Below are positions 1 through 64,000 of a DNA stretch of 64,000 nucleotides, in pieces; positions within the stretch are counted from its first letter, which is position 1, and every line of letters begins with the position of its first letter. The stretch comes from Ostreococcus lucimarinus (taxonomy: Eukaryota): the NCBI GenBank assembly GCA_000092065.1, contig CP000598.1; one strand, 5' to 3'. The position numbers were made by a program, and so were the translations under genes. The notes below the pieces were generated by a model. It was given only the letters and a program-made list of their open reading frames with translations, did not search any database and was not told the origin of the DNA.

Positions 1-410
1 ATCGCAACATCGCTCGCCTTGAGTTCGGCGTTCGTGGCGTTGAGCGCGTCCAGTCTGCTCGTCATCACGGCACTCAACTCTACTTCCGTGGCGTTCAGAG
101 CGTTCACGCGCGATTCTAAAGCCGCATGCGTCGACTCCACGGTATCAACTCGACTCGAAATGCCCACGCTCGAAGACGCGCCGCAGTACACGTCGCCGTC
201 GACGCGCACCTTTTGTGTCTTCAAGACGATTTCGGCGTCCGTCCCAACGCTCTCCACGTACACGTCGCCGTCGTCGTTGGCGACCGTGACGCGCTTCAGC
301 GTTGAATCGTGCGCCACGGGCTGCGCGGGGCGTCGAAAAGCAAAGAACGCGGTCAGTCGACTCGGGTCGGGCGGTCGGGGCGGGGAGCGAGAGATCGTTC
401 GTTCGTTTGA
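1..410 (-). CDS. Partial CDS, continues beyond the left window edge. Open minus-strand frame reads ...NERTISRSPPRPPDPSRLTAFFAFRRPAQPVAHDSTLKRVTVANDDGDVYVESVGTDAEIVLKTQKVRVDGDVYCGASSSVGISSRVDTVESTHAALESRVNALNATEVELSAVMTSRLDALNATNAELKASDVA. Hypothetical protein with a coiled-coil-like C-terminal part.
   Basis: Hand translation of the reverse strand gives a stop-free frame from at least 410 down to coordinate 1. The ORF track omits it because it lacks a long Met-initiated stretch. The heptad-like Leu/Ala/Asn tail resembles the tails of the 19277..19504 ORF and the fragment at 16205-16290. Confidence 0.3.
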
Positions 411-796
411 CGACGGTCGGTGGCGCCACGCACCCAGCGTTGTGCGCGCACGACGATCATCGCCGCGGCGAAAACGCTCGCGAACGCGCGGATCGATCGC
501 GCCGCGCGCGGCGTTCGACGCGAGGGGCGTCGACGGCGTCGTCGGGCATCGTTCGCGGGGGGACGAAAGACGCTGTGAGGGTTTCGCCGCGCGATCCACG
601 TCGACGCGAAAGAAGCGCGCCGTGCGCGATCGCGCGGCGTCGAACGCATAGCGGACGTACGACGCGCGCTTCGGCGGCGCGCGCGATGATCAGAGACGTC
701 GCGCGCTTCGGCGACGCGCGTGCGGGCGCGGTGGCAGGAGCGGAGAAGAACGGCGCCACCGTCCGTCAGATTCGCAAAGACTGCGTACCGTGAACG

Positions 797-880
797 CACG
801 TCGCGATTTCCCGCGCCGCGCGTCGCGCGTCGTCGGGTGCTGTGGACCGACCCCGCGGTTTTGTGCGAAATGAAACGCGA
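797..880. repeat. About 85-bp GC-rich dispersed repeat, copy 1 (core 'ttcccgcgccgcgcgtcgcgcgtcgtcgggtgctg..accgaccccgcggttttgtgcgaaatgaaa'). Second copy at 28345-28425.
   Basis: Direct comparison of the two stretches shows over 90% identity, same orientation. Confidence 0.7.
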
Positions 881-1240
881 ATGAAATCGGCGCGGACGTG
901 ATTCGGATGCGGTGGCGTTACGTTCTGTTCCGATCCGCGTGCGCACGCACTTTTGTCACGTACTCACGCACATTTGTGTGGCATGTGATTACTCATGTGT
1001 GAAAAAAACGTTCCGAACCGTTCCGCACGGTTGTTCGAGGGTCGTCATCGGCGGAGAACGACGACAAAATTAAGGGGTATAAAGATTAGCGAATATGTAA
1101 ATGTAAGGAGTAACCATGGGCTCCAACGTTAATCGCCTCGAAATGCTTTCCGTTATCGATGACTTGCATGAAAAGTATCAACATTTACACCATAAATCGA
1201 AGCTCTAAACCCTAAACATAGTTTTCGTTTTTTTTGCTCA

Positions 1241-1365
1241 GGTTTCGCCAGGCACGTGTCAAAAATTGGCAAATTCTGAAACTCGTTTTTTGCTAGGGTT
1301 TAGCTTTAACGTCTCCGAACGCTCCGACGGGGAGGCGATGACGCCGCCGCCACTCGTCGACGCCT
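1241..1365 (+). promoter_or_regulatory. Conserved upstream module, copy 1 of 4 ('..gtgtcaaaaa..ctgaaactcg.ttttgctagggtttagc..ccactcgtcgacg'). Contains a telo-box-like AAACCCTA/TAGGGTTT core. Lies about 470 bp 5' of the DUF285 giant gene ATG.
   Basis: Aligned by eye to 14921-15062, 18008-18176 and 19758-19930, all on the plus strand and all immediately 5' of a plus-strand gene. An inverted 'aaaccctaaac' sits at 1207-1217. Confidence 0.6.
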
Positions 1366-1838
1366 CCGTCCGCGGTCGTTCGCGTCGACATAGTTCAAGT
1401 GGTACCCTTGGACGACGGGCCCACCCGTGCGCACCCACGGGTGGGTGAAGTGCGTTTCCGTGGCGCGCCGTCGCCGTTCGGTCCTTCGCGGGCGACCGTA
1501 GCGCAACCGGGCGATCTCCGTGCGGGCGGCGCGACGCGACGCCGGTGCACGCATCGCAAGGGGCACACGCCGGGGGCACGGCGCCATTCGCGGCGAACGG
1601 TACGCCACCACACACGTTCGCAGCGGCGGACGGCATGCGTGGGCGGGTTGGAGGCAACGTTGTATTGAAAATTGCGTACAGCACTGTTGGGCAGACCGGC
1701 TCGTTGAAGCAGCATACGGATCTACGAGCGAAAGCATTTTCTCCGTCGAATATCATAGGGAAACAGCATGATAGATCAGTTGCACGGTCGAATCACAGTG
1801 CTCGAGCATCCTTCAGTTATCATACGTTGAAGGTGAAA

Positions 1839-4800
1839 ATGATTTTAACACTCGTATCCATCGCTATATCCATGGGAAATACACTTGCGAGTGGTAGCAT
1901 AGCGCTCACCGACGCAACGTTTTCTACTGCGATCGCTAGTTGCCTCGAGGAGGCAGCGTCGGATGGCCTGTGTACTTCTTACGGCTTTGCAAGTGGGTTC
2001 GGAGCGATGCCTGATTGGGACACGGGCAATGTCACGAACATGGGTAGTGCATTTTCGTCTAAATACTACTTCAATGCATCCATCGGGAACTGGAACACGT
2101 CGCGAGTGACGTATATGGGTTCCATGTTTCAGTCTGCGTATTCGTTTAATCAGGACATCGGGAACTGGAACACGTCGCAGGTGACGAACATGTATTCCAT
2201 GTTTCAGTCTGCGAATTCGTTTAATCAGGACATCGGGAACTGGAACACGGCGCGAGTGACGTATATGGGTTCCATGTTTCAGTATGCATCTTCGTTTGAT
2301 CAGGACATCGGGGGCTGGAACACGTCGCAGGTGACGAACATGTATTCCATGTTTCAGTATGCGTCTTCGTTTGATCAGGATATCGGGAACTGGAACACGT
2401 CGCGAGTGACGTATATGTATTCCATGTTTCAGGGCGCATCTGCGTTTGATCAGGACATCGGGGGCTGGAACACGTCGCGAGTGACCAATATGGGTTCCAT
2501 GTTTCAGTATGCATCTTCGTTTGATCAGGACATCACAAACTGGAACACGTCGCGAGTGACCAATATGGGTTCCATGTTTCAGTATGCATCTTCGTTTGAT
2601 CAGGACATCACAAACTGGAACACGGCGCGAGTAACGTACATGACCAACATTTTCCAAAACGCGACGGCGTTTCAGGCGAAATATACATGTTCGACCGTTC
2701 AATCTGGACCCATCGCATCGTGTTCGCAGTGCGTTGCAAACTGTGCCGCTTGTAGTAACACTGCGTCGGGTGTTTGTAGTGTTTGCATGACTGGGTACAC
2801 ATTAGACGGAGGAATGTGTGCGGCACCCGCTGCGGCGCTCACCGACGCAACGTTTTCTACTGCGATCGCTAGTTGCCTCGAGGAGGCAGCGTCGGATGGC
2901 CTGTGTACTTCTTACGGCTTTGCAAGTGGGTTCGGAGCGATGCCTGATTGGGACACGGGCAATGTCACGAACATGGGTAGTGCATTTTCGTCTAAATACT
3001 ACTTCAATGCATCCATCGGGAACTGGAACACGTCGCGAGTGACGTATATGGGTTCCATGTTTCAGTCTGCGTATTCGTTTAATCAGGACATCGGGAACTG
3101 GAACACGTCGCAGGTGACGAACATGTATTCCATGTTTCAGTCTGCGAATTCGTTTAATCAGGACATCGGGAACTGGAACACGGCGCGAGTGACGTATATG
3201 GGTTCCATGTTTCAGTATGCATCTTCGTTTGATCAGGACATCGGGGGCTGGAACACGTCGCAGGTGACGAACATGTATTCCATGTTTCAGTATGCGTCTT
3301 CGTTTGATCAGGATATCGGGAACTGGAACACGTCGCGAGTGACGTATATGTATTCCATGTTTCAGGGCGCATCTGCGTTTGATCAGGACATCGGGGGCTG
3401 GAACACGTCGCGAGTGACCAATATGGGTTCCATGTTTCAGTATGCATCTTCGTTTGATCAGGACATCACAAACTGGAACACGTCGCGAGTGACCAATATG
3501 GGTTCCATGTTTCAGTATGCATCTTCGTTTGATCAGGACATCACAAACTGGAACACGGCGCGAGTAACGTACATGACCAACATTTTCCAAAACGCGACGG
3601 CGTTTCAGGCGAAATATACATGTTCGACCGTTCAATCTGGACCCATCGCATCGTGTCGATCGGGGTCACCATTTCAGAATTCGACCGAGTTGAAGCTTGC
3701 GGTCGACAGCTGTTTACTCGCGGATCCAACAGGAAATTGTGATTGCAGAAGTTCTCTGGTCGACTGCCGGGCGGCGAGCGGCGATTCAATATCGAAATGG
3801 GATACACGCTTCGTAACGAATATGAGCTCCTTGTTTGCAGGATCAGATCAATTTAACGCAGATTTAGGTGCTTGGAACACAAGTGCCGTTACTTCGATGT
3901 CGCACATGTTTCATGGAGCCGCTGCGTTCAACAAAGACATTAGTGGTACGTATAATGCGAATATCTTCGCGTGGGACGTGAGCGGCGTGACGGACATGAC
4001 TCGAATGTTCGAAGGCGCTAATAGTTTCGCTCAGGACATCAGCTCGTGGAACGTGGTGAACGTCGCGAGCATGGACAGTATGTTTTCGGGCGCAAACGCG
4101 TTCAACGCGCCCATCGGCAGTTGGAACACAGACGGCGTGACAAACATGTTTCAGATGTTCCACTCAGCACATGTGTTCGATCAACCAATCGGAAGCTGGA
4201 ACACGGAACGGGTGACGAGCATGCAGTGCATGTTCATGTATGCGCGTGAATTCAATCAGGATATCAGCTCCTGGAACACGGTCAACGTGGTAAATATGTG
4301 GGATATGTTTAATAGTGCGGATGCGTTCAACCAGAACATTGGGTTATGGAACACAGAGGAGGTGACGGATATGAGATACATGTTCTATAACGCGGGTGCG
4401 TTCAACCAGCCCATAGGGTCGTGGAACACCGCCAATGTCACGACCATGCGATCTATGTTTCAGGGCGCATCTGCGTTTAATCAGGACATCGGAAACTGGA
4501 ACACGACTTCTGTCACGGACATGTACAGCATGTTTGGTAGCGCGACGGCGTTCAATCAGAACATCACGGGATGGCACACGCCGAATACTGGTATTACTTG
4601 CGATTCATCGCAAACGGCGTGTGGTGATACAGGGTGTTTTGACATCGGTAATTGTGCTGCTGCGATGTTTTCCGGTGCGACAGCTTGGTTAGCGAGGTAT
4701 GCTCGCATGGATGGGAATGCGTCGAGCACCGATGGACCTCCGTCTCAGTGGGTCGGCCCGACACCATTTTTGAGTCGAGACGCTTTAGTCGCGGCGGTTG

Positions 4801-7800
4801 ATAATTGCTTGACCGAGGACGAGACGGGAAGTTGCGATTGCTCTGATTACGACGTCGATTGTGGCGCCGCCGTAAAGCTGCCGATCACGGAATGGGACGT
4901 GAGCCTCATCGTGGATATGAACGAGCTATTTAAGGCTCGAGCAGCTTTCAATCAACCGGTTGGTGTTTGGAACACTAGTAGCGTGACGGATATGAGCGGC
5001 ATGTTTGAGAGCGCATCCGCGTTTAACCAGCCCGTTGGTAACTGGAACACGGGTAGTGTGACGGACATGAGCGGCATGTTTGAGAGCGCATCCGCGTTTA
5101 ACCAGCCCATTGGTAACTGGGCCACGGGCAGTGTGGCGGATATGAGCGGGATGTTTGAGAGCGCATCTGAATTCAATCAGAATATTAGTAGCTGGTCAGT
5201 CGCTTCTGTGGTGAACATGCAATCCATGTTTTCCTCTGCTTCATCCTTCGAGCAAGACATCACTGGATGGATTTCAACTAGTGTCACGACGGACATGGCG
5301 ACGGACATGTTTCTCTCTGCGACAGCTTGGCTGCGAACATTCGCACGCACAGATGGCGAAGACACCCCCCATGGTCCACCATCCGATTGGGGCGAACCGT
5401 GTGGCAATGGGTGGTACGATGAGAAAGTTCAGGGGGAGAAGGAGGATGACTTTTGTGAGCCAAAAGTGAACGGGATTGAAGTGAAAGGATGTGCAGATGA
5501 CTGCAAAGTAAAAACGAACTGGAAGTGCGACAATGTCGACTTGCTACGCCCCGGTGATGACTTCGACAGCTACAATTGTACGTGCGACAACCCGGTGGGC
5601 ACGTATGCATCACCTAATCTTGATAATGATTGTGCTCGCACAGATTGCGTTTATGTCGAACGGTGTCTCGCTAACGGCCTAGGCTGTGCGCCCGGTGCCG
5701 GTGGAATGTGGGACGTGGGACGTGGAACGTGGGACGCGGTGAACGCATGCGGCAAGTGCTTGAGGGCCGCTGATATTGCCGAGCTCCCACTCAACGAACG
5801 AAGTAGGCACAACAAGGCTGGCTATTACAAGACTGGGCAGACGTGCACGGCTTGTCCTGCGACATCAGCCGCGGGACTTTTCGCTGCGGCTGCGGTTGTC
5901 GTCGTCCTCGCTTTTTGTGGTTTCAAAGCCTCTCAATTGATGGGCGCTCAAGCGACGAACAATTTGAAGAAAATTGTCGAGTCGCTGCAGTTCTTCTCTC
6001 TTTCGCTCAGTATGAGTATCAAGTGGCCTGGGCCCGTACTCAATCTCGGTAAATATTTGGAAGCTTTCACGTTCAGCATTGAGTTTCTACGACCCCAATG
6101 CGTCGCTGCGGGGCTGGATTGGCTCAATATATTTTTGTCCTCGGTGTTTGTCGTTCCCGCTCTCATCTTCATAATCATCGTCGTGAACAATAGACGGGCG
6201 AGGCACCGTTACAAAACAACGGTGCGCGCGATCGACAGTGAACGACACGAGGATGGCGAAACGGTCTACTGGATCGAGAAACCAGGGTTCCTGTGGGGTA
6301 CGCGGAGAGCTTACGAGTCCAAGGGCGGAGATAAGATTGTTCGTGAGTTGCAGCGCCAGTATCGGTTTCGAGCCGCGCTTCGATCTTTCGGCGTACTGTC
6401 ACTGACCATCCTGTACCTTCCCATCGTGCGTATGTGCCTTCAGTCATACGATTGCATAAAGATAGACGGCGTGGATGGGCTTCGATTGGAGCATGACATA
6501 GATATCCTCTGTGAAAGCGAAGGGCACGTGATCATCCAGGCCGCCGCCGCGGTGATGTTGGCCATTGTCGGTATCGGCATGCCAATTTACGTCGTTATGC
6601 AAGTTCGTAAGATCCGTTTGAGTGGTAAACTGGATGATCCGCAGACTATCGACTCGTATGGTCCGTTCTACGACGTCTACCGGCGCGAGGAGCTCACACA
6701 TGATCACAAATTGGAGATTGCGAGGATTCGACAAACCGCGGTCGAGTCGTCCTCATTTCGACGAGGCGAAGGCACGAGCGACGAACGTCCTTTCGATGCA
6801 GCAACTGATGATATTGCAGAAGAAATCGCAAATGAAGTCAGGGTCGACACGGAAGAAGATTCAAGCGACGTCGATCGTGTTGACGTCGAGGACGATAGTG
6901 GCACTCCACCACCTCAGAAAGTTTCATCCGGTCTCGGTAAGCTCGCTCGGGCGTTAACGATGACGAAGTCTGCTTTAGGCCGGACGACGTCAGCGAAAGC
7001 GCGCGAACGGGCACATCGAATGCACTGGAAGGACAGGTTCGCGCTTCACTACCTGGCCGTTGAACTAGTGCAGAAGAGTTGCGTCATTTTGACGACGTCT
7101 CCGATAGTGGCCGAAACCGCGGTGAGCGGTTGGGCTCTGGTTGTCGTACACTGGTTTACCGGCGCCTTCGTCTACGTGTGTCAGCCTTGGCGCATCATGA
7201 CGCTCGGCTTCGGCAAATACAAGGTGCGAAATTGCTTGAACAAAGTCGAGTCCTTGGCTGGATTTTTGCAGGGCGTGGGACCGTTCTTGGCAATGATCTT
7301 CCCTGTTCAGAGAAACGAGTTCGGTGAGGTGAAGCAAACTGTGACACTCTCAGCCATAACTGTCCTGCTGACCATCATAATCACCGGGCTGCTTTCTATT
7401 CGTATCATTGTTTTCGTCGGCGAACGCGTCGCCGTCAAACGAAAGAAGATGGATATCGACAAGGATCCCGAGAAATGCATGCAAAATGTTCACAAACAAC
7501 TGGTCAAGCTCGCAACCAACAGAGCGATTGTGAGCATGTTTGCTTTCAAGGCAGATTTCGACATTAAGCGCCGTAAAGCACGCGCGAGGCTGGAAGATAC
7601 TCGCCAAGCGATGTTATCGCGCATCGATATCTTGAAGTCACAACAGACCGACGAGGACCATTCCGATAAAATTACCGCGTTGTACGAAGTGGCGAATGAA
7701 ATGGCACACATCGTGAATACGATCGTACCCCAAGCACCGCCAACAGGTCCAAACGCAGAAGGGTGTATCGAATTGCTGGATGAACAACTGGCATCAATTC

Positions 7801-9368
7801 TCAAGGACGTCGACGTCCGAGCGCAGGCGAACGCGTTAGACGCTCCGAATTCTGCGGCGGTACATATCGTGATGAAGGTCCACGCGTTCGATACAATCAT
7901 ATGTCGACTTGACGAACATTTGCTCGAATTCGCGGCGGCAGAACGTGTGAGTGAGCTCGCCGAGCTGGGTCGAAGACACGCTGAATTACGACATACGCGA
8001 CGTTGTGTCGCGATAGGTTTCGGCGACGCAGAGCTTCGAGCTACTTTCGATGCGCTAAGATCGTGCATCGAGGCACTCCGCCATGCCGTTGAGAACGACG
8101 ACTTCGAAGCTGTATTCACAACTTTCAATGGTGGGAAGGAGATCATTGATTCTCACTTACGATGGTGTCGGGATCAATGTGAATTGTTCAAGAGCGCCGA
8201 GGACGAGCACCCCGATTTCCTCGAGGACGAGCCTCCACTGACGACCGAGTTTTTCAAGGCGACAGTCAAGGTGATACAATCCCATGAAAAGCAACTGTCT
8301 AAATTTAAATCGGAATGTATTCGTAACTGGCCCCCGCTTTTCAAGAACTTTGGCCGCGTCAAGTACATACAAGGCTTTGCTGAGCAACTTCAGAATCAAC
8401 TCCATCTCGATCTCAATGAAAGCACGCCGGAGGAGGCCAAGGCTGTTTTCGATCAGGTGTTGGCCTTCACAGATGGCTTCGCGCTTTGGTGCGGCGATTT
8501 AGTGGCACAGGTCGAAGGCTCAGATGTCTTCATCTTGTTTGAGCCAATCGCCCGCGCGATGGTGGAAAGCTTGAAAGCCATCAGAGCAGACGCTGAGTCG
8601 CAAAGTGCACTCGCGAGGCAAGCATTGAGTACGATAGATTATGTGGTGACGCAACGGGCGTTGGCCGCAACGACGCGGTCGGGCTTGCAGACAGCACTCG
8701 CGGATGGTACGTCTGCGCTTGAAGACCAGCTCGCCGCAGAAATTGCAGACATGGACGCTGCGAAGATTTCTCGAGAGACTACTTTCGAGACCGAAAAGAT
8801 GCGCACCGAGGAAGCTTTGAATACATTAGAGCAAGAGTTGGACGGTAGGCGAGCGGTTTTAGAGGACGACATTCGATCGCAACAGGACACTATCGCGCGG
8901 CTACAAAACTTGAAACGGGAAGAGGCCGCGGCATCGAGCTCTATAAACCCGTTGAAATGGGAGCGTTTCAGTCGAAGCACTGAGCTCGCCGAAGCTGTAA
9001 GTGCACTCCGTATGAGCAAACAAAACTTGAAGAATGAAGAGCTTGCAAATGAGAAGGCCCGCGGGGATGCGCGTAAGGCGGTTCATTCGTTGGAACGGGG
9101 CCTGAAAAAGGACCTGGTCGAATGTGACGTCCGAGCAAAGAAAATCCGAGACGATGTGGCAAAGGAGCTGAAGAAACAAACTATGGATGCTCAGAGGAAG
9201 ACACCCGAAGATGCTAAAGCCCATAAGGCTAGTCTGGCTTCCAGGCGCGCGGTGTTCCAGCAACAACGCGCCGCCGCTAAACTCATCGCGAGCGAAAGTA
9301 GAGAAGCTACGCGAATTCAAGCACAGCTTGCATACTACATGCGAAATTTAAAGGCGCGCGAATCGTGA
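1839..9368 (+). CDS. Giant DUF285-repeat membrane protein. Signal peptide [13 protein letters not shown], then over 30 copies of the '[23 protein letters not shown]' unit (DUF285/PF03382-like), Cys-rich EGF-like linkers, several predicted TM helices (about aa 1430-1950 of the ORF), and a long alpha-helical/coiled-coil C-terminal domain.
   Basis: 7.8-kb uninterrupted ORF. The ORF-track start at 1545 is GC-rich, in-frame upstream sequence; the first ATG followed by a hydrophobic signal peptide is at 1839. The repeated N[WT]NTS.VT.M..MF motif is read directly. The C-terminal domain ([14 protein letters not shown]...[13 protein letters not shown]) is paralogous to ORF 20822..21832. Confidence 0.8.
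1902..3656 (+). repeat. Perfect intragenic tandem duplication. 822-bp unit at 1902-2723 is repeated at 2835-3656 (offset 933 bp = 311 codons), separated by a 111-bp Cys-rich linker.
   Basis: Minus-strand shadow ORFs 1845..2702 and 2802..3635 have identical 270-aa translations. The plus protein repeats '[22 protein letters not shown]...[14 protein letters not shown]' twice. Confidence 0.85.
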
Positions 9369-9685
9369 TATAACGGTCGACTACGAGGAATACACGCATA
9401 GTCGAAACATGAGCACCCTGTCGCAGAAGGAGCTGAGTTTCCGCTTCGTTACGGATGAGATTGTGCGAGAAGACATGCCACATTCAAATTCGGGGCGATG
9501 GCTCACAAATCAGGCAAGAGAAGACAGGTGCACGTGCAAACTCTCAGCGGAACGAGTTGGTCGTCTCGAAGATCTCGGTGTTTGGTGAGACCAAGCCGAC
9601 GCACAGGAGGAGCACTTCGATGCCTGGAGGTACAGAAGATGTAACTCATCTTAAGCGTACGACTATTCAGACCTTGGGGGTTCCG

Positions 9686-10018
9686 CTTAAGATTTCTTCG
9701 GAATGGAATCTCTGAACGCAAGGCGTGGATGTACATTAAACCATGAACGAGGCGGGCCACGGTTCGATTTTTTGGATTACAAGTGTAGGTCTACTTTTAC
9801 GTTTCGTGGACTCTGCTTGAGTCGGCCGATGTCACCATGTCAGTCAGGTGCTTCGAGTGCACTAGAGACGTGACCGCCCATACACAGGACGTCGAGCTCG
9901 GCGTGCCTGATTTCACGACTCGGCGACCATGGTTTGAAACCGAAATGACCATCGGCTTCAGGCCCAGGCGCGGCCGCAATGCTACTTTAAACTTAATATT
10001 TTTTTTTTGAAAAAAGAG
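9686..10018 (+). repeat. Dispersed repeat R1, copy a (about 335 bp). Begins 'cttaagatttcttcggaatggaatctctgaacgcaaggcgtggatgtacattaaaccatgaacg' and ends in a T10 tract plus 'gaaaaaagagta'.
   Basis: Near-identical copy at 16378-16712. The shared shadow ORF peptide MRPRLGLKPMVISVSNHGRRVVKSGTPSST appears in both. Confidence 0.75.
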
Positions 10019-10227
10019 TAGTAAGAGTAATAAAAATAAACTTTTTTTTGTTTGAGTTGGGGCACCCCAACATGATAAAACCGCACATCGCGGCGAGCCG
10101 CGCGACGACGATCACTTCGGTCACATTTCCAGTCAGTGATTCTCGTCGTGTGATTCATCGTGTTTGACGTCGACGTTGATGTACCACATGTAAGATCTCT
10201 TCAGAACCAATCGTGTGAGTGAAGTGT

Positions 10228-10725
10228 TCAGGCCAAGTCGCGTAACTCATCTAGCGTAAATTGATACTTGTCGAGACTGCGCTTTGAAGGCAGCGTGCCA
10301 CGCGCTCGAGCATTCTTGAGGCACGTCTTACGCAGTATTCTTTTCGCGTGCTGCTTGTAATAATTGAGTTGTCTGTAGTTACCATCGCCGCCGTCACGCT
10401 TCGGCGTATATTGGGCTCTGCTGTAGGCTTGACTCTCGTCCACGTTCTCGTGACACGCGTGTTTCTGGCTGCGTCCAGCAGCTCGGGAGTTGAATAAGCC
10501 GTCGCGCTTCTCTCTCATGTATGCACTTTTACGTTGATGGAGCTCTCCAGCTGGAATGTCCTTTTCGAGAACTCTCACGTCCGCGTCGCCAAACGTGAAG
10601 ATTGGATGTCGTGCGTATTTATGCGAGGCAAGGCGCGCTCTGAGCGAACCTGTCGTCGATCCGATGTACGTTTTGTCACATTTCGCATTATCGCTAAACA
10701 TTTCGTACACGCACCCCGTAGGCAT
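10228..10725 (-). CDS. GIY-YIG family endonuclease (165 aa).
   Basis: N-terminal 'GCVYEMF...(11 aa)...TYIGSTTGSLRARLASH' fits the GIY-(10-11)-YIG spacing with the conserved Arg. A downstream acidic/Asn region follows. Identical copy at 22162..22659. Confidence 0.7.
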   Translation of the reverse strand: MPTGCVYEMFSDNAKCDKTYIGSTTGSLRARLASHKYARHPIFTFGDADVRVLEKDIPAGELHQRKSAYMREKRDGLFNSRAAGRSQKHACHENVDESQAYSRAQYTPKRDGGDGNYRQLNYYKQHAKRILRKTCLKNARARGTLPSKRSLDKYQFTLDELRDLA

Positions 10726-11150
10726 TTGTCCTGGTTACCTATCCATCCCTAAGAAAATATTGTTGCCTCCTCCTGCGGTTTGCAGTCACATTCGAGAGAC
10801 CATAGGTACTCGTGTCGCTGCGTGGGGTGCAAGGTCCGGGGTGTAGATATCGAACCGCCTGATTTCACACCTGGACGTTCGTGATCCGACGAGACCTGAC
10901 GAAATGACGAACTTGTTTTGTCGTCCCCAAATTCGTCAGCCCGTCGTTCGGTCACACTTTGTGTGTACCAATGATGAAAATGACGAAATGTTAAAATATT
11001 TTAATGTTTATTTTTATTTTAGATCTATGACAAGCAACAGTGTAGACCTTTATGAAAACAGTTCGTCATTCGTCATTTCGTCAGGATCCAAACCATGGTC
11101 TTTTCGGTGTCTTGTTGAGTCTTCATATTGCAAATGTACGAATCACAAAA

Positions 11151-11726
11151 TTAGTATGAACACCAGACGACCGCCGGCGCGAGCTCCGTCTCCCCCGTGT
11201 ACCCATTGTTCTTCAGCCACTCGAAGCACCCGTCGCGGTCAATTTCCCAATAGACGCCCTTCTCGTCCCTACCTTGCCTCAGGTGGTCCTCTTCCATTGG
11301 GATCCTGTGGCCCTTTTCCTTCTTGAAGAAGTCCTTGAGCTTATTGCCGACCTTCGTCGCGCTATCTTGTCCACGCGCAGCCGCTGGCAACCACGTCTGG
11401 TATTCGATGAAGATGTCACTGTTGCGGATTTTATTTCCAACCCACTTCTCAGGGAATTCAACAGTGACGCAATGCTCAAACCATCGAGTGAACTTGGGCA
11501 TGCAGCCACGCTTCATTTCCGAATACGCGTCGGTCGTAGGTCTCGTGCGCTCCACATGATAACCGGTACGGAGAAGTTTATATTTATTAATTAAAGACTC
11601 GCGCGTGTTGGCGCTAAATGATTTTATTGCTGCCGAGAGACTCAAGTTTGGCCGTCGTTTGAGTCGCATCGATGGGTCGCGCCCGCCGATATAACGCCGG
11701 CGTTTCGGACACGATCTTGAAAACAA
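11151..11726 (-). CDS. Hypothetical protein (191 aa), part of the duplicated block.
   Basis: Compositionally normal ORF, identical (1 substitution) at 23093..23668. No family recognised. Confidence 0.45.
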   Translation of the reverse strand: MFSRSCPKRRRYIGGRDPSMRLKRRPNLSLSAAIKSFSANTRESLINKYKLLRTGYHVERTRPTTDAYSEMKRGCMPKFTRWFEHCVTVEFPEKWVGNKIRNSDIFIEYQTWLPAAARGQDSATKVGNKLKDFFKKEKGHRIPMEEDHLRQGRDEKGVYWEIDRDGCFEWLKNNGYTGETELAPAVVWCSY

Positions 11727-11746
11727 GCACTGGTTGACTTGATTGA

Positions 11747-14272
11747 TTAGGAAACCTTATCCGTGCCTTTTACGCTGAGCCCGGTCATGGACGGCTTCGT
11801 CGGCATGGTGAACGCGGTGTAGTCCGCCGCCGTGGGCACCGTGATGCTCGTGTCGTACGACATCCCGGAGCACGCCGACGCATCGGCGGGAGCAAGCATT
11901 TCGACACCACTTTCGAGTTTCAAGACGTACCGGTCGCCAGTCGATGGTTGTTTGAACGTGGTGCCATCGGGGATCAGGACATCCGGACGGCGATGGTAAC
12001 CATTGTTGTCGTCGCACTCCTCGTTGCCATACTGGTCGACCTCGGGCGCCGCGCGCGAACCAGTCATCGGATTGAAGCAAATGAACGGCGCGTCGCCCAA
12101 CCAACCGCCTTCGTAACGCACGTTGAGATTCACCCCGGAGTAGTCGGTACCGGATGGAGAGCGCAGCAACACGGCGTCCGTGGGTATCTTGCCTTGAAGC
12201 TGGAGAGGCGCATCCATGAACTTCTTTGACGCGGAGTCCGAAGGATCTTCGAGCCACGCCATGCCCTCCCAATTGCTTGAGCTCCACTCGTAGTGCACAT
12301 CCAATTTGTTGGGTTCCTCGCAAACGTCGGTAGTGGCGGTGCAACTCAAAGTGTCGAGGTTCGCAGGTGTAGCTTCGAAGAGAACCATATGAACTTCTCC
12401 CGAGTCAAAGAATGAGTTGGTTGGGTCCATTACGACTTCAGCGCCGAGGGTGCCGGAAACGTCTTCCTTCAACGAGCCGGTATCTTTGTCGAAGACGTAC
12501 TTTTTATAAGTGCTTCGAGCGTCGTTGTATCCGTTCGGCGAGCCGTAGAACTGGCTGTCGTGACTGCTCGCACTCGATAGCTTCGTCTGGTCGATACACC
12601 GCTCGCCGCACGTGAGTGCGAGGTGGCTGCTGAGCGACCCAGGGGGGACGGTTTGCGCGTCAGACACTTTGAAGTGCGTCAGGTTAAGCAAACTCGCAGA
12701 GCCTCGGCCGAAGATGCTTCCCCAGCAGCGTATGATTTGGTTGTCAATGTCAGCCATCGTGAGCGCACGCGGAGTCGTGATTGAGTTCGTGTTCAGCGAT
12801 CCACCGTTCCAAGTTCGCTTCGACGACAACACGAGTGCGTTCGCGTCGGAGTCATACCTGAACTTGACCTCAACTTCTGCAGCGTTAGTGTCATCCCAGA
12901 ACCAGCCTGTGATCGTCGCCCCTTGGTAGTCGCTTGCGCTTCGCACCGTCGCCGTGAACTTGTACAACACCCCGCGTGAGACTTTGAGCCTCTTGTTCAC
13001 GTTCAGTATCGGATCATCCCAATCGACAATTTCCTCTACTACGTTCCCGTCGGTGAACGCGGTTTGAGCGATAGTCTTCTCGGCGGTACTGAGCGCGGTG
13101 TCGGAAATGTAGTCGTAATCGGAAATGTAGAGATTGCCCGGATAGTGCAGATCAGCATTATACGTCTTGCCGTCGCTGCCTGTAGCCTGAAGATGCACGT
13201 AGCTTTGAAGGTTCACCTTCGCCCCGTTGCTGTCGTACGCGCCGTAGCGCTCACCGAAGAACGATCTGTTCTCGAGTTCATCGCAGAATGACTGCCCGTA
13301 CGCCTTCGTCTTGACGAGCGTAGCGGTAGTCACCAATTGACCCGCTTGTGTCGAACCATTATCAAAGTCGATGGTCTGGAAAGAGGCCTTCGTGATGTCG
13401 TTTTCTGCGCGCGATTTAGCACCCGCGGTGAATGAATTGCTGCCTCGTGTCACCTCTTCCCACCACGTGACCCCGGTCGCCGTGCAATCCGAATCCGCGT
13501 CGGTGGTTTCGCACTCGCGACGAACCACACCTTTGATGCGTTGGGACGCGGTCGAGCCAGTCGGCGATTGGTACGTAAAGGTAAAGTTTTTCACCAAGAT
13601 TTTGTCAGACTTGATGGCGACGTCATCGCGCTTGACGATCATTTCCGTGTCGATGTTCGGCATTTCTGGGGTATCGCTGAGGGCTACCCAGACGTTCGTC
13701 TTGAAATCACGGGTATCGCTCGCGTCGTCGATGTCTGGGCCCGTGGCGTTGACGACCCAACGGTACGTAACCTTACCCTTGATTCGGTCGCCGTCGCTGT
13801 TGTCACAGTGGAAAGGATCGATCTCAGCGATGTATGGGCCAGTGTTCAGGTTCGCCGTCCAGTTCACCGAGGCGACGTAGCAAAGAACCATGTTTGGTAT
13901 CTGGAAAATTTCGGTACTTACAGCGTCGACGAACGTCTCCGCCGGCGGCGCCGTGGCGTAGTCGGACGTCGAAGAGAACGAAGACACTTCGAGAGGCGTC
14001 ACCTCGACGAGCGAACGACCATCGATTCGAGACGAACCAGAAGACGTCGTCGAAACACCCTCTGACGGGATCATGGTGACTTTACGCGGCGTCAACGCCG
14101 CCTTGAGCGCGTTCGTCTTCGCCGCGCCCGACAGCCCGCTGACGGTGGTCGGGGTCGGGGCCGGGGCCGGGGTCGCGTCGTCATCCCTGAGCCCGATGCC
14201 GAGGCCGGTGCCAAGGGCGACCACCACGGCGGCGACACCAACGATCGCGATCGCAACGCCACGTCTCACCAT
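11747..14272 (-). CDS. Secreted or membrane-anchored hypothetical protein (841 aa). N-terminal hydrophobic anchor MVRRGVAIAIVGVAAVVVALGTGLGIG, PAPAPTPT linker, large Thr/Ser/Asp-rich beta-type ectodomain with scattered Cys.
   Basis: Long uninterrupted ORF. Duplicated at 23689..26220 (843 aa; extra PA in the linker). Stop is 21 bp upstream of the start of the 191-aa ORF. Confidence 0.6.
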   Translation of the reverse strand: MVRRGVAIAIVGVAAVVVALGTGLGIGLRDDDATPAPAPTPTTVSGLSGAAKTNALKAALTPRKVTMIPSEGVSTTSSGSSRIDGRSLVEVTPLEVSSFSSTSDYATAPPAETFVDAVSTEIFQIPNMVLCYVASVNWTANLNTGPYIAEIDPFHCDNSDGDRIKGKVTYRWVVNATGPDIDDASDTRDFKTNVWVALSDTPEMPNIDTEMIVKRDDVAIKSDKILVKNFTFTYQSPTGSTASQRIKGVVRRECETTDADSDCTATGVTWWEEVTRGSNSFTAGAKSRAENDITKASFQTIDFDNGSTQAGQLVTTATLVKTKAYGQSFCDELENRSFFGERYGAYDSNGAKVNLQSYVHLQATGSDGKTYNADLHYPGNLYISDYDYISDTALSTAEKTIAQTAFTDGNVVEEIVDWDDPILNVNKRLKVSRGVLYKFTATVRSASDYQGATITGWFWDDTNAAEVEVKFRYDSDANALVLSSKRTWNGGSLNTNSITTPRALTMADIDNQIIRCWGSIFGRGSASLLNLTHFKVSDAQTVPPGSLSSHLALTCGERCIDQTKLSSASSHDSQFYGSPNGYNDARSTYKKYVFDKDTGSLKEDVSGTLGAEVVMDPTNSFFDSGEVHMVLFEATPANLDTLSCTATTDVCEEPNKLDVHYEWSSSNWEGMAWLEDPSDSASKKFMDAPLQLQGKIPTDAVLLRSPSGTDYSGVNLNVRYEGGWLGDAPFICFNPMTGSRAAPEVDQYGNEECDDNNGYHRRPDVLIPDGTTFKQPSTGDRYVLKLESGVEMLAPADASACSGMSYDTSITVPTAADYTAFTMPTKPSMTGLSVKGTDKVS

Positions 14273-14404
14273 CGTCGCGCGTTGAAATGCGGCGACGACA
14301 AGTGGCGACGGTGACGCGATCTGCCCGCACGCAATTCAATTCCTTCGGGTCACCTTATCTTTTGGAGCCCCCGGAAACGCGACTGTTTACCAATACGATG
14401 GTTC

Positions 14405-14665
14405 CCGGGTATTGATTACTGGGCCTGTTGGCGCCCCGCGGGTGTGTGTGTGCCAGCCCGTAGGGTTTAAGGTTTAGGATCCGAAATATGGAGCCTCGCT
14501 ATTAAGCCGGGGATCCTCCGCGGGCACGCGCCCCCGCGGGCGTGTGTGTTTTCGCGGTCGGTCGGACGGGAAGCCTGTTGGCGCCCCACGGGTTTGTGTG
14601 TCGGTCCTTAGCGTTTGGGGTTTAGTATCGGACATACGGAGCCTCACTATTTAGCGGTATGACCA
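14405..14665. repeat. Tandem about 150-bp repeats containing degenerate TTTAGGG-type telomere-like units ('ggtttaggatc', 'gggtttaaggtttagg') and 'gcctgttggcgccccgcgggt'. Related array at 17465-17640.
   Basis: Two successive units can be aligned by eye (14420-14530 vs 14570-14660). Shares 'ggcgccccgcgggtttgtgtg..agggtttagg..atcggacatatggagcctcac' with 17520-17640. Confidence 0.65.
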
Positions 14666-14685
14666 CATATATTAATTGATTTATA

Positions 14686-14759
14686 CCATTCATCCCGCGC
14701 ATAAAATCGGGTAGATTACTGTACAGTAATCTACCCGACTTTATGCGCGGGATGAATGG
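14686..14759. repeat. 74-bp near-perfect palindrome/hairpin (37-bp arms, 1 mismatch) with core ATTACTGTACAGTAAT flanked by cccgcgc/gcgcggg.
   Basis: The reverse complement of 14686-14722 equals 14723-14759 except one base. A related hairpin is at 17833-17890. Confidence 0.8.
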
Positions 14760-14920
14760 CATAAATCCCATAGTATATGGGGACCGGACCGGCGGGACGT
14801 GTGATTTTTTACCGTAGGGGTCATGATTGGTCGTTCGGGGGTACTCGTATGAAATAATGAAACACCATACTTTTATTTACATTTTGGTTTATTAAAAAAA
14901 CCCGTACGTGCATTTACTAC

Positions 14921-15062
14921 AGAATTGACCACTTTTCGCGCGGGTTTCACCAGAAAGCTTCAAAAATCGTGCCTTTTCTAAAACTCAATTTTCGCTAGGG
15001 TTTAGCGCCCCCGGTTTTCCGAGGATGCGGGCAGATCTCGCCGTCGGCGCCACTCGTCGACG
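14921..15062 (+). promoter_or_regulatory. Conserved upstream module, copy 2, ending 4 bp before the ATG of 15066..16181.
   Basis: Alignment with copies 1, 3 and 4. Core 'ctagggtttagcgcccccggttttccgaggatgcgggcagatctcgccgtcggcgccactcgtcgacg'. Confidence 0.6.
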
Positions 15063-15065
15063 ACC

Positions 15066-16181
15066 ATGGCCTCCCCGTCGCTCGATGCCGTGCGTTGGAG
15101 CGAATACCGGGCGCTCATGCAAGCGTGGGAAGCGTTTAACCCACACAGGGAGCTCCTGCGTCGGTTTTTACAGAAGCAATCGCACACGGAGCAGTGCCCA
15201 CCCGGCGTCCCGTACGTACCAGATCTGCCGGAGCCGGAGTACTTCGCCGTGAAGAGACGAATCGAGGCCGGGGAAACCGTTCCATGTCCTGGATTCTTAC
15301 GCGAACGCGACAACCGGCGCAATCAATGCCGCTGCGGGGCTCCACTCAGAGTTGATGACACTGGCAATATCTCCTGCACTTCCAAAATTCCCCGTCATGA
15401 GAACTATGGTCCTGTACCTCGTTGCTGTTGCTGGGCCGAAGAAGAGCACGCTCGTAACCAACGACATGACATGCCGCCGTATATTTTAAGGCCGCCACCC
15501 ATAGTGTCCCCCCCTCAAGTACCACCGTCGTCTCAAGTGCTCTTGAGCTTTTTGGAGGGGGTCAGGCCAAGCATGAACGCCAACTACCTGCGATGCGTTC
15601 AAGACATAGACGAAGAGCTCGCTCGTCTGAATGAGCAGCTTGCGGACAACAGCATTTCAACGACGAGGCGTGAAGCGATTCAACAGCATATAGTGAGCGA
15701 ACGCTCCAAACTTGAGGCCAAAGACACACAGTTACAAGATTTTTTTAACACGACGACCGCACTGGCAGAATCCGTGCACACGTTCGAGCACAGAGTGGCA
15801 GAGAAATACCAGAAAGCTGTGGATGCATACATTAAAGCGCAACTGGATGAAGTGGTCGTACCTCCGGATAGTAGAGGGAATCCAAAGTTTAAGGACTCAG
15901 TCGATGGCATCGACAGAGAGTTGGCCAAGTTAGAATCAGAAAATGGAGGCATCTCCAACGACAGCGCTCGCGCTCGCGTCGCCTCCAAACGTAAGAGCGT
16001 GGAAGAGTGTGAATCAGAGCACAAGCGCCTCAAAACCACTTCGGTTGAGTACAACTTGTCTATTTTGAAAGGGAGTTTGGAAAAAGACAAATCTATGTCT
16101 GCTGAAGACAAAAGACGCTGGGAATGCGTCATAAACGCCGTCGGGTTGTTACGAGCAAACGATGCACCAAGAACGCCGTAG
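15066..16181 (+). CDS. Coiled-coil protein (371 aa); paralog of 18177..19220.
   Basis: Shared segment 'LNEQLADNSISTTRREAIQQHIVSERSKLEAKDTQLQ' vs 'LEAQLQDENISETRRSVIPQHIEDTRAKLKEQDNSLN'. Heptad-rich, Glu/Lys/Arg-rich. Confidence 0.6.
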   Translation: MASPSLDAVRWSEYRALMQAWEAFNPHRELLRRFLQKQSHTEQCPPGVPYVPDLPEPEYFAVKRRIEAGETVPCPGFLRERDNRRNQCRCGAPLRVDDTGNISCTSKIPRHENYGPVPRCCCWAEEEHARNQRHDMPPYILRPPPIVSPPQVPPSSQVLLSFLEGVRPSMNANYLRCVQDIDEELARLNEQLADNSISTTRREAIQQHIVSERSKLEAKDTQLQDFFNTTTALAESVHTFEHRVAEKYQKAVDAYIKAQLDEVVVPPDSRGNPKFKDSVDGIDRELAKLESENGGISNDSARARVASKRKSVEECESEHKRLKTTSVEYNLSILKGSLEKDKSMSAEDKRRWECVINAVGLLRANDAPRTP

Positions 16182-16377
16182 CAACAGTATGGGCAAACAG
16201 TTAGGCGTTCTCCATGGCCTCCATTCGCGCGACCAGAGCGTTGACGCGCTCTTCGAGTTCGTCGATGCGGCGTTGTTTAGCGTCGTTCGCGCTCTCTACA
16301 TCGGCGCGACATAGAATAACGATAATCTATATCTGCTATATCTGCTTAATATTCTGCTTAAGATTTCGGCACCCTCG

Positions 16378-16712
16378 CTTAAGATCTCTTCAGAATGGAA
16401 TCTCTGAATGCAAGGCGTGGATGTACATTAAACCATGAACGGACCACGGTTCGATTTTTTTTATTACAAGTGTAGGTCTACTTTTACGTTTGGTGGACTC
16501 CGCTTGAGTCGGCCGATGTCACCGTGTCAGGTGTTCAGAGTGCACTAGAGACGTGACCGCCGATACACAGGGCGTCGAGCTCGGCGTGCCTGATTTCACG
16601 ACTCGGCGACCATGATTTGAAACCGAAATGACCATCGGCTTCAGGCCCAGGCGCGGCCGCAATGCTACTTTAAACTTAATATTTTTTTTTTGAAAAAAGA
16701 GTACTATAGTAC
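16378..16712 (+). repeat. Dispersed repeat R1, copy b. Preceded (16205-16375) by a fragment of a coiled-coil gene 3' end and the 'atagaataacgata' element also seen at 19255-19270.
   Basis: Direct alignment with 9686-10018. The minus-strand frame at 16205-16290 reads ...DAKQRRIDELEERVNALVARMEAMENA* . Confidence 0.7.
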
Positions 16713-16756
16713 TTTTGGTGTTTAAACGTGTTCGTGATATGATTGATAGTCCGTGA

Positions 16757-17407
16757 TTATACGTCGACTTTTGCGGGCGCCTGTTGGACGTAGATGACTT
16801 GCGGCTGCTGCGGCCGCGTCGCCACGGCGGTGGCGATGAGCTGGTCGCGTCGGTACGCGAAGCACCCGCACCGCCCACAGTAGCAGCACGAGACGATGAG
16901 CAACGTCAGGCCGACGACGGTACCAATGATGATGCCCGCGATCGCGCCACCGTCTGGTTTACAGCAGTCGTCACCGCAGCATACGTTTTGGCCGCCCGTG
17001 TACATACTGCACCATTTACCGCCTTTTTTGTGGAGTGGTGGGCACCCGTGGGCGCCGTCCCAGCATTTGGCTCCATTGGCAACTTCCGTGGCGATTTCTG
17101 TTCCACACGAGGTGTAACTGGAAATTGTGTCCGTACACTTGGACGGGCACGATTGGTCGATCGAGTTGCCATACGGTGGCGGTCCCGCGCTGCACCCGAA
17201 ACAGTCTGAGCACACACCGACCGTCACGCCGTTGTAGGTCCCGGTGTTGTAACAGAACTCTTCGCTCGATGCCCAGGGGTTCGCGCTCGCGTAGCCGCTC
17301 GAAACAACGCAGTCGGTGTGGGTTGAACACGTGTCGCCCGCGTCCGCGCGCGCGGTGTGCGCGACGGCGAGGCCGAAAACGAACGGTACGAGGAGGTTCT
17401 TAAACAT
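16757..17407 (-). CDS. Cys-rich type I membrane protein (about 216 aa). Signal peptide MFKNLLVPFVFGLAVAHTARA, Cys/Gly-rich ectodomain, TM helix AIAGIIIGTVVGLTLLIVSCCYC, short Gln/Pro-rich tail.
   Basis: ORF read on the minus strand. Start moved from the track's 17464 to the ATG at 17407, which precedes the hydrophobic signal. Confidence 0.55.
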   Translation of the reverse strand: MFKNLLVPFVFGLAVAHTARADAGDTCSTHTDCVVSSGYASANPWASSEEFCYNTGTYNGVTVGVCSDCFGCSAGPPPYGNSIDQSCPSKCTDTISSYTSCGTEIATEVANGAKCWDGAHGCPPLHKKGGKWCSMYTGGQNVCCGDDCCKPDGGAIAGIIIGTVVGLTLLIVSCCYCGRCGCFAYRRDQLIATAVATRPQQPQVIYVQQAPAKVDV

Positions 17408-17464
17408 CTTTGGCGTGGGTTTATCTCGCAAAAGGATTTCAGCGAGGCTTGAGGTGCGCCGCAA

Positions 17465-17640
17465 AGTGAGGCCCGGAGATCCGGGGATCCTCCGCAGCCC
17501 CGCGGGCGTGTGCCTGGCGTGTGCCCTTCGCGGTCGGTCGGACGAGGGGCCCGTTGGCGCCCCGCGGGTTTGTGTGCCAGCCCCAGGGTTTAGGGGTTAG
17601 GATCGGACATATGGAACCTCACTAATTAGCCGCATGACCT
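17465..17640. repeat. Telomere-like repeat unit related to 14405-14665.
   Basis: Shared blocks 'gatcctccgc..ccccgcgggcgtgtg', 'tcgcggtcggtcggacg', 'gttggcgccccgcgggtttgtgtgccagcc', 'agggtttaggggttaggatcggacatatgga'. Confidence 0.65.
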
Positions 17641-17832
17641 CATACATTAAGTTATTTATATCTAGTCATCGCGCGAAATGGCGTGGGTAAATTACCGTAC
17701 TAGGGTTTCCGTAAATAAAATACGTACCGAAAATAATGAATTAATTTACACGGGCGTGCCACGACGTCGTCGCACGCGCTCGTGAAAATTTGGTTGACGG
17801 CTTGGATTCGAGATTTTGGGGAGGTAAAATTC

Positions 17833-17890
17833 GGCCAAATCCCGCGCATATATTACTGTACAGTAATCAAAGCGCGGGATGTGGCCAAAG
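17833..17890. repeat. Imperfect hairpin with the same ATTACTGTACAGTAAT core.
   Basis: 'ggccaaatcccgcgcatatattactgtacagtaatcaaagcgcgggatgtggcc' folds back on itself. Confidence 0.6.
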
Positions 17891-18007
17891 TCTTTGGGTC
17901 ACAGCCCCTCACTTTGGGGGCTGCAGTGACGGGATGTGGGAATTTTACCGTATGGGTCGTGACTCGTCGTTGGGGGTACTACTATGAAATCCCATAATTC
18001 TATTGTA

Positions 18008-18176
18008 CATAGGGTTTAGAAATTAGGGTTTAGACGTCAAAAATCGCTCGGGTTCCATCAGAAACGTGTCAAAAACGGGCCTTTTCTGAAACTCGATTTT
18101 TGCTAGGGTTTAGCGCCCCCGGTTTTCCGAGGATGCGGGCAGAGCTCGCCGTCGGAGCCACTCGTCGCCGCACACG
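18008..18176 (+). promoter_or_regulatory. Conserved upstream module, copy 3 (extended form with 'tagggtttagaaattagggtttagac' head), ending at the ATG of 18177..19220.
   Basis: Alignment with copies 1, 2 and 4. Confidence 0.6.
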
Positions 18177-19220
18177 ATGACCGATTCAGTCGCGCACGCC
18201 TCACCGACATGGAGAACGTACTCATTAAACCCGTCGCTGCAACCGGACTGGATGAACGGCACGGCGGAGGTAGAGGCGGTCAAAACAGCGGAGGATGATC
18301 TCGAGCGCTCGTACAAGAACAAGCCGTTCTTCAAGGACGCAAGCTACGAGGCATTCGCCAGACAACGAGACGAGTATGACAAACCGACGCCCGACGGCCT
18401 CGAGGAGTTCAAGCGCATCTTACGGTCGAATTATCTTCGCACCGTAGAGCGCATCGATAAAAATATCCAAGTTCTGGAAGCCCAGCTACAAGACGAGAAT
18501 ATCTCTGAAACGCGACGGTCGGTTATCCCGCAGCACATCGAGGACACTCGTGCGAAATTAAAAGAGCAAGACAATTCATTGAACGCGCTGTGCGCCGATG
18601 TGGATGCGGTTATCGCAGATTTGAAAGGCTTGCCCGATAAAATTGCCGACATTAAAGAGCGCGCCTCTGAACAACTTCAGCGACACAAAAGAAAAAGGAC
18701 TAATGCATCTTTGGAACGCAACCTCGAGGAGTTGAGCGATGCGTTGCGCAGCTACGAGGCGAAAAAAGAACAGGAGAGGCTCACCCTTTGTGAACACCAA
18801 ATTCGCCAACAGAATCTGCCATTGTCCCAGTATGTTCGCTACTCAGGGGGAGGAGTTATCGACGTTGTTCATCCTGTGGGTGTCATCGGCTGCGATGGTA
18901 GTAACCTCAGCGTTGATGGTCGTGGTGGTCGTGGTGGTCGTGGTGGTCGTGGTGGTCGTGGTGATCGTGTTCTTTCGGTTAATCGTCAACGTTACTTTGA
19001 AGTGCCACAATGGCGGCCTGAATGGGGACCTGAGAAGCAATTTTGTGCGTGCAAGAGCTTCCAAGAATGGTACAAAGTCGACGCCGGAGACCTTCTTTAC
19101 AGCGCGCTTCGTGGCGTAGAGGGCGCGCTAAAGGCGCTCAGTGGTTCGGGAGATGACACCTCTTCGCTTCGACGGCGCTTGGGCGATGCCAATTTGGACG
19201 AGGCAAGCACAGGGAGTTAA
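18177..19220 (+). CDS. Coiled-coil protein (347 aa), paralog of 15066..16181, with an internal (GRGG)n tract encoded by a (ggtcgtggt)n microsatellite at about 18918-18965.
   Basis: Paralogy as above. The microsatellite is read directly. Confidence 0.6.
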   Translation: MTDSVAHASPTWRTYSLNPSLQPDWMNGTAEVEAVKTAEDDLERSYKNKPFFKDASYEAFARQRDEYDKPTPDGLEEFKRILRSNYLRTVERIDKNIQVLEAQLQDENISETRRSVIPQHIEDTRAKLKEQDNSLNALCADVDAVIADLKGLPDKIADIKERASEQLQRHKRKRTNASLERNLEELSDALRSYEAKKEQERLTLCEHQIRQQNLPLSQYVRYSGGGVIDVVHPVGVIGCDGSNLSVDGRGGRGGRGGRGGRGDRVLSVNRQRYFEVPQWRPEWGPEKQFCACKSFQEWYKVDAGDLLYSALRGVEGALKALSGSGDDTSSLRRRLGDANLDEASTGS

Positions 19221-19276
19221 TATATGTGGACGTATATTTTGTTGTCCACGAATGGCGCGATATAGAATAACGATAT

Positions 19277-19504
19277 CTAGCCGCTCTCCACCGCCTCCAG
19301 TCTCGACACAATGTCACTGAGCTCACTGCGGAGTTCGTCGATTTGCTGATCTCTCGATGCAACGGCGGCCTCTAAATCGGCGATTTGAGCGTCGTGCTGT
19401 TGCTGTATGCGGTCAACTTCCTGTAATGCTGCGGTTGAGAGCGTTGAAATTGCCGATTCTTGGAGGTGCTTGAAATCGGTAACAACCTCACCGTAGACGA
19501 ACAA
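19277..19504 (-). CDS. Possible terminal coding segment of a convergently transcribed coiled-coil gene (75 aa shown; ...DELRSELSDIVSRLEAVESG*).
   Basis: Heptad pattern. The stop is followed by the 'atatcgttattctat' element that also occurs at 16300. Upstream exons not identified. Confidence 0.3.
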   Translation of the reverse strand: MFVYGEVVTDFKHLQESAISTLSTAALQEVDRIQQQHDAQIADLEAAVASRDQQIDELRSELSDIVSRLEAVESG

Positions 19505-19757
19505 TCCGCGCCGCGCGCGCGCCAGTCCGGTGCGGGGTCGACCGAACTAGCCGTTGGTCGTAGTTTCCGACCGTTTGAATTTGAATTCGCTGCGCGCGCG
19601 GCGCTTGAAGACGACCGTTGGGGCCCAACGAGCATGTAAATCTTTGAGGCAGTTTTCGCCGCGCATGACGCGACGTGGTGTGCGTCGGAGTACGTCTCCG
19701 GCCGTCTCGACGGCGCGGAAAGGTTGCAAGAAGTCTCCTCGACGCATTACATTAAAT

Positions 19758-19930
19758 CTAGGGTTTAGAAATTAGGGTTTAGACATCAAAAATCGCCGAG
19801 GTTCCATCAGAAAGTTGTCAAAAACGTGGCTTTTCTAAAACTCGATTTTTACTAGGGTTTAGCGACCTCCGGTTTTTCGGCGGAGGAATTGCGTGCGGGC
19901 AGATCTCGTCGTTGTCGCCACTCGTCGACG
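19758..19930 (+). promoter_or_regulatory. Conserved upstream module, copy 4, ending about 17 bp before the ATG (19947) of the ARM-repeat gene.
   Basis: Alignment with copies 1-3. Confidence 0.6.
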
Positions 19931-19946
19931 CGGCGATGCTCTCAAC

Positions 19947-21832
19947 ATGGCAAAGGTGAAGATAATGCTAATATTGTCGATGGTGTTGATACTGCGCATG
20001 CCGAGCGCACTCGCAGGCGCACTCACACACGCACTCCTCCGTGTGGGTGGTCCACGTGTAAGGCAAGCTGTCGAAAAAGGGATGAAACAAGGCATTATGG
20101 ATTCGTTTCCAGGAGGCGTCCAGGACCTCCTCGCATACTTGCACCGCCACAGAGAGGACGAAATCAAACAGGAGTTTGGGTGCATGGCGCTCATGATCAT
20201 GTGCCGGGAAAACACTGAGAACAGACGCATCGCCGGAGAGCAGGGCGCGATCCAGGCCGTCGTGAACGCCTTGAACCGCCACAGAGAGAACAAGGAAGTG
20301 CAGAGGGACGGACACATGGCGCTCGTGATCATGTGCGAGGACAACACCGAGAACAGACGCATCGCCGGAGAGCAGGGCGCGATCCAGGCCGTCGTGGACG
20401 CCTTGAACCGCCACAGAGGGAACAGGGAAGTGCAGAGGGACGGACAACTGGCGCTCGCGATCATGTGCAAGGACAACACTGAGAACAGACGCATCGCCGG
20501 AGAGCAGGGCGCGATCCAGACCGTCGTGGACGCCTTGAACCGCCACAGAGGGAACAGGGAAGTGCAGAGGGACGGACAACTGGCGCTCGCGATCATGTGC
20601 AAGGACAACACTGAGAACAGACGCATCGCCGGAGAGCAGGGCGCGATCCAGACCGTCGTGGACGCCTTGAACCGCCACAGAGGGAACAAGGAAGTCCAGG
20701 CGAACGGGCACATGGCGCTCGCGAGCATGTGCATTAACAACACTGAGAACAGACGCATCGTAGACGCGTATGGGCAAACAGTTAGTTATTCTCCACAGCC
20801 TCCATTCGCGCGACCAGAGCGTTGAAGGACAGCGGGCGCAGTGATGATGCGCAAATAAACGCACTGTACGCGATTGCAAACGAGATGGCGCACGCTGTGA
20901 ACATGATCTCGATTCAAGGTGTCGCTGAAGGCCCGGGCGTTGAAGAACGAGTAAAACACACACAAGATTTCCTACAGCAACTTTTGTCGGACGTCGACAT
21001 CAAACTTGAGATCGAAGAAAAGCAAAACGCCGAGGCTCTGCGTGTGGTATTGCGAGTGCACGCGTATGGTCGTGCCATGAAAATTATCGAGGATCACATG
21101 CTAGAATATGCGCGCGCTGAACAAGTGGAGGAGCTGGCCGTGCTCGGACAAGAATCTGCGGCACTGTTAGAAGAACAAAACCTCCTTTCCATGGGTTTTG
21201 GCGTCAAGGAGCTGAATATGTCGATACTGGCAATCGACGCGGAGCATTTCACTGTGCACCTAGAGAAAGCTACTTCCCTGGACGAAGTCGGCAGTGCTGT
21301 GGCCATTCTCAACGCCGTCAATTCCATTGCAGTCCGTCATCTCGAGTGGAGAGATGCGAGCGTTGCAACTTTTAGCCACCTTGAAACCGAAGAGTCCATT
21401 GGTATTGAAGTCAAAATCAACAGGGACGTACTATATTCTGCTGCGATGCTTCTGAAAGATCACGAATCCCAGCTGAACCAAGAACTGGCGAGGCGCGCGC
21501 GCGAATGGAAGCTTCTGTTTAAGAATTTTGGAAAAGTGAAATTCAACCAGACGCTTGAAGAAATGGTTCAGGTGGAGCTCACCTCGCCTGAAGGCGCGGA
21601 CGCTGATTTAACACGCCGTGCTAAAAAATTTGTGGATTGGTGCGTGGAATCTTCACAGCAGCTGAGCCGAGGGGAGTTTAACCAGCGTCTTCCTGGGATT
21701 ACGGAAACGGCATATATCAGCCTAAAATCCCTCGCACAGAAGTCTGCCAGTTCGCTCGTTAAGATCGCACAAAAAACAGCTGCATCGAGGCGTAGCAAAA
21801 CAAAGACGTCAATATTCGGGTTTGCGCGCTAA
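19947..21832 (+). CDS. Armadillo-type repeat protein. Five or more tandem 40-aa units 'NRRIAGEQGAIQAVVDALNRHRGNREVQRDGQLALAIMCKDNTE', then a C-terminal domain paralogous to the C-terminus of the DUF285 giant. The reading frame breaks near 20770-20825, at a junction with a dispersed repeat; possibly a pseudogene or unresolved splice.
   Basis: Track ORFs 19893..20825 and 20822..21832 are in frames +1 apart. No GT..AG interval of plausible size restores the frame (checked candidates are 39, 31 and 26 nt). The junction sequence 'tatgggcaaacagttag..tctcca..gcctccattcgcgcgaccagagcgttga' recurs at 16185-16250. Confidence 0.45.
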
Positions 21833-22161
21833 ATCCGCCAACCGAACGCCAGAATTGTTATGTTACGCTCGATGATAACATGGTTGGGTTGGGGCAAATG
21901 CCCACAAATCAGCGTCAGGCGAAGGAAGACAGGTGCGTCTGCAAATTCCAAATTCTCGGCAGAACAAGTTCGTCGACTGGAAGAGCTCGGCCGGTTTGGA
22001 GACAAACCCGCCATATTGGAAGAGCACTTCGCTGCCTGAGGGTACAGAAGATGTAGCTAATCAGAAGCGTGCGACCGTTAAGACCTTGGGGATTCGACTC
22101 GCTTAAGATTTCGGCACCCTCGCTTAAGATTTCTCCAGAACGAATCGTGTGAGTGAAGTGG

Positions 22162-22659
22162 TCAAGCCAAGCCACGCAACTCATCTACCGTAAATTGATA
22201 CTTGTCGAGACTGCGCTTCGAAGGCAGCGTGCCGCGCGCTCGAGCATTCTTGAGGCACGTCTTACGCAGTATTCTTTTCGCTTGCTGCTTGTAATAACTG
22301 AGTTGTCTGTAGTTACCATCGCCGCCGACCCGCTTCGGCGTATATTGAGCTCTGCTGTAGGCCGGACTCCCGTCCACGTTCTCGTGGCACGCGTGTTTCT
22401 GGCTGCGTCCAGCAACTCGGGAGTTGAATAAGCCGTCGCGCTTCTCTCTCATGTAGGCACTTTTACGTTGATGGAGCTCTCCAGCTGGAATGTCCTTTTC
22501 GAGAACTCTCACGTCCGCGTCGCCAAACTTGAAGATTGGATGTCGTGCGTATTTATGCGAGGCAAGGCGCGCTCTGAGCGAACCTGTCGTCGATCCGATG
22601 TACGTCTTGTTACATTTCGCATTATCGCTAAACATTTCGTACACGCATCCCGACGGCAT
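22162..22659 (-). CDS. GIY-YIG family endonuclease, second copy.
   Basis: Near-identical to 10228..10725, with a few substitutions (for example D/N, T/K). Confidence 0.7.
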   Translation of the reverse strand: MPSGCVYEMFSDNAKCNKTYIGSTTGSLRARLASHKYARHPIFKFGDADVRVLEKDIPAGELHQRKSAYMREKRDGLFNSRVAGRSQKHACHENVDGSPAYSRAQYTPKRVGGDGNYRQLSYYKQQAKRILRKTCLKNARARGTLPSKRSLDKYQFTVDELRGLA

Positions 22660-23092
22660 TTGTCCTGATTACCTATCCATCCCTAAGAAAATATTGTTGC
22701 CAAAAGTGCTCCTCCTGTGGTTTGCAGTCACATTCGAGAGACCATAGGTACTCGTGTCGCTGCGTGGGGTGCAAGGTCCGGGGTGTAGATATCGAACCGC
22801 CTGATTTCACACCTGGACGTTCGTGATCCGACGAGACCTGACGAAATGACGAACTTGTTTTGTCGTCCCCAAATTCGTCAGCCCGTCGTTCGGTCACACT
22901 TTGTGTGTACCAATGATGAAAATGACGAAATGTTAAAATATTTTAATGTTTATTTTTATTTTAGATCTATGACAAGCAACAGTGTAGACCTTTATGAAAA
23001 CAGTTCGTCATTCGTCATTTCGTCAGGATCCAAACCATGGTCTTTTCGGTGTCTTGTTGAGTCTTCATATTGCAAATGTACGAATCACAAAA

Positions 23093-23668
23093 TTAGTATG
23101 AACACCAGACGACCGCCGGCGCGAGCTCCGTCTCCCCCGTGTACCCATTGTTCTTCAGCCACTCGAAGCACCCGTCGCGGTCAATTTCCCAATAGACGCC
23201 CTTCTCGTCCCTACCTTGCCTCAGGTGGTCCTCTTCCATTGGGATCCTGTGGCCCTTTTCCTTCTTGAAGAAGTCCTTGAGCTTATTGCCGACCTTCGTC
23301 GCGCTATCTTGGCCACGCGCAGCCGCTGGCAACCACGCCTGGTATTCGATGAAGATGTCACTGTTGCGGATTTTATTTCCAACCCACTTCTCAGGGAATT
23401 CAACAGTGACGCAATGCTCAAACCATCGAGTGAACTTGGGCATGCATCCACGCTTCATTTCCGAATACGCGTCGGTCGTAGGTCTCGTGCGCTCCACATG
23501 ATAACCGGTACGGAGAAGTTTATATTTATTAATTAAAGACTCGCGCGTGTTGGCGCTAAATGATTTTATTGCTGCCGAGAGACTCAAGTTTGGCCGTCGT
23601 TTGAGTCGCATCGATGGGTCGCGCCCGCCGATATAACGCCGGCGTTTCGGACACGATCTTGAAAACAA
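23093..23668 (-). CDS. Hypothetical protein (191 aa), second copy.
   Basis: Identical to 11151..11726 except T/A at one residue. Confidence 0.45.
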   Translation of the reverse strand: MFSRSCPKRRRYIGGRDPSMRLKRRPNLSLSAAIKSFSANTRESLINKYKLLRTGYHVERTRPTTDAYSEMKRGCMPKFTRWFEHCVTVEFPEKWVGNKIRNSDIFIEYQAWLPAAARGQDSATKVGNKLKDFFKKEKGHRIPMEEDHLRQGRDEKGVYWEIDRDGCFEWLKNNGYTGETELAPAVVWCSY

Positions 23669-23688
23669 GCACTGGTTGACTTGATTGA

Positions 23689-26220
23689 TTAGGAAACCTT
23701 ATCCGTGCCTTTTACGCTGAGCCCGGTCATGGACGGCTTCGTCGGCATGGTGAACGCGGTGTAGTCCGCCGCCGTGGGCACCGTGATGCTCGTGTCGTAC
23801 GACATCCCGGAGCACGCCGACGCATCGGCGGGAGCAAGCATTTCGACACCACTTTCGAGTTTCAAGACGTACCGGTCGCCAGTCGATGGTTGTTTGAACG
23901 TGGTGCCATCGGGGATCAGGACATCCGGACGGCGATGGTAACCATTGTTGTCGTCGCACTCCTCGTTGCCATACTGGTCGACCTCGGGCGCCGCGCGCGA
24001 ACCAGTCATCGGATTGAAGCAAATGAACGGCGCGTCGCCCAACCAACCGCCTTCGTAACGCACGTTGAGATTCACCCCGGAGTAGTCGGTACCGGATGGA
24101 GAGCGCAGCAACACGGCGTCCGTGGGTATCTTGCCTTGAAGCTGGAGAGGCGCATCCATGAACTTCTTTGACGCGGAGTCCGAAGGATCTTCGAGCCACG
24201 CCATGCCCTCCCAATTGCTTGAGCTCCACTCGTAGTGCACATCCAATTTGTTGGGTTCCTCGCAAACGTCGGTAGTGGCGGTGCAACTCAAAGTGTCGAG
24301 GTTCGCAGGTGTAGCTTCGAAGAGAACCATATGAACTTCTCCCGAGTCAAAGAATGAGTTGGTTGGGTCCATTACGACTTCAGCGCCGAGGGTGCCGGAA
24401 ACGTCTTCCTTCAACGAGCCGGTATCTTTGTCGAAGACGTACTTTTTATAAGTGCTTCGAGCGTCGTTGTATCCGTTCGGCGAGCCGTAGAACTGGCTGT
24501 CGTGACTGCTCGCACTCGATAGCTTCGTCTGGTCGATACACCGCTCGCCGCACGTGAGTGCGAGGTGGCTGCTGAGCGACCCAGGGGGGACGGTTTGCGC
24601 GTCAGACACTTTGAAGTGCGTCAGGTTAAGCAAACTCGCAGAGCCTCGGCCGAAGATGCTTCCCCAGCAGCGTATGATTTGGTTGTCAATGTCAGCCATC
24701 GTGAGCGCACGCGGAGTCGTGATTGAGTTCGTGTTCAGCGATCCACCGTTCCAAGTTCGCTTCGACGACAACACGAGTGCGTTCGCGTCGGAGTCATACC
24801 TGAACTTGACCTCAACTTCTGCAGCGTTAGTGTCATCCCAGAACCAGCCTGTGATCGTCGCCCCTTGGTAGTCGCTTGCGCTTCGCACCGTCGCCGTGAA
24901 CTTGTACAACACCCCGCGTGAGACTTTGAGCCTCTTGTTCACGTTCAGTATCGGATCATCCCAATCGACAATTTCCTCTACTACGTTCCCGTCGGTGAAC
25001 GCGGTTTGAGCGATAGTCTTCTCGGCGGTACTGAGCGCGGTGTCGGAAATGTAGTCGTAATCGGAAATGTAGAGATTGCCCGGATAGTGCAGATCAGCAT
25101 TATACGTCTTGCCGTCGCTGCCTGTAGCCTGAAGATGCACGTAGCTTTGAAGGTTCACCTTCGCCCCGTTGCTGTCGTACGCGCCGTAGCGCTCACCGAA
25201 GAACGATCTGTTCTCGAGTTCATCGCAGAATGACTGCCCGTACGCCTTCGTCTTGACGAGCGTAGCGGTAGTCACCAATTGACCCGCTTGTGTCGAACCA
25301 TTATCAAAGTCGATGGTCTGGAAAGAGGCCTTCGTGATGTCGTTTTCTGCGCGCGATTTAGCACCCGCGGTGAATGAATTGCTGCCTCGTGTCACCTCTT
25401 CCCACCACGTGACCCCGGTCGCCGTGCAATCCGAATCCGCGTCGGTGGTTTCGCACTCGCGACGAACCACACCTTTGATGCGTTGGGACGCGGTCGAGCC
25501 AGTCGGCGATTGGTACGTAAAGGTAAAGTTTTTCACCAAGATTTTGTCAGACTTGATGGCGACGTCATCGCGCTTGACGATCATTTCCGTGTCGATGTTC
25601 GGCATTTCTGGGGTATCGCTGAGGGCTACCCAGACGTTCGTCTTGAAATCACGGGTATCGCTCGCGTCGTCGATGTCTGGGCCCGTGGCGTTGACGACCC
25701 AACGGTACGTAACCTTACCCTTGATTCGGTCGCCGTCGCTGTTGTCACAGTGGAAAGGATCGATCTCAGCGATGTATGGGCCAGTGTTCAGGTTCGCCGT
25801 CCAGTTCACCGAGGCGACGTAGCAAAGAACCATGTTTGGTATCTGGAAAATTTCGGTACTTACAGCGTCGACGAACGTCTCCGCCGGCGGCGCCGTGGCG
25901 TAGTCGGACGTCGAAGAGAACGAAGACACTTCGAGAGGCGTCACCTCGACGAGCGAACGACCATCGATTCGAGACGAACCAGAAGACGTCGTCGAAACAC
26001 CCTCTGACGGGATCATGGTGACTTTACGCGGCGTCAACGCCGCCTTGAGCGCGTTCGTCTTCGCCGCGCCCGACAGCCCGCTGACGGTGGTCGGGGTCGG
26101 GGCCGGGGCCGGGGCCGGGGTCGCGTCGTCATCCCTGAGCCCGATGCCGAGGCCGGTGCCAAGGGCGACCACCACGGCGGCGACACCAACGATCGCGATC
26201 GCAACGCCACGTCTCACCAT
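23689..26220 (-). CDS. Secreted or membrane-anchored hypothetical protein (843 aa), second copy.
   Basis: Identical to 11747..14272 except PAPAPAPTPT vs PAPAPTPT. Confidence 0.6.
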   Translation of the reverse strand: MVRRGVAIAIVGVAAVVVALGTGLGIGLRDDDATPAPAPAPTPTTVSGLSGAAKTNALKAALTPRKVTMIPSEGVSTTSSGSSRIDGRSLVEVTPLEVSSFSSTSDYATAPPAETFVDAVSTEIFQIPNMVLCYVASVNWTANLNTGPYIAEIDPFHCDNSDGDRIKGKVTYRWVVNATGPDIDDASDTRDFKTNVWVALSDTPEMPNIDTEMIVKRDDVAIKSDKILVKNFTFTYQSPTGSTASQRIKGVVRRECETTDADSDCTATGVTWWEEVTRGSNSFTAGAKSRAENDITKASFQTIDFDNGSTQAGQLVTTATLVKTKAYGQSFCDELENRSFFGERYGAYDSNGAKVNLQSYVHLQATGSDGKTYNADLHYPGNLYISDYDYISDTALSTAEKTIAQTAFTDGNVVEEIVDWDDPILNVNKRLKVSRGVLYKFTATVRSASDYQGATITGWFWDDTNAAEVEVKFRYDSDANALVLSSKRTWNGGSLNTNSITTPRALTMADIDNQIIRCWGSIFGRGSASLLNLTHFKVSDAQTVPPGSLSSHLALTCGERCIDQTKLSSASSHDSQFYGSPNGYNDARSTYKKYVFDKDTGSLKEDVSGTLGAEVVMDPTNSFFDSGEVHMVLFEATPANLDTLSCTATTDVCEEPNKLDVHYEWSSSNWEGMAWLEDPSDSASKKFMDAPLQLQGKIPTDAVLLRSPSGTDYSGVNLNVRYEGGWLGDAPFICFNPMTGSRAAPEVDQYGNEECDDNNGYHRRPDVLIPDGTTFKQPSTGDRYVLKLESGVEMLAPADASACSGMSYDTSITVPTAADYTAFTMPTKPSMTGLSVKGTDKVS

Positions 26221-27354
26221 CGTCGCGCGTTGAAATGCGGCGACGACAAGTGGCGACGGTGACGCGATCTGCCCGCACGCAATTCAATTCCTTCGGGTCA
26301 CCTTATCTTTTGGAGCCCCGGAGATGCGACTGTTTACCAATACGATGGTTCCCTTTTTTCGGTCGCGAAAGCGCGCGGTCGCCGGGTCAACCAACACCTT
26401 CATCTCCGGGGGGGATCGGAGATTGTTTTTTACGGTCGCGCGCGCGGTCGCCGCGGACGCCCCCGCCCTCGTCGACGCCGCGCTGACTGTCGCGCGCTGA
26501 CTGACACGCGCTGACCGACGCGCGCGCGATCGAACGCCGCGAGTGGGGAAAGGCGAACGCGCGACGTCGTCGCGCGCGCCCCCGCGCGTCCCGGACCGAA
26601 CCGCGCGTCGTCGTCGTCGCCGTCGCCGTCGCGCGCGTACGCTTCGGACCGCGAAAATCGTTTTTCGTCGCGGGGGGACTGCGGTGCGGGTCGTCTCACA
26701 CTTCGGGACGCCGACGATGGTGTCGTCCGGCGACGCCGACGTCGACGACGCGGTCGAACGACGCCATCGGCGCGGTCGCGGTCGCGCCGTTCGCGATCTT
26801 CTGCCGTCGTCCTCGGCGGCGCGCGCGAACACCGTCCCGCCGTTTGAAGCAACCGGTCGAGGCGCGCTCCCGAGGTGGTTTTGCAAGAGCTGTCGGAAAG
26901 CGCTCGACGTGTTTCGTGATTTCGACGGGGAGCTGAAGACGTGTCGACTGTGTTTGCGCGCGCGCAAGAAAGACGCGAAACGCAAACGCGCGCTACGGCG
27001 GGCGGACGCGAAAAGGTCGGGCGACGGCGACGGTAAAAAAGGCGCGGCTTCGTAGAGAAGCCGAACGCAGGGAACGACGACGAGTCGCGGATGCGCGCGA
27101 AACGATCGATCTTTGATTCGACACGCCTTCGGTATAGTAGTGTGTTTTGCTCTGTAGCCTCGCGTGTTGTAACTACCGTTGTACATTTACATCAATGCGT
27201 CGTCGCGTTCGCGGCGATTTTACGTCGTCGTTCGTTCGCGACGCTTCGTTGGACATGGCGCTTCGACACAGAAGAATCCGACGCGCGCACAGTCCGTGGT
27301 GTCGCGCGCACGTCATCGCACACGTCTCATTTCTTATTTCTCCGCTCCAACTCG

Positions 27355-27990
27355 CTATCCTTCTGTCATAAAGCACACCCGGTCCGCGTCCGGGACGACG
27401 TCCTTCTCGTACTCGACGTTCGCGCAGTACATGTGTATTCGAAACAGCGCGCACCCCGTGCCGCACATGCCCGCGTGCACGTGATCGCCTCGAAAAAATA
27501 CGACGGCGCCGTTCGGCACGGGCACGAAGTCCGTTGCCTTGGTCGCGTTCATGGGTATCGGCTTCGACACGATCATCGAGATCTGCTTATGGTCGGAACA
27601 CTTTCGACCGTCGAGATCCGTGTGCCAGTCTTGGCGCTTCGTCTTGCTCTCGCCCTTCGGGGAGTGGCAATAGATGACGCTCGCGCCGCGTCGGTCGCCG
27701 CTCTCCTTCAACCCGCTCAAGAGCCACCCCTTGCGCGACGCCCGCGCGCTTCAGCGCGGCGCCGCAGTACGGATGGAACCGACGCGAGGTCTCGGGCGCT
27801 TCCCCGCGCGCGTTCACGACGTGCGTCCAGCGACTCTTCGTCCACGCCCCGCCCTTCGCTTCGCGCGCGTCGGTCGAGGGTTGGCGTCGATGATTTCTCG
27901 ACGGATCGTCTTCATCCGTGCGTCCGTGAGGCACCGCTCGAACACGGCGTAGCGCTCTTTGGACGGATCGAACATGGCCGCGCCGTGTGA
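27355..27990 (-). CDS. 2OG-Fe(II) oxygenase, phytanoyl-CoA dioxygenase (PhyH)-like, apparently split over two or more frames (introns or frameshift). The C-terminal exon at 27355..27720 is clear.
   Basis: 'WHTDLD' (HxD) ... 'VPVPNGAVVFFRGDHVHAG' (distal His) in ORF 27355..27720. A PhyH-like N-terminal stretch 'MFDPSKERYAVFERCLTDARMKTIRREIIDANP' lies in another frame at about 27890-27990. Confidence 0.4.
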
Positions 27991-28344
27991 GGTGCACTGT
28001 TTCCCCTTGATCTCCGCCGCGCTCGCTCCCGCCGCGCGCGCGTGTCCAGACCCACGGCGTACGCGAGACGGCGCGTCGTCGCCGCGCTCGTCGGCTTCCA
28101 CGCGTTCGGGAACCTGACGTGTTTGGGTAACCCACGAACGGCGCGCGCGGCGAGCGCCTCCAGGCGCGCGCGCCGCGCGGGAACTCTTCACCGTGCGCGC
28201 GTTTCCACTCGGCGAACACGCCGAGGGCGAGCGCGACTACGCGTCGACGGTGCGTTCCGCGAGTTCGCACCCGCGCCGGCGACGCCTGATCGTCTCGGCG
28301 CGCGATCGTCGCGGCATGGGACGCGTTGGAGGGCGGGGGTCGGG

Positions 28345-28425
28345 ACGCGTCGCGGTTTCCCGCGCCGCGCGTCGCGCGTCGTCGGGTGCTGCGGGGACCG
28401 ACCCCGCGGTTTTGTGCGAAATGAA
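28345..28425. repeat. About 85-bp GC-rich dispersed repeat, copy 2 (see 797-880).
   Basis: Direct alignment. Confidence 0.7.
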
Positions 28426-28914
28426 ATCGTTCGTCTAACCGTACTGCTGCGAGTAGTCTCGGTCGTTCAAGTAAAGGTGGCGCGCCCAGTGCTGGTCGGC
28501 CGGAAACACCACGCGCGAGGGGAGGGGCGGCTGAAAATTCGGTTTCTGAGGTATTCTCGAGCGCGTGGTTGTCCCTCCCGAGCGCGCGTTTCGCCGTGGA
28601 ATCGTCCTTCGTCGAGTGCTCGTCGAAGCGTGACTCACCGTCGTCCGCTGACGTGGCGTCACGAGTCGATACGCGATTTCGCGGGTCACTCTCCCCGATT
28701 CGTGAACCGCCAAACGTAAATTAATATCTTTGCGCGCGAAAAAAGATCTTTTGACAGCTGTCAAAAAGCCGTTCGAATGCGCGAACGCTCGAATGGCGCC
28801 GCGCCAGCAGTTCGCCGCGCGCGCGACGAGGCGACGAGTCGATCGACCCGATTCATTGATTTCCAAACATCTTTGATTCGCGATAAAACGCTCGCTCGCT
28901 CGCTCGCTCGCGCC

Positions 28915-31488
28915 ATGAGTGAACCTACGGAAACGAAAACGGCGGACCCGTTGAATTGGAAGAATGAGGAAAACGTCAAGCGCTTCGTTCGACCGAGTCG
29001 CTGGTTGTCTCTCGATATCGCGGGCTACCCGGTGCGTGACACATTTCTGTCGATCGAATTTCGCTCGCGCGTCCTGCGCGAAGCGCGCGCGTAGGACGCG
29101 TTTGGGTCGAATGCACCGCGGCCCGATTTTCGAAATTATTTCGCGCGCGATGACACCTTCGTCACGAGTATCGTCGCTTCTGGCGACGTGCGCGCGCAAA
29201 GACAACGAACTGGCAAATACAAAATCCATCATCGACTGACTCGCGAATCCCGCGCGACGTAGATGTTGCGCATCAACTGGGTCTCCGCCGCGCTCGCGTC
29301 CTCCCTGCTCTGGGGCTTCATCATCTGGGTGCTCGTCGACGAGACGGGATCGTCAAGCGAAGTGACGCGTTGGACGAAGTGGATCACGAGTAACTTTACG
29401 TGGCTGTACGTCGTCACGCAGGATGTCTGGTTTATCTTCATCTTGTATCTTTTGGGTACAAAGTACAAAGACGTGAAACTCGGTCGCGACGACGAAGAAC
29501 CCGCCTTTGACTATTACGAATGGTTTTCCATGATGTTTGCGTGCGGTATCGGCGTTGGTCTGTACACTTTCAGCGTCATGGAACCCATCAGCTACTACCG
29601 CGGCGTCGTGTCAAAGCTTCCGATCGTCAACGACGATCAGCGCGCGCAGCAGGCGATCACGCTCACGCTCTTCCACTGGGGCCTTCACGGTTGGATTCCG
29701 TACGTCCTCGTCGCGATGACTTTGGGCGTCGTGTGCTACCGTCACGGACGTCCGATGACTATCCGCTCCGCGTTTTATCCGCTCTTCGGCGAAAATATCA
29801 ACGGTCTCTTCGGCGACGCGATCGACGCGTTGTCCATCGCGACGACGACGTTCGGCGTGTGCACGTCCCTCGGGCTCGGCGTCACGACGATCGCGTCTAC
29901 GATGAACCGCTTGAACAGCGATGTGGATCCAAACGATGACGCCACCAAGATCCTAATCATCTGGTTGATCACTGCCGTCGCATGTACGTCGGTCATTTTG
30001 GGTTTGAAGAACGGCATCAGAAGGCTTTCCAAGATTACGTTCTCCATCGGTCTCATCTTGCTCTTTGGAATCATCGTCGCGGACAACCCTTGGTTCTTAC
30101 TCAACTCTTTCGTGCAATCGATGGGTCATTACGTGCAATGGGTCACGCAGCTCGGCTGGGACACGGACACGTGGCCCGCGTCCGAAGCCATCATGCGCGA
30201 CACGGGCGCTTGGCACTACCTCGCTTGGGGCGCCAAGGGTGAGAGCGATGCGATCGCGCGGACGCTTTCGACGCGTGGCGCCACCGCCCTGACCGACACT
30301 GAGCTTAACACCATGTGGGGCGTGCGAACCGACGACGGTTTCATGAACACGTGGACCCTCTTCTATTGGGGGTGGTGGATTTCGTGGGCCCCGTTCGTCG
30401 GCATGTTCATCGCCAGGATCTCGCGTGGTAGAACCGTCGGTGAAGTCATCAAGGGTGCATTCATCGCGCCTATTTTGTTTGGTTTCTTTTACCTCACCGT
30501 TTTGGGCTCCCTCGGAATCAAAATGGAGCGCATCGCCGAGCTCGCGTTGACGACGGCGCCGGCGGACGTCGACTGGCGAAGCGGCGACGTCAAGTGCACC
30601 ACCCTCGGGTACGCCGCTGACGGGACGCCGACCACCGCCGGATCGATTCAGCTCGCGAAAGAGGGCTACTACGCTCTGTCGTGCCGTCCGACATCGTCGC
30701 ACATCCTTGACATCGTTGAGCCTTACGGCAAATTATCGACGCTCTTTCAAGCGATGATTCTCATCGCCATCATCCTGTACTTTATCACGTCGTCGGATTC
30801 TGGATCGTACGTCGACGACTTGATCTCCGCCATGGGCTACGAAAATCCGCCAGTGTTGCAAAAGGTTTACTGGGCGTGCACCGAAGGCGCGCTCGCGCAA
30901 GCTTTGGTGACTTCCGGCGGCTTGAAAGTGGTGCAAGGCGTCTCCATCGTCTGCGGTTTGCCGTTTACGTTTGCTCTCAACTTTATGGTCGTCTCTCTCT
31001 GGCGCGCGCTGAAGGATGAATTCAACGACGAGGCGCAACAAAAAACTCGCAAGGGGTTCAATACGTGCATGCTGGACGTCCTCGAAGGGTACGAGCCGGA
31101 AACCGCAGGCGCGAACGCGCCGGATCGCAAAACGCGCGTCGTCGCCGCATTGAAAAATTTCATCTACCCGTTCGACGCGATTCGCAAGGCGAAGATCGCC
31201 GTGGGGACGGATGAAAAATTTGCCTCCATCAACGCCGCCGTGGTCACTGGCGTGCTGTGGACTGCGATCGGTCTCCTCGCGTCCACGAAAGCCGGCGCGG
31301 GCGCGCACTCCGTGGCGTGGCTCTTCTACCTCATCTTGATTTTCTGCATCGCGAACATTCGCCGAGAAGTTCGCGCGTCCAGAAACATTCTCGGTAACAT
31401 CATGGAGGATTACACCGCCGCTGCTTTGTATCCGCTCGCGCTCGCGCAGATGGAACACGAGGCTGAATCCGACCCGAAGCTGGCGTAG
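28915..31488 (+). CDS. BCCT-family (betaine/carnitine/choline) transporter, about 780 aa. Exon 1 is 28915..29031 (MSEPTETKTADPLNWKNEENVKRFVRPSRWLSLDIAGYP), intron 29032..29262 (GTGCGT...AG), exon 2 is 29263..31488.
   Basis: Exon 2 carries the BCCT signature region 'WFSMMFACGIGVGLYTFSVMEPISYY' and 12 hydrophobic segments. Exon 1 ends in phase 0 at a GTGCGT donor, and the AG acceptor immediately precedes the in-frame exon 2. A (CTCG)n microsatellite (28891-28913) sits just 5' of the ATG. Confidence 0.65.
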
Positions 31489-31844
31489 TAACGTCGACGC
31501 CGTCCAAGACTTCTTTTTTCCAAACCGTCCTTTTATTAATCGAGCTCGATGACGACGAGTCGCAGACTTTTCGTTCATCAAGAGCAATCAAATCACGTTG
31601 GGTGAGCGATCACCGTTCACGGGCCCGCGAGGCCGGTGAGCTTTTACCATCGGTTGACCTGCGTCGTCGTCACCCGTACGCGTTGGAACAAATCATACGT
31701 GTTGTGCGTGTTGTCCACCGTCGCCGCTCGAACTGCATCCAGCGTCGACGGTGCTCGTTGTTGTGTTTGACTTTATTACATTTCTCTCATCGGTCCTACG
31801 TAATACTTTGGCTGACATGAATTAATTTAATAACCACAAGAAAT

Positions 31845-32471
31845 TTACTTTACGAAACCGTCGTCGTCCGCGCGCCGCGTCCGCGCGTTCGCGTCGTTCA
31901 TCTTGAAAACACCCGCGAGATACCGATAGATGAATCCAGAGTACGGTACCACCGCTCGCCGGTCTCTCGCTCGCGACGCGTCGCCGACGGCGGTGGACGT
32001 CGTGCGACGTTCTGCGTCGGGAACGCGCATGGCCTCCGACGCGCCCGGGACGTAGTTTTCGTCGCGCGTCGTCTTCGTGTCACCGCCACGTCCGACCGAT
32101 TTCTTTGACGCCTTCACCGACTTGAGGAAATGCTTTTGCGCGTGCGATCTGATTTGCGCCGCCGTCCTCGTCCCGACGTGTGTTTCGATCCGTTTCCAGT
32201 CGCGATCGTACAACTCGAGCGCGCGTAAAAACTTGTCGTGTTCGATCCTCGTCCACGGCGCGCGCGTCTTCGTTCGCACGTACGGTTTTCGCGGTTTCTT
32301 TGAACGCATCAGCGGCGCGCGCGCCGTGGTGGCTCTCGCCCGCGCGGCTTCGTTCTCGCTCGCGATTTTTCGTACGGCGGCGTCGACGAGCGCCCGCACC
32401 GAGAGCGACGACGACGACGACGGCGACGTCGTCGCGTGTTTTTCGCTGTTTGGGCGGTCGTCGTTCGTCAT
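31845..32471 (-). CDS. Single-repeat Myb (SHAQKYF/REVEILLE-CCA1-type) DNA-binding protein (208 aa).
   Basis: '[48 protein letters not shown]' matches the Myb/SANT SHAQK[YH]F class. Confidence 0.7.
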
Positions 32472-33773
32472 CGGCGACGGCGCGTCGGCGTCTGCCGCGT
32501 GACGAACTACAAACGCCCGATGAGACTCCGAGAAGACGACGACGCGCGCGGACGCGCGTCCAATCTCCAGGGCGCGTCGTCATACAACCACTTTATATAG
32601 AATAATTCGAATTATTATACTGCCTCAAAATCAATATAATGACGACACGCATACCAGTTTACCGTAGAAATGGTAATAGCCCTTTCGCCAATCGAAGCTC
32701 GCGGGTAAGGTCGGTCGATACACACACGTCACGTTTCCTCAGGCTGAGAGCGCCACGCCTTTTGACGCGAGCGATACTGCCTTGAGCCTTTCTTCACGAG
32801 TTTCACCGTAGCGCATCGCACAAGAAAACACAAAAACTCAGCCCTGCGTAGACAGACGAGGGTGGCGCCGGAGTATGACGGCGAAACGCGCCGCACGAGT
32901 TCAACGGGTTTCTCTCCAGAGCACTGGAACGGCGCGTTTTTTGTCGCGAATCCACGCAGCCCTTCTCTACCGCCGTAAAAGGTAAGTGCTTGTTGAAAAG
33001 CCGTGATTGCTTGCTGCTGCGTTGTCGCGTCAGCCGCTTCGCGCACGTATAAGCCCGCCGCGAGCCGTGAAAGTAAACGGGTACTCCGTGATGAGCGCTG
33101 TTTTTGGAAATCGGGATCCTCGTGGCTCCCAACGTTGTTAGCGAAAGGATGGAACGTGCATTCAGACCGTCGCCGTGTTCGGCTCCCGTATATTTGCCAC
33201 GCACTCGTCGTGCGTATACTTCACCTTGTAGTAGGGGTCGTTTTGCTTGCGCTGGTTCGCAACGAAACCCCGGCCGCGACCACGTCGAGCACACGATCGT
33301 TGCCGTGATAACCTGCGATGGTTGCGCGTAAAATGCGAGCAGCGCACCGCAGCGAAGGCAGCACCGCTCAACGCGTACCGGAGAAAGGTATACGAAGCGA
33401 TCGCCGCGGGCGTCGCGAGATACGTTTGGTATCCTAGTTTGAGCGGTCTATCGGCGTCGTAGAAAACTTCCGGGGCGGGGAGTATGGAGTTCATTCAGCC
33501 AATGCTTACTCGCCGTAGTCGGTTCATCTGTCGACATGCGTGCTGTGACTCAGGATGCGCGGCAGTGGCGCGTATCGTTAGACTTGCGACGGTGTGTCTC
33601 GCCAGAAATCAAAAGCACACATTTATTGAGTCGGGATGGCGTGGTGTTGTAAGTATTTACGTGGATTTAGCTCATGGCTATTAAATGCACGCCGAGGAAG
33701 TATGCCACACATACGACGCATCGTGAGTGCGACAAATCTAACATTGCTACCGCGAGAACGTTCGAGTGTGTCT

Positions 33774-34730
33774 TCAAATCAGCGCGACGCCAGGAGACCA
33801 CGGAAAGCGTCCCGCGAATCGTCGCCGAGGACACGCGTCTAAATACGTCCAAAACGATTTGAGTGATTTCACCGTTGAGCTATATGACGCGCGTTCGTTG
33901 AACGGATCCAGTGCTTGCCCCGTCGACCCGACGTCGTTTCGACACCCGTACGGATCGCGCGCGAACGCATCGCACGCTTTCGCTTCGCGCGTCGCCAGTT
34001 CGTTTTCGTTCACCGCCGCGGTACCGATGTAGGTCATATTGCTCCAGGAATACCCCATCGCGTCGAGATGAAGCTTTTCGAACCGCGCGCGCTCGACGTG
34101 AAACCCGACGACGGTGATCTTTGAAGGAAACTTTCGAGCGAGTTGAAAGAACCGACACACGCTGAATAACGCGTGCTCGAACCCGTCGTTCGCGTGTTCT
34201 TCCGTGAACGTCCTAGACTCGACCTTCGCGTCGACGCCGAACCAATCGTTCGCCCTGGCGACTTGCCAATACGAGCTCGCCCGAGTCATCACCGCGCCGG
34301 CGTCGATTGATTTTCCTCCACTGAAAACGAGCACTGCGTGTGGGTTCCTCGCTGCCTCGCGAACACCGATCTCGATGTGTTCGACCAGCGACCGTACGTA
34401 TCCTTCCGACGACGTTTGATCGCGCTCTAAAGCCCAGTCGCCCGGGTCTTCCGCGGCTTTCGCGAAATCGCTACCCAAGTAAACCGCGCGCGCGGGAACG
34501 ACGACGAGCTCGTCCACGTCCGTCACCGCGGGCACTATCTTCTTCTCCTGTGCGCTCAGTCGCATCACCGTGTGCGTGATCGCTGCTCGCGGCGCATGAT
34601 TCGTCCTCCTGAGCGCTTCTATCGTGACGCAACACACGCACAGAAGAAACCAGAGCGAACGTTCGAGGTTAAGAATCCTCGTCGCGCGCTTCGCCCACAT
34701 CCGAGCGTATCGAGTGAACGCATACGTCAC
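33774..34730 (-). CDS. DUF218 (YdcF/SanA/ElyC-like) domain membrane protein (318 aa).
   Basis: N-terminal TM (SLWFLLCVCCV). 'HAVLVFSGGKS' and surrounding pattern resemble the DUF218 core. Assignment by eye only. Confidence 0.4.
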   Translation of the reverse strand: MTYAFTRYARMWAKRATRILNLERSLWFLLCVCCVTIEALRRTNHAPRAAITHTVMRLSAQEKKIVPAVTDVDELVVVPARAVYLGSDFAKAAEDPGDWALERDQTSSEGYVRSLVEHIEIGVREAARNPHAVLVFSGGKSIDAGAVMTRASSYWQVARANDWFGVDAKVESRTFTEEHANDGFEHALFSVCRFFQLARKFPSKITVVGFHVERARFEKLHLDAMGYSWSNMTYIGTAAVNENELATREAKACDAFARDPYGCRNDVGSTGQALDPFNERASYSSTVKSLKSFWTYLDACPRRRFAGRFPWSPGVALI

Positions 34731-34928
34731 GCGATCGCGGACTCGCGATGCGTACGTCGACGCGTTCGGCGCCGCGACGTCGTCGACTCGTCGGCGGACG
34801 CGCGCGCGTGTCCTTCGTCGCGCGCTGTGCAGGGCCGGAGTTTTTCACGCCCTCGGCTGCGTCAAACAAAAACCCGTCCTCCGAAACACACCGGCGTCCT
34901 CACACCGCCGCGCTCGCGGCGTCGCCTC

Positions 34929-37266
34929 GATGCGTCTGCGCGTCGCGTCGCTCTTCTCCGGCATCGGCGGTCTCGATCTCGGGCTCGAGCGCGCCGGACA
35001 CGACGTGGTGTTGCGCGTCGAGCGCGACGCGCACTGTCGCGAGTTGCTTCGACGGCAATACCCCGACGGCGCGCTCATGGACGACGTCGCCGCCGTCATG
35101 CCGCGCGATCTCGACGGCGTCGATCTGCTCGCCGCCGGGTTCCCGTGCAACGATTGCTCGTTCGAAAACGCGGCGCGACCGGGTTTGGAACACGGCCGCG
35201 ACACGCGTCTCGTGCGACACGTCTTTCGCCTGCTTCGCGAGAGACGCGTGGAGTGGGTGCTCCTGGAGAACGTCGTCGGGCTTTTGCGTTGGCACAGGCG
35301 GCGTCGTCGGAACGAGCGCCAGGGAGAGAACACGTCGCGGTCGCGCGATGCGCGTGCGCGGCCGCCGGCGATCGATCACATCGTCACCGAATTCGAAAAA
35401 CTCGGCTACCGCTGGGCGTATCGCGTGGTCGATTTGCTCGCCTTTGGCGTGCCGCACAAGCGCCGACGCGTCTTCATCGTCGCGAGCGCGCACGGCGACC
35501 CGCGAGACGTGCTTCTGAGTCAAGACTCGCAGTGTCAAGGCCGGTGCGAGACTTTCGCGGCGCACGCGCGCGTCCACCGCCGTCGGTGTTACGACTGCTT
35601 CAACGCGCCGCCGCGCGACGCCGCGACGGTCGAAGCCGTGTCCATCGACGTCGGCGAGAACAGACGACCGCCTCTGCGCGACATTTGCCAGTGCTTGACG
35701 ACGTCGAACGGGCGGCGGACGTGCGTGGTGACGCGCGCGGCGAACGACGCGCGCGAGACGTCGACGACGCGCGCGCTCGCCGTCGAGGACGCCGAACGCC
35801 TGATGGGATTCGAGCCGGGGTACACCGCGTCGTGCTACCCGATCGCCGACGCCAACGGGCGCGCGCCGATGAGTTTCAACGTCGACGCGCAAACGCGCAA
35901 ACGGTTCGCGTTGTTGGGGCTCGCGTGCGCGGTGCCTCAGAGTGCGTGGCTCGGCGAGCGCCTGCGAAACCCGTACGCCGTCAAGTTTCCGTACGCCGCG
36001 CTGTGCGCGCCGTTCCGCCGCGCGTGTCCGGGCGGGGACGACGACGACCAGGAAGGCGCGTGGCCGCTCGCAGCGTACAACGTATTCGAGCTCGACGACG
36101 CGGACGAGCCGAGATGGAAAAGCCGCCGACGCGCGCCGAAGACGCTCTCGGAATCCCCCGTCGTGCGCGCGTTCGTGCCGCTGGGTGAGTTTTTGAAGTT
36201 TCAACGTCGCGCGCGGGACGTCGATCCCGAAACTTTGCGCACGTACGCGCGGCGACTCCGCGCGAGCGGCCACGACGACGTCGACGAGCTCGTGCGTCTC
36301 GCGTTGCTCGGCGACGAGCGACGCGATGGCAAGCGTCGGCGGATCGCGGCGCCGCACGTCGGTACTACCGTTCGTCGCGCCGAATCCGTCTGGTCGTCGA
36401 GCGACGACGAACGCGATGATTCCCGAGACGACGATGCGATGCCGACGTTCGGCGCGCGCGCGTGGGTGCGGTGGCGAGGCAAACGCGGCGACGTGGCGAC
36501 GCGTTGGCCGTGTCTCGTGCTCGACGCGGGCGAAGATGGGGTGCGAGGCGTGACGACGCATCGCCACGTGGTATTTTTCGACGCCGCGCGTTCGCACGCG
36601 CGCGTCAGATCGACGGATATCGTCGGCCGATTTGGTGGAGACGACGACGACGGCGACAATATATCAGAACGCGCGGACATCGTCGGCGCGATCGAGCGCG
36701 CGAGGGTGTGGAAACGCGACGATCGAAATCACGAGTACGACCCGATCGCGTGGTCGTTTCGCGAACCGACGGCGTGTCTCGAGTGCGCAACGTGTCGCGA
36801 AGACGCGCCGCCCGCGGTGTCGACGCCCGATCGCAGTCGCGGCGGCAACGACGGTGTGTTGTCGCGAAGTCTTCGATCGAGCTTTGCGTCGGATTCAAAA
36901 ACATCATCATCATCGAAGTGTCCGCAAGCGACGGAAATAATTCCTCGCGCGCGCCTCGGGCACGTCGGCGCGACGCTCGCGTTGCGCCGCGGCGACGCCG
37001 TCGGACGAAGACTGCGCGTGTTTTGGCCCATCGAAAACGCGTTTTTCGCGGGCACGATCGCGGCGTTCGACAAACAAACGTACACGTTTCGCGTCGATTA
37101 CGACGACGGCGACGTCGAGGTGGCGTTCAAGCCGTGGATGGAGTCGGTGTGGCCGCTGAGGGGTGAAGATGAGTTCGCGACGTGTGGGGTGAAAACCCCT
37201 CGTGCGATCACACCATTCAATCAAAACACGCCAGAAATCTGCGAAGCACCAAAGACTCACTTTTAA
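34929..37266 (+). CDS. DNA (cytosine-5) methyltransferase (about 779 aa) with C-terminal PWWP-like ('WVRWRGKRGDVATRWPCLV') and Tudor/Agenet-like ('FWPIENAFFAGTIAAFDKQTYTFRVDYDDGDVEV') modules.
   Basis: Motif I 'LFSGIGGLDLG', motif IV 'GFPCNDCSFENAARPG', 'ENVVGLL' (motif VI), later 'QLGNAV'-position block. Start set at the ATG (34929) immediately preceding motif I; the track ORF extends upstream through GC-rich in-frame sequence. The whole gene sits in a CpG-dense island. Confidence 0.7.
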
Positions 37267-37382
37267 ACGCTTTGGTTGTGGCGTATAACCAACGATGGAG
37301 GAAACTTCAACAACACGTCAACTCTGCTCGCGCGTTGTTTTCTCAAAGCGCTTTGACGAAGACTATCTCAATGCGAAACTTG

Positions 37383-38300
37383 TCAGCAGTTGACAAAAAA
37401 TAGTTTACAAAGATTTCGCGCGCGCTCGATGACTTCCATTTCGTCGTGCGTAGCGGCGAACTCCAATTCAGGCCACGTCACTAGAGGCGCGCGCTTTCCC
37501 GCGTGCGCGTTATGATTCTTTCGTCGTTCGATGGCGCCTTTGAAATCCAAGTCTTCACACCCGATGAAATGAGAACGCGCGCATAACATTTCGAACAGTT
37601 TTGAATCGTTCGCGTCCTCAATTTTGAACCAACATTCCGCCGCTTCGTATCCAAGATTTGTGTATGTCGTCCACCACTCTAAACATTGCACGTCGTGTCG
37701 CAAAGAGTTGAAAACGCTTATGTTGACCTCAAAATCGCGACGAATGTCCTTACCAGCCATTTCAGAGTTGAAATTTGTATCAAATTGCCACTTCGTTCCT
37801 CTGCAGCTGCGTATCACTTGGAGCGGATGTCGAACGATGAGGAAAGTATTCGTGAATACTTCGATTGATCTAATGGGAAATTGTGGTGAACTCGCCAGCC
37901 AGTTTGAGCTTCCGTTCACTCCGAATGTCTCGTGACCTATGTCTACGCCAACATCGCGAAATACTTGAGATACAAAGCCGGTTCCTGAATAGCCGGCTCC
38001 GGTTATGAGAGCTGCGGACGCGATTGCGGATTTGTCGCCCACCCGTACCGGTTTTGAACGACGTCGGAACGACGTCTCGCTGAGAGCATCTTCTGAGAGA
38101 CATTGGTCTAGGCATGCGGCACAAACCGTTTCTGATGCAGTAACAAAGAACGAATCGTTCAAATTAACGTACCCCGTTAGCAATAAGGCGAGAATAGTCG
38201 ACAGAAATCCACCGACCCTGGTAAAGCGCTCTCTGACTTTGACGAGCGAATACTCGTCACGAGTGACTCGAACTTCACACGCCAGCGGCGATTCGATCAT
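37383..38300 (-). CDS. Type II membrane protein, sulfotransferase-like (305 aa).
   Basis: N-terminal anchor GGFLSTILALLLTGYV. 'ITGAGYSGTGFV' resembles the 5'-PSB loop and 'IVRHPLQVIRS' resembles the 3'-PB 'RDPxxRxxS' motif. Weak, motif-level only. Confidence 0.35.
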   Translation of the reverse strand: MIESPLACEVRVTRDEYSLVKVRERFTRVGGFLSTILALLLTGYVNLNDSFFVTASETVCAACLDQCLSEDALSETSFRRRSKPVRVGDKSAIASAALITGAGYSGTGFVSQVFRDVGVDIGHETFGVNGSSNWLASSPQFPIRSIEVFTNTFLIVRHPLQVIRSCRGTKWQFDTNFNSEMAGKDIRRDFEVNISVFNSLRHDVQCLEWWTTYTNLGYEAAECWFKIEDANDSKLFEMLCARSHFIGCEDLDFKGAIERRKNHNAHAGKRAPLVTWPELEFAATHDEMEVIERARNLCKLFFVNC

Positions 38301-38818
38301 TTGAGATCACCACACATTGCCATAGCCATAAAATCGTCAGTGAATGACGCACACGAACGGTTCTGTGTGACTTGCACGGCTGCACGGCCCAACAGGGGCG
38401 ACGGTTCGATTGTTTTTACAGCTTCATTTATTACATACGAAAAGAGGCAGCTTTGCGTTGAGGCGACTTGAACCTAAGCTTTTCATCTCCACTAGGCCAC
38501 ACCAATGTTCGCGTCGCAGTAGACGTGCAGGACAGACATTCGAATCGGTGCAACGTCGCGCTGTGAGTGGAAAGAACGACGCGGAGTGGTACGCCTCGAT
38601 GAATCGTCACACTCTGTCTTATGATGCGCGGATTCACGCGCTGTCGGCGTTCATCGCACGAGTTCTGCTCGCACGCAAATGCGAAGGCGTACCAAAAGCT
38701 ATTTCGTGTAGCCCTTTGACAACGACTGGAGGATGGCTGTGCGACCGTTTGGCGCTCGACGCGATTTCCAATTCTGTGTCGATCACCCTAAGTAAATCGT
38801 AATCTTCTTGTGGGAACG

Positions 38819-39928
38819 TCAGGAATACGTGCTGCACAATTCTGTGACTTGTGCTTTTGCAGACGCGTCGTGAAGTGGATTCACCTTTAACCAATGCTTG
38901 CAGCGAGTACAGTAAATGTCGGTTTGGTTGTCGGTTGTTTTGGCGTTCCAATCTCGTTCCAATCTCGCGCCGATGTCCAGTTCTTCTGTATCTGAAATCG
39001 ATTCAACGAAATCTAAGAGTAAATAACATTTGTACCCTTGAAGTCGGATGATTTCCTCCATTAACTCAATCGCTCTGTGAAGACTAAAGCTCGTGCGCTC
39101 GCGATACCACACCGCGGTGTACTCAAAAAACACATTTTTCACCGTTTTCGTTCTGAAGATGCGCATGCCGGACGACAAGACGCTCAGTTCATTACCTTCC
39201 GTATCTATGGCCAATATTTCAACGTCGTCATCATTCAAAGGGATGTCATCGAGCGCGATTGACGACACGATTTTGTGTCCAGCGCCGACGCCTTCGGCGT
39301 GTGTGTGAAACGTGCCAGAGCAAGTGTTGATCGGGGTGTCGATCGCGATCGGCACATCGCTGACGTAGTTGTTATACAACGAAACCCGTCTGACGAACTG
39401 CCGTGGGTACAAGGAAAACGTTTCCTGAATGCCAGAAACACAGAGAGGCAGAGGTTCTACGGCGTACACTCGGTACCCGCTGAGCATGAAAATCACGCAG
39501 AAAAAGCATTCATGCGCTCCGATGTTTATTGTTGCACCTCTACCACGGGACACACTAGAAATCGCATTAGATTTGTATTCGACTGGCGTCGAAGCCAATA
39601 GATTGCGCAGAATTTGTTGAATTTTCAATTCGCCTCCGTTCACTGGTAACCACTCAAACGTGTCTTCCCTCTTCAGCACGATAGGGAGATTTACGTAACC
39701 GTACACTTCAGTTTTTACGTCCGCCTTGTCTTTGACGAGGGTATGCGTGTCTTCGACGCCGTTTAAGGTGATTTCGCTGATGTTGGTGTGGCGAGGCGTG
39801 AAAACGACCTCTTGTTCGGGGCTCGCTGACACGCTGTAGTTGACACCACGTCGGAGCAGCGTAGGAATAATAAAGAGCGAAAGGAGAAGCGTATGTTTCG
39901 CACGCACTGAAACTTGCAGACTCTGCAT
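38819..39928 (-). CDS. FkbM-family methyltransferase domain protein with N-terminal membrane anchor (369 aa).
   Basis: 'GATINIGAHECFF' and 'VEILAIDTEGNELSVLSSG' match the two FkbM signature blocks. Anchor HTLLLSLFIIPTLL. Confidence 0.6.
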   Translation of the reverse strand: MQSLQVSVRAKHTLLLSLFIIPTLLRRGVNYSVSASPEQEVVFTPRHTNISEITLNGVEDTHTLVKDKADVKTEVYGYVNLPIVLKREDTFEWLPVNGGELKIQQILRNLLASTPVEYKSNAISSVSRGRGATINIGAHECFFCVIFMLSGYRVYAVEPLPLCVSGIQETFSLYPRQFVRRVSLYNNYVSDVPIAIDTPINTCSGTFHTHAEGVGAGHKIVSSIALDDIPLNDDDVEILAIDTEGNELSVLSSGMRIFRTKTVKNVFFEYTAVWYRERTSFSLHRAIELMEEIIRLQGYKCYLLLDFVESISDTEELDIGARLERDWNAKTTDNQTDIYCTRCKHWLKVNPLHDASAKAQVTELCSTYS

Positions 39929-40225
39929 GACCCAAGCGTCGTTCCGGTGAGTGACGTTCGCTGTATGTCGAGCTGTTCTATGTTAAGTCAAACTGATATG
40001 AAGCTCATCAGTTATCGCGTCCTTGAAGAAAAATCTAATAATACGTCGAATAAACCAGTCACGGCTCGTTGCGTATCGGTACTTGAAAGTGCGCGCATAT
40101 ACAAGTGTACTTTACACTTCAAAATGTTTTCAACGCCTGGAGTGATATTGCTACAAAATTCACCTACTAGATCAGCCACTCGCCTCGTTTGCGAAGCGAG
40201 AGCTTTCGCCGGTGTCTGCGAGCAT

Positions 40226-41548
40226 CTAACGCTCTCCTGGTAGTATCGTTGCGCGTTGATCTATCGCTTGCCCTGTTGGATCCCAGGAAGGGTATCTCGT
40301 CATATTCGATAAGCGCAACGCCAAGGGCGTGTAAAATTGCTCGGCGTTCTCACCGGCTTTGACGAGCTCGTCGACCCTTCTCATGCGCGCGCCATACGCG
40401 CGTACTGGATCGTTCAAACAAAACAATCGCAATTCTTGCATCGTTTGTTCACAAGTCTTATTTGTACCGCTCTTAATGTTTCCTATGAAGTCATCGAATC
40501 CACCGTATTCCGTCGCCGTCATCATTTTTAGGATATACTGAGGCGGGAAACAATAATTCGTCGCGTGGAATCCTCGACCGAGAACGTGTTCCATGCGCCC
40601 TCGAGGAAGGAGCATTTGGTCGAGGCGATTCGCTACGGTCACACCGGGATCACCGAGCGTCCACGGCATGTTACGCGCCGGAAAGTCGGATCGAAATGCG
40701 AAATTTAGGTTTCCGTACGGAAACCAAATGCCGAAATTACCCGGCAACGCCGTTTCGCAGCGCGCTGCTTTCCAAACGTCTTCCCTCGCCGGTATCTCGT
40801 CCACGTGACCAAAAATAACGAGCGTTTTCTCGTCGTAGCGTTTGGCGAGTTCCCGCGCTATGGCGCTCTCTTTCTCTGCTTCGAATTGGAAATTGACCCC
40901 GTTCGGCGCCGCGGCGCCGGCTTGCGCGTGTTTGAAAATTTCCACCTTGTCGCGAATCGATTCAAACCTCGCCGTCTGTAATAATGATTCAAGCGCGTCA
41001 AAAGTGGCTTCGCCTTTGTGCGTGACGTTCGACGTCACGGCGATAAACTTATCGACGACAGGGTGTAATTCGTACAGACGAATCTCCAACGTATCGACTT
41101 CGCCGCCGCCGAAGAGGAAAACATCCACAATATTCCTAGGTTCGTCTAAAGTTTTGCCAGCGTCGCACTCGAATTGAACGCTTGATGCGGGTTGTAATGC
41201 TATGGAGGAATCGTCATAATCTGTGGGACTCAGAGCCGACGGAAACTGCGCGCGCGTGAGCAGTTCGATCACCCGACGGTGATCGCTCGATATGCGAACC
41301 AACTCTTCACACAGATCACTCGATGGCGCTAACGGTTCATTGAACGCACGAGGCGTGTTCTCATCTGCCGTTTCGCTCACGCTCGCGTCGATCGATTCAC
41401 TCTGGTCACCTACTGTGCCGTTCACCGTGACTCCTGTGATGCGAACCAACTCTCGTGGAAAGTCGAAATCGACGTAGAGGTGCACGTACGCGTAAGTCAG
41501 CGTGACGACGACGAAAGCGACGATCTGAAACGCGCGCAGCTGTCTCAT
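40226..41548 (-). CDS. Glycosyltransferase family 17 (GnT-III-like) type II membrane protein (440 aa).
   Basis: 'IVDVFLFGGGEVDTLEIRLYELHPVVDKFIAVTSNVTHKGEA' matches the GT17 'F.F..E.D.LE.RL.EL...VD.FV..ES..T..G' block. N-terminal anchor FQIVAFVVVTLTYAYV. Confidence 0.55.
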   Translation of the reverse strand: MRQLRAFQIVAFVVVTLTYAYVHLYVDFDFPRELVRITGVTVNGTVGDQSESIDASVSETADENTPRAFNEPLAPSSDLCEELVRISSDHRRVIELLTRAQFPSALSPTDYDDSSIALQPASSVQFECDAGKTLDEPRNIVDVFLFGGGEVDTLEIRLYELHPVVDKFIAVTSNVTHKGEATFDALESLLQTARFESIRDKVEIFKHAQAGAAAPNGVNFQFEAEKESAIARELAKRYDEKTLVIFGHVDEIPAREDVWKAARCETALPGNFGIWFPYGNLNFAFRSDFPARNMPWTLGDPGVTVANRLDQMLLPRGRMEHVLGRGFHATNYCFPPQYILKMMTATEYGGFDDFIGNIKSGTNKTCEQTMQELRLFCLNDPVRAYGARMRRVDELVKAGENAEQFYTPLALRLSNMTRYPSWDPTGQAIDQRATILPGER

Positions 41549-41764
41549 GGTGCATGTATGTGACTTGAACCACTTAAATCGAGGACGTTACCTTCGTCGA
41601 CGGTGCGTCCTCGATCGAGCCCCCGAGTGCGGCAACGCGACCGCAGGTCCGCCACTTCGCGGCGTCAACTTGACGCGCGAGAGTCGAAGAATAAGCGCTT
41701 CACGCGTATCGATCGTTGTGTGAGGTAGTGGCTTAAACAGAAGACCAGGTGCGCTGGCAACTGA

Positions 41765-42787
41765 ATGGCTGAACTATCCACGGGGAAAGTCGAAACCGGC
41801 TTGGTGAGCCCAACGATGGGCGTTCGAACCGCCTCGCTGGCGTCGCGAAAGCATCAAGCGCTGGCGCTTTTCATCTTGACGATCCAAAACACCGCCTTGG
41901 TGCTCGTGACGAAGTTTTCGTATAGAAAATCTGCGACGCCTTACGTCGTGTCCACAGTCATCGCGAGCGCCGAGCTCGTCAAACTCGCTTTGAGCTATAT
42001 TTTGTTGGTCGCGTCCGACGGACAAAGCGCCGCCCGGGACGCGCTCCGCGAGGTGCCGTCCAACGCGACGCGGCTCGCGGTCCCATCCGTGCTGTACGTA
42101 ATACAAAACAACCTCCTTTTCGAGGGCGTGCGGTTGCTGAGCCCGACCGCATACATGGTGTGTTCGCAGAGCAAAATTCTCACGAGCACGATTTGTAGCG
42201 TCTTGCTCCTAGGAACGCGAATCACGCGTAAACAATATGTAGCGTTGTTGGTCCTCGCGTGTGGGATGATCATGGTACAGAACGAAGAAGGACGTGGACG
42301 CGATTTGCCGTCGGATAGAGCGCAGGTGAGACAAACTGTGCGAGGTATGGTCGTCGTGCTCACCGCCGCGTTTACGTCTGGCTTCGCGGGGGCGTATTTA
42401 GAGAAAATGTACAAAGAAGTGGGCGCTCAAAAGCGATCGGTATGGTTCCGCAACGCACAACTGGCGTGCTTTTCACTTCCAGTGGCGTTGATCGGATCAG
42501 TGTGGCGCGATGGAGAGCGCTTGCGCGCGAACGAAAGCGTGTTTCAAGGATACGACGGCGTCGTGTTGCTCGTCATCGCGCTACAAGCCGCCGGTGGTTT
42601 AGTCGTCGCGGCGGTGTTGCGATACGCGGGAAACGTGCTCAAGTGCTTCGCCGTGTCTATTTCTATATGTAATTGCGCCCTCGCGACGACGGTGTTTGCC
42701 AACGACGGACACAACCTGAGCGTTACGGCATCTCTCGGCATAGCGCTCGTCATCGGGTCGACGTTTCTTTATTCAAACGTAGTGTAG
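41765..42787 (+). CDS. Nucleotide-sugar transporter (SLC35A / UDP-Gal-CMP-Sia transporter family), 340 aa.
   Basis: 'LYVIQNNLLFEGVRLLSPTAYMVCSQSKILTSTICSVLLLG' matches the NST signature. About 10 hydrophobic helices. Confidence 0.7.
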   Translation: MAELSTGKVETGLVSPTMGVRTASLASRKHQALALFILTIQNTALVLVTKFSYRKSATPYVVSTVIASAELVKLALSYILLVASDGQSAARDALREVPSNATRLAVPSVLYVIQNNLLFEGVRLLSPTAYMVCSQSKILTSTICSVLLLGTRITRKQYVALLVLACGMIMVQNEEGRGRDLPSDRAQVRQTVRGMVVVLTAAFTSGFAGAYLEKMYKEVGAQKRSVWFRNAQLACFSLPVALIGSVWRDGERLRANESVFQGYDGVVLLVIALQAAGGLVVAAVLRYAGNVLKCFAVSISICNCALATTVFANDGHNLSVTASLGIALVIGSTFLYSNVV

Positions 42788-42924
42788 TGATTATATCATT
42801 CTGTGCGTTTAAACAAGAAAGATCAGGTATTTTCAAACGAGTGTAGCGGCGCGTTTTTATGCCTTCTATCTTCAAACGCGGAGCTAGAAATACCAAATCT
42901 CATCGACGCTACTAGAGTTCCTCA

Positions 42925-43761
42925 TCAGACTGATCGATATTCATCCGTAAATTCGATTTGACTACCGACTAAACTCGATGCTAGAGACCGCCGTGCTACA
43001 TCGCACGGTTCCGTTTGGCAGTAATCGCGTCGAATTGACAAACACGCCGAGTCTTCACATCGAAATATGGTACCTCGATAAACTTCGCCCGCTGCAGTGC
43101 TCAGTTTACCGACTTGGTAACTCGCAGACGCCATCTGTATTCTACACTCCGACCACGACCAACGATCGCCGCATGTATTCTCGCTCGGTGGGTGGGTACT
43201 GATACAATTTTCGTATGCATTTGCCATCGTAGCGAAACTATCCAAGGCTTCTCTCGGTATGATGGTGAACGTGTCCGTCATAAAAGAAACTTCTCGACCT
43301 GATCCAACACTATTCCCGTCCACTTCGTCGCGATAGATCACCATTCCATTGAGAACAAGATTTCTTTTAAGCCCATACCACGTCTCTCCAGGCGGCAGTC
43401 TAGCGTAATATTCTATGTCTGTCCTCGTCAGGATGAAGTGATCGAACTCAACGTCACTTCGATTTCCGTACGCTTGTACGTCTCGCAAACACTCGCGCTG
43501 TCGATAAACTTGGGGATACCCTGCAGAAACGCACCCTACCTCGCCTACGCGCCCGTGTGGTTCCACGTCGTAGACGCGCAGAGATTCTAGCGAGAACCAA
43601 GAACGTAGCTCGGTTTCGACGTCGACGTTCACGCCCTTCTTATCAAGATGTAGAAATACGTGGACTTTTCCGCCGATCAAAAGTGGAGCAAGTACGGCGT
43701 CGTATATATGATCTTGGATATCCTTGCGCACGAGAGTGCGCACCTGACCAACGATGCACAC
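42925..43761 (-). CDS. Hypothetical protein (278+ aa); the N-terminus may lie further upstream.
   Basis: ORF only. No family recognised. Confidence 0.3.
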   Translation of the reverse strand: MCIVGQVRTLVRKDIQDHIYDAVLAPLLIGGKVHVFLHLDKKGVNVDVETELRSWFSLESLRVYDVEPHGRVGEVGCVSAGYPQVYRQRECLRDVQAYGNRSDVEFDHFILTRTDIEYYARLPPGETWYGLKRNLVLNGMVIYRDEVDGNSVGSGREVSFMTDTFTIIPREALDSFATMANAYENCISTHPPSENTCGDRWSWSECRIQMASASYQVGKLSTAAGEVYRGTIFRCEDSACLSIRRDYCQTEPCDVARRSLASSLVGSQIEFTDEYRSV

Positions 43762-44137
43762 CGCGAAAGTCGGCGCGTGTGCTTTCGGCGCGTCGTCTGC
43801 TGTTCGATCGCCCGGTTGGTCAACGCGCAGGTGTGAAGAACCGCGACGTCCATGGTTTTTTCACCCGAGCGGCGAGCGTTAACGCTCAGCTTCCGATCAT
43901 GAGCATTAATCCGTCGTGCGCATGCGAATGCCGTCTCAAAGTGGAGGCGTGGTATCTACATTCCGACTGGTTAAACGTGCCGCCGACTCGTAATTCGAGT
44001 CACGTATCATCGGCCTTTTTTTCTTCTCTCAGCAAGGGCGTGCAAGGCACGTCAGTCGACGACGATCGTTTTAAAAAACCGCACACTGCGCACGCGTGCA
44101 TGCCACTAAATCTCTATCTTCGAAGCCGCGCGCGCGC

Positions 44138-45181
44138 ATGGGATCGCGTAAGCAACGCGTCGCCGTTGTCCTGGCGCTCGTTGCCCTCGTCGCTGGAGGT
44201 GGACTAGTGAAACAGCTGGACACGCGCGGGTGTTCGAAAGATACTTCAGCCGCGACGGTAAGTGGCGCTTCGTCATCAGCTCAACCACGCTCGACGGGAG
44301 CTGAATCGCGAGACAATAAACGCGAGACGCCACCTATCGATGCTGTCTCCGCGACGAAGATTGATGATCGAGCTGAAAAGTACGCTATAATCGTCCCTAT
44401 GCACGCCGTCACGCAGCTCGAAGTCATGAAAACCACGTGGAAAATATTTCCACCTTGCGCTGCCGATGCGCGAGCCGCACAAATAATTGATTTGATTTTC
44501 TTATCCGACGTAGACCTCTCGTCGCTCGACGTCACAGGGGGTCACTGCTTTCAGCGAGTGTATCGCCTGCGACCGTTCATCCCGAGCTGCTACAACGTAT
44601 ACGCACAAGCACCACCGTATTGCTTCTTCACGATGATACTTCATCTCGACTTAGACCGTACGTACGACGCCATACTTCAAGTAGAAGCTGATTCCGTGCC
44701 CGTGAAATCCAATTGGTTGGACGCCGCCGTGGAAAACATATTAAAGCCGACATCGGGCGAAGTGTGGATACACGCAGCGAAAAATGAACGCGGTGGAAAC
44801 AATTTCAACGGTAATGGCGCGTACAACTTGCAAAATGACGAATTTCGTCAATTCATAATAGGTTACAGGGAATGGTTTTACACAAAGGCGGTCAACTCTG
44901 GCGACACGGCGTTCGATACAAACATGATTACGTTTGCAAAAGAAGTGGGGTCTTTCGGAAATTTCTCCAACACGCATCTGCGTGCGTCGAAAAGTCTTCG
45001 GAACTGCGATCTCATGTCCCTGACAGCGTGTCGGTCGGCGGTGGATGCGTCCACGTGGGGCGGCGCGACGCCTGAAGCTCTTTTCGTTCACAGTCACGAT
45101 CTGAAAGATCCTTCGCGAGTGAGGAGTCAAATCTTGGTGGAAATGCTTGGTAGAGACGATGGTATACGGCAATTCAAATGA
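44138..45181 (+). CDS. Type II membrane protein, possible Golgi glycosyltransferase (about 347 aa).
   Basis: The first in-frame ATG (44138) gives MGSRKQRVAVVLALVALVAGGGL anchor followed by a large lumenal domain. No confident family. Confidence 0.4.
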   Translation: MGSRKQRVAVVLALVALVAGGGLVKQLDTRGCSKDTSAATVSGASSSAQPRSTGAESRDNKRETPPIDAVSATKIDDRAEKYAIIVPMHAVTQLEVMKTTWKIFPPCAADARAAQIIDLIFLSDVDLSSLDVTGGHCFQRVYRLRPFIPSCYNVYAQAPPYCFFTMILHLDLDRTYDAILQVEADSVPVKSNWLDAAVENILKPTSGEVWIHAAKNERGGNNFNGNGAYNLQNDEFRQFIIGYREWFYTKAVNSGDTAFDTNMITFAKEVGSFGNFSNTHLRASKSLRNCDLMSLTACRSAVDASTWGGATPEALFVHSHDLKDPSRVRSQILVEMLGRDDGIRQFK

Positions 45182-45193
45182 GTATGCTTGCGA

Positions 45194-45508
45194 CTATTGA
45201 GTTTTCGACATGCTGATGATTTCTTCGTACAGGGCGTCCCACGCCGCCGGAAGCGCTCGCCCGCACTTATCGAGAAGAGTGTACGGACAGCGGACACCCA
45301 TGGCAACATTATTCACGCGTATCGGACGCAGATCTGCATCAAACAAATCTTTATTCAACGCATAACGATTTACTTGCCGCTGCTGCATGGTCACTTCTAA
45401 TTGACCGATGCGTAGGACCTCCTTGAAGTTTGGAGTCTCTGTATGCAAGAACATCGTGTCGCCGCAGTCGCCCAAAACGCCAACTTCCACATAACTCTGC
45501 GCTCTCAA
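45194..45508 (-). CDS. Hypothetical ORF (104+ aa), frame open further upstream; possible terminal exon.
   Basis: ORF only. Convergent with 44138..45181. Confidence 0.2.
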   Translation of the reverse strand: MRAQSYVEVGVLGDCGDTMFLHTETPNFKEVLRIGQLEVTMQQRQVNRYALNKDLFDADLRPIRVNNVAMGVRCPYTLLDKCGRALPAAWDALYEEIISMSKTQ

Positions 45509-45699
45509 AATCGAGCGGACGTCCTCCTTCGGTCGCGCGATGGTGAAAATGTGAACCTATAAAACCGCGCGTGTGCGTCGTACGACGCCGAAGTGCTAGT
45601 AAATGTTGCCCACTCCGACTGCACCGGTCGTTCTCACGCGTCCATCGACGCCGATACGCGCCGCGTCGCGGTATGCGTTTATCGAAAAAGTCTGAATGA

Positions 45700-45990
45700 C
45701 CCCCTGAAATTTCAGGGGGTCTATGAGTCACTAGACCCCCTGAAATGTCAGATACTTTCTAGACCGTCTAGAAAGTGTCTGCGAGCTATACCTTATAAAT
45801 TGTGATCAATCGGGCCTAGTGCGTCGATAAGTGATGATGATTACAAGGAGCTATCATTGATTAGTTCATTAATGAGTGTTAACTCGTCAATTAGTCATCC
45901 TAGGTTAACTAGGGGAAGCTATACTTCATATTTTACTCTTCAGATTTCTAACAGTGTCTGACATTTCCAGGGGGTCGAATCAGTAAGATC
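45700..45990. repeat. Cluster of palindromes and inverted repeats: perfect 20-bp palindrome 'ccccctgaaatttcaggggg' (about 45706-45725); 'ctttctagaccgtctagaaag'; inverted pair 'gaccccctgaaatgtcagata' (45735) / 'gtctgacatttccagggggtc' (45960). Includes the 85-bp arm 45781-45865 whose inverted partner is at 61842-61925.
   Basis: Reverse-complement comparison by eye. 85-bp arm 'gcgagctataccttataaattgtgatcaatcgggcctagtgcgtcgataagtgatgatgattacaaggagctatcattgattagt' vs revcomp of 61842-61925, about 90% identical. Confidence 0.7.
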
Positions 45991-46127
45991 CGTGTTCATG
46001 CCTAGAGATTTGAGCGCTCGGTGACAGCGGCAGCTTCCTGAAACGCTCCTCCAGACCCGGACGAGAGCGAGCCGTGAAGCCGTGCGCAAAAGTTCGGCGG
46101 TCGTCGATAGGTCTGGCAACGTCGGTC

Positions 46128-47060
46128 ATGCGTTGGTTGAGGGGACGTGGTGTCAAGGCGATAATGTGCGTCGCCCTTGTCGCAGGTTTCGCCAAGGTAC
46201 CAGATCTGCACGTCAATAAGTATACTATGACACAGACACTGCAAGGCGACGGCTTTGGTTCACAGTTTCAAAATATCACATCTACCGCGGCTGCTCTGCA
46301 CGTCAATAAGTGTACTATGACACAGACACTGCAAGGCGACGGCTTTGGTTCACAGTTTCAAAATATCATATCTACCGCGGTTTTCGCTCAAACCTTGAAC
46401 AAACACTTTTGCGTGACCCCTATCGAAAGCATGGAGCACAACTACGACAATCGCTCAACGTTCCTTCGAGAAGTCAGCGAACTGATTAATTTACCAGTAC
46501 TTTCAAGTCAAGAGGACATGGACATTGAAAAGTGCGAGGTTAAAAAAGGCTGGCTGGATAGCTACATAGTTCAGGAAGCAAATCAGTTGGACGTTCGTAC
46601 AAAATTGGGTAACATTCGAAAGCAGTTCTTGGGTAACAAGCGCTCGTTGTCGGAACTTCGTAAACACGCTGCCGTGCACATCAGGAGGCAGAATTCTTTT
46701 GATAATCGAAACACTGTTTCTCATGATGAAGTCGTGTGCTTTGTGATGAGGGAAATTCTCACTCAAAACAGCAATATTCAGTTTCATGTATTTAGCCAGG
46801 GCGATATTTCGGAGTTTTGGCGCTACCAGAACGATTCAAGAATCGTCCTACGTCTCGACGAACCCATCAACGTGACGTTCACTGAAATGGTTGTCGCCAA
46901 AATTTTGGTCACAGCCACGTCGTCATTTAGCTATGCAGCAGCACTTCTCTCAGAGGGTGAGATATGGGCCCCAAGACCGTTCTGGCACAACTACCCTTCC
47001 TTCTGGAAGACATATCAGCTTTCTCGTACATTGTCTAACTTTGAGACATGCCTACCATGA
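46128..47060 (+). CDS. Membrane-anchored hypothetical protein (about 310 aa) containing a 90-bp perfect tandem duplication (about 46210-46299 and 46300-46389, peptide HVNK[YC]TMTQTLQGDGFGSQFQNI).
   Basis: Track ORF starts at GTG 46074; first ATG is 46128 (MRWLRGRGVKAIMCVALVAGFA). The tandem repeat is read directly. Confidence 0.4.
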   Translation: MRWLRGRGVKAIMCVALVAGFAKVPDLHVNKYTMTQTLQGDGFGSQFQNITSTAAALHVNKCTMTQTLQGDGFGSQFQNIISTAVFAQTLNKHFCVTPIESMEHNYDNRSTFLREVSELINLPVLSSQEDMDIEKCEVKKGWLDSYIVQEANQLDVRTKLGNIRKQFLGNKRSLSELRKHAAVHIRRQNSFDNRNTVSHDEVVCFVMREILTQNSNIQFHVFSQGDISEFWRYQNDSRIVLRLDEPINVTFTEMVVAKILVTATSSFSYAAALLSEGEIWAPRPFWHNYPSFWKTYQLSRTLSNFETCLP

Positions 47061-48372
47061 TACCAGTTTTAATTGTGGGGTGTTAATGCTATCGTTTGTG
47101 AGACACACTCGAGCGCCCTGTAGACTACTCGACTCTATCGCAGTACAAGTTCAGACAACACCAGGCAGAGGGCGTAGGCTAAGCCCCTTTTGCCCGTTCC
47201 CTCTGCCGCACTCTAAGAGCCTACTGCTGTCACAATGGTGCACGCGCTAGTAAGTATATTTTTCCTTCGGGGGTAACCTAGGCGAGTTTTTCTTATTCTA
47301 AAGCTAGTTAGTCAGAGTACTTTTTTATTTTGTGATGGTGACCGAATACAGCGAACACGGTGAAGTCGTCACGTGTGCAAGTCAGTGGCAGTGGCGGGTT
47401 AATGACTTTTCTAGATGAATTCTTTAGTTTGTACAATTCATTGGACATCGATGACCATGTTGATTGGCAGATGTTTAGCACTGCATTACACGAGTACGTG
47501 TTGCTGCTTTGAAAACAATCGGTGGTGACGATTTGTGAGACGAAACAAGGAGCGTATATCTGTGACGTCAGAATACGACGATGCACGGCATAACATCTTG
47601 GAAATTGAGCGCACGTGAACTCTCTGACATAGCACTGCATCGCAAGAATCTCTTAGTCGTCGTTGAGCGTTGTAAAACACCACACGCGCGTCAGCGTACA
47701 TTGTCTGTACAAACTGTCAAATTGTGATTGCGTGAGTACTTTGACGCTCAAGTGAAATCGAAGAAAAAATCCAGGTCCAACATGTTATTCAAAACAACTT
47801 ATTCATGCGTGTAAGTGCATGCAATGGCCGAAAGAGTCAGCGTTGCGGAATCCAGTCAAAGCAAGTTCAGGCTTCCTCAAAACGTTTAACATAATTTTTT
47901 GAATTCTATTCCCGGGTCCATTGGGCGTGAGGGTCGGCGCCACGTTTGCGAAACAGTCAAAATCACGCATGTCGACGAATCATGACTCATCACGCAGTCC
48001 CTCCGCCCCAGCATGATGTTCTGAAATCTGTGACGATCTTTGACGACCGAGTGCGCCGTCGACACGTGCTGCACACCGCTGGAAATCGGTGAACGATGTT
48101 AAAACGAGTGTTGAACGCGTGATCGTCGTTTCACAAGCGCGTGCACGGGTCGTGTGCGATCGCTCGCTCATCAGATGACGCATTTCTGAAAATGGGCGAA
48201 ATAATGTGCGTGTATGTAACCAGTCACTAAAGTGCCTACCTAGGTTACGATTTTGTCAGTTTCGGATCAAAACCGATTGCTGATGGTGATCTTGATTATG
48301 AGCGCGCACAGAGCTGATTCTACCATCATAACGAATCATCCTGACACTTTCTTCACCACGAACTGTCTGTCT

Positions 48373-49344
48373 CTACAACCCCTGGCAGAGCACTTGAGCA
48401 ACATGCCGCATGTGGCGAAATCGCATGTTCAAGAATAAATCGTCGGCGCAATCATGATTCAAACCTCTTGGGAGGTATTCAAAGCCCAACGAGGTGATAA
48501 AGTCGCGAAGTTCATGCTCGCCATGCTGATCAGCGTAGCCGGTAACCACTAGCTCCGGTTGAATCCAGACAACTCGTTTCGATAGCCAATGCCGAGCCCC
48601 TTTGATAATCTCTAAGTCATGGCCCTGTGCGTCAATCTTCAACATGTCGATATATTGGACGCGGCCACCTTGAACACCTAGAGACTCTGACTTTGGAACT
48701 GACACGGACCAAGGCAGAAGGGTAAAGAAATCATGAAGATTCCAAACAGGGACCTGAATTTCATTCTGCACGTCAAACTTGACCGGTTTGTGTAAGCTTG
48801 ATGTCCCTGGATCACCAGCGGTCGCGTAAAATGTCTGCAAGTGTAGAGGAGAAGAGCCCATCGCCACACAAGATAAAAAGTAGCGTTTGCCAACTAAGTC
48901 CAACGGCACACAGAGGTCTCCTGTGGAGCAAGCACAACCCTTCAGTATGTTCTTGCAACTTGTCGGATTAGGCTCAAACGCAAAAACTGTCAGCTGATCC
49001 GGATCGGAAGTGCTGCTGAACCATAAGGCGGAGTTTGGAGCGTTGTAAGACTCACCAATAGATATTTTCACACGCCGCGTATGCCTCGGCAGTGCAATTT
49101 TTCCACGCCGCAGGTGCACTGGAAGTAAGGCACGCGTGGCGTGACGAGTGCGCGAGATATCTTTGATACGTTCGGCCCCTACGAGTGGATCACTTTTTGG
49201 TTCTTCACAGCTACTCCCAAGTGAGTCGCTGTACGATTCAGTCACAGGAAGTCCGCGTGCTGACGCAAACGCAAGGAGTACGAGCGAACCCAGCGAACCG
49301 AGCAAACAGCCCGCAACCAACCTAAATTTCATACTGAATTTCAT
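48373..49344 (-). CDS. FkbM-family methyltransferase domain protein with N-terminal signal/anchor (about 324 aa).
   Basis: 'MLKIDAQGHDLEIIKGARHWL' matches the FkbM C-terminal block. Start placed at ATG 49344 preceding MKFSMKFRLVAGCLLGSLGSLVLLAFASA; an upstream in-frame ATG at about 49398 is an alternative. Confidence 0.55.
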   Translation of the reverse strand: MKFSMKFRLVAGCLLGSLGSLVLLAFASARGLPVTESYSDSLGSSCEEPKSDPLVGAERIKDISRTRHATRALLPVHLRRGKIALPRHTRRVKISIGESYNAPNSALWFSSTSDPDQLTVFAFEPNPTSCKNILKGCACSTGDLCVPLDLVGKRYFLSCVAMGSSPLHLQTFYATAGDPGTSSLHKPVKFDVQNEIQVPVWNLHDFFTLLPWSVSVPKSESLGVQGGRVQYIDMLKIDAQGHDLEIIKGARHWLSKRVVWIQPELVVTGYADQHGEHELRDFITSLGFEYLPRGLNHDCADDLFLNMRFRHMRHVAQVLCQGL

Positions 49345-50080
49345 TCTGACAGGGACTCGCACGTTCTCGTGTCGCTTAAAGCCCGTATTTTGCTCCATCT
49401 CTTCGCGGTCTAAATACTGTATAAAGTGGGTGTGTAGTACGCTCTTTTCCGTTCTTCGGCCTGGGTGTTCAGTATGCTGTTTCCGGTCTTCAGTTTCTTC
49501 ATCTCGACGGCTTCGGGGCGACCACTTTGGCCGGCGACGAGTTTGCCCTGTACCATAGGACATCGTGGCCGCACACAGCATTTCGAGGCCTATATATTAT
49601 AATATCTCTTGTTTTTGTCAGAGGCCTATTTCTCAGAAACATCGTGTCCTTATGCGAAAATGAGGTGGATTAAGAGATGCGAAATTCGAAAATAGAATCG
49701 GCGATTTATTCCGATAAGGGCCGTTTTTTCCCACATCGGAATGAATCGGGCCTTTGTATTCCGAAAAGATACTTGTCAAAATAGCGCGACTCGTCACGTG
49801 ACGAGTTAATTTTAGGGGGTCCTATTCCGACAACGCTATTCCGGCTATCTCTTTTGAAAAACTAGCGACGCGAAATGAAGACGCGCAGTCGCCCCACTAG
49901 TGCGCGTCACTTGTTGAACTCGTTCTTCACCGAACGGGGTTTTAAAGACGTACATGTGTCCTCAGGGAACCGCATGCGGATTGTCGTCGATCTCCTTTGA
50001 CCTCGGACGCTGAGGCCTCGGACCTTAAAGTCCCCGCTTCCGACGTAAAAAGTTCTGTCAGTGCGAGTTTTAGCCACGCT

Positions 50081-52366
50081 ATGAACTGGAGACTGAGTAT
50101 GTCGGAGTCGAAGTCGTTGTTGATTCTTCTCGTTGCATATGCATTTTGCAGCTCGACTCTCTTGATTCTCAATAAAGTTGCGTTGCAGACCATAAACTCG
50201 GGTACATTTTTGCTCCTACTACAGTGCGTGTTCACTTGTATGGCTCTTGGGACTCTCGACCATTTTGGATTTACTTCGGCTATTTCGCCTCTGGAGGCAG
50301 CCGAGCGCGAGCGATTTACTGTGGTGGTTGCCCTGTTCGTGACAACTCTATTTGCCAACATGAAATGTCTACAACTCGCAAACGTCGATACCGTTATCTG
50401 TATCCGCATGACGTGTCCTTTGTTAGTGAGTTTGCTCGATTATCTCTTTCTTGGAAGGGAGCTGCCCACTCGCACTTCAACCCTAGCATTGGTTGCAACT
50501 TGTGTGAGCTTTGCCTCATTTTTACTCGTTGAACAGAACTCTTCATGGATCACAATATTTTGGCTATCATTTTGGTACTGTGCTATGGTATTTGAGACCG
50601 TATTCGTCAAGTTTGTTGTCAGTGACTCGTCGCTTTCAACAGCGGCACAGTCCTTCTATCAAAATTTACTTGCGATCCCGGTGTTGACAGTGATATGGTT
50701 TTCCACAGAGATCCCAACTAGTGTTTTTGAACAAATTTCTTTGTCTACTTCGGAATTCTCCTTGGTTCTGTCCACTTGTATTCTCGGGTTAGGGATGAGC
50801 TACTTGTCGTTTGCTGTGCGTGAACGGGTATCGGCGACGAGCTTTTCAATGCTTGGTAATACGTGCAAGTTGATAACAATTCTAACGAATTATTTACTAT
50901 GGGAAAAACATGCTACAGGTGTTGGAACTTTTGCAGTCCTTTTCTGTCTTGCATCCAGTACCTTTTATCGCCAGGCGCCGTTGCGACATCCTATTAATCA
51001 TAAGGCGCAGTCATGGTTTCCCGCCCCTTGTACCATCAAGGCTACTGAAGAAGTCAATATGAGGATCATTGCAGCTGGGTTACTCGGTATCCTGGCGCTT
51101 GGCTTGCACTTTACTTCATATTTTCGTAGTTCTGTGAACTGGAACCTTGAAGAACAAACAGGTGTTTCTGGCGTTTCAGGAAAATTATTTACTGGTGCAC
51201 AAGTGCGGCAGTATTTTCCTTCGCATGACGATCGTCCTTCCAAGAAAAATCGTTCGACCTCTTCTCCCTTCTTTTCTGATCATATGTCTTGCGAAAATTG
51301 GGCCGTTTGTACCACCATCTTCGTCGAGTCAGACGCAGTGCGTGACGTTTGTAAAATACTACCGTCGTACTGCCTACTTGTCGTCGCAGATAAGAAAGGT
51401 CCACTAGAATACTTCATCGACGGGAACTGCACGTTCGCATACTTATCTGTAGAGCAACAAGAAGACATGTTAACAGACTCAGACTTCATCACAGAAACGC
51501 CGTGGAATCACTTTGGGCGGAAAAATCTAGGGTACTTGTTTGCAATAGCGAATGGTGCGAAGATGATATGGGATTTTGATGATGACAATCAAATAATCAG
51601 TTCAAAATTTTTTCTCGATCAGGCAGGAGAGCACCAACTAGTTACAGTCGAACCAATTACTTCGATGCTGAATCCTTACCCCTTACTTGGTGCCGAAAAG
51701 TTTTCCTGGCCTCGTGGTTTTCCACTCGACGGTATAAAAAACGAGGCATCACAACCAAGCGTTGACGATCTACGAGTTTCTGTCGTCGACTTCGAACGTG
51801 TCGGAGTACTGCAATCACTGGCGAATAATGATCCAGATGTTGATGCTATTTACAGGCTTCAGAGAGACCTGCCTTTCAGCTTCAAAGGCTGGTCGAGTCC
51901 TGCAAGTGTTTTCGTTTTGCCAGGCGCTTCTTTTGCTCCCTGGAATGCTCAAGCCACCCTTTTCAGGATGCGGGATGCACTCTGGGTTTCGTATTTACCT
52001 ATCTCTATTCATGGTAGGGTATCTGATATATGGAGATCATACATAGCGCAGCGACTTTTGCGGAACGTGTGTATTCACATCGCCTTCGCTGTGGAGCCAC
52101 TTGTTGTGCAACATCGAAATCAGCATTCCTACCTTGCCGATTTCGATGCGGAGCAAGATTTGTATTACAAATCAGGTAAACTGATCGAGCTTCTTGGAGA
52201 GTGGACCGCAAAATCTTCCTTTCCTCAAGAGCAGATTGTGGAGCTCTTCAGGATTCTGTATGAACATGATTATGTTGGAATCAAAGATGTTCGAATGATC
52301 GAACTCTGGATTTCAGAGCTCAACCGAGCGGGATACATCTTTCCAAAGAGCTGCAGTGTCCGCTAG
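50081..52366 (+). CDS. Single ORF fusing an N-terminal TPT/EamA-type (nucleotide-sugar/triose-phosphate transporter-like) 10-TM domain to a C-terminal STELLO-like (DUF288) putative glycosyltransferase domain (about 761 aa).
   Basis: N-terminal 320 aa is hydrophobic helices with the 'LQLANVDTVICIRMTCPLLVSLLDY' TPT pattern. An internal hydrophobic segment MRIIAAGLLGILALGLHF follows. The C-terminal 'CLLVVADKKGPLEYF...NHFGRKNLGYLFAIANGAKMIWDFDDDN' matches the DUF288/STELLO core (KN.GYL.AI.HGAK.I.D.DDD). No stop codon between the two parts. Confidence 0.55.
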   Translation: MNWRLSMSESKSLLILLVAYAFCSSTLLILNKVALQTINSGTFLLLLQCVFTCMALGTLDHFGFTSAISPLEAAERERFTVVVALFVTTLFANMKCLQLANVDTVICIRMTCPLLVSLLDYLFLGRELPTRTSTLALVATCVSFASFLLVEQNSSWITIFWLSFWYCAMVFETVFVKFVVSDSSLSTAAQSFYQNLLAIPVLTVIWFSTEIPTSVFEQISLSTSEFSLVLSTCILGLGMSYLSFAVRERVSATSFSMLGNTCKLITILTNYLLWEKHATGVGTFAVLFCLASSTFYRQAPLRHPINHKAQSWFPAPCTIKATEEVNMRIIAAGLLGILALGLHFTSYFRSSVNWNLEEQTGVSGVSGKLFTGAQVRQYFPSHDDRPSKKNRSTSSPFFSDHMSCENWAVCTTIFVESDAVRDVCKILPSYCLLVVADKKGPLEYFIDGNCTFAYLSVEQQEDMLTDSDFITETPWNHFGRKNLGYLFAIANGAKMIWDFDDDNQIISSKFFLDQAGEHQLVTVEPITSMLNPYPLLGAEKFSWPRGFPLDGIKNEASQPSVDDLRVSVVDFERVGVLQSLANNDPDVDAIYRLQRDLPFSFKGWSSPASVFVLPGASFAPWNAQATLFRMRDALWVSYLPISIHGRVSDIWRSYIAQRLLRNVCIHIAFAVEPLVVQHRNQHSYLADFDAEQDLYYKSGKLIELLGEWTAKSSFPQEQIVELFRILYEHDYVGIKDVRMIELWISELNRAGYIFPKSCSVR

Positions 52367-52743
52367 CAAGGTTTAGGATCGGTAAAAATAAAATTACACG
52401 CGTGTCGGTATTCGTTTCGTCGCTTCCGTCGGTTGCGCGCCACCGCTGGGCATTTGAAGTTAGCACTTCTCGATCGCCACGCGCGCGTTGTGGCGTCGTC
52501 GCGACTTATTAGCACTTCCGACGGCGCGCACGTATTAGGGACGTGGAGTGGAATACATACGTAGTTTTCTAATAACGAAAGAAGGAATTCGACTCACAAA
52601 TAAAACAAGTCATGAACACAAACACTTGGACGCGATGCGATGAACCGCAACGACCGTGGACGCCGTGTGGCTCACGCGTCGTATATAGCACTTCGCTTCT
52701 CTCAACGACGACAATGAGAACCGCGGGAGCATCTACTTGTTTT

Positions 52744-53988
52744 TCACTCTGGAAACAAGGTACGCGTTTTTCTTCTCCAGTGCTTCAAGATATCGGCAAT
52801 TGTGTTTGTGATGTTTGGGTCAGGAATCCACCCCGTCAGCTCTCGTATTTTCCTATTATCTGACAAAAGTATCTTCTCATCGTAAAGCCGCTCACGTGCA
52901 CCATCAAACAGCGTCGTGATGTCTGGTCTTGTTGACAGTGAAATCGCTGTGTCTAGGATGTCCTTCATTGAAAGTGCGATGCCACTACCGATGTTGTACG
53001 ACTCTCCAGGCTCTCCAAGGTCTACAAGTTTCGTTACCACTCGTGCAGAATCGCGGAGGTCAGTTATGTCCCTTTTTGTGGTAATGCGCCCATGTCTCAC
53101 CACTGGGCTTTGCAATCCGAGCTCGATCATTGCTATCTGCCGACAAAACTCTTGAGGTGCGAGACTCTCAGTCCCACCCGCTGAAACTTGGATAAAAAAT
53201 CGAGCGGTGACGACGTGCATGCCGTGGCTGTGCACATATTGCTGAGCAAGTAGGTCTGCTGCAACCTTGCTTACTCCATAAGGAGACACGGGCGCCAATG
53301 GTGCTTCTTCAGGTATGGCCCCTTCCCACGTATCAGCAGTTTTTCCATATTCTGTGCTTGAACCAGCCAGCAGAAAGCGCGTTTTGTTGGAGAGTCCTGC
53401 AAATCGCACTGCTTCTAGCATGTTGAAGGTGCCTTTGATGTTGGTATCTAAAGTCAGCTCAGCGGAGTCATATGAAACCCCGTTGATTGCTTGTGCAGCA
53501 AAATGGAAAATAACTGTTGGGCAGATTTCTGCGACCACCTGTTTGACACGAGTTCCGTCCAGAATGTCTCCACGAACGAGCTGTATGTTGTTCAATTCGC
53601 CTGCCAAATTTGACAGGTCAGATCGGTATCGCACAAGACCGTGAACCTCATACTTTCCTTCCTGTATCAACTGTTTCACAACGTAGCTGCCTATCATTCC
53701 AGACACACCTGTCACGAGAGCTCTTGGTCTTGCAGATAGAGCACTCAAGCAAGGCGTGTAATCTTTACTCTTTGCATTAAGATTTGTAGCAAAAGAGGAT
53801 TCCTCACGGTACATATGAGTTTTTGAAGGTTGAACATTGTATCGTGAAGTAACCGGGCTTGAAAGTCCTGATTTGAATTGCACAGCCTGATATGACGGAT
53901 GTAACACAACAGCTGCTAAAACAAACGATGAAACAGCCAATATTCGTGCAGTCTTTCCCAGCGTGTGCTTGAAGCGACTGTCGCGCAT
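52744..53988 (-). CDS. GDP-mannose 4,6-dehydratase-like short-chain dehydrogenase (GMD/Rmd family) with an N-terminal membrane anchor (414 aa).
   Basis: 'ALVTGVSGMIGSYVVKQLIQEGKYEVHGLVRYRS' (Rossmann plus GMD-type N-terminus), 'AGSSTEYGK' (catalytic S/T..Y...K region). Anchor ILAVSSFVLAAVVL about 60 aa before the Rossmann fold. Confidence 0.6.
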   Translation of the reverse strand: MRDSRFKHTLGKTARILAVSSFVLAAVVLHPSYQAVQFKSGLSSPVTSRYNVQPSKTHMYREESSFATNLNAKSKDYTPCLSALSARPRALVTGVSGMIGSYVVKQLIQEGKYEVHGLVRYRSDLSNLAGELNNIQLVRGDILDGTRVKQVVAEICPTVIFHFAAQAINGVSYDSAELTLDTNIKGTFNMLEAVRFAGLSNKTRFLLAGSSTEYGKTADTWEGAIPEEAPLAPVSPYGVSKVAADLLAQQYVHSHGMHVVTARFFIQVSAGGTESLAPQEFCRQIAMIELGLQSPVVRHGRITTKRDITDLRDSARVVTKLVDLGEPGESYNIGSGIALSMKDILDTAISLSTRPDITTLFDGARERLYDEKILLSDNRKIRELTGWIPDPNITNTIADILKHWRRKTRTLFPE

Positions 53989-54469
53989 AGATAGCTGTCC
54001 TTAGCAAGTGATGACTATGTTATACTTCGAAGGTGTGCGGGACAAAATTCGCGACTGCCCTTGAGCGGCACGGAATGAGTTCAACAAGTGAGGCGCGCTG
54101 GCAGGGCGACGGCGCGCGTATACGTGTCGCGTCTCTTCATTTGCCATCATTTTTTATGTACAGTACAAGGGGGCTAGTAGTACTTTAGTAAAGTAATTGT
54201 ACTAATTGTAGTCATGATTGGTCGTTGTGCAGCATTGAGTCATGATTCGTCGTTTTACCCCTCCCAAACGTTGGCGGTATTTAGCCAGATCCGAATGTAC
54301 ACAGTCAGACGGTCGCTCTTGGGTCATGACTTGTCAAATGGGCTCAAAAACTCGCCCCGGCCGTGATCACCACAATGCCCTGACGCTCACTTTTTCGCTC
54401 AAAACGCTATCCTATGCCAAACGATGCCCGCACAACGGAGGACGCAGTCAAACGACTACAAACACTAGC

Positions 54470-55663
54470 ATGGCGTCCGTAGCGTCCGTTATCGCCGCCA
54501 AGCGCGCTGGCTTCATCGGTATGGGTCGTCTGGGATTGTGTACCGCCCTCAAGTTTGAGCAAGCGGGTTGGGATGTCTGTGGGTCTGACGTCTTTCCGTC
54601 GTACGTTGAAAGTATCAACGACAAGAGTCTTCGAAGCAAAGAGCCCGGAGTCGAAGAGGCTTTGCGAAAGAGCACGCGTTTGCGAGCGACTCTGAATCTC
54701 CTTGATGTCCTAGAGCATGCCGATATCGTTTTCATTCTCGTCGCGACTCCAACCAGCGCGGGCGAAGAGGCCTACGACACGACAACTCTGAGCAGGGTCT
54801 TGAGTGATATCGCTAAATTAAGGCCGACAAACAAACACATCGTGATTTGCTGCACAGTGTTGCCTGGTTACATCTCGAACATCGGTAGTTACCTTATCGA
54901 AAGTTGCACTGGATGTAGTTTGAGTTACAATCCAGAGTTCATCGCCCAGGGTGAGATCATGAAGGGCCTCAGTGAACCCGACGTGGTGCTCATAGGGGAA
55001 GGAAGCGAAGAAGCCGGTGATATTCTACAGTTTTTATACGAGACCGCGACGTCCAATGAGCCTCGGATCTGTCGCATGTCTCCGCAAAGCGCTGAGATAA
55101 TGAAACTAAGCGTAAACTGCTTTGTTACCACGAAGATCAGCTTCGCCAATATGATTGGTGACATTGCTGACGCGACGCCTGGTGCAGACAAATTCGACAT
55201 CCTTAGAGCCGTTGGTCAGGATACACGTGTCGGCCACCGGTGCATCCTTCCAGGTTACGGCTTCGGAGGTCCTTGCTTTCCACGTGATAATAGAGCACTC
55301 GGAATGTACGCACGCAAGGTTGGAATCACTCCTTCAATTTGCGACGCGACGGATGAATACAACCGACTTCACGCGGACGCCATGGTAAAGGCTCTTTTGG
55401 AACAAAAACTAGAGCATTATACCATCAGTGATGTTGCTTACAAGCCACAGTGTCCGGTGGATATTATTGAAGAGTCGCAACCACTCGAAGTGGCCAAGAG
55501 ACTTGTTCAAGCAGGCAAGCGAGTCGTTATACGCGATCGACCCGCCATCATCGAGCTCGTACGCCGCGCTTACGGGCGTATGTTTACCTACGGAGCATAC
55601 AAAGTACCTAACGAAGAACCAAATACTTCTGCTGGCAACCCGTTATCAAGCTACGCGAGGTAA
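54470..55663 (+). CDS. UDP-glucose/GDP-mannose 6-dehydrogenase family (UgdH/WecC-like nucleotide-sugar dehydrogenase), about 397 aa.
   Basis: 'GFIGMGRLGLCTALKF' NAD-binding start, 'NPEFIAQGEIMKG', 'GFGGPCFPRDN' catalytic Cys block. Start moved to ATG 54470 (MASVASVIAAKRAGFIGMG) by analogy with the paralogous fragment at 58817. Confidence 0.7.
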   Translation: MASVASVIAAKRAGFIGMGRLGLCTALKFEQAGWDVCGSDVFPSYVESINDKSLRSKEPGVEEALRKSTRLRATLNLLDVLEHADIVFILVATPTSAGEEAYDTTTLSRVLSDIAKLRPTNKHIVICCTVLPGYISNIGSYLIESCTGCSLSYNPEFIAQGEIMKGLSEPDVVLIGEGSEEAGDILQFLYETATSNEPRICRMSPQSAEIMKLSVNCFVTTKISFANMIGDIADATPGADKFDILRAVGQDTRVGHRCILPGYGFGGPCFPRDNRALGMYARKVGITPSICDATDEYNRLHADAMVKALLEQKLEHYTISDVAYKPQCPVDIIEESQPLEVAKRLVQAGKRVVIRDRPAIIELVRRAYGRMFTYGAYKVPNEEPNTSAGNPLSSYAR

Positions 55664-56407
55664 GCTCAACCATGTTCACGTTTCAACGCTGTCACCAACT
55701 CACCGCGTGTCTGATGCGCTGGTGGCCAGATCTTTTGATTTAATATCTATCCATGATATAATCACAGATCTTTCACATCTTAGCCACCGTGCTCGTCGTT
55801 TCCTCGGATCTCGCACGAAGTTGAGATAAATTTCATGTATAAATTACTCACCCTAATATCATACTGCATACACTTTAAGTGCGTCGATAAAGAGCTTTGA
55901 GGTCGTGACAACGGCTGGAATCTACGAACCTGTTTCACGCATCAAAGTCCACCATGCTTTGAACCCTGCGGTTTGTGGCGCGTGATGAGCAAGTAGCAAG
56001 TGCCACCCAAACCTGCGTTCTATGGTGCGCACGAGAGCATCCGGCATAGCCGCGAACCACGGCTCTTTTTTGTATGTGTACGATGTATATGATTTGTATG
56101 TGTATGATTTGTTCGGGCGTTTTTTCCTTCGACTAATTTTGTCATCATCATCGAAACGGAACGTTTAATTCGAGCTCTCCACATTTTAGGGCTAATTTTG
56201 GGAAAAGTGTGACTGTCCATGTATAGACACAACACCAAACTCGATTAAAAAGCTCCTCAAAAAATGTGCGGGAATTGTCTCGAGTGTGTGGCGCTTGCGA
56301 TTGTGGCACGCGTTGAAGCGACTCGCGGTACGGCACGTACGTAGTCTTGAACACGAATATATGTGAATACGATTCACGTTCGAACGCTCTTGGAGTTGCG
56401 CTTCGAC

Positions 56408-57961
56408 ATGCTACTGAAAGTAGCTTGCGATTCCGGTACTATGGCTCGCCGAACGGTCATTCTGTTTGCGGTTGTGGCCGTGTTGCTTTGGAGACTGTTC
56501 TTGTTCGATATTGGTGACAGCAGATTTAAAAGTATCACACCACATCCATCACCGGAGCAAAGACGACAACAAAATCACCGAGCAAGATTTTTAGAGCTCA
56601 CACATAACGAAACCTACAAAACCGCAAATGTCGAAGAGAGGAACGATGAACATTTCAAGATGGAACGATATGAAGAATCACCTGCAAGATTACAAGCGTC
56701 AGCTAATTTGGATACACAGAGCACCCGCGTCTTGGTTTTAAGTTGGCATGGTGGTACCGCGAAAGACACAGCGATGCAACTTCATAACGCTGGAGTTCGT
56801 CGCGAAAATATCGTGTGTGGAGGCATTATTTGGTACGAGAAAGTCCTCGATTCTGCTCCTTGCGTAAGAGATCATGCATTATCTGAGGCTTTGAATCGAT
56901 TGACACAGCGTGTAAGAGGTTTTCCCATGGCTATCGATCCAGCAGACGAGAAATGGTTGGATGATTTCGCAGCTGAGGCTAGCGAGATGCTATCTACGTT
57001 CCATGTGCTCTGGGCGGACTTTCCTACCGCCCTTTGTCTTCTATTAAACAAGATTGCCCCACATAAATTGATAGTACGCACAACGCATCGTTTTGATCAC
57101 CAGGTGGCTCATTCGAAGATAAATCACACGTCATTTGTACGTAAAAGCCTCATGCGCGTTCTACGCGAGGCGCCAATACTTCTTGCTGGGAGCGAGTACG
57201 ATCGGGCATACATGAAGTTCTACACATGTCGTGAACCTGAACGTCTATTCATAACATGGCCAACACAGTATTTGGAGAGTTTGGGCGCATCGCGTACACT
57301 TACGAACGAGTCATGCTTCATCTTGTGGGGGGGGTCGAACAACGAAGGTAGTTCAAGCATATCGATTACATTTGATAGAATACGAGTCCTCGGGCGCACT
57401 ATGGAGTCACAAGTTCCCATGAAAAGTCGCCCAACGAGTTTTGCTCACGCTTCGGAATTTGCAACAGAGCAAGCCGTAGTATATTTCCCATACAGTATGC
57501 CGAGTTCCGCATTTCATGAACTTTACGCGAGTGGTGTCCCCCTTTTCGTGCCATCGTTGACTTTCATGCTCGATGAGTTTTCAAAAAACCGTGGCTATCC
57601 TCACAAAGTAGCTGGTAATGTCCCTTGTGCTTCACCATCTTTTTACGAAAACGCTGAGGCAGTGGAGTTCTGCTGTCTTGACGATACTGGGGTATGTCAT
57701 GATCCAAATTCATGCGATCCTGAAGCGCTGAAACAATGGGTATCATTAGGTGACCTTTACACCACCCCGCATGTGACGTATTTCGACAGTGCCGAGCATG
57801 CTGTGGAACTCATGAGCAACTGGATGAAGCATCCAGACCAACGGGATCGAACGATCGAGGACATGGAGTCACACAACGTTGCTAACCTTCGATGGAATGC
57901 TCGTGTCGTTCAAGCCGCAATTCGTCATGTCAAACAAAGCAGCGCGCTTGAACTGGATTGA
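56408..57961 (+). CDS. Type II membrane protein, possible glycosyltransferase (about 517 aa).
   Basis: Anchor RRTVILFAVVAVLLWRLFLF. Long ORF. Its last 46 codons are duplicated at 61462-61599. Confidence 0.4.
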   Translation: MLLKVACDSGTMARRTVILFAVVAVLLWRLFLFDIGDSRFKSITPHPSPEQRRQQNHRARFLELTHNETYKTANVEERNDEHFKMERYEESPARLQASANLDTQSTRVLVLSWHGGTAKDTAMQLHNAGVRRENIVCGGIIWYEKVLDSAPCVRDHALSEALNRLTQRVRGFPMAIDPADEKWLDDFAAEASEMLSTFHVLWADFPTALCLLLNKIAPHKLIVRTTHRFDHQVAHSKINHTSFVRKSLMRVLREAPILLAGSEYDRAYMKFYTCREPERLFITWPTQYLESLGASRTLTNESCFILWGGSNNEGSSSISITFDRIRVLGRTMESQVPMKSRPTSFAHASEFATEQAVVYFPYSMPSSAFHELYASGVPLFVPSLTFMLDEFSKNRGYPHKVAGNVPCASPSFYENAEAVEFCCLDDTGVCHDPNSCDPEALKQWVSLGDLYTTPHVTYFDSAEHAVELMSNWMKHPDQRDRTIEDMESHNVANLRWNARVVQAAIRHVKQSSALELD

Positions 57962-58094
57962 AAATGCTGGTCGATACAAAGAAGCTGTGGGGGCGATACT
58001 TTGGACATCGTATTCAATATCTTACTTGGCGTACCTCGCCATGTAGAGTCTCACGCCTAGCGTATGTACGCGAAGTGAAAATAGATTTGAGTTT

Positions 58095-58817
58095 TCATTT
58101 AGTGTAACTCGATAGCGGGTTTTCCATGGTGGTGTTCGGGATGGGCGCTACTCCCCCTGCCGTAGTATCGCATATTTCGTAATCGAACAACTGCCCGTAC
58201 GTTCCTCGCACTAAGTGAACAATCGCCACCCGGTCGAAAACTGTCACTTTCTTCCCCCGTCGCACGAGTCGTTTCGCGATTTCGAGCAGCTGGGACTCTT
58301 CGATGATATCCACAGGACAATTCGATTCATATGCGACGTAGGATACCTTACACCTATCGAGATCTAGCCAGGTAACACCGTGCCTCAAATCATCAAGTGT
58401 TTGTTCTCGGGGTTCAAGTCGCTAATATCACTCAAAAAACCGACTGAGCGCGCTTGTGTCGTACGCTTGATCTCCAGAGTCAGTGGGCGTGGCGACGAGG
58501 ATGAAGACCATATCGACGCGATCGATCACTTCACGCAGCTTTAAAGTTGCGCGCAGATGTTTGCTCGATCGAAGCGCTTCCTCGACTCTTGGCTCAGTCA
58601 AACGAAGCGTGATTTCGTTGATGCTGTCCACGTGCGCCGGAAAGACATCCGAACCAACGATATCCCAATCAGCTTGTTCACACTTGAGAGCCGTACATAG
58701 TCCGAGTCGGCCCAGACCGACGAATCTGGCGCGCGTTGTTTGCAAGATCGATCGAGTGGTAGCCATCTTCGCTCTGCGACGTTGCAACGTCAGAGACGGC
58801 GACTGGCCCAAGATCAC
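58095..58817 (-). pseudogene. Internally deleted paralog of the nucleotide-sugar dehydrogenase. N-terminal about 110 aa (58428..58817) and C-terminal about 80 aa (58095..58388) are recognisable; the central catalytic region is missing.
   Basis: 'MATTRSILQTTRARFVGLGRLGLCTALKCEQADWDIVGSDVFPAHVDSIN' and '...CPVDIIEESQLLEIAKRLVRRGKKVTVFDR...ENPLSSYTK*' align to the ends of 54470..55663. Confidence 0.6.
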
Positions 58818-59560
58818 TCCACTCTCTTAAAGCATGTCTCTTTCTGGACTTTATTATCCCTGGTACTTTGTTAGGTATATGTCGTAGGAACGCAACCGCG
58901 GACCACAGCCTCGGTGTTGACTCACCACTGCTTTCCTCTGCGTCGAAACTACCGCAACAACGCTCTTGACACGCGCACTAACATTAAGTACACCGGTCGT
59001 GAGCGACGCCATGCGCGAGTCGAATGAGTTCGTGAAAACGTTTTACGATGATCGCCCTTGTAACATTCGGCTCGAAGGAATACTTTGAAGAAGTGACGCG
59101 GCGTAAATATTTCGTCGAGAACCACACTTTGGCATTCGCAAGTCTCGACGCGTACGAAAACAATCTGTTCTCGAGGTTGGTTGCGGTATAGGGACCGCGA
59201 CACAAAGTTTTACTGAAGCTGGCGCGGTTTACACAGGCATCGACGTTTCCTTGCGAAGTGTAGAACTCGCTGAGAAGCGACTCAAACTGTTCAAACTCAA
59301 TGGTGAGGTGCGCGTTGCAGATATACAGACCGATGAATTCATGCACGACCATTTTGATCCTCTTTTTAGTTTCGGAGTTCTGCATCACATCGCCGATGTA
59401 CAACCCGCCGTGAAGGATATTTCATGACTCTCAAACCGGGAGGCGAGTGCAAGCTGATGATGTACGCAAATAATTCTTGGAAAAAAACTTGGAAAAAGAC
59501 TTTCGTCGACTCGGGATTGGACCAATTTGAACCACAATCTGGAGTTCCAATCACTCACAC

Positions 59561-60750
59561 TTACAAAGCCAGTGTCGTGCAATCATCAAGCTCGTTTGTG
59601 AAATCAAACTCGAGCGATCGTCGTCGACCGTCCGCGCTCGCCGAAGGGTGCGGGCGCAACGCAGGTGAGAATTCGCCCCAGTAGGCGCTCAAGTCGTTAT
59701 TCGAGTACCAACGCACGGTTTCCGCGAGACCGACGTCCCAGGACTTTTCTTGTCGCCATCCGAGCGCTAAAAGCTTTGAGCAATCGATGAAATATCTTCG
59801 GTCGTTGAAGGCTCGATCGCTCACGTGCTCGATGGTCGTTTCCGGGTCGCGATCGAGGAGCTTACAGACATCCCGAGCGACGGACAAGATCGTCCGCTCT
59901 TCGCGCGAGCCGATGTTATAAATCTGCGCCGTCGTCCCGCGGTGGAGAATGACATCGAACGCCGAAGACGCATCGTCAACGTGCATGTACGAACGCGTCG
60001 CGTCGCCGTCGCCGTGTATCGAAATCTTTTCCCCGCGTTTCGCGAGGATTGAAAACTTTGGAATCGCCTTCTCTGGATACTGATTCGGCCCATACACGTT
60101 GTTTCCGCGAGTGATGATGTACGGTAGTCCGTACGAGCGTCCATACGCCATGACGAGCATCTCCGCGCCCGCCTTGGTCGCGGCGTACGGGTTGGTGGGC
60201 GTCAGGAGCGACGCGTGCTCGGTGTTTGAATCCATGAGATTTTCCCCGTATACCTCATCCGTGGACACGTGCAGGAATCGTCGAATTTCGGTCTTCTGCG
60301 CTCGCACGCACGCCTCGAGTAACGCGTGCGTGCCCTCGATGTTATTCTTCGTGAACTCGTACGAGTTCCCGAAAGAGTTGTCCACGTGACTCTGCGCGGC
60401 GAAGTGCATGACGGTGTCGATGCGCTCGCTTTGCAAGACGTAACTCAATAAATCGAACGAACGCACATCGCCCTTGACGAACCGCACGTTCGCGCATTCT
60501 TTCGCGCGCTCGAGATTTTTCAAGCTCGAGCAATAGTCGAGCTTGTCCAGGATGACAATCTGTCGAGCGCGACGAGTCGTTCGCGGTCAGTCGTTCGCGC
60601 GAGAGATGGGTGCAAAGTCCGTGCGTTGTTCGACGCACGCGCACGGGGTCGAAATCGTGCGCGCACCGTGTACTCGGGATGCCTCGACGCGAGGCGCTCG
60701 GCGACGTGCGAGCCGATGAAGCCGGCGCCACCGGTGAGAAGGATGCGCAT
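59561..60750 (-). CDS. dTDP-glucose 4,6-dehydratase (RmlB) / UDP-glucose 4,6-dehydratase family, two exons. Exon 1 is 60667..60750 (MRILLTGGAGFIGSHVAERLASRHPEYT), intron 60560..60666 (GTGCGC...ACAG, 107 nt), exon 2 is 59561..60559 (IVILDKLDYCSSLKNL...).
   Basis: Exon 1 contains the GGAGFIGS Rossmann motif. Exon 2 has 'HFAAQSHVDNSF' and 'YAATKAGAEMLVMAY' (catalytic YxxxK). Joining the exons restores the expected 'Y.V..LDKLDY' continuity in frame. Confidence 0.7.
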
Positions 60751-61239
60751 GCGGGCGGACGGGCGTCTCGGTCGAGCGCGTCTAGATTTTCGCAGATTAT
60801 CTCGACGACATGCTCGCGAATACCGCGCGCGCCTCGAGGGCGTTCGCGAGTGCTGCGCGCGATGTCCACGCGACGCCGCGCCTTTTGACGCCACTCGCAC
60901 CGGCGCGCAGAAAACGAACGGCGGTTCGGCGGGGCGCGAAAGTGATTACTCCTTCGGGGGTAACCTAGGCGAGCTTCCCGTATTCATGTACAAATTACTC
61001 ACCCATATATCATACCTGGTATTGATCCGACACGCGTCAGAGATAACGGGGAGAATAAAACCACAGAAATTCATGTACACGCGGCACTTCGACAAAGTCT
61101 TTCGATCGTTAAAGCACTGGTGACCCCTCTACCCTCCACGTTCTGTCAGAGGCTAGTTCTGTGAGTCTCTCAGTCTGTATTCTTTTACACCGAAGGTCGC
61201 TCCGAGGACGAAACTATCTTGTGTTTATTTTTGGATCTG

Positions 61240-61830
61240 GTCTACTGCATACACTTTAAGTGCGCCGATAAAGAGCTTTGACTTCGTGACAACGGCTGTC
61301 ATCTACGAACCTGTTTCACGCATCAAAGTCCACCATGCTTTGAATCCTGTGGCTTGTGGCACGTGATGAGCAAGTGCCACCCGAACCTGCGTTCTATGGT
61401 GCGCACGAGAGCGTCCGCACGAGAGCATCCGGCATGGCCGCGAACCACGGCTCTTTTCTGGATGAAGCATCCAGACCAACGGGATCGAACGATCGAGGAC
61501 ATGGAGTCACACAACGTCGCTAACCTTCGATGGAATGTTCGTGTCGTTCAAGCCGCAATTCGTCACGTCAAACAAAGCAGCGCGCTTGAACTGGATTGAA
61601 AATGCTGGTCGATACAAAGAAGCTGTGGGGACGATACTTTGGACATCGTATTCAATATCTTACTTAGCGTACCTCGCCGTGTAGAGTCTCACGCCTAGCG
61701 TACGTACGCGAAGTGAAAATAGATTTGAGTTTTCATTTAGTGTAACTCGATAGCGGGTTTCCCATGGTGGTGTTCGGGATGGGCGCTACTCCCCCTGCCG
61801 TAGCATCGCATATTTCGTAATCGAAAAGTT
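61240..61830 (+). repeat. Composite duplicate: 61240-61460 copies 55860-56070, and 61462-61830 copies 57822-58190. Carries a truncated 3' fragment (61462..61599) of the 56408..57961 gene, a pseudogene remnant.
   Basis: Direct alignment. ORF 61354..61599 ends with the same 'WMKHPDQRDRTIEDMESHNVANLRWN.RVVQAAIRHVKQSSALELD*' as 56408..57961. Confidence 0.75.
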
Positions 61831-61841
61831 AACGTGCCCAT

Positions 61842-61925
61842 CGAGTACTAATCAATGATAGCTACTTGTAATCATCATCACTTATTGACGCAGGCCCGAT
61901 TGATCGCATAGTATTAGGTATAGCT
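61842..61925. repeat. Inverted partner of the 85-bp element at 45781-45865.
   Basis: The reverse complement aligns at about 90% identity. Confidence 0.65.
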
Positions 61926-62812
61926 CGCATTTCGAAAATAATGTATGAGGGTAAAATAATGAATTTAATTAACGTCGACGTTTGTCGCGCCGTCGCGCGC
62001 CACTTCGCGCCGCGCGCGCGTCCGGGCGGCGCGGAGTCAACCGATGTTTCCGCGTATCGTGATATCCGACCGTTTAAGTTTGAATTCTGTGCGTGGGTGT
62101 TGACGGAACACGACCGTTGGAGCTCGATGGGCACGTTAACTTTTGGGCCAGATTCTGTCGCGTATGACGCACCCTCGCGCGCGCCGAAGCGCGTCTCCGA
62201 CCGTGTCGACGGCACGGAAAGGTTGTAAGAAGGCTTCTCAGCGATCTTCAGCCTCGCTGGGAGGAGCAGAGGCAACGACGGCTCCCGCTTGCGACGACGA
62301 AGACTGGCGCGCTCAAGTGGCCAAAGATGCTCGTGAGGTTGCCGTTTCTTTGCTCGCGAACAAACGTCGCCGGGAGGTTTCTGTTTCTGATACTATACTA
62401 TACTTAGGGCTAGCTCATTCAGGCGATGTGAAACGTCCGTGACGACGCGCTCATACGTAAATTCTTGCATGAATGCGCGAGCATTTGCTGTGATTTCACG
62501 CAACCTCGTTAGCGATTCGCCATCGGTGTTCGCCACAATCTTCGTTTTCTCAGCCAAATCGTGCAAATCTTCGGATATTCCGATGAAGTGTATCACATCT
62601 ACTAGCTTGTCGCTGTAAGTGATCGATTTCTAAAAAAGTTGCACGAGGTAAAAACACCCCGGCGGAGTCCTCACCCTTTACCCATACTCTTGAGTCATGA
62701 ACGGCCAAAACCGAGCTAAATTTAGCGAAGCCCGGGCGAACCACGATTCATTCCTCCGTGAAGGACGTCCGCGTGCCCGAAGATTCCGACGCCAGCATAC
62801 ATCGCGGAGTTG

Positions 62813-64000
62813 ATGGGACGGTTAAAAAGTATCCTCGTCCTCGATCGCCGAAGAGCGAGAACTCTGATCTCGTTAGTCTCGTTAGTCTCGCTAGTCTCGT
62901 TGTGTTTCGCCGCCCTGCTATCGGTGAACAAACATGCCGGTTGGCCGCGAAAAGGCGATCCTCCCACGCCCTCGTTGGACTCGATGAAAGATATCGAGTC
63001 AGAACGTTTCGACAGAACGGCCTATTCTGCTGAAATCAAAATCGCGATTGTCTTCGGTACGCGACCAGAGGCTGTGAAAATGGCTCCGGTGATTCAAGCG
63101 GTGGCCAGATCGTCGACTCTGAGTGCGATACTGATCTCCACGGGTCAACACAAACAGATGCTTGAGCAAGTTCTGCGCCAGTTCAGCTTGCAAGATAAAA
63201 TTCAACACGAGCTAGCGCTGATGAAGCCAAATCAACAGCTCGCAGAGCTCACATCGAGCGCGGTGCGCGCGGTAGACGGCGTGCTACGTTCGTCAAAACC
63301 AGACGCGGTGCTCGTGCAGGGCGATACAACGACAGCGTTTATCACGTCTTTGGCGGCGTTTTACTTGAAAATACCAGTTGGACACATCGAAGCGGGTCTT
63401 CGTACGCGTGATATCTACTCACCCTTTCCCGAAGAAGTCAATAGACAGTGTATCTCAGTTATGGCGACGTATCACTTCGCACCCACCGAACACGCGGCAA
63501 AAAATCTGTACGACGAGGGTAGACGCACGAATGTGTTTACAACCGGTAACACTGTTGTCGATGCCCTATATGCAATTTTAAAGACTGAACCGAGTGATCG
63601 AGTGATTGAGCTATCCAAAGTCGTGAAGACTGTATCCACTCTGCGCGACGTGAGGCTGTTACTTCTCACCGCTCATCGACGTGAAAACCTTGGCGAACCC
63701 ATACTCAACATCTTCACAAGCATAGAGAAGCTTCTGCAAGAATACCCTGACGTCGTCGTGATTTATCCCATTCACTTGAACCCTATGGTGAAGCACTTAG
63801 CAGAACAGCACTTCGGCGTTGATACATTCCACAGCCTTGTACAGTCGGACCACGCGCCGCCAACGACTACGCACTTACGGCGATTGCTGATAGTACCACC
63901 TCTAGACCATGCAGATTTATTATTCATGATGAAAGAGAGTTTTTTCGTCATGACAGATTCGGGAGGTATCCAAGAGGAAGCGGTCACTCTAGGAAAACCG
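62813..64000 (+). CDS. UDP-N-acetylglucosamine 2-epimerase (WecB/MnaA type, non-hydrolysing), partial (runs off the right edge), with an N-terminal membrane anchor encoded partly by a 9-bp x3 tandem repeat (SLVSLVSLVSL).
   Basis: Hand translation from ATG 62813: MGRLKSILVLDRRRARTLISLVSLVSLVSLCFAALLSV...KIAIVFGTRPEAVKMAPVIQ...GQHKQM...PDAVLVQGDTTTAF...HIEAGLRT...PFPEEVNRQ...HFAPTE...TGNTVVDAL...LTAHRREN...VMTDSGGIQEEAVTLGKP. The ORF track omits it because no stop occurs before the window end. Confidence 0.75.
   Translation, partial: MGRLKSILVLDRRRARTLISLVSLVSLVSLCFAALLSVNKHAGWPRKGDPPTPSLDSMKDIESERFDRTAYSAEIKIAIVFGTRPEAVKMAPVIQAVARSSTLSAILISTGQHKQMLEQVLRQFSLQDKIQHELALMKPNQQLAELTSSAVRAVDGVLRSSKPDAVLVQGDTTTAFITSLAAFYLKIPVGHIEAGLRTRDIYSPFPEEVNRQCISVMATYHFAPTEHAAKNLYDEGRRTNVFTTGNTVVDALYAILKTEPSDRVIELSKVVKTVSTLRDVRLLLLTAHRRENLGEPILNIFTSIEKLLQEYPDVVVIYPIHLNPMVKHLAEQHFGVDTFHSLVQSDHAPPTTTHLRRLLIVPPLDHADLLFMMKESFFVMTDSGGIQEEAVTLGKP

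Follow-up and report, generated by a model that had tools for sequence, protein, structure and literature searches.

Hypervariable multigene families can be flanked by conserved sequence, as exemplified by the var "ups" promoters of Plasmodium and the 70-bp repeats located 5' of the VSG cassettes of trypanosomes. The small outlier chromosome (SOC), nicknamed the "viral immunity chromosome", offers an algal setting. In the Mamiellales, the SOC is hypervariable, and large blocks of its genes switch expression as cells turn virus-resistant, by a mechanism stated to be unknown (PMC5082852). Its "accordion" regions in O. tauri and O. mediterraneus are composed of near-identical whole tandem repeats of 1.8-2.3 kb (PMC5082852, PMC13390643). 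In plants, the telo-box (AAACCCTAA), an element of promoters and 5'UTRs that TRB proteins recognise, has a preferred position of -60 to +140 from the transcription start in Arabidopsis (PMC2576244), and the TRB proteins are reported to have arisen in Klebsormidiophyceae/Streptophyta (PMC10167121). Additionally, interstitial telomeric repeats nucleate PRC2/H3K27me3, as in the telobox-TRB-PRC2 pathway of Arabidopsis and in Neurospora, and O. lucimarinus is listed among the species with core subunits of PRC2 (reviewed in PMC8788455).

The present analysis concerns a 64-kb stretch of O. lucimarinus DNA (the window), which resembles the SOC of Ostreococcus and whose gene content agrees with the O. 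tauri SOC categories (PMC5082852). Within the window, a non-coding cassette of roughly 130-190 bp and of mosaic build recurs in front of genes (Table 1). From 5' to 3', this module comprises an optional double telo-box, TAGGGTTTAGAAATTAGGGTTTAGA; boxes with bZIP-like ACGT cores (GACGTCA, ACGTGTCA/CACGTG) fused to GTCAAAAA; a 31-nt core, TTCTRAAACTCGATTTTTGCTAGGGTTTAGC, which carries a third telo-box mostly 60-120 nt 5' of the ATG; and a leader, GC-rich and about 45-75 nt long, (GGAATTGCGT)GCGGGCAGATCNCGNCGNCGNCGCCACTYGTCGMCGC, which stops only a few bases short of the ATG. Copies are heterogeneous at the 5' end, where their truncation points vary. Similarity between copies ends 3' at the ATG, a boundary that is not sharp, in that it runs into the start codon and one subfamily shares sequence beyond it.

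A search of the window with a four-copy nhmmer profile returned four full copies, all on the plus strand (E 6e-35 to 5e-40), and two partial copies on the minus strand consisting only of the last ~50 nt of the module (the "leader"), with no copy between 27 and 64 kb. The four plus-strand copies described in an earlier note on this DNA are therefore present as full copies, but the total is six once the two minus-strand leader-only copies are counted. All six are aimed at the ATG of a neighbouring long ORF, with a gap of 3-18 nt for five of them. The sixth, copy 1, lies 473 nt from the signal-peptide-like ATG of the DUF285 giant, whereas copies 2 and 3 stop 3 and 4 nt short of the ATGs of coiled-coil genes 1 and 2 (cc1 and cc2), respectively, and the ARM-repeat ORF behind copy 4 is preceded by an out-of-frame ATG at 19936 that is common to other copies too. 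Both leader-only copies sit 15-18 nt 5' of the ATGs of the duplicated 841/843-aa ORFs, and the one in front of the 841-aa ORF lacks a telo-box core and ends 15 nt from its ATG.

Copies 3 and 4 reach further 5' into the double telo-box; in copy 3 this element (18010-18033) is followed by the GACGTCA and ACGTGTCA boxes, the core with its third telo-box (18104-18113) and the leader, and the 5' boundary of copy 4 was set by where homology with 62.0-62.25 kb stops. In copy 1, the telo-box TAGGGTTTAG lies at 1294-1303, and an inverted-repeat search recovered the pair CTAAACCCTA / TAGGGTTTAG in its surroundings. The telo-box, written as AAACCCTA(A/G) or (T/C)TAGGGTTT, is matched 11 times in the window, where 0.59 matches would be expected, all within 1.2-19.9 kb and 10 of them on the plus strand. 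As the earlier note had proposed, this element is embedded in the module, and copies of the full form carry three telo-boxes per cassette. The 27-mer GCTAGGGTTTAGCGCCCCCGGTTTTCC occurs exactly twice in the window, compared with 0 expected in shuffles.

Table 1. Coordinates of module copies, a neighbouring repeat and downstream genes in the 64-kb window
Feature	Position	Strand	Remarks
Inverted telomere-like repeat CTCTAAACCCTAAA	1203..1216	+	79 nt 5' of copy 1 telo-box
Module copy 1	1236..1365	+	nhmmer E 5.7e-35
DUF285 giant	1839..9368	+	gene of copy 1; Pfam DUF285, 12 matched stretches
841-aa ORF, N-terminal hydrophobic segment	11747..14272	-	leader-only copy 5' of ORF
Leader-only copy (GAATTGCGTGCGGGCAGATCGCG...GCCACTTGTCGTCGCC)	14288..14337	-	nhmmer E 7.5e-7; leader search E 7e-12
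Module copy 2, without double telo-box	14938..15062	+	nhmmer E 4.1e-38
Coiled-coil gene 1 (cc1), 371 aa	15066..16181	+	gene of copy 2
Module copy 3, full form	18010..18172 (profile match 18046-18172)	+	nhmmer E 5.2e-40
Coiled-coil gene 2 (cc2), 347 aa	18177..19220	+	gene of copy 3
Module copy 4, full form	19759..19934 (profile match 19795-19934)	+	nhmmer E 3.1e-37
ARM-repeat ORF (19947-20825), then, in another frame, DUF285-type C-terminal domain (20822-21832)	19947..21832	+	gene of copy 4
843-aa duplicate of the 841-aa ORF	23689-26220	-
Leader-only copy	26236..26285	-	5' of duplicated 843-aa ORF, ATG at 26220

The protein relationships put forward in the same note were borne out by the searches: the giant ORF is of the DUF285 type, as its Pfam stretches indicate; the two coiled-coil ORFs are paralogous (34% identity over 89 aa, E 7e-11); and the ORF that follows the ARM repeats is akin to the DUF285 giant, matching its residues 1938-2287 at 29% identity (E 4e-35). 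The reading frame of the ARM "gene" changes at about 20.77-20.82 kb, where an inserted fragment is found that recurs at 16190-16250, and this ARM-repeat/DUF285-type "gene" is therefore probably chimeric. The cc2 protein shares 72% identity with a protein of O. tauri. The module-gene units are spaced 1.7-3.1 kb apart, and only a subset of the SOC-like genes of the window bears the module. The first 27 kb of the window form a repeat patchwork that includes a 98.8% identical 4.2-kb duplication (10191-14406 / 22125-26353), within which the second leader-only copy lies.

Beyond the window, the 31-nt core was found in 71 marine metagenome contigs, with 78 instances in 54 distinct contexts; because the core served as the search pattern, its invariance across these contexts is ascertained rather than measured. 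A same-strand ORF (ATG start, at least 90 aa) begins 20-200 nt past the core in 39 of the 50 testable contexts, compared with a fraction of 0.30 for random positions in the same contigs (p = 2.7e-12), and 54-113 nt past the core in 27 (random 0.135, p = 1.4e-11), with none starting inside 200 nt in 11 of the 50. Only 8 of 35 contexts have a divergent ORF that starts a short way upstream. The earlier note had stated that copies lying far from genes, or in random orientation, would speak against a promoter module; the opposite was found in the 54 metagenomic contexts and in all six copies of the window, and on the same counts an insertion orientation independent of the gene was rejected.

The 44 ORFs downstream of the metagenomic cores belong to about 31 protein families unrelated by BLASTP, and the families fronted by the module include Rhomboid+TPR, ankyrin, chlorophyll a/b-binding (LHC-like), PLAC8-like, DUF285, ARM and coiled-coil proteins as well as orphan membrane proteins. 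The same upstream sequence fronts many different variable genes, as in ups-like flanks. The suggestion that a promoter or 5'-leader cassette accompanies a gene family thus holds for the 5' position and for a sequence common to unrelated coding parts, but not for a tie to one family. Beyond the core, conservation of the flanks is restricted to subfamilies: the median pairwise identity is 0.62 over the 50 nt upstream and 0.68 in the leader, compared with a background of 0.56. Most loci have 50-55% GC, as in the low-GC parts of the window; L078, L084 and L088, however, have GC-rich, housekeeping-type surroundings, with the module present at L078 and L088.

The cassette stands directly 5' of start codons in many unrelated, fast-evolving genes, so a portable promoter and 5' leader is the most likely explanation. 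We consider it fairly probable, though well short of assured, that the module represents the promoter-proximal region and 5' untranslated leader of the downstream gene, now a portable cassette in an Ostreococcus lineage. This reading draws on the observed position, orientation and spacing of the copies, on the diversity of downstream genes, and on the mosaic structure of the module and its partial retention across species; promoter activity and a start site are inferred from the position of the sequence. The recurrent CAGATC, or its close vicinity, would be the site of transcription initiation, which corresponds to a 5'UTR of some 40 nt; one common leader variant includes an upstream ATG (GGATGCGGGCAG), which would be awkward if transcription started 5' of it. 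The upstream telo-boxes and ACGT boxes may bind sequence-specific factors and thereby place the downstream genes under common regulation. Spread of the cassette would take place in low-GC hypervariable DNA of the outlier-chromosome or subtelomere type, through exchange between copies (ectopic recombination, gene conversion or segmental transfer), a step for which part of the evidence is at hand. Through such recombination unrelated genes would gain the same cassette, and the copies would then act as breakpoints for more rearrangement.

The 3' leader and the 5' telo-box part can exist apart. Copies reduced to the leader precede ATGs both in the window and in L005, L017, L042 and L044, and L084 and L086 retain only the stretch from (C)AGATC to the ATG. 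Among 16 copies found solely via the leader, seven have no recognisable core (six with upstream sequence that lacks it, and one, L027, abutting a contig end), so that some genes can dispense with the telo-box part. In a related species, the cc2 orthologue (81% identical protein), which sits in a GC-rich housekeeping neighbourhood, retains TAGGGTTTAGGGTTTAGCGACCTC...GGATGCGGGC...GTCGACGCGCGCG-ATG. At one orthologous gene, related species retain the leader, or the telo-box together with the leader, and neither was found at that gene in O. tauri and a tauri-like contig. A more distant locus, L085, contains homologues of cc2 and of a 165-aa ORF in addition to a called DUF285 gene, with CTTAGGGTTTAC in front of two ATGs, at distances of about 70 and 200 nt.

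Rearrangement at the module is most evident in L088, where a block 99.8% identical to window positions 14958-16255 is placed between TatD and Bestrophin genes. On its left the block begins 17 nt 5' of the module core, and beyond its other end comes a second module copy, cut short within its telo-box; one module-plus-gene block thus occupies two genomic contexts, and each of its junctions falls in or beside a module copy. A block identical to that of copy 2 is present in contigs L048 and L088. Metagenome contigs also combine the same downstream genes with differing upstream halves, and vice versa, a mosaic pattern that could partly reflect assembly chimerism at repeats.

Breakpoints in or beside modules, together with the repeat patchwork and 4.2-kb duplication of the window, are also compatible with neutral repeat DNA of a hyper-recombinogenic region, such as subtelomeric or outlier-chromosome patchwork, kept alike by recent duplication and gene conversion and found near ATGs as gene-plus-flank units duplicate, with no regulatory role. 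In line with this account, several other intergenic repeats travel with the module, the non-core flanks barely exceed background identity, the orthologous gene of O. tauri functions with no module in front of it, and the SOC is documented to be hypervariable and to undergo translocations (PMC13390643, PMC5082852, O. tauri T2T preprint 10.64898/2026.07.10.737489). We nevertheless judge it unlikely, as whole-unit duplication cannot yield one cassette 5' of about 31 unrelated families, and near-identical modules front paralogues with divergent proteins, the modules of cc1 and cc2 being 89.6% identical over 125 nt. Furthermore, similarity stops at the ATG, the orientation to the gene is constant, and the telo-box is kept both at the orthologous putative promoter in another species and in diverged cores: among copies with off-pattern cores, TAGGGTTTAG is intact in eight of nine, with changes confined to the flanks.

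A dispersed, multi-copy sequence with variable 5' truncation points might instead be a non-autonomous transposable element (MITE, SINE or solo-LTR-like), or the end of one, that prefers gene 5' ends and has an outward promoter. Many contigs end inside the module, which thus breaks metagenome assemblies; palindromic MITE-like neighbours and a 47-nt presence/absence polymorphism occur nearby, and telomere-like repeats adjoin some copies (L041, L021). Searches for the hallmarks of transposition were negative. No terminal inverted repeats were found at the module ends, the inverted pairs being an internal 9-nt pair in copy 3 and the telo-box pair around copy 1, and no target-site duplication was recognisable at two junctions (62.2 kb versus copy 4, and L088 versus the window), neither of which is a clean allelic empty site. 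ARAGORN returned 0 genes for tRNA-like/Pol III features, Rfam returned 0 matches for the module, and the core pattern had no match in IMG/VR viral contigs. The 3' boundary that blurs into the start codon, or beyond the ATG in one subfamily, and the orientation that always follows the downstream gene also argue against an element of this kind, which we regard as very unlikely; the "transposon-derived promoter" of the earlier note accordingly receives no support. The ARAGORN and Rfam results likewise led to rejection of a SINE-type head (tRNA/7SL, Pol III boxes). A structured non-coding RNA or spliced leader was rejected on the absence of an Rfam match and on RNA folding no better than that of shuffles (z +0.38 and -0.08).

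A further candidate origin is that the telomere-like motifs matter for telomere biology and not as transcription signals, being relics or seeds of de novo telomere addition (chromosome healing) on a terminally deleting chromosome, the rest of the module being subtelomeric repeat. The single orientation of 10 of the 11 window telo-boxes, the (CCCTAAA)4 joined directly to the 5' edge of the core in L041, and the O. tauri cc2 homologue lying 2.7 kb from a (CCCTAAA)n chromosome end (O. tauri chromosome 9 terminates in this repeat) are consistent with it, as are reports of SOCs that have large terminal deletions yet possess telomeres (PMC13390643). However, TAGGGTTTAG amounts to only about 1.4 telomere units, the strand bias is explained by the shared orientation of the genes, the module is found in GC-rich, housekeeping-type surroundings as well (L078, L088), and the repeats in L041 and near copy 1 run opposite to the module's own telo-box. 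Such an origin appears most improbable.

Compared with the plant telo-box, the cassette carries the same motif, of the same TTTAGGG-type telomere origin, near gene 5' ends and combined with other boxes, and its distance to the ATG is compatible with the positional preference in Arabidopsis. Unlike in plants, the motif is part of a much longer conserved cassette (at most ~190 nt) with up to three copies, and the genes concerned are hypervariable or orphan-type rather than translation, housekeeping or cycling-cell genes. The plant analogy is weakened by these non-housekeeping downstream genes and by the reported origin of TRB within Streptophyta (PMC10167121), so a putative prasinophyte reader of the telo-box would have to be another Myb-type factor. 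The cassette may extend the use of telomere-type motifs close to gene starts to a prasinophyte lineage, which on the cited phylogeny lies outside the group in which TRB readers arose.

With var ups promoters and VSG repeats, the module has in common a conserved 5' flank, diverse fast-evolving genes and, probably, recombination-prone or subtelomeric DNA; the flanks also supply homology for rearrangement, as indicated here by the module-plus-gene block found in two contexts with its junctions at modules. The differences are that about 31 unrelated families rather than one antigen family lie downstream, that the module is recognised from sequence and not from mutually exclusive expression or an expression site, and that the host is a free-living alga, for which viruses would be the selective agent. 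The accordion regions are likewise built of repeated gene-plus-flank units in the SOC, comparable to the tandem unit of ~1.1 kb that holds a cc2-like gene in L086 and to the spaced units of the window, whereas module loci share the upstream cassette only and their gene bodies differ.

Short telomere-type repeats inside chromosomes beside genes, and SOC genes silenced or activated block-wise (PMC5082852), recall the repeats that nucleate PRC2, although only some SOC-like window genes carry the module (none in 27-64 kb) and the link to chromatin is one of analogy. On this analogy, the cassettes might be cis handles of the block-wise SOC switch: a telomere-repeat-binding Myb factor would recognise the one to three telo-boxes per cassette and nucleate facultative heterochromatin, either of the PRC2/H3K27me3 type or telomere-position-effect-like, so that hypervariable surface or unknown-function gene sets would be silenced or released together, and the cassettes would also provide the homology by which genes move between the SOC and standard chromosomes. 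We consider this extension quite unlikely as it stands. Irrespective of that switch, the cassette is a concrete candidate cis-element for the SOC, because it can be recognised, keeps one orientation and precedes dozens of unrelated genes in an SOC-type compartment; it marks breakpoints of gene movement between contexts and is therefore relevant to gene exchange of the SOC with the rest of the genome.

The upstream module is repeated four times on the plus strand of the window, as the earlier note had reported: the 27-mer quoted there is present twice in exact form where no occurrence is expected, and a profile built from the four copies recovers all of them with E values of 6e-35 to 5e-40. The telo-box described as embedded in the module, TAGGGTTT/AAACCCTA, is found 11 times in the window against 0.59 expected, with all matches lying within 1.2-19.9 kb and 10 of them on the plus strand. 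Copies 3 and 4 reach further 5', into a double telo-box TAGGGTTTAGAAATTAGGGTTTAGA, and the profile search returned no module copy at 27-64 kb. The original count of four is correct for the full plus-strand copies and too low for the genes, which number six when two minus-strand copies consisting only of the leader, the last ~50 nt of the module, are included. The genes themselves were correctly described: the giant ORF is DUF285, the two coiled-coil ORFs (cc1 and cc2) are paralogues, although distant ones with 34% identity over 89 aa, and the ORF following the ARM repeats resembles the C-terminal part of the DUF285 giant (29% identity, E 4e-35). The ARM 'gene' looks chimeric, because it switches frame at ~20.8 kb, where a fragment also present at 16190-16250 is inserted. 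The module is a real feature and a stronger one than first reported.

Positions of module copies, genes and repeats in the window
Feature	Position (nt)	Strand	Remarks
Module copy 1	1236-1365	+	upstream of DUF285 giant (1839-9368, +)
Module copy 2	14938-15062	+	upstream of cc1 (15066-16181, +)
Module copy 3	18046-18172	+	upstream of cc2 (18177-19220, +)
Module copy 4	19795-19934	+	upstream of ARM 'gene' (19947-21832, +)
Leader-only copy	14288-14337	-	15-18 nt 5' of ATG of 841-aa ORF
Leader-only copy	26236-26285	-	15-18 nt 5' of ATG of duplicate 843-aa ORF
Segmental duplication	10191-14406 / 22125-26353		4.2 kb, 98.8% identity
165-aa ORF	10228-10725	-	
191-aa ORF	11151-11726	-	
C5 cytosine DNA methyltransferase	34624-37266	+	mono-CXXC unit and Tudor domain
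Near-perfect palindrome	14663-14782		120 nt, 88% complementary, no spacer, centre TTACTGTACAGTAA, flanks CCCGCGCATAAA / TTTATGCGCGGG
Related palindrome	17840-17890		
~85-nt element GCGCCCCGCGGGTTTGTGTG..AGGGTTTAGGGGTTAGGATCGGACATATGGAGCCTCACTATTTAGC	14421-14509; 14573-14655; 17547-17632		degenerate telomere-like repeats
330-nt repeat	9684-10020 / 16376-16703		93% identical, ends in T10/A-rich tract
Short motif CGCTTAAGAT(T/C)TC	9686; 16340-16385; 22100-22135		at repeated-segment junctions
Periodic repeats of DUF285 giant	1902-5192		75-nt period; exact internal duplication 1902-2201 = 2835-3134, at least 300 nt
Repeats of ARM ORF	20053-20844		five of 132 nt (44 aa), 91-95% identity
Antisense coiled-coil genes/fragments	20764-20822; 16190-16250		
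Antisense coiled-coil genes/fragments	19263-19500; 1-340	-	also L003 640-990 (-)
Module-unrelated repeats	55862-56043/61243-61417; 57820-58187/61458-61825; 45780-45865/61847-61929 (inverted); 46205-46380; 799-875/28348-28426		88-98% identity

An exact scan with TTCTRAAACTCNNTTTTNNCTAGGGTTTAGC identified 71 loci in metagenome contigs, which together with the window give 78 instances in 54 distinct sequence contexts; most module loci have a GC content of 50-55%. Two loci are exact matches of window copies, L048 of copy 2 and L049 of copy 4, indicating that the same organism was present in those samples. The same scan gave 0 matches to the core pattern in the viral contigs of IMG/VR, and a viral origin was rejected; the two small ORFs of the duplicated block likewise had no viral relatives in tblastn searches. 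Among the 50 contexts with enough downstream sequence, 39 have an ATG ORF of at least 90 aa starting on the same strand 20-200 nt past the core, the 31-nt stretch that carries the third telo-box, against a fraction of 0.30 for random positions on the same contigs (p = 2.7e-12), and in 27 of the 50 the start falls within a 60-nt interval at 54-113 (0.135 at random, p = 1.4e-11). Divergent ORF starts a short distance upstream are confined to 8 of 35 contexts. The orientation of the module is therefore not random with respect to genes, in agreement with the arrangement first described. The module is not tied to a single gene family: the 44 downstream ORFs belong to 31 BLASTP families, including Rhomboid+TPR, ankyrin, chlorophyll a/b-binding, PLAC8-like, and methyltransferase-like proteins along with many membrane or coiled-coil orphans.

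In one family of eight metagenome loci (g6, with L006 and L035), a module with repeated CACGTG boxes leads a divergent chlorophyll a/b-binding (LHC-like) protein. This protein has no close homologue beyond its own 98% cluster, the next best being at most 58% identical, including Bathycoccus at 42-50%; with this fall in identity and no close orthologue, the gene proved unusable for an orthologous promoter comparison. L006 and L035 are near-identical alleles, which makes a comparison of selection between them uninformative, and they show a 47-nt presence/absence of the ~85-nt element.

The anatomy of the module, derived from an alignment of 45 representatives and extended upstream views, is that of a mosaic. 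From 5' to 3', the fullest form is composed of the double telo-box, GAC(G/A)TCAAAAATCGCCGAGGTTCCA, AAACGTGTCAAAAACGGGCCTT (in place of which the LHC-like gene has repeated GGACACGTGTCAAAAACGT), the core, G(A)CCTCCGGTTTTCCGACGGAGGAATTGCGTGCGGGCAGATCGCGTCGTCGKCGCCACTYGTCGMCGCGGCG, and the ATG. There are several alternative 5' halves, with 5' breakpoints clustering at the core edge. Ahead of the module, many copies have other intergenic elements in common as well: palindromes around TTACTGTACAGTAA and a GGGACCGGACCGGCGGGACGTG...GGGGGTACTCGTATGAAAC block. On the 3' side the similarity ends with the start codon itself, and in one subfamily common sequence extends beyond an ATG into what may be a short upstream ORF or a mini-exon. 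The leader alone, with no telo-box, precedes the ATG in the two minus-strand copies of the window and in L005, L017, L042, and L044. Among the copies found only through the leader, nine have a core with a few changes or a 5' truncation, and in the other seven, including L027 at a contig end, no core can be recognised; the decamer TAGGGTTTAG is intact in eight of the nine, the changes being situated in the flanks. The invariance of the core across the 54 contexts is imposed by the search pattern, and conservation outside it follows subfamilies, with a median pairwise identity of 0.62 upstream and 0.68 in the leader versus 0.56 for unrelated 50-mers. CAAAAAYCG is not enriched as an independent motif (4 matches versus 2.1 expected).

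We consider it somewhat probable that the module represents the promoter-proximal region and 5'UTR of the downstream gene, which have become a portable cassette, and we infer promoter activity, a transcription start site, and factor binding for it; its position and orientation, its mosaicism, the variety of downstream genes, and the negative tests are established by the analysis. The leader would be the best candidate for the transcribed 5'UTR, since it can persist by itself, lies directly against the ATG in every case, and repeatedly has CAGATC at its start; the similarity begins at (C)AGATC in L084 and L086. The CA fits the pyrimidine-purine rule for transcription start sites. The upstream telo-boxes and ACGT-core boxes are candidate factor sites. 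Contig 5' ends inside the module, considered as possible start sites, are scattered and thus reflect assembly breaks instead; L003 spans two convergent genes, and L086 and L087 carry no poly(A) tail. A structured RNA was also rejected, as the folding z-scores of +0.38 and -0.08 are no better than those of shuffles, and neither an Rfam family nor a tRNA matched in the module. The transposon-derived promoter suggested in the earlier note is not supported, and a transposable element appears quite improbable, given that no terminal inverted repeats were found, that no target-site duplication is recognisable at the two junctions compared, neither of which is a clean allelic empty site, and that the orientation of the module is never independent of the gene.

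The portable cassette would spread through recombination between its copies, a process that would give unrelated genes one upstream region and create further breakpoints. The upstream region of the cc2 gene differs among lineages: both O. tauri and a tauri-like contig lack the telo-box as well as the leader, a relative with an 81% identical protein (L084) has kept only the leader, and another relative (L078) has kept TAGGGTTTAGGGTTTAGCGACCTC...GGATGCGGGC...GTCGACGCGCGCG-ATG and carries two further module copies just downstream, one fronting an 11-codon gene stump. A more distant, low-GC contig (L085) contains homologues of cc2 and the 165-aa ORF and a called DUF285 gene, with CTTAGGGTTTAC ~70 and ~200 nt before two ATGs. 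The modules of the window paralogues are 89.6% identical versus only 34% for the proteins over 89 aa, which calls for constraint, gene conversion, or recent acquisition; that the module is a neutral repeat homogenised by recombination is an unlikely reading. In a 64-kb metagenome contig (L088; ENA ERZ27251046 k141_1821283), a block at 1390-2770, comprising module and cc1, matches window 14958-16255 at 99.8% identity and has a TatD gene on one side and a Bestrophin gene on the other. The block begins 17 nt 5' of the core, and a second module, cut inside its telo-box, comes after it. A cassette of module plus gene is thus found in two genomic surroundings, both junctions being located in or adjacent to module copies. 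Metagenome contigs may be chimeric at repeats, and the L088 junctions are argued to be real because the outer junctions adjoin unique sequence. The block is a candidate for a translocation between a region resembling the small outlier chromosome (SOC) and a standard chromosome, or for a strain difference; for O. mediterraneus and O. tauri, exchanges of standard chromosomes with the SOC are on record (PMC13390643; preprint 10.64898/2026.07.10.737489).

The module is a lineage-specific telo-box upstream cassette common to dozens of unrelated Ostreococcus genes and associated with rearrangement breakpoints. It belongs with telo-box promoters and the conserved 5' flanks of variable gene sets and requires no new category. 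Functionally, it most resembles the upstream flanks conserved among hypervariable gene sets, for example the var ups sequences and the repeats that precede VSG cassettes. A further analogue is provided by the PRC2-recruiting telomere-type repeats of Arabidopsis and Neurospora (PMC8788455). The motif is identical to the plant telo-box, and its spacing from the gene start is compatible with the positions seen in plants (PMC2576244), but the genes served differ in kind from those of the plant system. The plant telo-box readers (TRBs) are reported to have originated in Streptophyta (PMC10167121). Within the literature collection searched, full-text searches returned no paper joining Ostreococcus, transcription start site, promoter, motif, and chromosome 19, and, by title and abstract, none of the listed telo-box or interstitial-telomere papers mentioning Ostreococcus is apparently concerned with an upstream element of this genus. 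As a candidate cis-element, the cassette could be relevant to the 'viral immunity chromosome', whose block-wise regulation and plasticity are unexplained.

The window consists of compact, intron-poor eukaryotic DNA. At 72% identity, the cc2 protein matches an 'unnamed product [Ostreococcus tauri]', and the BCCT transporter encoded at 29.3-31.5 kb shares 99% identity with a large marine-metagenome protein cluster (next clusters 86%, 79%, and 78%); these matches indicate as the source an Ostreococcus species abundant in ocean metagenomes. The genes at 27-64 kb encode a C5 DNA methyltransferase, FkbM methyltransferases, glycosyltransferases, an epimerase/dehydratase, a UDP-glucose dehydrogenase, and a nucleotide-sugar transporter, which, together with the DUF285 'cell-surface repeat' protein, match the gene categories of the O. 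tauri SOC, likewise noted for a C5 methyltransferase (PMC5082852). Over most of its length the window has a GC content of 46-55%, rising to 57-65% at 26-36 kb. From the window as a whole we infer SOC-like DNA. In related species, long contigs repeatedly break off a few hundred bases upstream of cc2 homologues or the BCCT gene (starts of L074, L075, and L076; L082 and L083), which suggests that at these points, as at ~26-27 kb in the window, they run into repeat-rich or variable DNA.

A distance of 2.7 kb separates the O. tauri cc2 homologue from the end of the chromosome 9 contig, which consists of (CCCTAAA)n and confirms a TTTAGGG-type telomere in the genus. At this end (L077 1-480, CAID01000009.2), (CCCTAAA)n is followed by ~400 nt of short repeats, degenerate telomere-like ones among them, and, further inward, by a minus-strand gene built of ~120-nt internal repeats and then the cc2 homologue, an arrangement that makes the cc2 gene family subtelomeric in O. 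tauri. An origin of the module as a telomere-healing seed or subtelomeric relic is very improbable. The ends of the 1126-nt contig L086 (JGI Ga0453793_0171898) overlap (ATGTAATACACATA), suggesting that its cc2-like gene is the unit of a ~1.1-kb tandem repeat, reminiscent of SOC 'accordion' arrays.

Within the 4.2-kb duplication lie the leader-only copies and three ORFs on the minus strand, of 165, 191, and 841/843 aa. An assignment of the 165-aa ORF to GIY-YIG was discarded, as the N-terminal VYE..x..YIGST..R..H was recognized by eye only and Pfam, PHROGs, and PDB were negative; a 50% identical homologue is located in L085 (12078-12560), beside cc2-like, ARM-like, and DUF285 genes. The 191-aa ORF shows weak similarity to a DNA primase C-terminus (phrog_1156, E 0.026). 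The module-free part of the window contains dispersed and tandem repeats unrelated to the module, and the 330-nt repeat is located downstream of two module-led genes. A family of small antisense coiled-coil genes (..ELEERVNALVARMEA..) is convergent to module-led genes, and its 3'-end fragments (GTATGGGCAAACAGTTAG..CCTCCATTCGCGCGACCAGAGCGTTGA) are scattered, occurring in the ARM gene at the frame break and directly 5' of one module subfamily. The palindrome looks like a MITE or hairpin element, and related palindromes precede many module copies, including those of L015, L037, L055, and L065.

Follow-up and report, generated by a model that had tools for sequence, protein, structure and literature searches.

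A giant DUF285-repeat membrane protein gene with a putatively recombining module array on the small outlier chromosome of Ostreococcus lucimarinus

The analysed window, i.e., the whole stretch of 64,000 nucleotides, belongs to chromosome 18 of the green picoalga Ostreococcus lucimarinus CCE9901, a small outlier chromosome (SOC) that has already been sequenced. Ten ORFs of the window are exact matches to chromosome 18 proteins of this strain. In O. lucimarinus, the SOC is chromosome 18 with 150 kb (PMC5082852), and SOCs are hypervariable with duplications and translocations (PMC5082852, PMC13390643). Neighbouring genes encode two FkbM proteins, GT17, STELLO, a nucleotide-sugar transporter, two GDP-Man-dehydratase-like proteins and a UDP-Glc dehydrogenase, and the GC content is 46-53% over 38-64 kb of the window. 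That is, the window shows the SOC characteristics with regard to chromosome, enrichment of carbohydrate-modifying and methyltransferase genes, and lowered GC. Both SOC-type hypervariability and the repeat family described below are known already.

The most conspicuous gene, referred to as the giant gene, covers 1839..9368 of the + strand (2509 codons plus stop, zero frame breaks) within an uninterrupted ORF of the same strand that spans 1545..9368. Its ATG at 1839 is the start common to the orthologues, e.g., P0283, and yields a product of 2509 aa; start and end are the same in both P0283 and P0285. For the region of transmembrane (TM) block and tail, dN/dS is 0.27-0.30 (three alleles, 1182 codons). 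The uninterrupted ORF together with these dN/dS values points to an intact gene under purifying selection. The L001 orthologue is frame-broken within the module region, which might reflect either a long-read error or true pseudogenisation in that strain. While the exact 2509-aa product is absent from the searched protein collection, XP_001422294.1, pictured as a block-repeat example in PMC2996958, is very probably the giant gene. Upstream, a module at 1200..1340 (+ strand) with telobox-like TAGGGTTTAG motifs is common to three further + strand genes of the locus. It contains 9 exact copies of TAGGGTTTAG compared to 0.01 expected, and the four upstream regions align with each other (alignment A2). 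We infer that it might serve as promoter or as 5' leader.

From N to C terminus, the product would consist of a leader peptide, a four-module ectodomain, a Cys-rich stalk, a membrane block of 7-9 helices, a cytoplasmic helical domain and a charged helical extension, all encoded on the + strand. The N-terminal hydrophobic leader (1839..1901), read from the sequence as a putative signal peptide, is kept in P0283 and P0285. It is followed by DUF285 module 1 (1902..2723; N-cap, 9 units of 25 aa, C-cap), which forms the first of two 822-bp copies, and by a Cys-rich linker of 37 aa (2724..2834), such that module plus linker make up a repeat period of 933 bp. In P0283 and P0285, too, each module other than the terminal one is succeeded by this linker. 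Module 2 (2835..3656) is base-identical with module 1. Module 3 (3657..4760) comprises a cap, about 10 units and a Cys-containing C-cap; in allele P0283, a LamG-like insert takes the place of part of it. Module 4 (4761..5399) shows a cap and 5 units, including a 75-bp array at 4968-5195 found by TRF, and its number of units across alleles is 5, 6, 11 or more. The ectodomain is followed by a Cys-rich juxtamembrane stalk (5400..5867; CGNGWYD...) that is conserved family-wide in the consensus of alignment A1 and modelled by AF2 with low confidence.

The giant is a DUF285/PARCEL repeat protein. Pfam DUF285 (PF03382) matches 12 stretches with 1097.7 bits (cut-off 25), NCBIfam TIGR02167 'PARCEL repeat' scores 506.5 bits (cut-off 30) and NF045896 712 bits (cut-off 500). 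A motif count gives 31 strict or 35 relaxed units of 25 aa (75 nt), which agrees with the more than 30 DUF285-type units of the initial annotation and, together with the Pfam match, with its assignment of the repeat. The ectodomain carries 28 N-X-S/T sequons and 42 Cys, compared to 1 sequon in the tail. It may thus be pictured as four capped, sequon- and Cys-rich DUF285/PARCEL modules of the BspA-type LRR-like kind; BspA-type LRR repeats are described as a right-handed repeat beta-solenoid fold (bioRxiv 10.1101/2024.06.08.598090). The 'P' of PARCEL stands for a palindromic organisation of the repeat-coding DNA, defined via short palindromes inside the units (PMC2996958); inverted repeats of at least 150 nt are absent from the window.

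Besides 7-9 predicted helices, the multi-pass membrane block (5868..7433) shows small beta hairpins and, at aa ~1640-1720, a disordered acidic loop. Hydropathy and AF2 agree that several membrane helices occupy aa ~1344-1865 and that a long helical tail comes after them, such that the description of the gene as a membrane giant of about 2500 aa with DUF285 repeats, multi-TM region and helical tail holds. The AF2 model of the TM region is of medium confidence (pLDDT 63.8), and the predicted helix count gives no self-consistent topology. The tail consists of a conserved helical domain (7650..8708) and a charged, Ala-rich C-terminal extension of 219 aa (8709..9365), coiled-coil-like by composition alone, for which a PDB profile search returned only coiled-coil noise. 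Homologues with 45-56% identity have the stalk, TM block and tail in common but not DUF285. Likewise, allele P0003 combines a 92% identical core with a different ectodomain. At E<=1e-30, the family has 26 representatives among 1.84 billion. Sequence comparison thus defines a small uncharacterised family whose conserved core consists of stalk, TM block and tail, the ectodomain being exchangeable.

Similarity to the tail is found at two further places. Residues 1938-2287 of the giant align to the ORF at 20822..21832 with 29% identity over 354 aa (E=3e-36), i.e., alignment statistics bear out the proposed similarity of the two tails. Another copy lies on a different chromosome (P0323) and is 96% identical to the last 555 aa of the giant. 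Within the window, each tail copy is followed by one copy of a 4.2-kb segmental duplication on the - strand: copy 1 (10191..14406) downstream of the giant and copy 2 (22125..26353) downstream of the second tail, with 98.8% identity between them. Copy 1 encodes a GIY-YIG-like ORF of 165 aa (10228..10725), a D5-type primase-helicase gene remnant of 191 aa (11151..11726) and a type-II membrane ORF of 841 aa (11747..14272), with exact matches to ABP00649 and ABP00650. Copy 2 holds ORFs of 165 aa (22162..22659) and 843 aa (ABP00653, ABP00655). The 191-aa remnant shows a weak PHROG primase match (E=0.026), and its position is occupied by full D5_N/DUF5906/Prim-Pol genes in other strains. L003, a short-read contig, breaks off at 22127.

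This arrangement could be ascribed to the 165-aa ORF, if it were a putative GIY-YIG-type endonuclease that spreads the tail and its downstream cassette by homing-like double-strand breaks with co-conversion of the flanks. Homing would account for the recurrence of the ORF behind each tail copy, for the contrast between the 98.8% identity of the 4.2-kb segment and the mere 29% of the tails, and for the presence of a 3' fragment of the giant, with 96% identity, on another chromosome. The latter, a chromosome of 708,927 bp, carries a further copy of the ORF (ABO99767) as well as P0323; in L001 and L009, too, the giant is followed by the 165-aa ORF. The UniRef label of the exact 165-aa protein is 'GIY-YIG domain-containing', with 898 members in its 90% cluster, and a VYE..YIG..R..H motif, compared to GIY..YIG..R..H/N of GIY-YIG nucleases, is seen by eye only. 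On the other hand, the ORF has no GIY-YIG match in Pfam, PHROGs or NCBIfam, the respective segment of L008 is inverted and 7 kb away, and general SOC instability explains such a pattern with no need for a dedicated nuclease (PMC13390643). We consider homing unlikely.

With regard to the membrane block, we also weighed whether it might be a distant TRP-like (PF06011, Flc/Pkd2-type) cation channel domain, in which case the giant would not be a passive adhesin but a channel or mechanosensor with an LRR ectodomain. Fungal Pkd2/Flc proteins are laid out as ectodomain, about 9 TM helices and cytoplasmic coiled coil, and the giant resembles them in its large ectodomain, multi-helix membrane block and helical, possibly coiled-coil tail. 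Positions 1-255 of the family profile weakly match large protist surface proteins with Ephrin_rec_like modules; one of these, P0405, scores 29.4 bits on PF06011 (cut-off 28.5), and family member P0022 matches PF06011 with E=0.005. However, P0022 is the best member of the family and reaches 16.1 bits, well under the cut-off, while the giant itself has no PF06011 match at the gathering threshold of 28.5 bits. The HMM similarity is weak and transitive, i.e., a short chain over about 60-70 residues. Since the giant furthermore lacks a structural match and has an unrelated ectodomain, we treat the likeness as resemblance only and a channel identity as quite unlikely.

The second tail copy (20823..21832, + strand) was initially annotated as fused to armadillo repeats, indicating domain shuffling within the locus. 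The ORF directly upstream (19947..20825, + strand, 292 aa) is an armadillo-repeat protein: it scores 25.9 for PF00514 (cut-off 20.6), 34.9 for PF23744 (26.2) and 36.7 for PF22964 (27), and at 20183-20760 TRF reports 4.4 copies of a tandem unit of 44 aa (132 nt), compared to the about 42 aa of ARM repeats. The two ORFs, however, overlap by 4 nt in different frames (ARM in frame 0, tail in frame 2), and the ARM stop TGA at 20823-20825 equals the first three bases of the paralogue-homologous block. A fusion in one frame is rejected given the differing frames, the stop at the junction and the lack of any ARM-tail protein in the searched database. NCBI annotates the tail ORF as a standalone 'predicted protein, partial' (XP_001422298.1). 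In L003, DNA identity of 96.5% sets in exactly at 20823, with TM5-7 upstream in place of ARM. A normal DUF285-stalk-TM-tail paralogue of other strains (P0031, P0335) contains this tail at 98% aa identity; it is full-length in P0335 with 1367 aa. The abrupt start of DNA homology at 20823 and the out-of-frame ARM ORF mark the second tail as what is left of a truncated gene where a rearrangement has joined unrelated sequences. That is, neither the fusion nor the domain shuffling is borne out in the form proposed, and the comparison identifies 20823-21832 as the 3' remnant of a second DUF285-stalk-TM-tail paralogue rather than a designed fusion. An SOC rearrangement has cut the paralogue short and set the ARM-repeat ORF out of frame against its tail, such that both the 'ARM-tail fusion' and the annotated 'partial' XP_001422298.1 are rearrangement products.

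A functional chimeric gene, and with it true domain shuffling, would require splicing. A hypothetical canonical GT...AG intron of 50 nt (20768-20817) exactly restores the frame (joining ..NRRIVDA to ALKDSGRSDD..) and would lead to an ARM-tail protein of 611 aa. The tail ORF is still open over 336 codons, and the ARM gene bears the shared upstream module. Nevertheless, we regard the chimera as improbable: an ARM-tail protein is absent from 5.8 billion clustered proteins, among which the only close match has TM helices upstream of the tail, and the public annotation treats the tail as a separate partial protein. In addition, the ARM array itself is broken at 20760, with about 60 nt of unrelated sequence before the junction, and the 6 nonsynonymous and 3 synonymous differences to L003 are compatible with relaxed constraint.

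Returning to the module array of the giant, BLASTN finds 1902-2723 and 2835-3656 identical at 822/822 bases, as the initial annotation had stated. Since the spacing of 933 bp corresponds to 311 codons, the second copy is in frame. The 822-bp identity is the core of an in-frame tandem array of 1.9 copies, with module plus 37-aa Cys linker as unit. Alleles in other assemblies show three module copies compared to two here, e.g., L008 (99.86% DNA identity over 1480 bp) and L009 (92-93%). Overall, the alleles vary between 2 and 3 copies and between 5 and 9 units per module; the series in public assemblies is 2 x 9, 3 x 7 and 5/7/8 units. Copies of one and the same allele are 100%, 99.9% or 92-95% alike. 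Amino-acid identity of modules is 92-100% within an allele in contrast to 73-86% between alleles. This difference also manifests in dS, which is 0.4-0.9 in the N-terminal modules (perhaps partly inflated, as repeat units may align out of register) versus 0.0-0.15 in the core (0.06 for TM and tail). The divergence profile along the giant is a recombination mosaic.

The identity matrix thus indicates that module copies of one allele have been homogenised, while those of different alleles have diverged strongly. Copy-number change, homogenised copies and dS contrast jointly argue for unequal crossing-over and/or gene conversion inside the array of a mosaic gene, and the pattern further suggests that alleles or paralogues exchange segments of their ectodomains. 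The earlier proposal of ongoing repeat expansion or gene conversion is strengthened by this comparison of strains. It is hardly credible that the duplication is an assembly artefact of a gene with one module: a read mis-join would also give zero differences over 822 bp, the exact junction sequence is not found in JGI metagenome contigs and the protein collection has no near-identical N-terminal protein, but the layout of repeated module plus linker with a final module recurs in other alleles that were assembled independently (three copies, one at 99.86% DNA identity), the duplication is in frame by 311 codons, assemblers usually collapse rather than create perfect repeats, and the CCE9901 genome was reportedly Sanger-sequenced and finished.

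PARCEL/DUF285 surface proteins were described by Roeske et al. 2010 (PMC2996958) and appear at NCBI under the name 'BspA family leucine-rich repeat surface protein'. They are abundant in Mollicutes, marine bacteria, diatoms, pelagophytes, Mamiellales and some giant viruses; one PARCEL ORF was counted on O. lucimarinus chromosome 18, and XP_001422294.1 was drawn as block-repeat example (PMC2996958). The giant shares with them tandem units of 25 residues, very strong HMM scores, an N-terminal leader, membrane association, repeat blocks parted by spacers and copy-number plasticity. Unlike these relatives, it presents its repeats on a conserved eukaryotic stalk, a multi-pass TM block and a helical, putatively cytoplasmic tail instead of a lipoprotein anchor or single TM helix. 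Its higher-order repeat is a capped module of 7-9 units plus Cys linker, and this unit shows concerted evolution across alleles. With other Mamiellales SOCs, the locus shares the chromosome type, duplications, deletions, truncated genes and inter-chromosomal copies, a tandem unit number that varies by strain, and a neighbourhood rich in glycosyltransferases and methyltransferases. 'Accordion' tandem repeats are known from the SOCs of O. tauri and O. mediterraneus (PMC5082852, PMC13390643). There, units of about 1.8-2 kb carry ORFs without known domains, whereas the accordion of the giant (unit of 795-933 bp) is in frame inside one large surface-protein gene and alters the ectodomain.

A further parallel is given by variable LRR-type surface and receptor families, e.g., BspA-like proteins of Trichomonas or Bacteroides and plant LRR receptor-like genes, which diversify by unequal crossing-over and gene conversion. 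Like them, the giant has a repeat ectodomain, in its case a predicted solenoid, that is polymorphic in repeat number, and its alleles are mosaics around a conserved anchor. In contrast to them, the anchor of the giant is multi-pass with a large helical tail, and its family is small and restricted.

We consider it likely that the locus holds an intact SOC gene with an exchangeable DUF285 ectodomain on a conserved core, a recombining array, a second tail that is a truncated paralogue, and a putative surface role. The giant probably functions in surface recognition or sensing. It might be a glycosylated cell-surface molecule for recognition, adhesion or sensing, in which the membrane block would couple a variable LRR-like face to a helical scaffold in the cytoplasm. 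Contact with viruses, grazers or other cells is a plausible driver of its diversification, in line with proposals on SOCs in general. If the functional reading is true, the giant is a candidate protein through which the Mamiellales outlier chromosome could alter the cell surface, a role discussed so far mainly via glycosyltransferases. A far-reaching extension is that the DUF285-stalk-TM-tail family forms an unrecognised algal receptor/channel class of LRR-like ectodomain, TRP-like block and cytoplasmic scaffold, and that the SOC member directly determines prasinovirus attachment or immunity; we deem this very improbable. If it were true, accordion-like changes of the in-frame modules and swapped ectodomains would supply populations with receptor variants.

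Independent of function, the giant offers a clean natural example of what appears to be concerted evolution of a higher-order repeat within coding sequence. The small membrane-protein family defined by stalk, TM block and tail can now be addressed by tagging or knock-out in transformable Ostreococcus. Finally, public MAGs labelled as bacteria contain fragments of this algal gene family.

The giant gene lies in a single long open frame on the plus strand (1545..9368) with an ATG at 1839. We took 1839..9368 (2509 aa) as the gene, since the orthologous products in other assemblies (P0283) also begin there. The identification of a DUF285 giant in the initial annotation is borne out: Pfam DUF285 matches 12 stretches with a score of 1097.7 bits, a score of 506 bits is reached by NCBIfam TIGR02167 ('PARCEL repeat-containing surface protein'), and a motif count yields 31 (strict) or 35 (relaxed) units of 25 residues, spaced exactly 25 aa apart. 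The 75-nt period was detected by both repeat finders.

All parts of the protein are encoded on the plus strand. A hydrophobic N-terminal leader (aa 1-21; nt 1839-1901) is followed by module 1 (aa 22-295; 1902-2723), i.e., an N-cap, nine units and a C-cap, a Cys-rich linker of 37 aa (aa 296-332; 2724-2834) and module 2 (aa 333-606; 2835-3656), which is identical to module 1. Module 3 (aa 607-974; 3657-4760) has its own cap and about 10 units, module 4 (aa 975-1187; 4761-5399) its own cap and 5 units. Next come a Cys-rich stalk that is conserved family-wide (aa 1188-1343; 5400-5867), a multi-pass membrane block (aa ~1344-1865; 5868-7433), a helical tail domain (aa 1938-2290; 7650-8708) and a charged, Ala-rich C-terminal extension of 219 aa (aa 2291-2509; 8709-9365). 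The ectodomain, i.e., the repeat-bearing N-terminal part, holds 28 N-X-S/T sequons and 42 Cys while the tail has 1 sequon, a distribution that would fit a glycosylated ectodomain outside the cell with a tail in the cytoplasm. The AF2 model of stalk and membrane block (23 homologues; pLDDT 63.8, pTM 0.59) shows a helical core with values of 70-89, small beta hairpins between the helices and a disordered acidic loop. We predict 7-9 membrane helices, for which a positive-inside helix count yields no unique topology. For the tail domain, AF2 gives an all-helical model with a pLDDT of 89.3. Searching the PDB with sequences and profiles returned nothing except coiled-coil noise.

Next, we studied the duplicated module. 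Self-BLAST reproduces the base-identical pair reported initially, i.e., 1902-2723 equals 2835-3656 at 822/822 positions. The copies are 933 bp (311 codons) apart, so the second copy is in frame. An artificial duplication introduced by assembly is unlikely, because the same layout of module plus linker recurs in independent assemblies. A search for independent confirmation of the exact duplication junction gave 0 matches in JGI metagenome contigs; the exact 2509-aa product is absent from the protein collection, and a search with the giant's N-terminus gave no match above 55% identity. The window allele (CCE9901; 2509 aa) carries 2 x 9 units in its N-terminal modules, which are 100% identical (822/822 nt). 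The allele P0285 on contig L008 (JGI 3300047157; 2874 aa) has 3 x 7 units with a period of 795 bp and 99.86% DNA identity over 1480 bp, and P0283 on contig L009 (ENA ERZ28548058; 2905 aa) has modules of 5, 7 and 8 units with 92-95% aa identity. In all three alleles the same kind of Cys linker follows each non-terminal module. A further allele, on contig L001, also has three modules and shows several frame breaks.

Between alleles, module identity is only 73-86% (aa). That is, copies are alike within an allele, unlike between alleles and variable in number, which points to unequal crossing-over and/or gene conversion, i.e., the signature of a tandem array probably shaped by these processes on a gene with recombining alleles. 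The same contrast and the variable copy number support the earlier suggestion of repeat expansion or gene conversion. Along the gene, synonymous divergence forms a mosaic between alleles: dS is 0.4-0.9 in the N-terminal modules, where very high values are possibly inflated in part by out-of-register alignment, 0.02 in module 3 (vs. L008) and 0.0-0.15 in stalk, membrane block and tail, with a dN/dS of 0.27-0.30 for the latter. The giant gene is intact and its core (stalk, membrane block and tail) is under purifying selection. The number of module 4 units varies as well (5 in the window, 6 in P0273, at least 11 in P0285 and P0303), and entire ectodomain segments are swapped in P0003 (contig L002) and in P0283, whose ectodomain carries a LamG-like insert. 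The ectodomain is modular and remodelled through array dynamics and segment exchange. Three independent short-read contigs that encode the homologue P0011 (L005, L006, L007) all stop upstream of the conserved stalk, at a distance of no more than about 0.8 kb. This suggests that the family's variable or repetitive ectodomains routinely break metagenome assemblies, which would leave its N-termini systematically absent from databases.

With the C-terminal 1222 aa as query, all relatives came from metagenomic or uncultured sources. Beside near-identical core alleles (90-98% identity), there are relatives at 37-56% identity, all of which have stalk, membrane block and tail; many core relatives are without DUF285 and bear other N-termini (P0012, P0015, P0018). 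Among 1.84 billion representatives, the core profile gave 192 matches at E<=1e-3 and only 26 at E<=1e-30; the stalk-TM-tail family is therefore small. No viral relatives of the TM-tail core were found in IMG/VR. For a 45%-identical member, the genomic neighbours include CBM53 starch synthases, a context that fits green-lineage picoalgae. Weak profile matches are confined to positions ~1-255 (TM1, a 'WPGP' segment and TM2) and stem from large proteins with Ephrin_rec_like, Kelch, FG-GAP, TIG or CUB ectodomains. One of these, P0405, reaches 29.4 bits with the TRP-like family PF06011 (cut-off 28.5), the family member P0022 scores 16.1 bits (E=0.005; same cut-off) and the giant itself has no PF06011 match, so a possible TRP-like relationship of the membrane block is a weak lead only.

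The window holds a second copy of the tail domain: aa 1938-2287 of the giant and the product of ORF 20822..21832 share 29% identity over 354 aa (E=3e-36). About 0.8 kb downstream of both tail copies lies a 4.2-kb segment (10191-14406 and 22125-26353; 98.8% identical) that contains a 165-aa ORF, a 191-aa remnant and a type-II membrane ORF of 841 or 843 aa. The short-read contig L003 breaks exactly at the segment's edge (22127), which suggests that the segment is also repeated in its genome. Both copies of the 165-aa ORF (10228-10725 and 22162-22659, minus strand) show a GIY-YIG-like motif, VYE..YIGST..R..H. UniRef names the protein GIY-YIG domain-containing, with 898 members in its 90% cluster, and the domain went undetected by Pfam, PHROGs and NCBIfam; the ORF may represent a mobile endonuclease gene. 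The 191-aa ORF (11151-11726, minus strand), with a weak PHROG primase match, is a remnant of a D5-type primase-helicase. In other strains, this position is taken by an ankyrin gene and by complete primase-helicase genes (D5_N, DUF5906 and Prim-Pol), whose order and orientation differ between strains; the primase-helicase-type genes are located next to the giant at 16097-18298 of L001, 17117-24140 of L008 and 11172-14248 of L009. This points to a decaying virus-like or mobile element beside the giant. We rejected the 841-aa ORF as the counterpart of the L001 D5 primase-helicase, to which it has no similarity; it is a different gene that replaces most of the helicase gene.

XP_001421295.1, a 555-aa protein encoded on another O. 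lucimarinus chromosome (708,927-bp record), is 96% identical to the giant's last 555 aa, and the same record holds a further copy of the 165-aa ORF (XP_001421474.1). This suggests that the giant's 3' end and its neighbour were copied between chromosomes. A nuclease-driven mobilisation of a unit of tail plus cassette is possible but unproven. The duplication, the reshuffling of primase genes and the copy on the other chromosome fit what is documented for the small outlier chromosomes (SOCs) of Mamiellales, which undergo duplications and deletions, carry accordion-like tandem repeats and show translocations between chromosomes (PMC5082852, PMC13390643).

The initial annotation had further described the second tail as fused to armadillo (ARM) repeats. 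While the tail similarity stands, the fusion does not: the ARM ORF (19947..20825) is read in another frame than the tail ORF and overlaps it by four bases; the two are therefore not one fused ORF. A search with a hypothetical spliced ARM-tail query found no ARM-tail protein. The search returned P0031, whose tail agrees with the second tail at 98% identity and is preceded by the family's last three membrane helices, not by ARM repeats. The contig of P0031, L003, aligns with the window at 96.5% identity beginning exactly at 20823; before this point the two are unrelated. Longer members of P0031's 90% cluster, P0335 (1367 aa) and P0331, are complete DUF285-stalk-TM-tail proteins ending in this short tail. 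The ARM array ends at 20760, followed by about 60 nt of unrelated sequence, and the ARM ORF's TGA (20823-20825) is made by the first bases of the L003-homologous block. Judged by these alignments, a second family paralogue was truncated by rearrangement and left its 3' remnant at 20823-21832: the L003 homology starts at 20823, full-length paralogues exist and the ARM stop codon sits on the junction. The ARM juxtaposition is a junction and not a demonstrated fusion. A 50-nt GT..AG interval (20768-20817) could join both frames as an intron, while nothing supports its use. Relative to L003, the remnant shows 6 nonsynonymous and 3 synonymous differences, which are compatible with relaxed constraint and too few to decide.

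The ARM-like ORF itself holds a young tandem array (20183-20760; 132-bp or 44-aa unit, 4.4 copies, 91-95% identity) and has an odd, hydrophobic N-terminus, MAKVKIMLILSMVLILRMPSALAG. P0331 (NCBI MAK25117.1; 1187 aa), from the cluster of the second paralogue, carries the database title 'MAG: hypothetical protein [Acidimicrobiaceae bacterium]'. Its sequence is that of an Ostreococcus-type DUF285-TM-tail gene, indicating eukaryotic contamination of a bacterial MAG.

Concerning function, the giant would be a glycosylated surface molecule. Its LRR-like modules, for which a solenoid fold is taken from the literature (bioRxiv 10.1101/2024.06.08.598090), might bind something outside the cell, and membrane block and helical tail might anchor the protein, oligomerise it or signal. 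Interaction with viruses or grazers is a reasonable conjecture for what drives its variability, given the SOC location and the proposed SOC role in virus resistance. The literature describes responses of DUF285 genes to light, cold and nitrate in other algae, so environmental sensing would be equally possible.

Roeske et al. (2010) defined the PARCEL (= DUF285) repeats and counted a single PARCEL ORF for chromosome 18 of O. lucimarinus; their Figure 1B example, XP_001422294.1, shows 'repeated blocks of domains ... separated by spacer regions' (PMC2996958). This is very probably the giant gene, since the accession immediately precedes XP_001422295.1 (ORF 15066..16181). Thus, the repeat family, the gene in a public genome and the hypervariable chromosome are already known, as is, very probably, the block-repeat picture. 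The analysis adds an allele series that shows the higher-order module evolving in concert, and a dS profile that forms a mosaic along the gene. It also recognises a family in which stalk, membrane block and tail are conserved while the ectodomains are exchangeable, and it rereads the supposed ARM-tail fusion as a paralogue that was truncated.

We also identified an upstream module, conserved over about 130 bp, in which telomere-like TAGGGTTTAG boxes occur (9 exact copies against 0.01 expected). Four plus-strand genes are preceded by this module, namely the giant (1200-1340), ORF 15066 (14940-15066), ORF 18177 (17990-18177) and the ARM ORF (19740-19947). For the giant, the module is found about 500 bp before the ATG, with a GC-rich insert between. 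A CCCTAAA near 1203 was rejected as a telomere or subtelomere; it is a single degenerate match and the motif belongs to the shared upstream module. In L001 and L008, a 15066-type gene with its own module is found upstream of the giant instead, directly so in L008; gene order therefore varies between strains. ORFs 15066-16181 and 18177-19220 are coiled-coil paralogues with the common motif NYLR.V..ID...L..QL.D..IS.TRR, the latter with an RGG tract from a 9-bp tandem repeat (18917-18969).

Finally, we placed the window in its chromosomal setting. Ten of its ORFs match O. lucimarinus CCE9901 proteins exactly, all on one 149,386-bp record. Among them are ABP00612 (ORF 15066..16181), ABP00615/XP_001422298 ('predicted protein, partial'; ORF 20822..21832), ABP00649 and ABP00653 (the two 165-aa ORFs), ABP00650 and ABP00655 (841- and 843-aa ORFs), ABP00660 (FkbM methyltransferase) and ABP00661 (GT17). 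The O. lucimarinus SOC is chromosome 18 with 150 kb (Yau et al. 2016, PMC5082852). The remaining gene content fits this assignment: there are a Myb gene, a BCCT transporter and a DNMT that carries CXXC and Tudor domains, in addition to the low-GC surface-glycan cluster described below. A giant-virus or bacterial origin is ruled out by the eukaryotic genes and the exact O. lucimarinus matches. The window contains no tRNAs and an Rfam search of it gave no match. The 880-aa DNMT ORF (34624-37266), combining a C-5 cytosine DNA methylase with mono-CXXC and Tudor domains, is housed in a GC-rich (65%) island within the outlier chromosome. Short intergenic repeats are dispersed over the window (9684-10023 and 16376-16706, 92.6%; 14507-14724 and 17481-17700, 76.5%; 19507-19740 and 62006-62239, 73%) and may be substrates or scars of rearrangements. 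A surface-glycan gene cluster of low GC (46-53%) occupies 38000-64000, with two FkbM methyltransferases, a GT17, a STELLO-like GT, a nucleotide-sugar transporter, two GDP-mannose-dehydratase-like genes and a UDP-glucose dehydrogenase. It shows local repeats of its own, i.e., 57820-58187 recurs at 61458-61825 with 97.6% identity and 55862-56076 resembles 61243-61464.

Follow-up and report, generated by a model that had tools for sequence, protein, structure and literature searches.

We found that a 4.2-kb block present in two direct copies on a small chromosome of Ostreococcus lucimarinus is a chimera of a host gene and the broken 3' end of a multi-copy, virus-like replication element. [quoted passage not shown] The analysed stretch of DNA (64,000 nt, hereafter the window) was placed by exact protein look-ups on chromosome 18 of strain CCE9901, a SOC of 149,386 bp. 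This hypervariable small chromosome has been described as chr 18, with a length of 149 kb and 53% GC (PMC3491373). The dispersed Ostreococcus element behind the block appears to be undescribed.

Anatomy of the duplicated block

Self-comparison by blastn revealed a direct repeat with 98.82% identity over 4230 columns (35 mismatches and 3 gaps; Table 1), which bears out the duplication proposed in a sequence-only reading of the window, at an identity below the >99% stated there. Per-site differences are very unevenly distributed. Positions 10191-10776, which contain the GIY-YIG gene (~95% identical), account for 30 of the 35 substitutions plus an 8-bp indel, whereas 10777-14367 (~3.6 kb at ~99.9%) differs by just 3 substitutions and one in-frame 6-bp indel that accounts for the protein lengths of 841 and 843 aa. 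The duplication, as proposed earlier, or else a homogenisation was recent. Homology of L127 to the window likewise ends in the spacer between the helicase and GIY-YIG genes, at 10897. All three ORFs lie on the minus strand in both copies, as had been read, but the "191-aa ORF" is a truncated helicase tail, whose last 132 codons correspond to residues 602-733 of a primase-helicase and whose remainder is read-through from a TTG.

Table 1. Features of the duplicated block and its surroundings (window positions)
Feature	Position	Strand	Basis
Repeat copy 1 (4.2 kb)	10191..14406	.	blastn self-comparison and per-site differences
Repeat copy 2 (4.2 kb)	22125..26353	.	blastn self-comparison and per-site differences
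841-aa gene (XP_001422333)	11747..14272	-	exact look-up; full-length homologues
843-aa copy 2 of the 841-aa gene (XP_001422338)	23689-26220		exact look-up
Prim-Pol/Zn/SF3-helicase (DUF5906) 3' remnant, codons 602-733 of 733-aa gene	11154..11549	-	tblastn to L001
Helicase remnant, copy 2	23096-23491		tblastn to L001
165-aa GIY-YIG-fold protein (XP_001422336)	10228..10725	-	AF2 model, hhalign, column counts
GIY-YIG protein, copy 2 (XP_001422332)	22162-22659		AF2 model, hhalign, column counts
Candidate replication origin in helicase-GIY spacer	10895..11085	.	inverted repeat and AT-rich core
Candidate replication origin, copy 2	22837-23027	.	as copy 1
Mosaic switch interval	10777..11370	.	~95% identity below, ~99.9% above
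15-nt direct repeat, proximal copy just 3' of GIY-YIG gene	10188..10206	.	motif search
Partner motif copies	9684-9703, 16376-16395, 22121-22140	.	motif search
Inter-motif segment, copy 1 (R1 9684-10020 + 10021-10190)	9684..10190	.	diverged counterpart of L001:10532-11036
"Leader", the distal 3' region of the element	9537..9696	.	78% identical to 21949-22112

The 841-aa gene belongs to the host and is conserved in Mamiellales. Full-length homologues of its protein were found at 49-99% identity, and those at 49-62% occupy unrelated housekeeping or ordinary chromosomal contexts with neither helicase nor GIY-YIG gene. A putative N-terminal hydrophobic anchor or signal is followed by a Pro/Thr linker and a Cys-containing, mostly-beta ectodomain, and the hydrophobic segment after RR at the protein start would suit either a signal peptide or a signal anchor. 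The protein had no match in a Pfam search, and its AF2 model was poor (pLDDT 43). The junction of this gene with the helicase remnant also occurs in L127, an element subtype without GIY-YIG.

Paralogous genes lie upstream of both repeat copies, a 336-aa ORF resembling the C-terminal part of a 2607-aa DUF285 ORF at 29% identity. The diverged leader reported before both copies was recovered, and its copy 2 version (22021-22146) is 82% identical to L001:11030-11151. The 15-nt motif AAGAT[CT]TCT[TC]CAGAA (starts at 9688, 10192, 16380 and 22125) is a recurrent breakpoint, which marks the copy 2 junction, one end of a solo GIY-YIG cassette in L002 and the start of the repeat R1. It had been taken for the boundary of the block, and it is indeed present at the copy starts and at R1; however, it is a direct repeat inside the element and flanks a segment that copy 2 lacks. 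A segment of 410-616 nt separates the same motif pair in L001, L015/L016, L021 and L022, and the corresponding ~500 nt are missing from copy 2, with a further R1 fragment at 16376-16703. The motif boundary marks the breakpoint of an internal deletion or else an insertion edge.

The parent element and its relatives

The helicase remnants are 97.7% and 97.0% identical to an intact gene at L001:7374-9575 (tblastn), and DNA homology of the window to the intact element stops at 11543. The intact 733-aa helicase matches Pfam DUF5906 and the NrS-1 primase helicase domain in the PDB (6k9c), and its relatives match Prim-Pol as well. In intact elements the helicase gene is followed by a 425-nt spacer and the GIY-YIG gene, an arrangement seen on 8 long contigs as well as in several other contexts (both genes in one element in L001-L007, L010, L012, L014, L016, L019, L025, L027, L032 and L034), whereas the window retains only the C-terminal helicase remnant and the GIY-YIG gene. 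Single contigs can carry multiple copies, with two GIY-YIG genes in L002 and two helicase copies in each of L013 and L019. The helicase is strongly constrained between contexts (dN/dS 0.05-0.16). Many cluster members are below full length, some of them possibly truncated genes or fragments at contig ends; among the copies examined, two (L021, L009) are frameshifted.

The spacer contains a candidate replication origin, a function that we infer from its architecture. A perfect 17-nt inverted repeat of GACGAA units flanks a ~157-nt AT-rich core, with four matches vs 0.01 expected, and the 425 nt hold seven GACGAA/TTCGTC units where 0.7 would be expected. The same layout, with arms that differ but co-vary, recurs in the L013-type element. 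This candidate iteron/AT-rich origin adjoining the gene, together with the helicase domain match, recalls the NrS-1/DUF5906 primase-helicases of phages and plasmids; unlike these, the Ostreococcus gene resides in a eukaryotic host, is 23-33% identical to the phage proteins in the helicase domain alone, and is represented in the window by its last 132 residues only.

Distant relatives of the element lie on 14-18-kb virus-like metagenome contigs, and the linkage of helicase and GIY-YIG is kept down to 31% GIY-YIG identity. These relatives are only putatively virus-like, since no capsid gene was identified in them, and the conserved 448-aa and 327-aa proteins of L011/L030/L035 had no Pfam or PDB sequence match. 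The link between a Prim-Pol/SF3 helicase and a small GIY-YIG gene is shared with virophages, polintons and polinton-like viruses (Yutin et al. 2013, PMC3671162), as is the occurrence of integrated, multi-copy and decaying copies in a protist genome. In contrast to those elements, genes for a capsid, packaging ATPase, protease or pPolB were not identified here (the window has no gene for a double-jelly-roll MCP, penton protein or packaging ATPase), the GIY-YIG protein lacks the Zn-ribbon fusion described for virophages, and the Ostreococcus-resident form is cut down to helicase, spacer and GIY-YIG gene (~3.9 kb). IMG/VR held no close relative of the element.

A cut-and-paste DNA transposon or MITE was rejected: L006:6800-11400 contained no terminal inverted repeats, target-site duplications were not found either, and the 5' limits of homology are ragged, falling at L002:7054, L006:6976/7002, L003:7206 and L001:7232 rather than at a fixed point. 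A Penelope-like element was likewise rejected, given that the block ORFs contain no reverse transcriptase domain and the neighbouring gene is a DNA primase-helicase. Neither an intron nor an intein was found in the block, as had been noted: positions 9000-27000 matched no Rfam family, introns included, and no intein host gene is present.

The GIY-YIG-fold protein

The small ORF had been assigned to the GIY-YIG family, and the fold is confirmed at the level of predicted structure and sequence profile. The N-domain of the AF2 model (pLDDT 83-92) is topped in Foldseek by eight PDB matches that are all GIY-YIG domains, with the homing endonuclease I-TevI first (1ln0; probability 0.99, TM 0.56-0.59), then UvrC-N, and Slx1 chains lower in the list; the E-values are weak (0.04). 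The window proteins had no Pfam match at E<=0.1, the homologue P0025 (49% identity) scored 23.1 vs the PF01541 gathering score of 22.6, and 9 of 10 profile-search relatives passed this threshold. The 165-aa protein contains VY(7)...YIG(20-22), keeps the core residues Y7, Y20, R31, H35 and N79, and has a conserved, helical C-terminal domain. Its catalytic core set is incomplete, the metal-binding Glu being absent. In hhalign, Lys66 pairs with the metal-binding E75 of I-TevI, at a column occupied by Glu in 131 of 142 relatives and never by Lys. Judging from these residues, nuclease activity of the protein is unlikely.

Nevertheless, the gene is under purifying selection (dN/dS 0.22 between the two window genes; omega 0.2-0.35 at deeper distances), and a third copy is present on a 709-kb O. 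lucimarinus chromosome. The two window genes differ by a dS of 0.129, copy 2 being nearest to L014/L017 (dS 0.037) and copy 1 to L001 (dS 0.087). Their GIY-YIG parts thus come from different sublineages and would have been swapped with other copies in the genome through gene conversion within the helicase-GIY spacer.

Purifying selection and a solo cassette leave room for some nuclease-related mobility at the cassette level, past or present. Under such a scenario, the ~0.6-kb gene would be a free-standing homing gene that spreads, or once spread, between element copies by double-strand-break repair with co-conversion of flanks, leaving mosaics and a solo cassette. The ~590-bp cassette at L002:2643-3229 ends inside the 15-nt motif, GIY-YIG lineages are shuffled between loci (including environmental alleles of copy 1), all but one of 11 distinct copies have stayed intact and under purifying selection, and I-TevI, the closest structural match, is itself a homing endonuclease. 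The gene also recalls the free-standing GIY-YIG homing genes (phage T4 seg/mob type; I-TevI catalytic domain): it is small, stands alone, places a helical domain behind an N-terminal GIY-YIG domain, and occurs with mosaic flanks and as a solo cassette. Unlike these, it lies in a eukaryotic nuclear genome and has Lys for the catalytic Glu, and a target site for it was not found. However, Lys replaces the Glu needed by characterised GIY-YIG enzymes in all copies above 84% identity, that is, in every Ostreococcus-resident copy. Ordinary gene conversion among repeats can explain the mosaics with no nuclease, and a clean filled/empty site pair was not recovered (the comparison of window 19420 with L002 shows divergence to either side). 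We therefore consider homing of the cassette unlikely.

Selection on the GIY-YIG protein despite the lost Glu, together with the strong purifying selection on the helicase, might also point to domestication, with the helicase/GIY-YIG pair or its remnants as endogenous virophage- or PLV-like sequence exapted on the SOC for anti-prasinovirus defence and the duplication as selected copy-number variation. The primase-helicase and GIY-YIG pairing is typical of virophage/polinton-type elements (PMC3671162), and two reports link the SOC to virus resistance in Ostreococcus (PMC5082852, PMC13390643). This scenario is improbable, as no known defence-system model was matched (PADLOC), the helicase proper is absent from the window copies, and the short cluster members and frameshifted copies look like a decaying selfish element.

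Duplication and variation on the outlier chromosome

The same block was found on independent environmental contigs. Two of them, L130 and L131, represent allelic versions of the copy 1 locus; in L131 a single block is bordered by the copy 1 flank on one side and by the region that flanks copy 2 on the other. Alleles of this locus in environmental DNA, which share their block with L017, carry a GIY-YIG gene like that of copy 2 and P0032. These one-block or different-flank haplotypes fit SOC structural polymorphism with gene conversion.

The sequence-only reading had proposed that the whole three-gene block may be a non-canonical mobile or cargo element driven by its GIY-YIG protein. In this view, the nuclease would cut a target, the AAGATYTCTYCAGAA motif, and drive copying. 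One part of this survives, in that the GIY-YIG ORF belongs to a repeated, selfish-looking element. The near-identical copies, the motif that borders both copies and R1, and environmental blocks with differing flanks on the 841 side could suggest a mobile block; however, the block combines a truncated helicase gene with a host gene that occurs elsewhere without GIY-YIG, its GIY-YIG part has a history different from that of the remainder, and the other edge (14406/26353) lacks the motif. The "different flanks" belong to alleles of one DUF285-adjacent locus, neither terminal inverted repeats nor target-site duplications were found, and with Lys66 in place of the catalytic Glu we infer that the protein does not drive movement of the block. 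A mobile block is thus largely refuted and very improbable. An assembly error that falsely expanded a single locus, which the high identity over 3.6 kb might suggest, is excluded for practical purposes by the 35 substitutions and 3 indels, the unique flanks, the presence of R1 in copy 1 and its absence from copy 2, the recovery of the block on independent environmental contigs, and the independent occurrence of both GIY-YIG variants in metagenomes.

Direct copies with unique flanks and structural polymorphism on a low-GC outlier chromosome are as expected for a segmental duplication of the Mamiellales SOC. Before duplication, the host gene for a putatively membrane-anchored or secreted protein would have come to adjoin the 3'-terminal ~2 kb of a virus-like replicon, a join that would have removed the first 601 codons of the Prim-Pol/SF3-helicase gene. 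The chimeric block would then have been duplicated on chr 18 by ectopic or unequal recombination, with gene conversion holding part of the copies near-identical. Each copy would thereby have been left with the helicase C-terminal remnant, the candidate origin, the GIY-YIG-fold gene and the 3' region of the element. Either the duplication would be old, with homogenisation coming later, or it would be recent and the GIY-YIG part would have been replaced afterwards.

Low GC, species-specific genes, sugar and methyltransferase genes, repeated segments and alternative haplotypes in natural populations are shared with other Mamiellales SOCs (O. tauri chr 19, O. mediterraneus SOC), from which the present case differs in that the duplicated segment embeds a virus-like replicon fragment. 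The O. lucimarinus outlier regions were called TE-poor in a recent survey (10.1101/2025.04.21.649811). More tentatively, and at rather low odds, Ostreococcus may host an unrecognised family of minimal virus-derived replicons comprising a Prim-Pol/SF3 helicase, an iteron/AT-rich origin, a Glu-less GIY-YIG-fold protein and possibly a tyrosine-recombinase-like integrase. Such replicons would multiply within subtelomeres as well as on the "viral immunity" outlier chromosome and seed rearrangements there, and their nuclease-dead GIY-YIG protein may have been kept for a new DNA-binding or antiviral role.

The duplicated block and its three ORFs

The direct duplication of the three-ORF block proposed in the sequence-only reading is real, and that observation was largely right: blastn recovered one long direct repeat with 98.82% identity over 4230 columns. 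Identity is uneven, however, since 30 of the 35 substitutions and an 8-bp indel fall within 10191-10776 in a per-site comparison. Between 10777 and 14367 there are only 3 substitutions, which all fall inside the '191-aa ORF', and a single in-frame 6-bp indel; but for this indel the two 841-aa coding sequences are identical. The repeat is thus mosaic, with 3.6 kb at ~99.9%, for which the proposed identity of over 99% stands, and 0.6 kb at ~95%, for which, as for the whole, it does not. An assembly error, raised as a possible explanation, was rejected because the copies differ, their flanks are unique and the block also occurs on independent environmental contigs.

Full-length homologues of the 841-aa protein were found at 49-99% identity. 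The 49% homologue lies on a 401-kb contig among PTPLA, TFIID, BCCIP, RimM, P-type ATPase and SNARE genes, the 62% homologue adjoins a PPR gene, and neither has a helicase or GIY-YIG gene nearby. Given these unrelated contexts, the 841-aa gene belongs to a host gene family and is no cargo of the element. The protein had no Pfam match, and its AF2 model (pLDDT 43, mostly beta) was too poor for a fold search.

The '191-aa ORF', taken from the sequence as a gene in its own right, proved by tblastn to consist of the 3' end of a primase-helicase gene that has been truncated, extended by read-through. DNA homology of the block to the intact helicase element ends at window 11543. Pfam and PHROGs gave nothing significant for the three block ORFs except a weak C-terminal PHROG 'DNA primase' match, later borne out. 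The intact gene was found beside P0033, a near-identical relative of the GIY-YIG protein encoded on eight long metagenome contigs (L001-L008; ~870 kb chromosomes): on the seven reaching upstream (L001-L007), the P0033 gene lies 425 nt downstream of a 733-aa DUF5906 gene, full-length or frameshifted. In the intact 733-aa protein a Prim-Pol N-terminus (DxD, SGGYH) is combined with a Cys cluster and an SF3 helicase with Walker A. Relatives of this protein have both Prim-Pol and DUF5906 in Pfam, and its helicase domain matches the NrS-1 primase helicase (PDB). Purifying selection on full-length helicase genes is strong across contexts (dN/dS 0.05-0.16). Separately, P0162, a 423-aa helicase fragment in the P0118 protein cluster, is recorded on a 104-Mb contig, possibly because a large eukaryotic assembly is contaminated or has acquired the sequence by transfer.

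Features of the window and of related environmental loci (L-numbers); window coordinates unless a locus is named
Feature	Location or accession	Strand	Evidence or remark
Block, copy 1 / copy 2	10191-14406 / 22125-26353		blastn
841-aa / 843-aa proteins	XP_001422333 / XP_001422338	-	exact protein match
Helicase stump, residues 602-733 of 733-aa protein	11549-11154	-	tblastn 97.7%
Helicase stump, residues 602-733 of 733-aa protein	23491-23096	-	tblastn 97.0%
Inverted GACGAA repeat	10895-11085; 22837-23027		both copies, directly after primase-helicase gene
165-aa GIY-YIG proteins, two copies	XP_001422336, XP_001422332	-	exact protein match
Leader	9537-9696 / 21949-22112		precedes both copies
R1 fragment at 16376, with preceding pre-motif	16340-16703
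DUF285 (BspA-like) repeat ORF, 2607 aa	1545-9368	+	75-nt tandem units; exact internal 822-bp duplication, 1902-2723 = 2835-3656
ARM-repeat-like ORF	19893-21832	+	132-nt tandem repeats (20053-20844); runs into coiled-coil 336-aa ORF
880-aa ORF	34624-37266	+	C-5 DNA methyltransferase, CXXC unit, Tudor-like domain; high-GC part
69-nt repeat D11	1236, 14938, 18046, 19795		promoter-like segments
Repeat of ~200-300 bp with 60-nt hairpin palindrome	14550-14860 (palindrome 14663-14782); 17526-17700		also L006, L009, L017, L127, L128
392-aa ORF	L017 484-1662; also L130/L133-L135	-	adjoins block
392-aa ORF homologues, 52% and 30%	L013 6068-7282 and 7222-8721		upstream of L013-type helicase
26-aa N-terminal remnant of 392-aa ORF	17754-17831		between the copies
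Helicase + spacer + GIY-YIG, MICAH/FMN-dehydrogenase flank	L001, L002/4/5/7, L003, L006		four upstream flanks
Helicase + spacer + GIY-YIG	L015/L016/L021 locus
Helicase + spacer + GIY-YIG	L019/L020		second helicase fragment inverted
Helicase + GIY-YIG	L009		degraded
Helicase + GIY-YIG	L018		truncated another way
Solo GIY-YIG cassette	L002/L004/L005		~590 bp
286-434-aa protein family	L010 2400-3704; L012 5408-6268; L024-L041

The GIY-YIG protein

The assignment of the small ORF to the GIY-YIG superfamily was confirmed. Pfam gave no match for the window proteins themselves, and the family profile found no GIY-YIG match among PDB sequences at the sequence level. PF01541 is recognised in homologues of 48-63% identity; of 10 relatives from an exhaustive profile search, 9 score above the Pfam threshold; and the best PDB matches of the AF2 model are I-TevI, UvrC-N and Slx1. 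One further profile relative, P0253 (4605 aa), was discarded as a low-complexity false match.

Alignment with the I-TevI catalytic domain (hhalign) paired Y7/Y6, Y20/Y17, R31/R27 and H35/H31, and placed window Lys66 opposite the metal-binding Glu75 of I-TevI. Every GIY-YIG copy above 84% identity has Lys in this column ('RKSAYM'), every relative of 30-64% identity has Glu ('REGEYI', 'IEVRYL'), and among 142 family representatives Glu occurs in 131 and Lys in none. Catalysis by I-TevI, UvrC and related enzymes requires this Glu; with Lys in its place, the Ostreococcus-resident protein is predicted to be nuclease-dead or strongly altered. Ten of 11 distinct copies are intact, with dN/dS of 0.22 between the window copies and 0.2-0.35 at deeper distances, and despite Lys66 the gene is not decaying. 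A third GIY-YIG gene (P0032, XP_001421474) is on a 709-kb O. lucimarinus chromosome, although it had no placement on a searched contig. Should the Lys66 protein prove to be an inactive nuclease that is conserved, it would exemplify the exaptation of a homing-endonuclease fold.

A multi-copy element and its virus-like relatives

The remnant derives from an element that recurs in several contexts (table), with clusters at 90% identity of 898 members for GIY-YIG and 601 for the helicase versus 16-84 for neighbouring genes. No terminal inverted repeats were found, and homology ends raggedly between contexts; an apparent sharp boundary at the 5' side (L001:7231) vanished once the reference was changed. 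In the helicase-GIY spacer, a perfect 17-nt inverted repeat of GACGAA units surrounds an AT-rich core, and L013, a helicase subtype at 81% identity, has the same architecture with other but matching arms (12260-12450). By this layout, the spacer is a candidate iteron/AT-rich replication origin beside an initiator gene. The inverted GACGAA repeat is also a recurrent recombination boundary. The 392-aa ORF has tyrosine-recombinase-like motifs (HLLRHTWAT ... HSPEANEKY), which make it a candidate tyrosine recombinase, and no Pfam or PDB match. PADLOC defence models and Rfam (over 9-27 kb) returned zero matches.

The motif AAGAT[CT]TCT[TC]CAGAA (AAGATYTCTYCAGAA), thought to bound both copies and the R1 repeat, is indeed present there, but it does not mark an element terminus. 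It occurs twice in the element's 3' region, right after the GIY-YIG stop and 410-616 nt beyond, as seen in L001, L015/L016, L021, L022 and window copy 1 (10192, 9688), where the inter-motif segment is R1, a diverged counterpart of L001:10532-11036. The two motif repeats are fused in copy 2 and the segment is absent, so that the 10191/22125 edge is an internal deletion between direct repeats, or an insertion edge. The diverged leader before both copies was confirmed (78% identity between them); it matches L001:11030-11151 and is the distal 3' portion of the element. Just before the R1 fragment at 16376 stands a 'GCTTAAGATTTCGGCACCCT' pre-motif, as at the copy 2 junction (22100-22140); this pre-motif is absent from copy 1. 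The arrangement points to a relocation, over 5.7 kb, of the segment that copy 2 lacks.

The solo cassette in L002 terminates inside the motif, which makes the motif a recurrent breakpoint. A homing-like history of the GIY-YIG gene at the level of the cassette seems to us unlikely, and the Lys-for-Glu change argues against present-day activity.

In relatives at 30-64% GIY-YIG identity, a gene for a 286-434-aa protein, absent from Ostreococcus-resident copies, always lies directly upstream of the GIY-YIG gene, with a Prim-Pol/DUF5906 gene adjacent. Contigs of 14-18.5 kb (sampled as L011, L012, L030, L035) carry extra conserved genes, DNA methylases and an HHH_8 protein, and look like small viral or plasmid genomes. 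Since the degraded helicase-GIY pair of L009 is followed by fragments of two such extra genes whose order is unchanged, the Ostreococcus copies are probably remnants of a larger integrated element. Telo-box motifs (AAACCCTA) in intergenic regions of distant elements (L010, L025, L032) suggest green-lineage nuclear promoters.

A primase-S3H helicase with GIY-YIG is a recognised module common to virophages, polintons and polinton-like viruses (PLVs) (PMC3671162). The element shares this Prim-Pol/SF3-helicase and GIY-YIG pairing but differs in that no capsid or packaging gene was identified for it and its relatives. Searches of IMG/VR found no close relative of the element, whether with the GIY-YIG profile or with single proteins (L030_448 and the L010 helicase), and the helicase profile matched only phage-type helicase domains at 23-33% identity; megablast of the block against a phage collection gave no match.

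Probable recombination on the small outlier chromosome

The window falls on a 149,386-bp contig of O. lucimarinus CCE9901 by exact protein matches (including an FkbM methyltransferase and others). Chromosome 18, the small outlier chromosome (SOC), is described as 149 kb with 53% GC and 78 ORFs (Moreau et al. 2012, PMC3491373), with many sugar-metabolism and methylation genes (PMC3491373). Both the base composition of the window and its genes (FkbM methyltransferases, glycosyltransferases, nucleotide-sugar enzymes and a nucleotide-sugar transporter) agree with this description.

Several further repeats were observed. Environmental alleles of the DUF285 giant gene exceed 3063 aa (L130). The 336-aa ORF is a paralogue of its C-terminal part, and the previously considered link to the L030 HHH_8 gene through a weak HHH_8 match was dropped for this paralogy; with the ARM-repeat-like ORF it probably forms one gene immediately 'downstream' of copy 2. 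The D11 segments terminate in GCTAGGGTTTAGC, which is either a plant-type telo-box or one telomere unit; the same AAACCCTA box stands between genes of the distant virus-like elements. The palindrome-bearing repeat, which lies on the 841-gene side of the block in many contexts, may be MITE-like or a recombination hotspot.

The junction between the 841-aa gene and the helicase remnant (helicase residue 602) is common to both window copies, L017/L130-L135 and L127/L128. L127 has a remnant of the L013 subtype, followed by L013-type genes in place of GIY-YIG, and its homology to the window ends at 10897, at the inverted repeat; thus, the chimera predates the duplication, and what lies downstream of the spacer is an exchangeable module. 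Two environmental alleles of the copy 1 locus, L130 and L131, have after the block a 96% match to window 9723-5737, within the DUF285 giant gene region. Their block is that of L017 (P0046 protein; 98.5% identity to copy 2, 98.2% to copy 1), which has a GIY-YIG gene of the copy 2/P0032 type, and they have an L001-like inter-motif segment. Only one block is present in L131, with the copy 1 flank on one side and the copy 2 flanking region (window 26826-28125) 5.5 kb off on the other. Together with the different sublineages of the two window GIY-YIG genes and the position of both copies downstream of paralogous genes, these structures indicate recombination-driven structural polymorphism with gene conversion, which is known SOC behaviour in Ostreococcus.

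We therefore regard the two copies, with a probability of about 0.75, as a segmental duplication, with homogenisation, of a chimera between a host gene and an element remnant. The host gene would have joined the remnant first; the chimera would then have been duplicated and homogenised on the SOC, and modules downstream of the spacer may have been exchanged among element copies. The suggestion that the block is a GIY-YIG-driven mobile unit found no support, given its host gene and truncated helicase, an edge that is not a terminus, and Lys66.

The duplication alone is ordinary SOC plasticity; the underlying element, which lay outside the earlier claim, is of moderate interest. A recent survey calls O. 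lucimarinus outlier regions TE-poor (10.1101/2025.04.21.649811), no Prim-Pol-helicase/GIY-YIG element of this kind was found in the searched literature, and it appears not yet to have been described. It is repeated in a genome reported to be nearly TE-free, and gives ectopic recombination and gene conversion a repeated substrate on a chromosome implicated in prasinovirus resistance (PMC5082852, PMC13390643). It also ties Ostreococcus chromosomes to 14-18-kb virus-like contigs of marine metagenomes. If the element is an endogenous virophage- or PLV-like replicon, Ostreococcus would offer a tractable host-giant virus-parasite system.

Follow-up and report, generated by a model that had tools for sequence, protein, structure and literature searches.

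Foldback palindromes on a small outlier chromosome of Ostreococcus lucimarinus as a candidate site of breakage and rejoining at the hairpin tip

The two repeat loci on chromosome 18

The window analysed here, a stretch of 64,000 nucleotides, belongs to chromosome 18 of the marine alga Ostreococcus lucimarinus CCE9901, its small outlier chromosome (SOC), hypervariable and known as the "viral-immunity" chromosome. Proteins encoded in the window are identical to CCE9901 proteins of a 149,386-bp record. SOC hypervariability arises from translocations, duplications and deletions, and NHEJ is suspected behind it, with no cis element known (PMC5498103; PMC13390643). Two repeat loci, to which an HMM census of the window confines all arm copies, lie next to genes and their promoter modules (Table 1). 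The accession adjoining that of the 371-aa ORF, XP_001422294, is the sole PARCEL-containing ORF tabulated for this chromosome (PMC2996958).

The first locus contains two tandem arm copies, one of them truncated, and the second contains one copy; positions 14507-14724 and 17481-17700 are 76.5% identical. In other haplotypes (L006, L012, L027) a full arm replaces the truncated copy. The second full arm is without inverted partner in the window. The cassette 14963-16254 was found in a different context in L001, and the block 16705/16748-17700 recurs in core-gene contexts (L036-L045) with 98.8-99.9%, mostly 99.5-99.9%, identity. The short arm type of mini-palindrome 2 is also present in L012, L027 and L021, and the module common to the two window loci (GGGAYGTG..TTTTACCGTAKGGGTCRTGAYTSGTCGTT) is absent from all other family loci.

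Table 1. Repeat arms, modules and genes between positions 14403 and 18170 of the window
Position	Strand	Feature	Remarks
14403..14421	+	Short hairpin arm remnant (TCCCGGGTATTGATTACTG)	Cut 1 nt before centre, fused to next arm
14422..14509	+	Truncated arm copy: TTGGCGCCCCGCGGG, (GT)n, TAGGGTTTAAGGTTTAGG, ATGGAGCCTCGCTATTAAGC	Stops after last block; HMM positions 7-110, E = 1e-27
14510..14549	+	Outer extension/sub-repeat of next arm (GGGGATCCTCCGC...GCCCCCGCGGGCGTGTGTG)	Homologous to 17481-17526
14550..14722	+	Full arm, outer end to tip (...CATCCCGCGCATAAAATCGGGTAGATTACTGT); left arm of palindrome 1	HMM 3-177, E = 2e-50
14723..14784	-	Partial opposite arm, 62 nt; right arm of palindrome 1	HMM 114-177, minus strand
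14793..14855	+	Module of the window loci (GGGAYGTG..TTTTACCGTAKGGGTCRTGAYTSGTCGTT)	82.5% to 17930-17990; CCAAT on minus strand
14936..15062	+	Promoter / 5' module	Telo-box CTAGGGTTTAGCG 14995-15007, 71 nt 5' of ATG at 15066
15066..16181	+	371-aa ORF XP_001422295	No Pfam domain; paralogue of 347-aa ORF at 18177
16757..17407	-	216-aa cysteine-rich membrane-protein ORF	Reads away from second arm
17481..17526	+	Outer extension/sub-repeat of second full arm	Alignment
17527..17700	+	Second full arm, ends exactly at tip (...GGGTAAATTACCGTAC)	HMM 4-177, E = 2e-51
17701..17829	+	Unique partner X, joined to tip, starts TAGGGTTTCCGTAAAT	Alignment; minor palindrome 17745-17786
17830..17889		Mini-palindrome 2, short arm type (GC clamp + core)	16-bp core 17852-17867
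17930..17990	+	Second copy of module of the window loci	Alignment to first copy
18009-18034	+	Two telo-boxes	Upstream of promoter / 5' module
18044-18170	+	Promoter / 5' module	Telo-box 18103-18115, 74 nt 5' of ATG at 18177

Hairpins and telomere-like heptamers in the window

The 16-bp palindromic core ATTACTGTACAGTAAT common to both loci occurs exactly twice in the window (14715-14730 and 17852-17867), with a chance expectation of ~0.02 matches and none of 100 shuffles reaching two, and both cores carry the flanks CCCGCGC/GCGCGGG. The hairpins given in the preliminary description were confirmed. Hairpin 1 has 37-nt arms (14686-14722 and 14723-14759) with one mismatch, extends to 60-nt arms without spacer (14663-14782, 53/60 matches) and folds as DNA at -50.9 kcal/mol (z = -14.1). 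Hairpin 2 spans 17830-17889 with 25/30 matches and folds at -20.9 kcal/mol (z = -6.4). 3' of each hairpin, AT-rich DNA is followed by a common upstream module, the two copies of which (14936-15062 and 18044-18170) are 89% identical. The hairpin is not a separate item placed after an array as had been described, it is the inner end of the same repeat arm.

Moreover, the reading of 14405-14665 and 17465-17640 as TTTAGGG-type arrays did not hold, as Tandem Repeats Finder reports none. Telomere-like runs make up 34 of 261 nt and 18 of 176 nt of these intervals, i.e., 10-13%, corresponding to about two heptamers per repeat unit. The supposed telomere-like tract consists of only 2-3 heptamers, and the motif is also promoter-proximal near neighbouring genes: it is situated 71-92 nt 5' of the start codons of four of them, where it looks like a plant-type telo-box, and of the 14 telomere-like runs in the window, 12 are located in gene-upstream regions of that kind. 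The G-rich heptamer strand reads 5' to 3' toward the tip in every arm and is preceded by (GT)n. The 2-3 heptamers per arm are degenerate, no locus has two perfect in-phase repeats, and the heptamer block is absent from one well-conserved arm type.

A family of spacer-less inverted repeats

Since the two window loci are paralogous tandem units, the dispersed family to which they belong is not recognisable from the window alone. In a scan of marine-metagenome contigs, which stem from mixed strains and possibly mixed species and were retrieved by a pattern inside the arm, an ascertainment bias, 19 true loci, ~38 distinct arm copies and ~17 distinct palindrome centres were identified, the copies lying in at least 12 unrelated outer-flank contexts. 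The hairpin is thus not restricted to two sites lacking conserved flanks but is part of a multi-copy family, and its earlier comparison with foldback ends is supported, the hairpins being the centres of long spacer-less inverted repeats.

The repeat unit is an arm of ~175 nt composed from outside to inside of GGTCGGTCGGACG, TTGGCGCCCCGCGGG(GT)n, 2-3 telomere-type heptamers, ATGGAGCCTCACTATTTAGC, CATATATTAAT, CATCCCGCG and the tip ATTACNGTAC, and the block order (a-b-c-d-e-f-g and its mirror) is kept across loci. The outer half has a GC content of 59-72% and contains a repeated sub-unit (GGTCGGTCGGACG...TTGGCGCCCCGCGGG(GT)n, 1-3 copies in tandem), the inner half has 39-41% GC and ends in the GC clamp and the tip. 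Usually two arms abut tip to tip without spacer, as in L029 with its ~165-nt arms, where the 366-nt element folds at -146.5 kcal/mol (z = -20.8) and the palindrome with its sub-repeats fills 951-1352 of the gap 944-1426 between divergent ORFs. In ~15 of 21 distinct arms, an ORF reading outward begins at a distance of 46-200 nt from the outer end; some partial arms sit 3' of genes (L024). In L018, from a relative with 11% divergence, the element still occupies the orthologous position.

Mirrored positions covary, with 16 of 33 changed on both sides and 79.8% pairing cells compared to 71.6% in shuffles (0/500) and 34-43% with a slid partner. ATTAC, GT and AC are invariant in 10 of 10 aligned palindromes, adjacent mirror positions being mismatched in 5-6 of 10. 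At least six unrelated flank types show an abrupt onset of homology at the outer side, a few nt ahead of TTGGCGCC. Inspection of the outer ends of four elements (L024, L014, L031, L029) revealed no target-site duplications, no precise empty site was found, the tested window and locus ORFs include no transposase or recombinase, and the repeat has no Rfam family or viral match. The two window loci are best read as partly decayed members of a low-copy, spacer-less inverted-repeat family in low-GC SOC-type DNA of O. lucimarinus and wild relatives, which is apparently undescribed so far.

Partner switching at the hairpin tip

Identical arms are joined at the tip to different partners in different natural haplotypes, which supports the earlier suggestion of a recombination hotspot. 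Partners at the tip of the same arm are another arm, unique DNA or core-gene blocks. X adjoins the IG2-type arm (the second full arm, 17527-17700) in the window, while ten independent contigs have a stub arm of 20 nt in its place; their 98.8-99.9% identity to the window stops exactly at 17700. The first arm (14422-14509 in the window) is called IG1-type in its full form, which continues into an inverted arm in L006, L007, L012 and L027. In L011 it continues into X, a combination seen in one contig only and with 26 nt of X. In the alignment of these arms every switch occurs directly after GTAC. Four partners were found for a third arm with constant outer flank: the arm of IG1 type, two further arm types, one of them with duplicated tip, and, 5 nt past the tip, a high-GC core-gene block.

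Hybrid palindromes of unlike arms are found in L029, L015, L021, L024 and L036, and in at least ten hybrid palindromes the length of the 16-mer is unchanged. Most tip-to-tip joins have nucleotide precision; shifted or duplicated tips exist as well (+5 nt, +9 nt and tandem tips; duplicated in L014, L031, L034, L030 and L018). Inverted tips flank the segment 14723-17700, which the L011 arrangement lacks. Other breakpoints lie off the tips (14509, 14963, 16254, 16705/16748), and several truncated arms end away from the tip, e.g., at the telomere-like block. In wild populations, different DNA segments are joined at the hairpin tip or no more than a few bases away from it, which gives the family the look of a preferred point of breakage and rejoining.

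Proposed breakage and rejoining at the centre of symmetry

We assign a probability of about 0.55 to the reading that this cruciform-prone palindrome family in divergent promoter regions is a site of centre breakage and rejoining comparable to the human PATRRs. The palindrome would extrude as a cruciform, or single strands would fold as hairpins, and a cut would be placed at or beside the tip. The ends would then be rejoined, in most cases with the tip of a second member of the family, occasionally with ends of other origin, and arms, gene cassettes and whole chromosome blocks might be shuffled in this way as with PATRRs. From the positions of the junctions we infer breakage; cruciform or hairpin formation in vivo, cleavage of the tip and end joining as repair route are the presumed steps. 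The process could contribute to SOC hypervariability.

PATRR11, 22, 17 and 8 mediate recurrent translocations in humans (PMC4940405; PMC1851657). Similarly to the Ostreococcus elements, PATRRs (190-600 bp) are spacer-less near-perfect palindromes with an AT-rich centre, break at the centre of symmetry, a step deduced from junctions in Ostreococcus, form hybrid palindromes by exchange that is mostly between one palindrome and a second one, and differ in arm symmetry between alleles (PMC4940405; PMC1851657). PATRRs have little sequence likeness to each other, whereas the Ostreococcus members form one homologous family in which a GC clamp and a core of 16-28 bp are conserved. Their outer arms are GC-rich with telomere-type heptamers, and they lie in a very compact genome, within divergent promoter regions. 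Furthermore, PATRR joins usually lose a few bases, whereas most Ostreococcus joins are exact.

Alternative explanations

The arms might primarily be a bidirectional promoter or regulatory cassette that combines telo-boxes bound by telomere-repeat Myb factors with the GC-rich block and the palindromic core. The cassette would spread passively with segmental duplications, the junction pattern being a by-product of recombination between dispersed repeats. As the primary role we consider this unlikely, although promoters of the flanking genes are very probably contained in the arms as well, since the elements fill divergent intergenic regions, in L029 completely. The distances of the outward ORFs, the heptamers upstream of four genes and the orthologous position in L018 point in the same direction. 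In land plants, telo-boxes (AAACCCTA) are promoter-proximal and recruit PRC2 via TRB factors (PMC2576244; PMC8788455), and TRFL Myb proteins are present in O. lucimarinus (PMC3400083). The heptamers of the neighbouring modules match the telo-box in sequence and in their promoter-proximal position, but in the arms the motif is repeated 2-3 times at ~150-190 nt from the ATG, within a palindrome. Moreover, one well-conserved arm type is devoid of the heptamer block, some partial arms lie 3' of genes, and promoter function leaves the spacer-less palindrome form and the partner switching at the tip unexplained. A promoter role is compatible with, and not exclusive of, the break-and-rejoin explanation.

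There is likewise only a small chance that the core GGGTnnATTACnGTACnGTAATnnACCC is recognised by a recombinase, a transposase or a hairpin-resolving enzyme, which would exchange DNA exactly at the centre and move cassettes between sites. The core is composed of 11-nt inverted arms around a 6-nt centre and is thereby built like lox, dif and FRT; as in these sites and in replicated hairpin-telomere junctions, exchange maps to the centre and hybrid sites result. The constant length of the 16-mer in hybrids, the switch directly after GTAC and the absence of the tip-bounded segment in L011 agree with this, the invariant ATTAC, GT and AC beside mismatched mirror positions imply a site polarity, and exact joins would suit such an enzyme better than they suit PATRR-like breakage, in which a few bases are usually lost. 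However, the resemblance is one of form only: the tested ORFs encode no such enzyme, X and the core-gene block have no recognisable half-site, duplicated and shifted tips resemble imprecise repair, and cassettes also move at breakpoints without the core. As a further alternative, homologous exchange in the conserved core of 22-28 bp, or gene conversion there, could have produced the hybrid arms.

A non-autonomous DNA transposon of foldback or MITE type, the outer ends of which would be the termini, is improbable. As in FB transposons, MITEs and a 1,001-bp element of O. mediterraneus with 225-bp inverted repeats, read as a non-autonomous transposon (PMC13390643) and likened here by description only, inverted repeats with arm sub-repeats make up most or all of the element, and the family is multi-copy, non-coding and rearrangement-associated. 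The sharp onset of homology at the outer side also speaks for it. In contrast to these elements, no target-site duplications were found in the four elements inspected, no precise empty site and, among the ORFs tested, no transposase; a central loop is missing, and variation is concentrated at the axis instead of the outer ends, so that the classical transposon termini proposed earlier are disfavoured.

Even more doubtful are relics of chromosome ends, in which each arm would be a fossil subtelomere with a short telomere or a telomere seed, and the palindromes would mark old end-to-end fusions or breakage sites healable by telomerase. The heptamer orientation toward the tip after (GT)n would fit, as would the start of X with TAGGGTTT directly past the tip. 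Furthermore, sequences next to the telomeres are common to chromosome ends of O. lucimarinus and bear traces of deletion and repair (PMC8287924), and O. mediterraneus SOCs lose large terminal segments yet are assembled telomere to telomere (PMC13390643). The telomere-fusion reading fails on the few degenerate heptamers, never two of them perfect and in phase and dispensable in one arm type, and on the ~200 nt of non-telomeric palindrome between the heptamer blocks, which is unlike head-to-head fusion sites. Helitron-type rolling-circle ends with a subterminal hairpin, finally, can be practically dismissed, since nothing beyond a GC-clamped hairpin speaks for them, this hairpin forms the axis of palindromes measuring ~330 bp at most instead of a subterminal stem, no ORF for a Rep/helicase turned up, and neither CTRR nor another motif is conserved 3' of the hairpin across copies.

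A segmental duplication bordering the first locus

The window also contains a 4.2-kb segmental duplication, in which 14273-14406 corresponds to 26221-26353 (97.8% identity; end of copy B at 26353) and the copies diverge past GGTTCCC. The end at 14406 lies at the edge of the repeat cluster inside the remnant 14403..14421, which is 84% complementary to 17861-17879 and in which the arm HMM match begins at 14404; the boundary is thus the outer edge of an arm remnant and not a tip. The start of the interval originally flagged (14405) falls at the end of this duplication.

Two hairpins as parts of one palindromic repeat family

The 16-bp palindrome ATTACTGTACAGTAAT, on which both hairpins are built, occurs exactly twice in the window, at 14715 and 17852, with 0.02 copies expected. 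For hairpin 1, the 37-nt arms with one mismatch of the preliminary description were recovered and the pairing extends to 60-nt arms, i.e., to a palindrome of 120 bp with 53/60 matches and no spacer, for which folding as single-stranded DNA is predicted to yield -50.9 kcal/mol (z = -14). Hairpin 2 is real but weaker (25/30 matches, z = -6.4). The TTTAGGG-like arrays that were thought to precede the hairpins are detected neither by Tandem Repeats Finder nor by a phase-free telomere scan, and telomere-like runs account for 34/261 nt and 18/176 nt of the two intervals. Comparison of the window with itself revealed three copies of one repeat unit (see the table), and the hairpin arm is the inner end of this unit itself. 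Both loci are divergent intergenic regions and represent paralogous tandem units, in which the repeat unit is followed by a module, a promoter module and then the paralogous 371-/347-aa ORFs.

In L006, a metagenome haplotype of the first locus, two units stand head to head and form one long palindrome. A single metagenome scan, made with a pattern from within the unit, gave 24 loci, of which five (L017, L022, L025, L026, L035) were discarded as chance pattern matches with 20-44% GC; the 19 remaining loci and contigs added by exact-protein look-ups constitute the family set, which holds ~38 distinct unit copies. The block order a-b-c-d-e-f-g is constant and followed by its mirror image: block a is GGTCGGTCGGACG, block b TTGGCGCCCCGCGGGT then (GT)n, block c comprises 2-3 TTTAGGG-type heptamers, blocks d, e and f are ATGGAGCCTCACTATTTAGC, CATATATTAAT and CATCCCGCG, and block g, the tip, is ATTACNGTAC. 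The a-b segment is a sub-repeat present in 1-3 copies. GC content is 59-72% in the outer and 39-41% in the inner half of the arm, and in addition to this AT-rich centre a short GC clamp adjoins the core. The best-preserved element, L029 1019-1352, has ~165-nt arms and a 0-nt spacer, and thermodynamic prediction for 366 nt of this locus resulted in -146.5 kcal/mol (z = -20.8). Across at least six unrelated types of flank, homology sets in abruptly a few bases ahead of block b; for the family as a whole, at least 12 different flank contexts were recorded, and the GC content adjoining the element is 46-58% at all true loci, as in the small outlier chromosome (SOC). A search of the 64-kb window with an arm HMM built from 19 arms gave matches confined to the copies at the two loci.

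No description of this palindrome family was found in the searchable literature; the nearest published mention, an O. mediterraneus element of 1,001 bp whose inverted repeats measure 225 bp, looks unrelated (PMC13390643). The members appear to form an undescribed family of recombinogenic palindromes or foldback repeats. A variant palindrome of the family (L014 9251-9420, L016, L033) has the AT-rich block ATTAATATAT at its centre, not the ATTACNGTAC tip, showing that the repeat unit contains a second, nested axis.

Positions of the features discussed, on the coordinates of the window
Feature	Position	Strand	Remark
841-aa ORF	11747-14272		XP_001422333, exact match
371-aa ORF	15066-16181		XP_001422295, exact match
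2607-aa ORF	1545-9368		25-aa PARCEL/DUF285 repeats (75-nt repeats at 2081-5195)
ORF with armadillo-like repeat	19893-20825		4.4 copies of 132 nt (44 aa) at 20183-20760
(GRG)n in 347-aa ORF	18917-18969		9-nt repeat
Divergent intergenic regions	14273-15065; 17408-18176
Palindrome 1	14663-14782
Hairpin 2	17830-17889		short; weak HMM match
Unit copies	14421-14509; 14573-14724; 17547-17700		self-comparison
Partial arm	14404-14509		HMM
Full arm	14550-14724		HMM
Partial arm	14784-14721	reverse	HMM
Full arm	17527-17700		HMM
Module after hairpins	14793-14855; 17930-17990
Telo-box promoter / 5' module	14936-15062; 18044-18170; 19800-19930; 1231-1304		shared by unrelated genes
3' part of promoter module	14293-14329; 26241-26277	inverted	precedes 841-aa genes
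CTAGGGTTTAGCG	14995; 18103; 19852		71-92 nt upstream of ATG
CTAGGGTTTAGC	1293		fourth promoter module
4.2-kb duplication	~10170-14406; 22125-26353		copies A and B
High-GC block	26354-37300		60-65% GC
~500-bp element	9700-10197; 16393-16705		second copy partial

The two halves of the palindromes change together. In an alignment of ten centre-anchored palindromes, 16/33 mirrored positions have changed on both sides and 79.8% of the cells are paired vs 71.6% in shuffles (0/500 reach the observed value), while sliding the partner column reduces pairing to 34-43%. These mirrored changes fit arms that homogenise each other, or that arose by inverted duplication, with partner exchange as an interruption. 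Across the ten aligned palindromes the core is invariant at ATTAC, GT and AC, and the mirror pairs beside these positions are mismatched in 5-6 of the ten elements; this pattern may either stabilise the palindromes or give the site polarity.

The palindrome tip as a junction

The central finding is that three different arms were each found with 2-4 alternative partners, the switch lying at the terminal GTAC or within 5-9 nt of it, and most of these partners are other arms. The IG2-type arm, i.e., the full arm of the second window locus, is in the window directly followed after GTAC by the unique DNA X (TAGGGTTTCCG...). The block 16705/16748-17700 recurs in ten independent contigs (L036-L045) with 98.8-99.9% identity, which ends exactly at 17700 and gives way to a 20-nt stub of another arm type, resulting in a hybrid mini-palindrome. 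In L036-L040 the block is placed among core genes, with WD40, Rad4, rhodanese and amino-acid kinase genes upstream and, in L036, further core genes downstream (ZW10, SHMT, Arf). In L006/L007/L012/L027 an inverted arm comes after the IG1-type arm, the full form of the partial arm that adjoins the 841-aa gene; in L011 this arm is instead joined to the same X as in the window. Aligned with their partners (alignment A2), the IG1 and IG2 arms form a 2 x 2 combination in which all switches occur directly after GTAC; as the last 30 nt of the two arm types differ along their whole length, the point of exchange can be placed to within a few bases. A third arm, constant in its outer flank, has four different partners: an IG1-type arm (L006 group), another arm type (L031), a further arm type with a duplicated tip (L034), and, 5 nt past the tip, a high-GC core-gene block (L019/L032) encoding a mitochondrial carrier, ABCF, a HECT ligase, an MIF4G/MA3 protein and MRP-S28. 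Two tip junctions join SOC-type DNA to core-gene blocks. Among ~17 distinct palindrome centres examined, matched arms meet in window palindrome 1 (43/45), L006 (39/45) and L012b (39/45), unlike arms in L029, L015, L021, L024, L036 and L018, and tips are duplicated or shifted in L014, L031, L034, L030 and L018. Together with the family itself, this partner switching supports the earlier suggestion of foldback ends or of a recombination hotspot.

A simple deletion through recombination of the two homologous window arms does not account for L011, because in this contig a third arm type extends as far as the tip. Assembly artefacts are an unlikely source of the tip junctions: beside the tip, the sequence common to arms of different loci does not exceed ~10 nt, far below assembler k-mer sizes, the alternative haplotypes have private substitutions, and one arrangement is found in ten contigs from several samples. 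The same region also has breakpoints without a palindrome (14509, 14963, 16254, 16705/16748), making the tip one junction type among several.

The small outlier chromosome as host of the family

The window is part of chromosome 18, the SOC of O. lucimarinus, an assignment that fits its composition and gene content. Four window ORFs match O. lucimarinus CCE9901 proteins exactly, the GC content is 50-55% with one block of 60-65%, and the genes are dense and apparently lack introns; by Pfam they include glycosyltransferases, nucleotide-sugar enzymes and transporters, FkbM methyltransferases and a C5-DNA methyltransferase. PMC2996958 names XP_001422294, the accession adjacent to that of the 371-aa ORF, as the O. 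lucimarinus PARCEL-repeat protein and gives in its chromosome table one PARCEL-containing ORF for chromosome 18; the 2607-aa PARCEL ORF of the window is probably this protein. The high-GC block, lying inside a low-GC chromosome, codes for a BCCT betaine/choline transporter and for an 880-aa protein in which C5-DNA methylase, mono-CXXC and Tudor domains are combined.

The SOC of Ostreococcus and its relatives is hypervariable and linked to prasinovirus resistance; its variation arises by translocations, duplications and large deletions, for which end joining is suspected, and the chromosome rearranges within days of viral challenge, while no cis-acting sequence at SOC junctions was identified in the papers to 2026 (PMC5498103, PMC5082852, PMC13390643, bioRxiv 10.64898/2026.07.10.737489). 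The family is a concrete candidate cis-element for this unexplained hypervariability, and a searchable palindrome family with its tips at natural junctions would make the origin of the hypervariability directly testable. Moreover, it would be a rare case of homologous multi-copy recombinogenic palindromes outside mammals, situated in promoters of a minimal eukaryotic genome. Its importance would shrink to that of a modest annotation item should the family prove to be just a dead foldback transposon or a cassette with promoter function.

Mechanism and alternative explanations

We propose, with a rough probability of 0.55, that an element would extrude or fold, as predicted from thermodynamics, that the folded element would be cut at its tip and that the cut ends would be rejoined. 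The structure, the family, the covariation of the arms and the switching of partners at the tip are demonstrated by the sequences. The proposal is based on an anatomy that matches the human palindromic AT-rich repeats (PATRRs), from which we infer secondary structure in vivo, cleavage and repair route. PATRRs are near-perfect palindromes of ~200-600 bp without spacer, and the elements described here are likewise so, up to ~330 bp; both have an AT-rich centre, junctions at the axis, mainly palindrome-palindrome exchange and hybrid products. PATRR joins lose a few bases, whereas most joins observed here are exact. This is the main difficulty for the PATRR-like proposal and keeps in play the action of a site-specific enzyme at the tip, which we consider unlikely. 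No transposase, recombinase or Rep/helicase was found by Pfam among 40 ORFs of the window and loci; the matches were to enzymes of sugar modification, to transporters and methyltransferases, and to products of core genes. The conserved core of 22-28 bp may also have allowed homologous exchange.

A more far-reaching and unlikely version would see in the palindrome a site dedicated to exchange, at which an enzyme specific for the conserved core GGGTnnATTACnGTACnGTAATnnACCC would swap the DNA past the tip, moving promoter-plus-gene cassettes and whole standard-chromosome blocks into and out of the SOC, and the (GT)n-TTTAGGG seeds would allow unrepaired ends to heal as new telomeres. In every arm the G-rich heptamer strand, preceded by (GT)n, points toward the tip, so that both fragments of an element broken at its axis would retain telomere-seed-like sequence. 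Telomere-adjacent Type-I/Type-II sequences with signs of deletion and repair are common to the chromosome ends of O. lucimarinus (PMC8287924). If true, the dedicated site would be an integron-like or programmed-breakage-like diversity generator of a eukaryote, serving an antiviral chromosome.

The elements resemble foldback transposons or MITEs in their long terminal inverted repeats with internal sub-repeats, but differ in the missing flanking target-site duplication, as no direct repeat is present at the outer ends of L024, L014, L031 and L029. Neither a precise empty site nor a transposase-encoding autonomous partner was found in the window or the 45 loci. For a Helitron, as had been suggested, a 3' CTRR with a hairpin 10-12 nt upstream, a 5' TC and insertion at A/T would be expected. 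The elements do not fit this anatomy: the hairpin forms the centre of a long palindrome, Rep/helicase is missing from the window ORFs scanned, and the comparison across copies returned no conserved motif 3' of the hairpins, be it CTRR or another, the module that follows both window hairpins being absent at every other locus. The empty searches and the non-conserved 3' sequence remove the Helitron and weaken the classical MITE or foldback-transposon reading.

Further candidates were rejected. In Rfam no element reached gathering score and at E <= 1 there were just two sub-threshold miRNA-hairpin matches; with no Rfam family match and no tRNAs found by ARAGORN, a structured RNA gene, a SINE and a tRNA-derived repeat were dismissed. 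Mamiellales are not known to possess canonical Dicer/Argonaute, making a small-RNA hairpin unlikely. A viral origin was rejected on scans of IMG/VR viral contigs, where none of four patterns (hairpin with clamp, arm interior, outer arm, core) had a match. A terminator role does not suit the position between divergent, not convergent, genes. A telomere-fusion site fails, and an interstitial tract left by healing is unlikely, since there is no canonical tandem array, the heptamers are too few (13-21 nt telomere-like per arm) and their blocks are ~200 nt of non-telomeric palindrome apart.

A probable promoter role of the arms

The arms probably double as promoters, as suggested by their divergent placement, the telo-box motif and the parallel to land plants. 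Elements occupy divergent intergenic regions, and in L029 the palindrome and its sub-repeats fill 951-1352 of the 944-1426 gap, which is bounded on one side by a 53-aa cysteine-rich metallothionein-like ORF (read by eye, being too short for the ORF listing) and on the other by a start codon at 1427 inside a listed 346-aa ORF. For ~15/21 distinct arms an outward-reading ORF starts 46-200 nt from the outer end, by an ORF test that is noisy. The AAACCCTA telo-box motif precedes the ATG by 71-92 nt in the neighbouring promoter modules and by ~150-190 nt in the arms; three of the four genes sharing the promoter module carry CTAGGGTTTAGCG and the fourth module has the motif as CTAGGGTTTAGC. Of 14 telomere-like runs in the window, 12 are in these intergenic regions. 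In land plants telo-boxes are promoter-proximal and can recruit PRC2 via telomere-repeat-binding factors, and in O. lucimarinus both PRC2 components and TRFL Myb proteins (XP_001421395, XP_001416857) are present (PMC2576244, PMC8788455, PMC3400083). The metallothionein-like ORF (L029 780-943, also in L015) starts 8 nt from the outermost sub-repeat.

Segmental duplication and movable cassettes

A 4.2-kb segmental duplication with 98-99% identity, accompanied by weaker similarity from ~9450 / 21900, contains three ORFs of 165, 191 and 841/843 aa that lack Pfam domains. In the window its end falls on the outer border of the repeat cluster, within the remnant of a short arm (14403-14421), and its copy B runs straight into 64%-GC DNA, the beginning of the high-GC block. 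Copy A contains a ~500-bp element that is absent from copy B (single site near 22115-22135), is flanked by the 16-nt direct repeat TAAGATYTCTTCRGAA, has no Rfam match and is also found at L014 8143-8594; by its appearance it was inserted either with duplication of the target or through the action of a repeat.

Window 14963-16254, consisting of promoter module and 371-aa ORF, is 99.8% identical to L001 1653-2944, where it sits between TatD-DNase and bestrophin genes on a 64-kb metagenome contig that also encodes starch synthase and importin. This different context indicates that SOC genes behave as movable promoter-plus-ORF cassettes. The right breakpoint at 16254 is common to L001-L004. Downstream of the 216-aa gene, L037 (10640-11237), L041, L043 and L045 diverge from the window at 16705, past which L037, L041 and L045 are 98-99% identical to window 1181-799 in reverse orientation, a segment lying 15 kb from 16705 in the reference; this is another rearrangement in the region.
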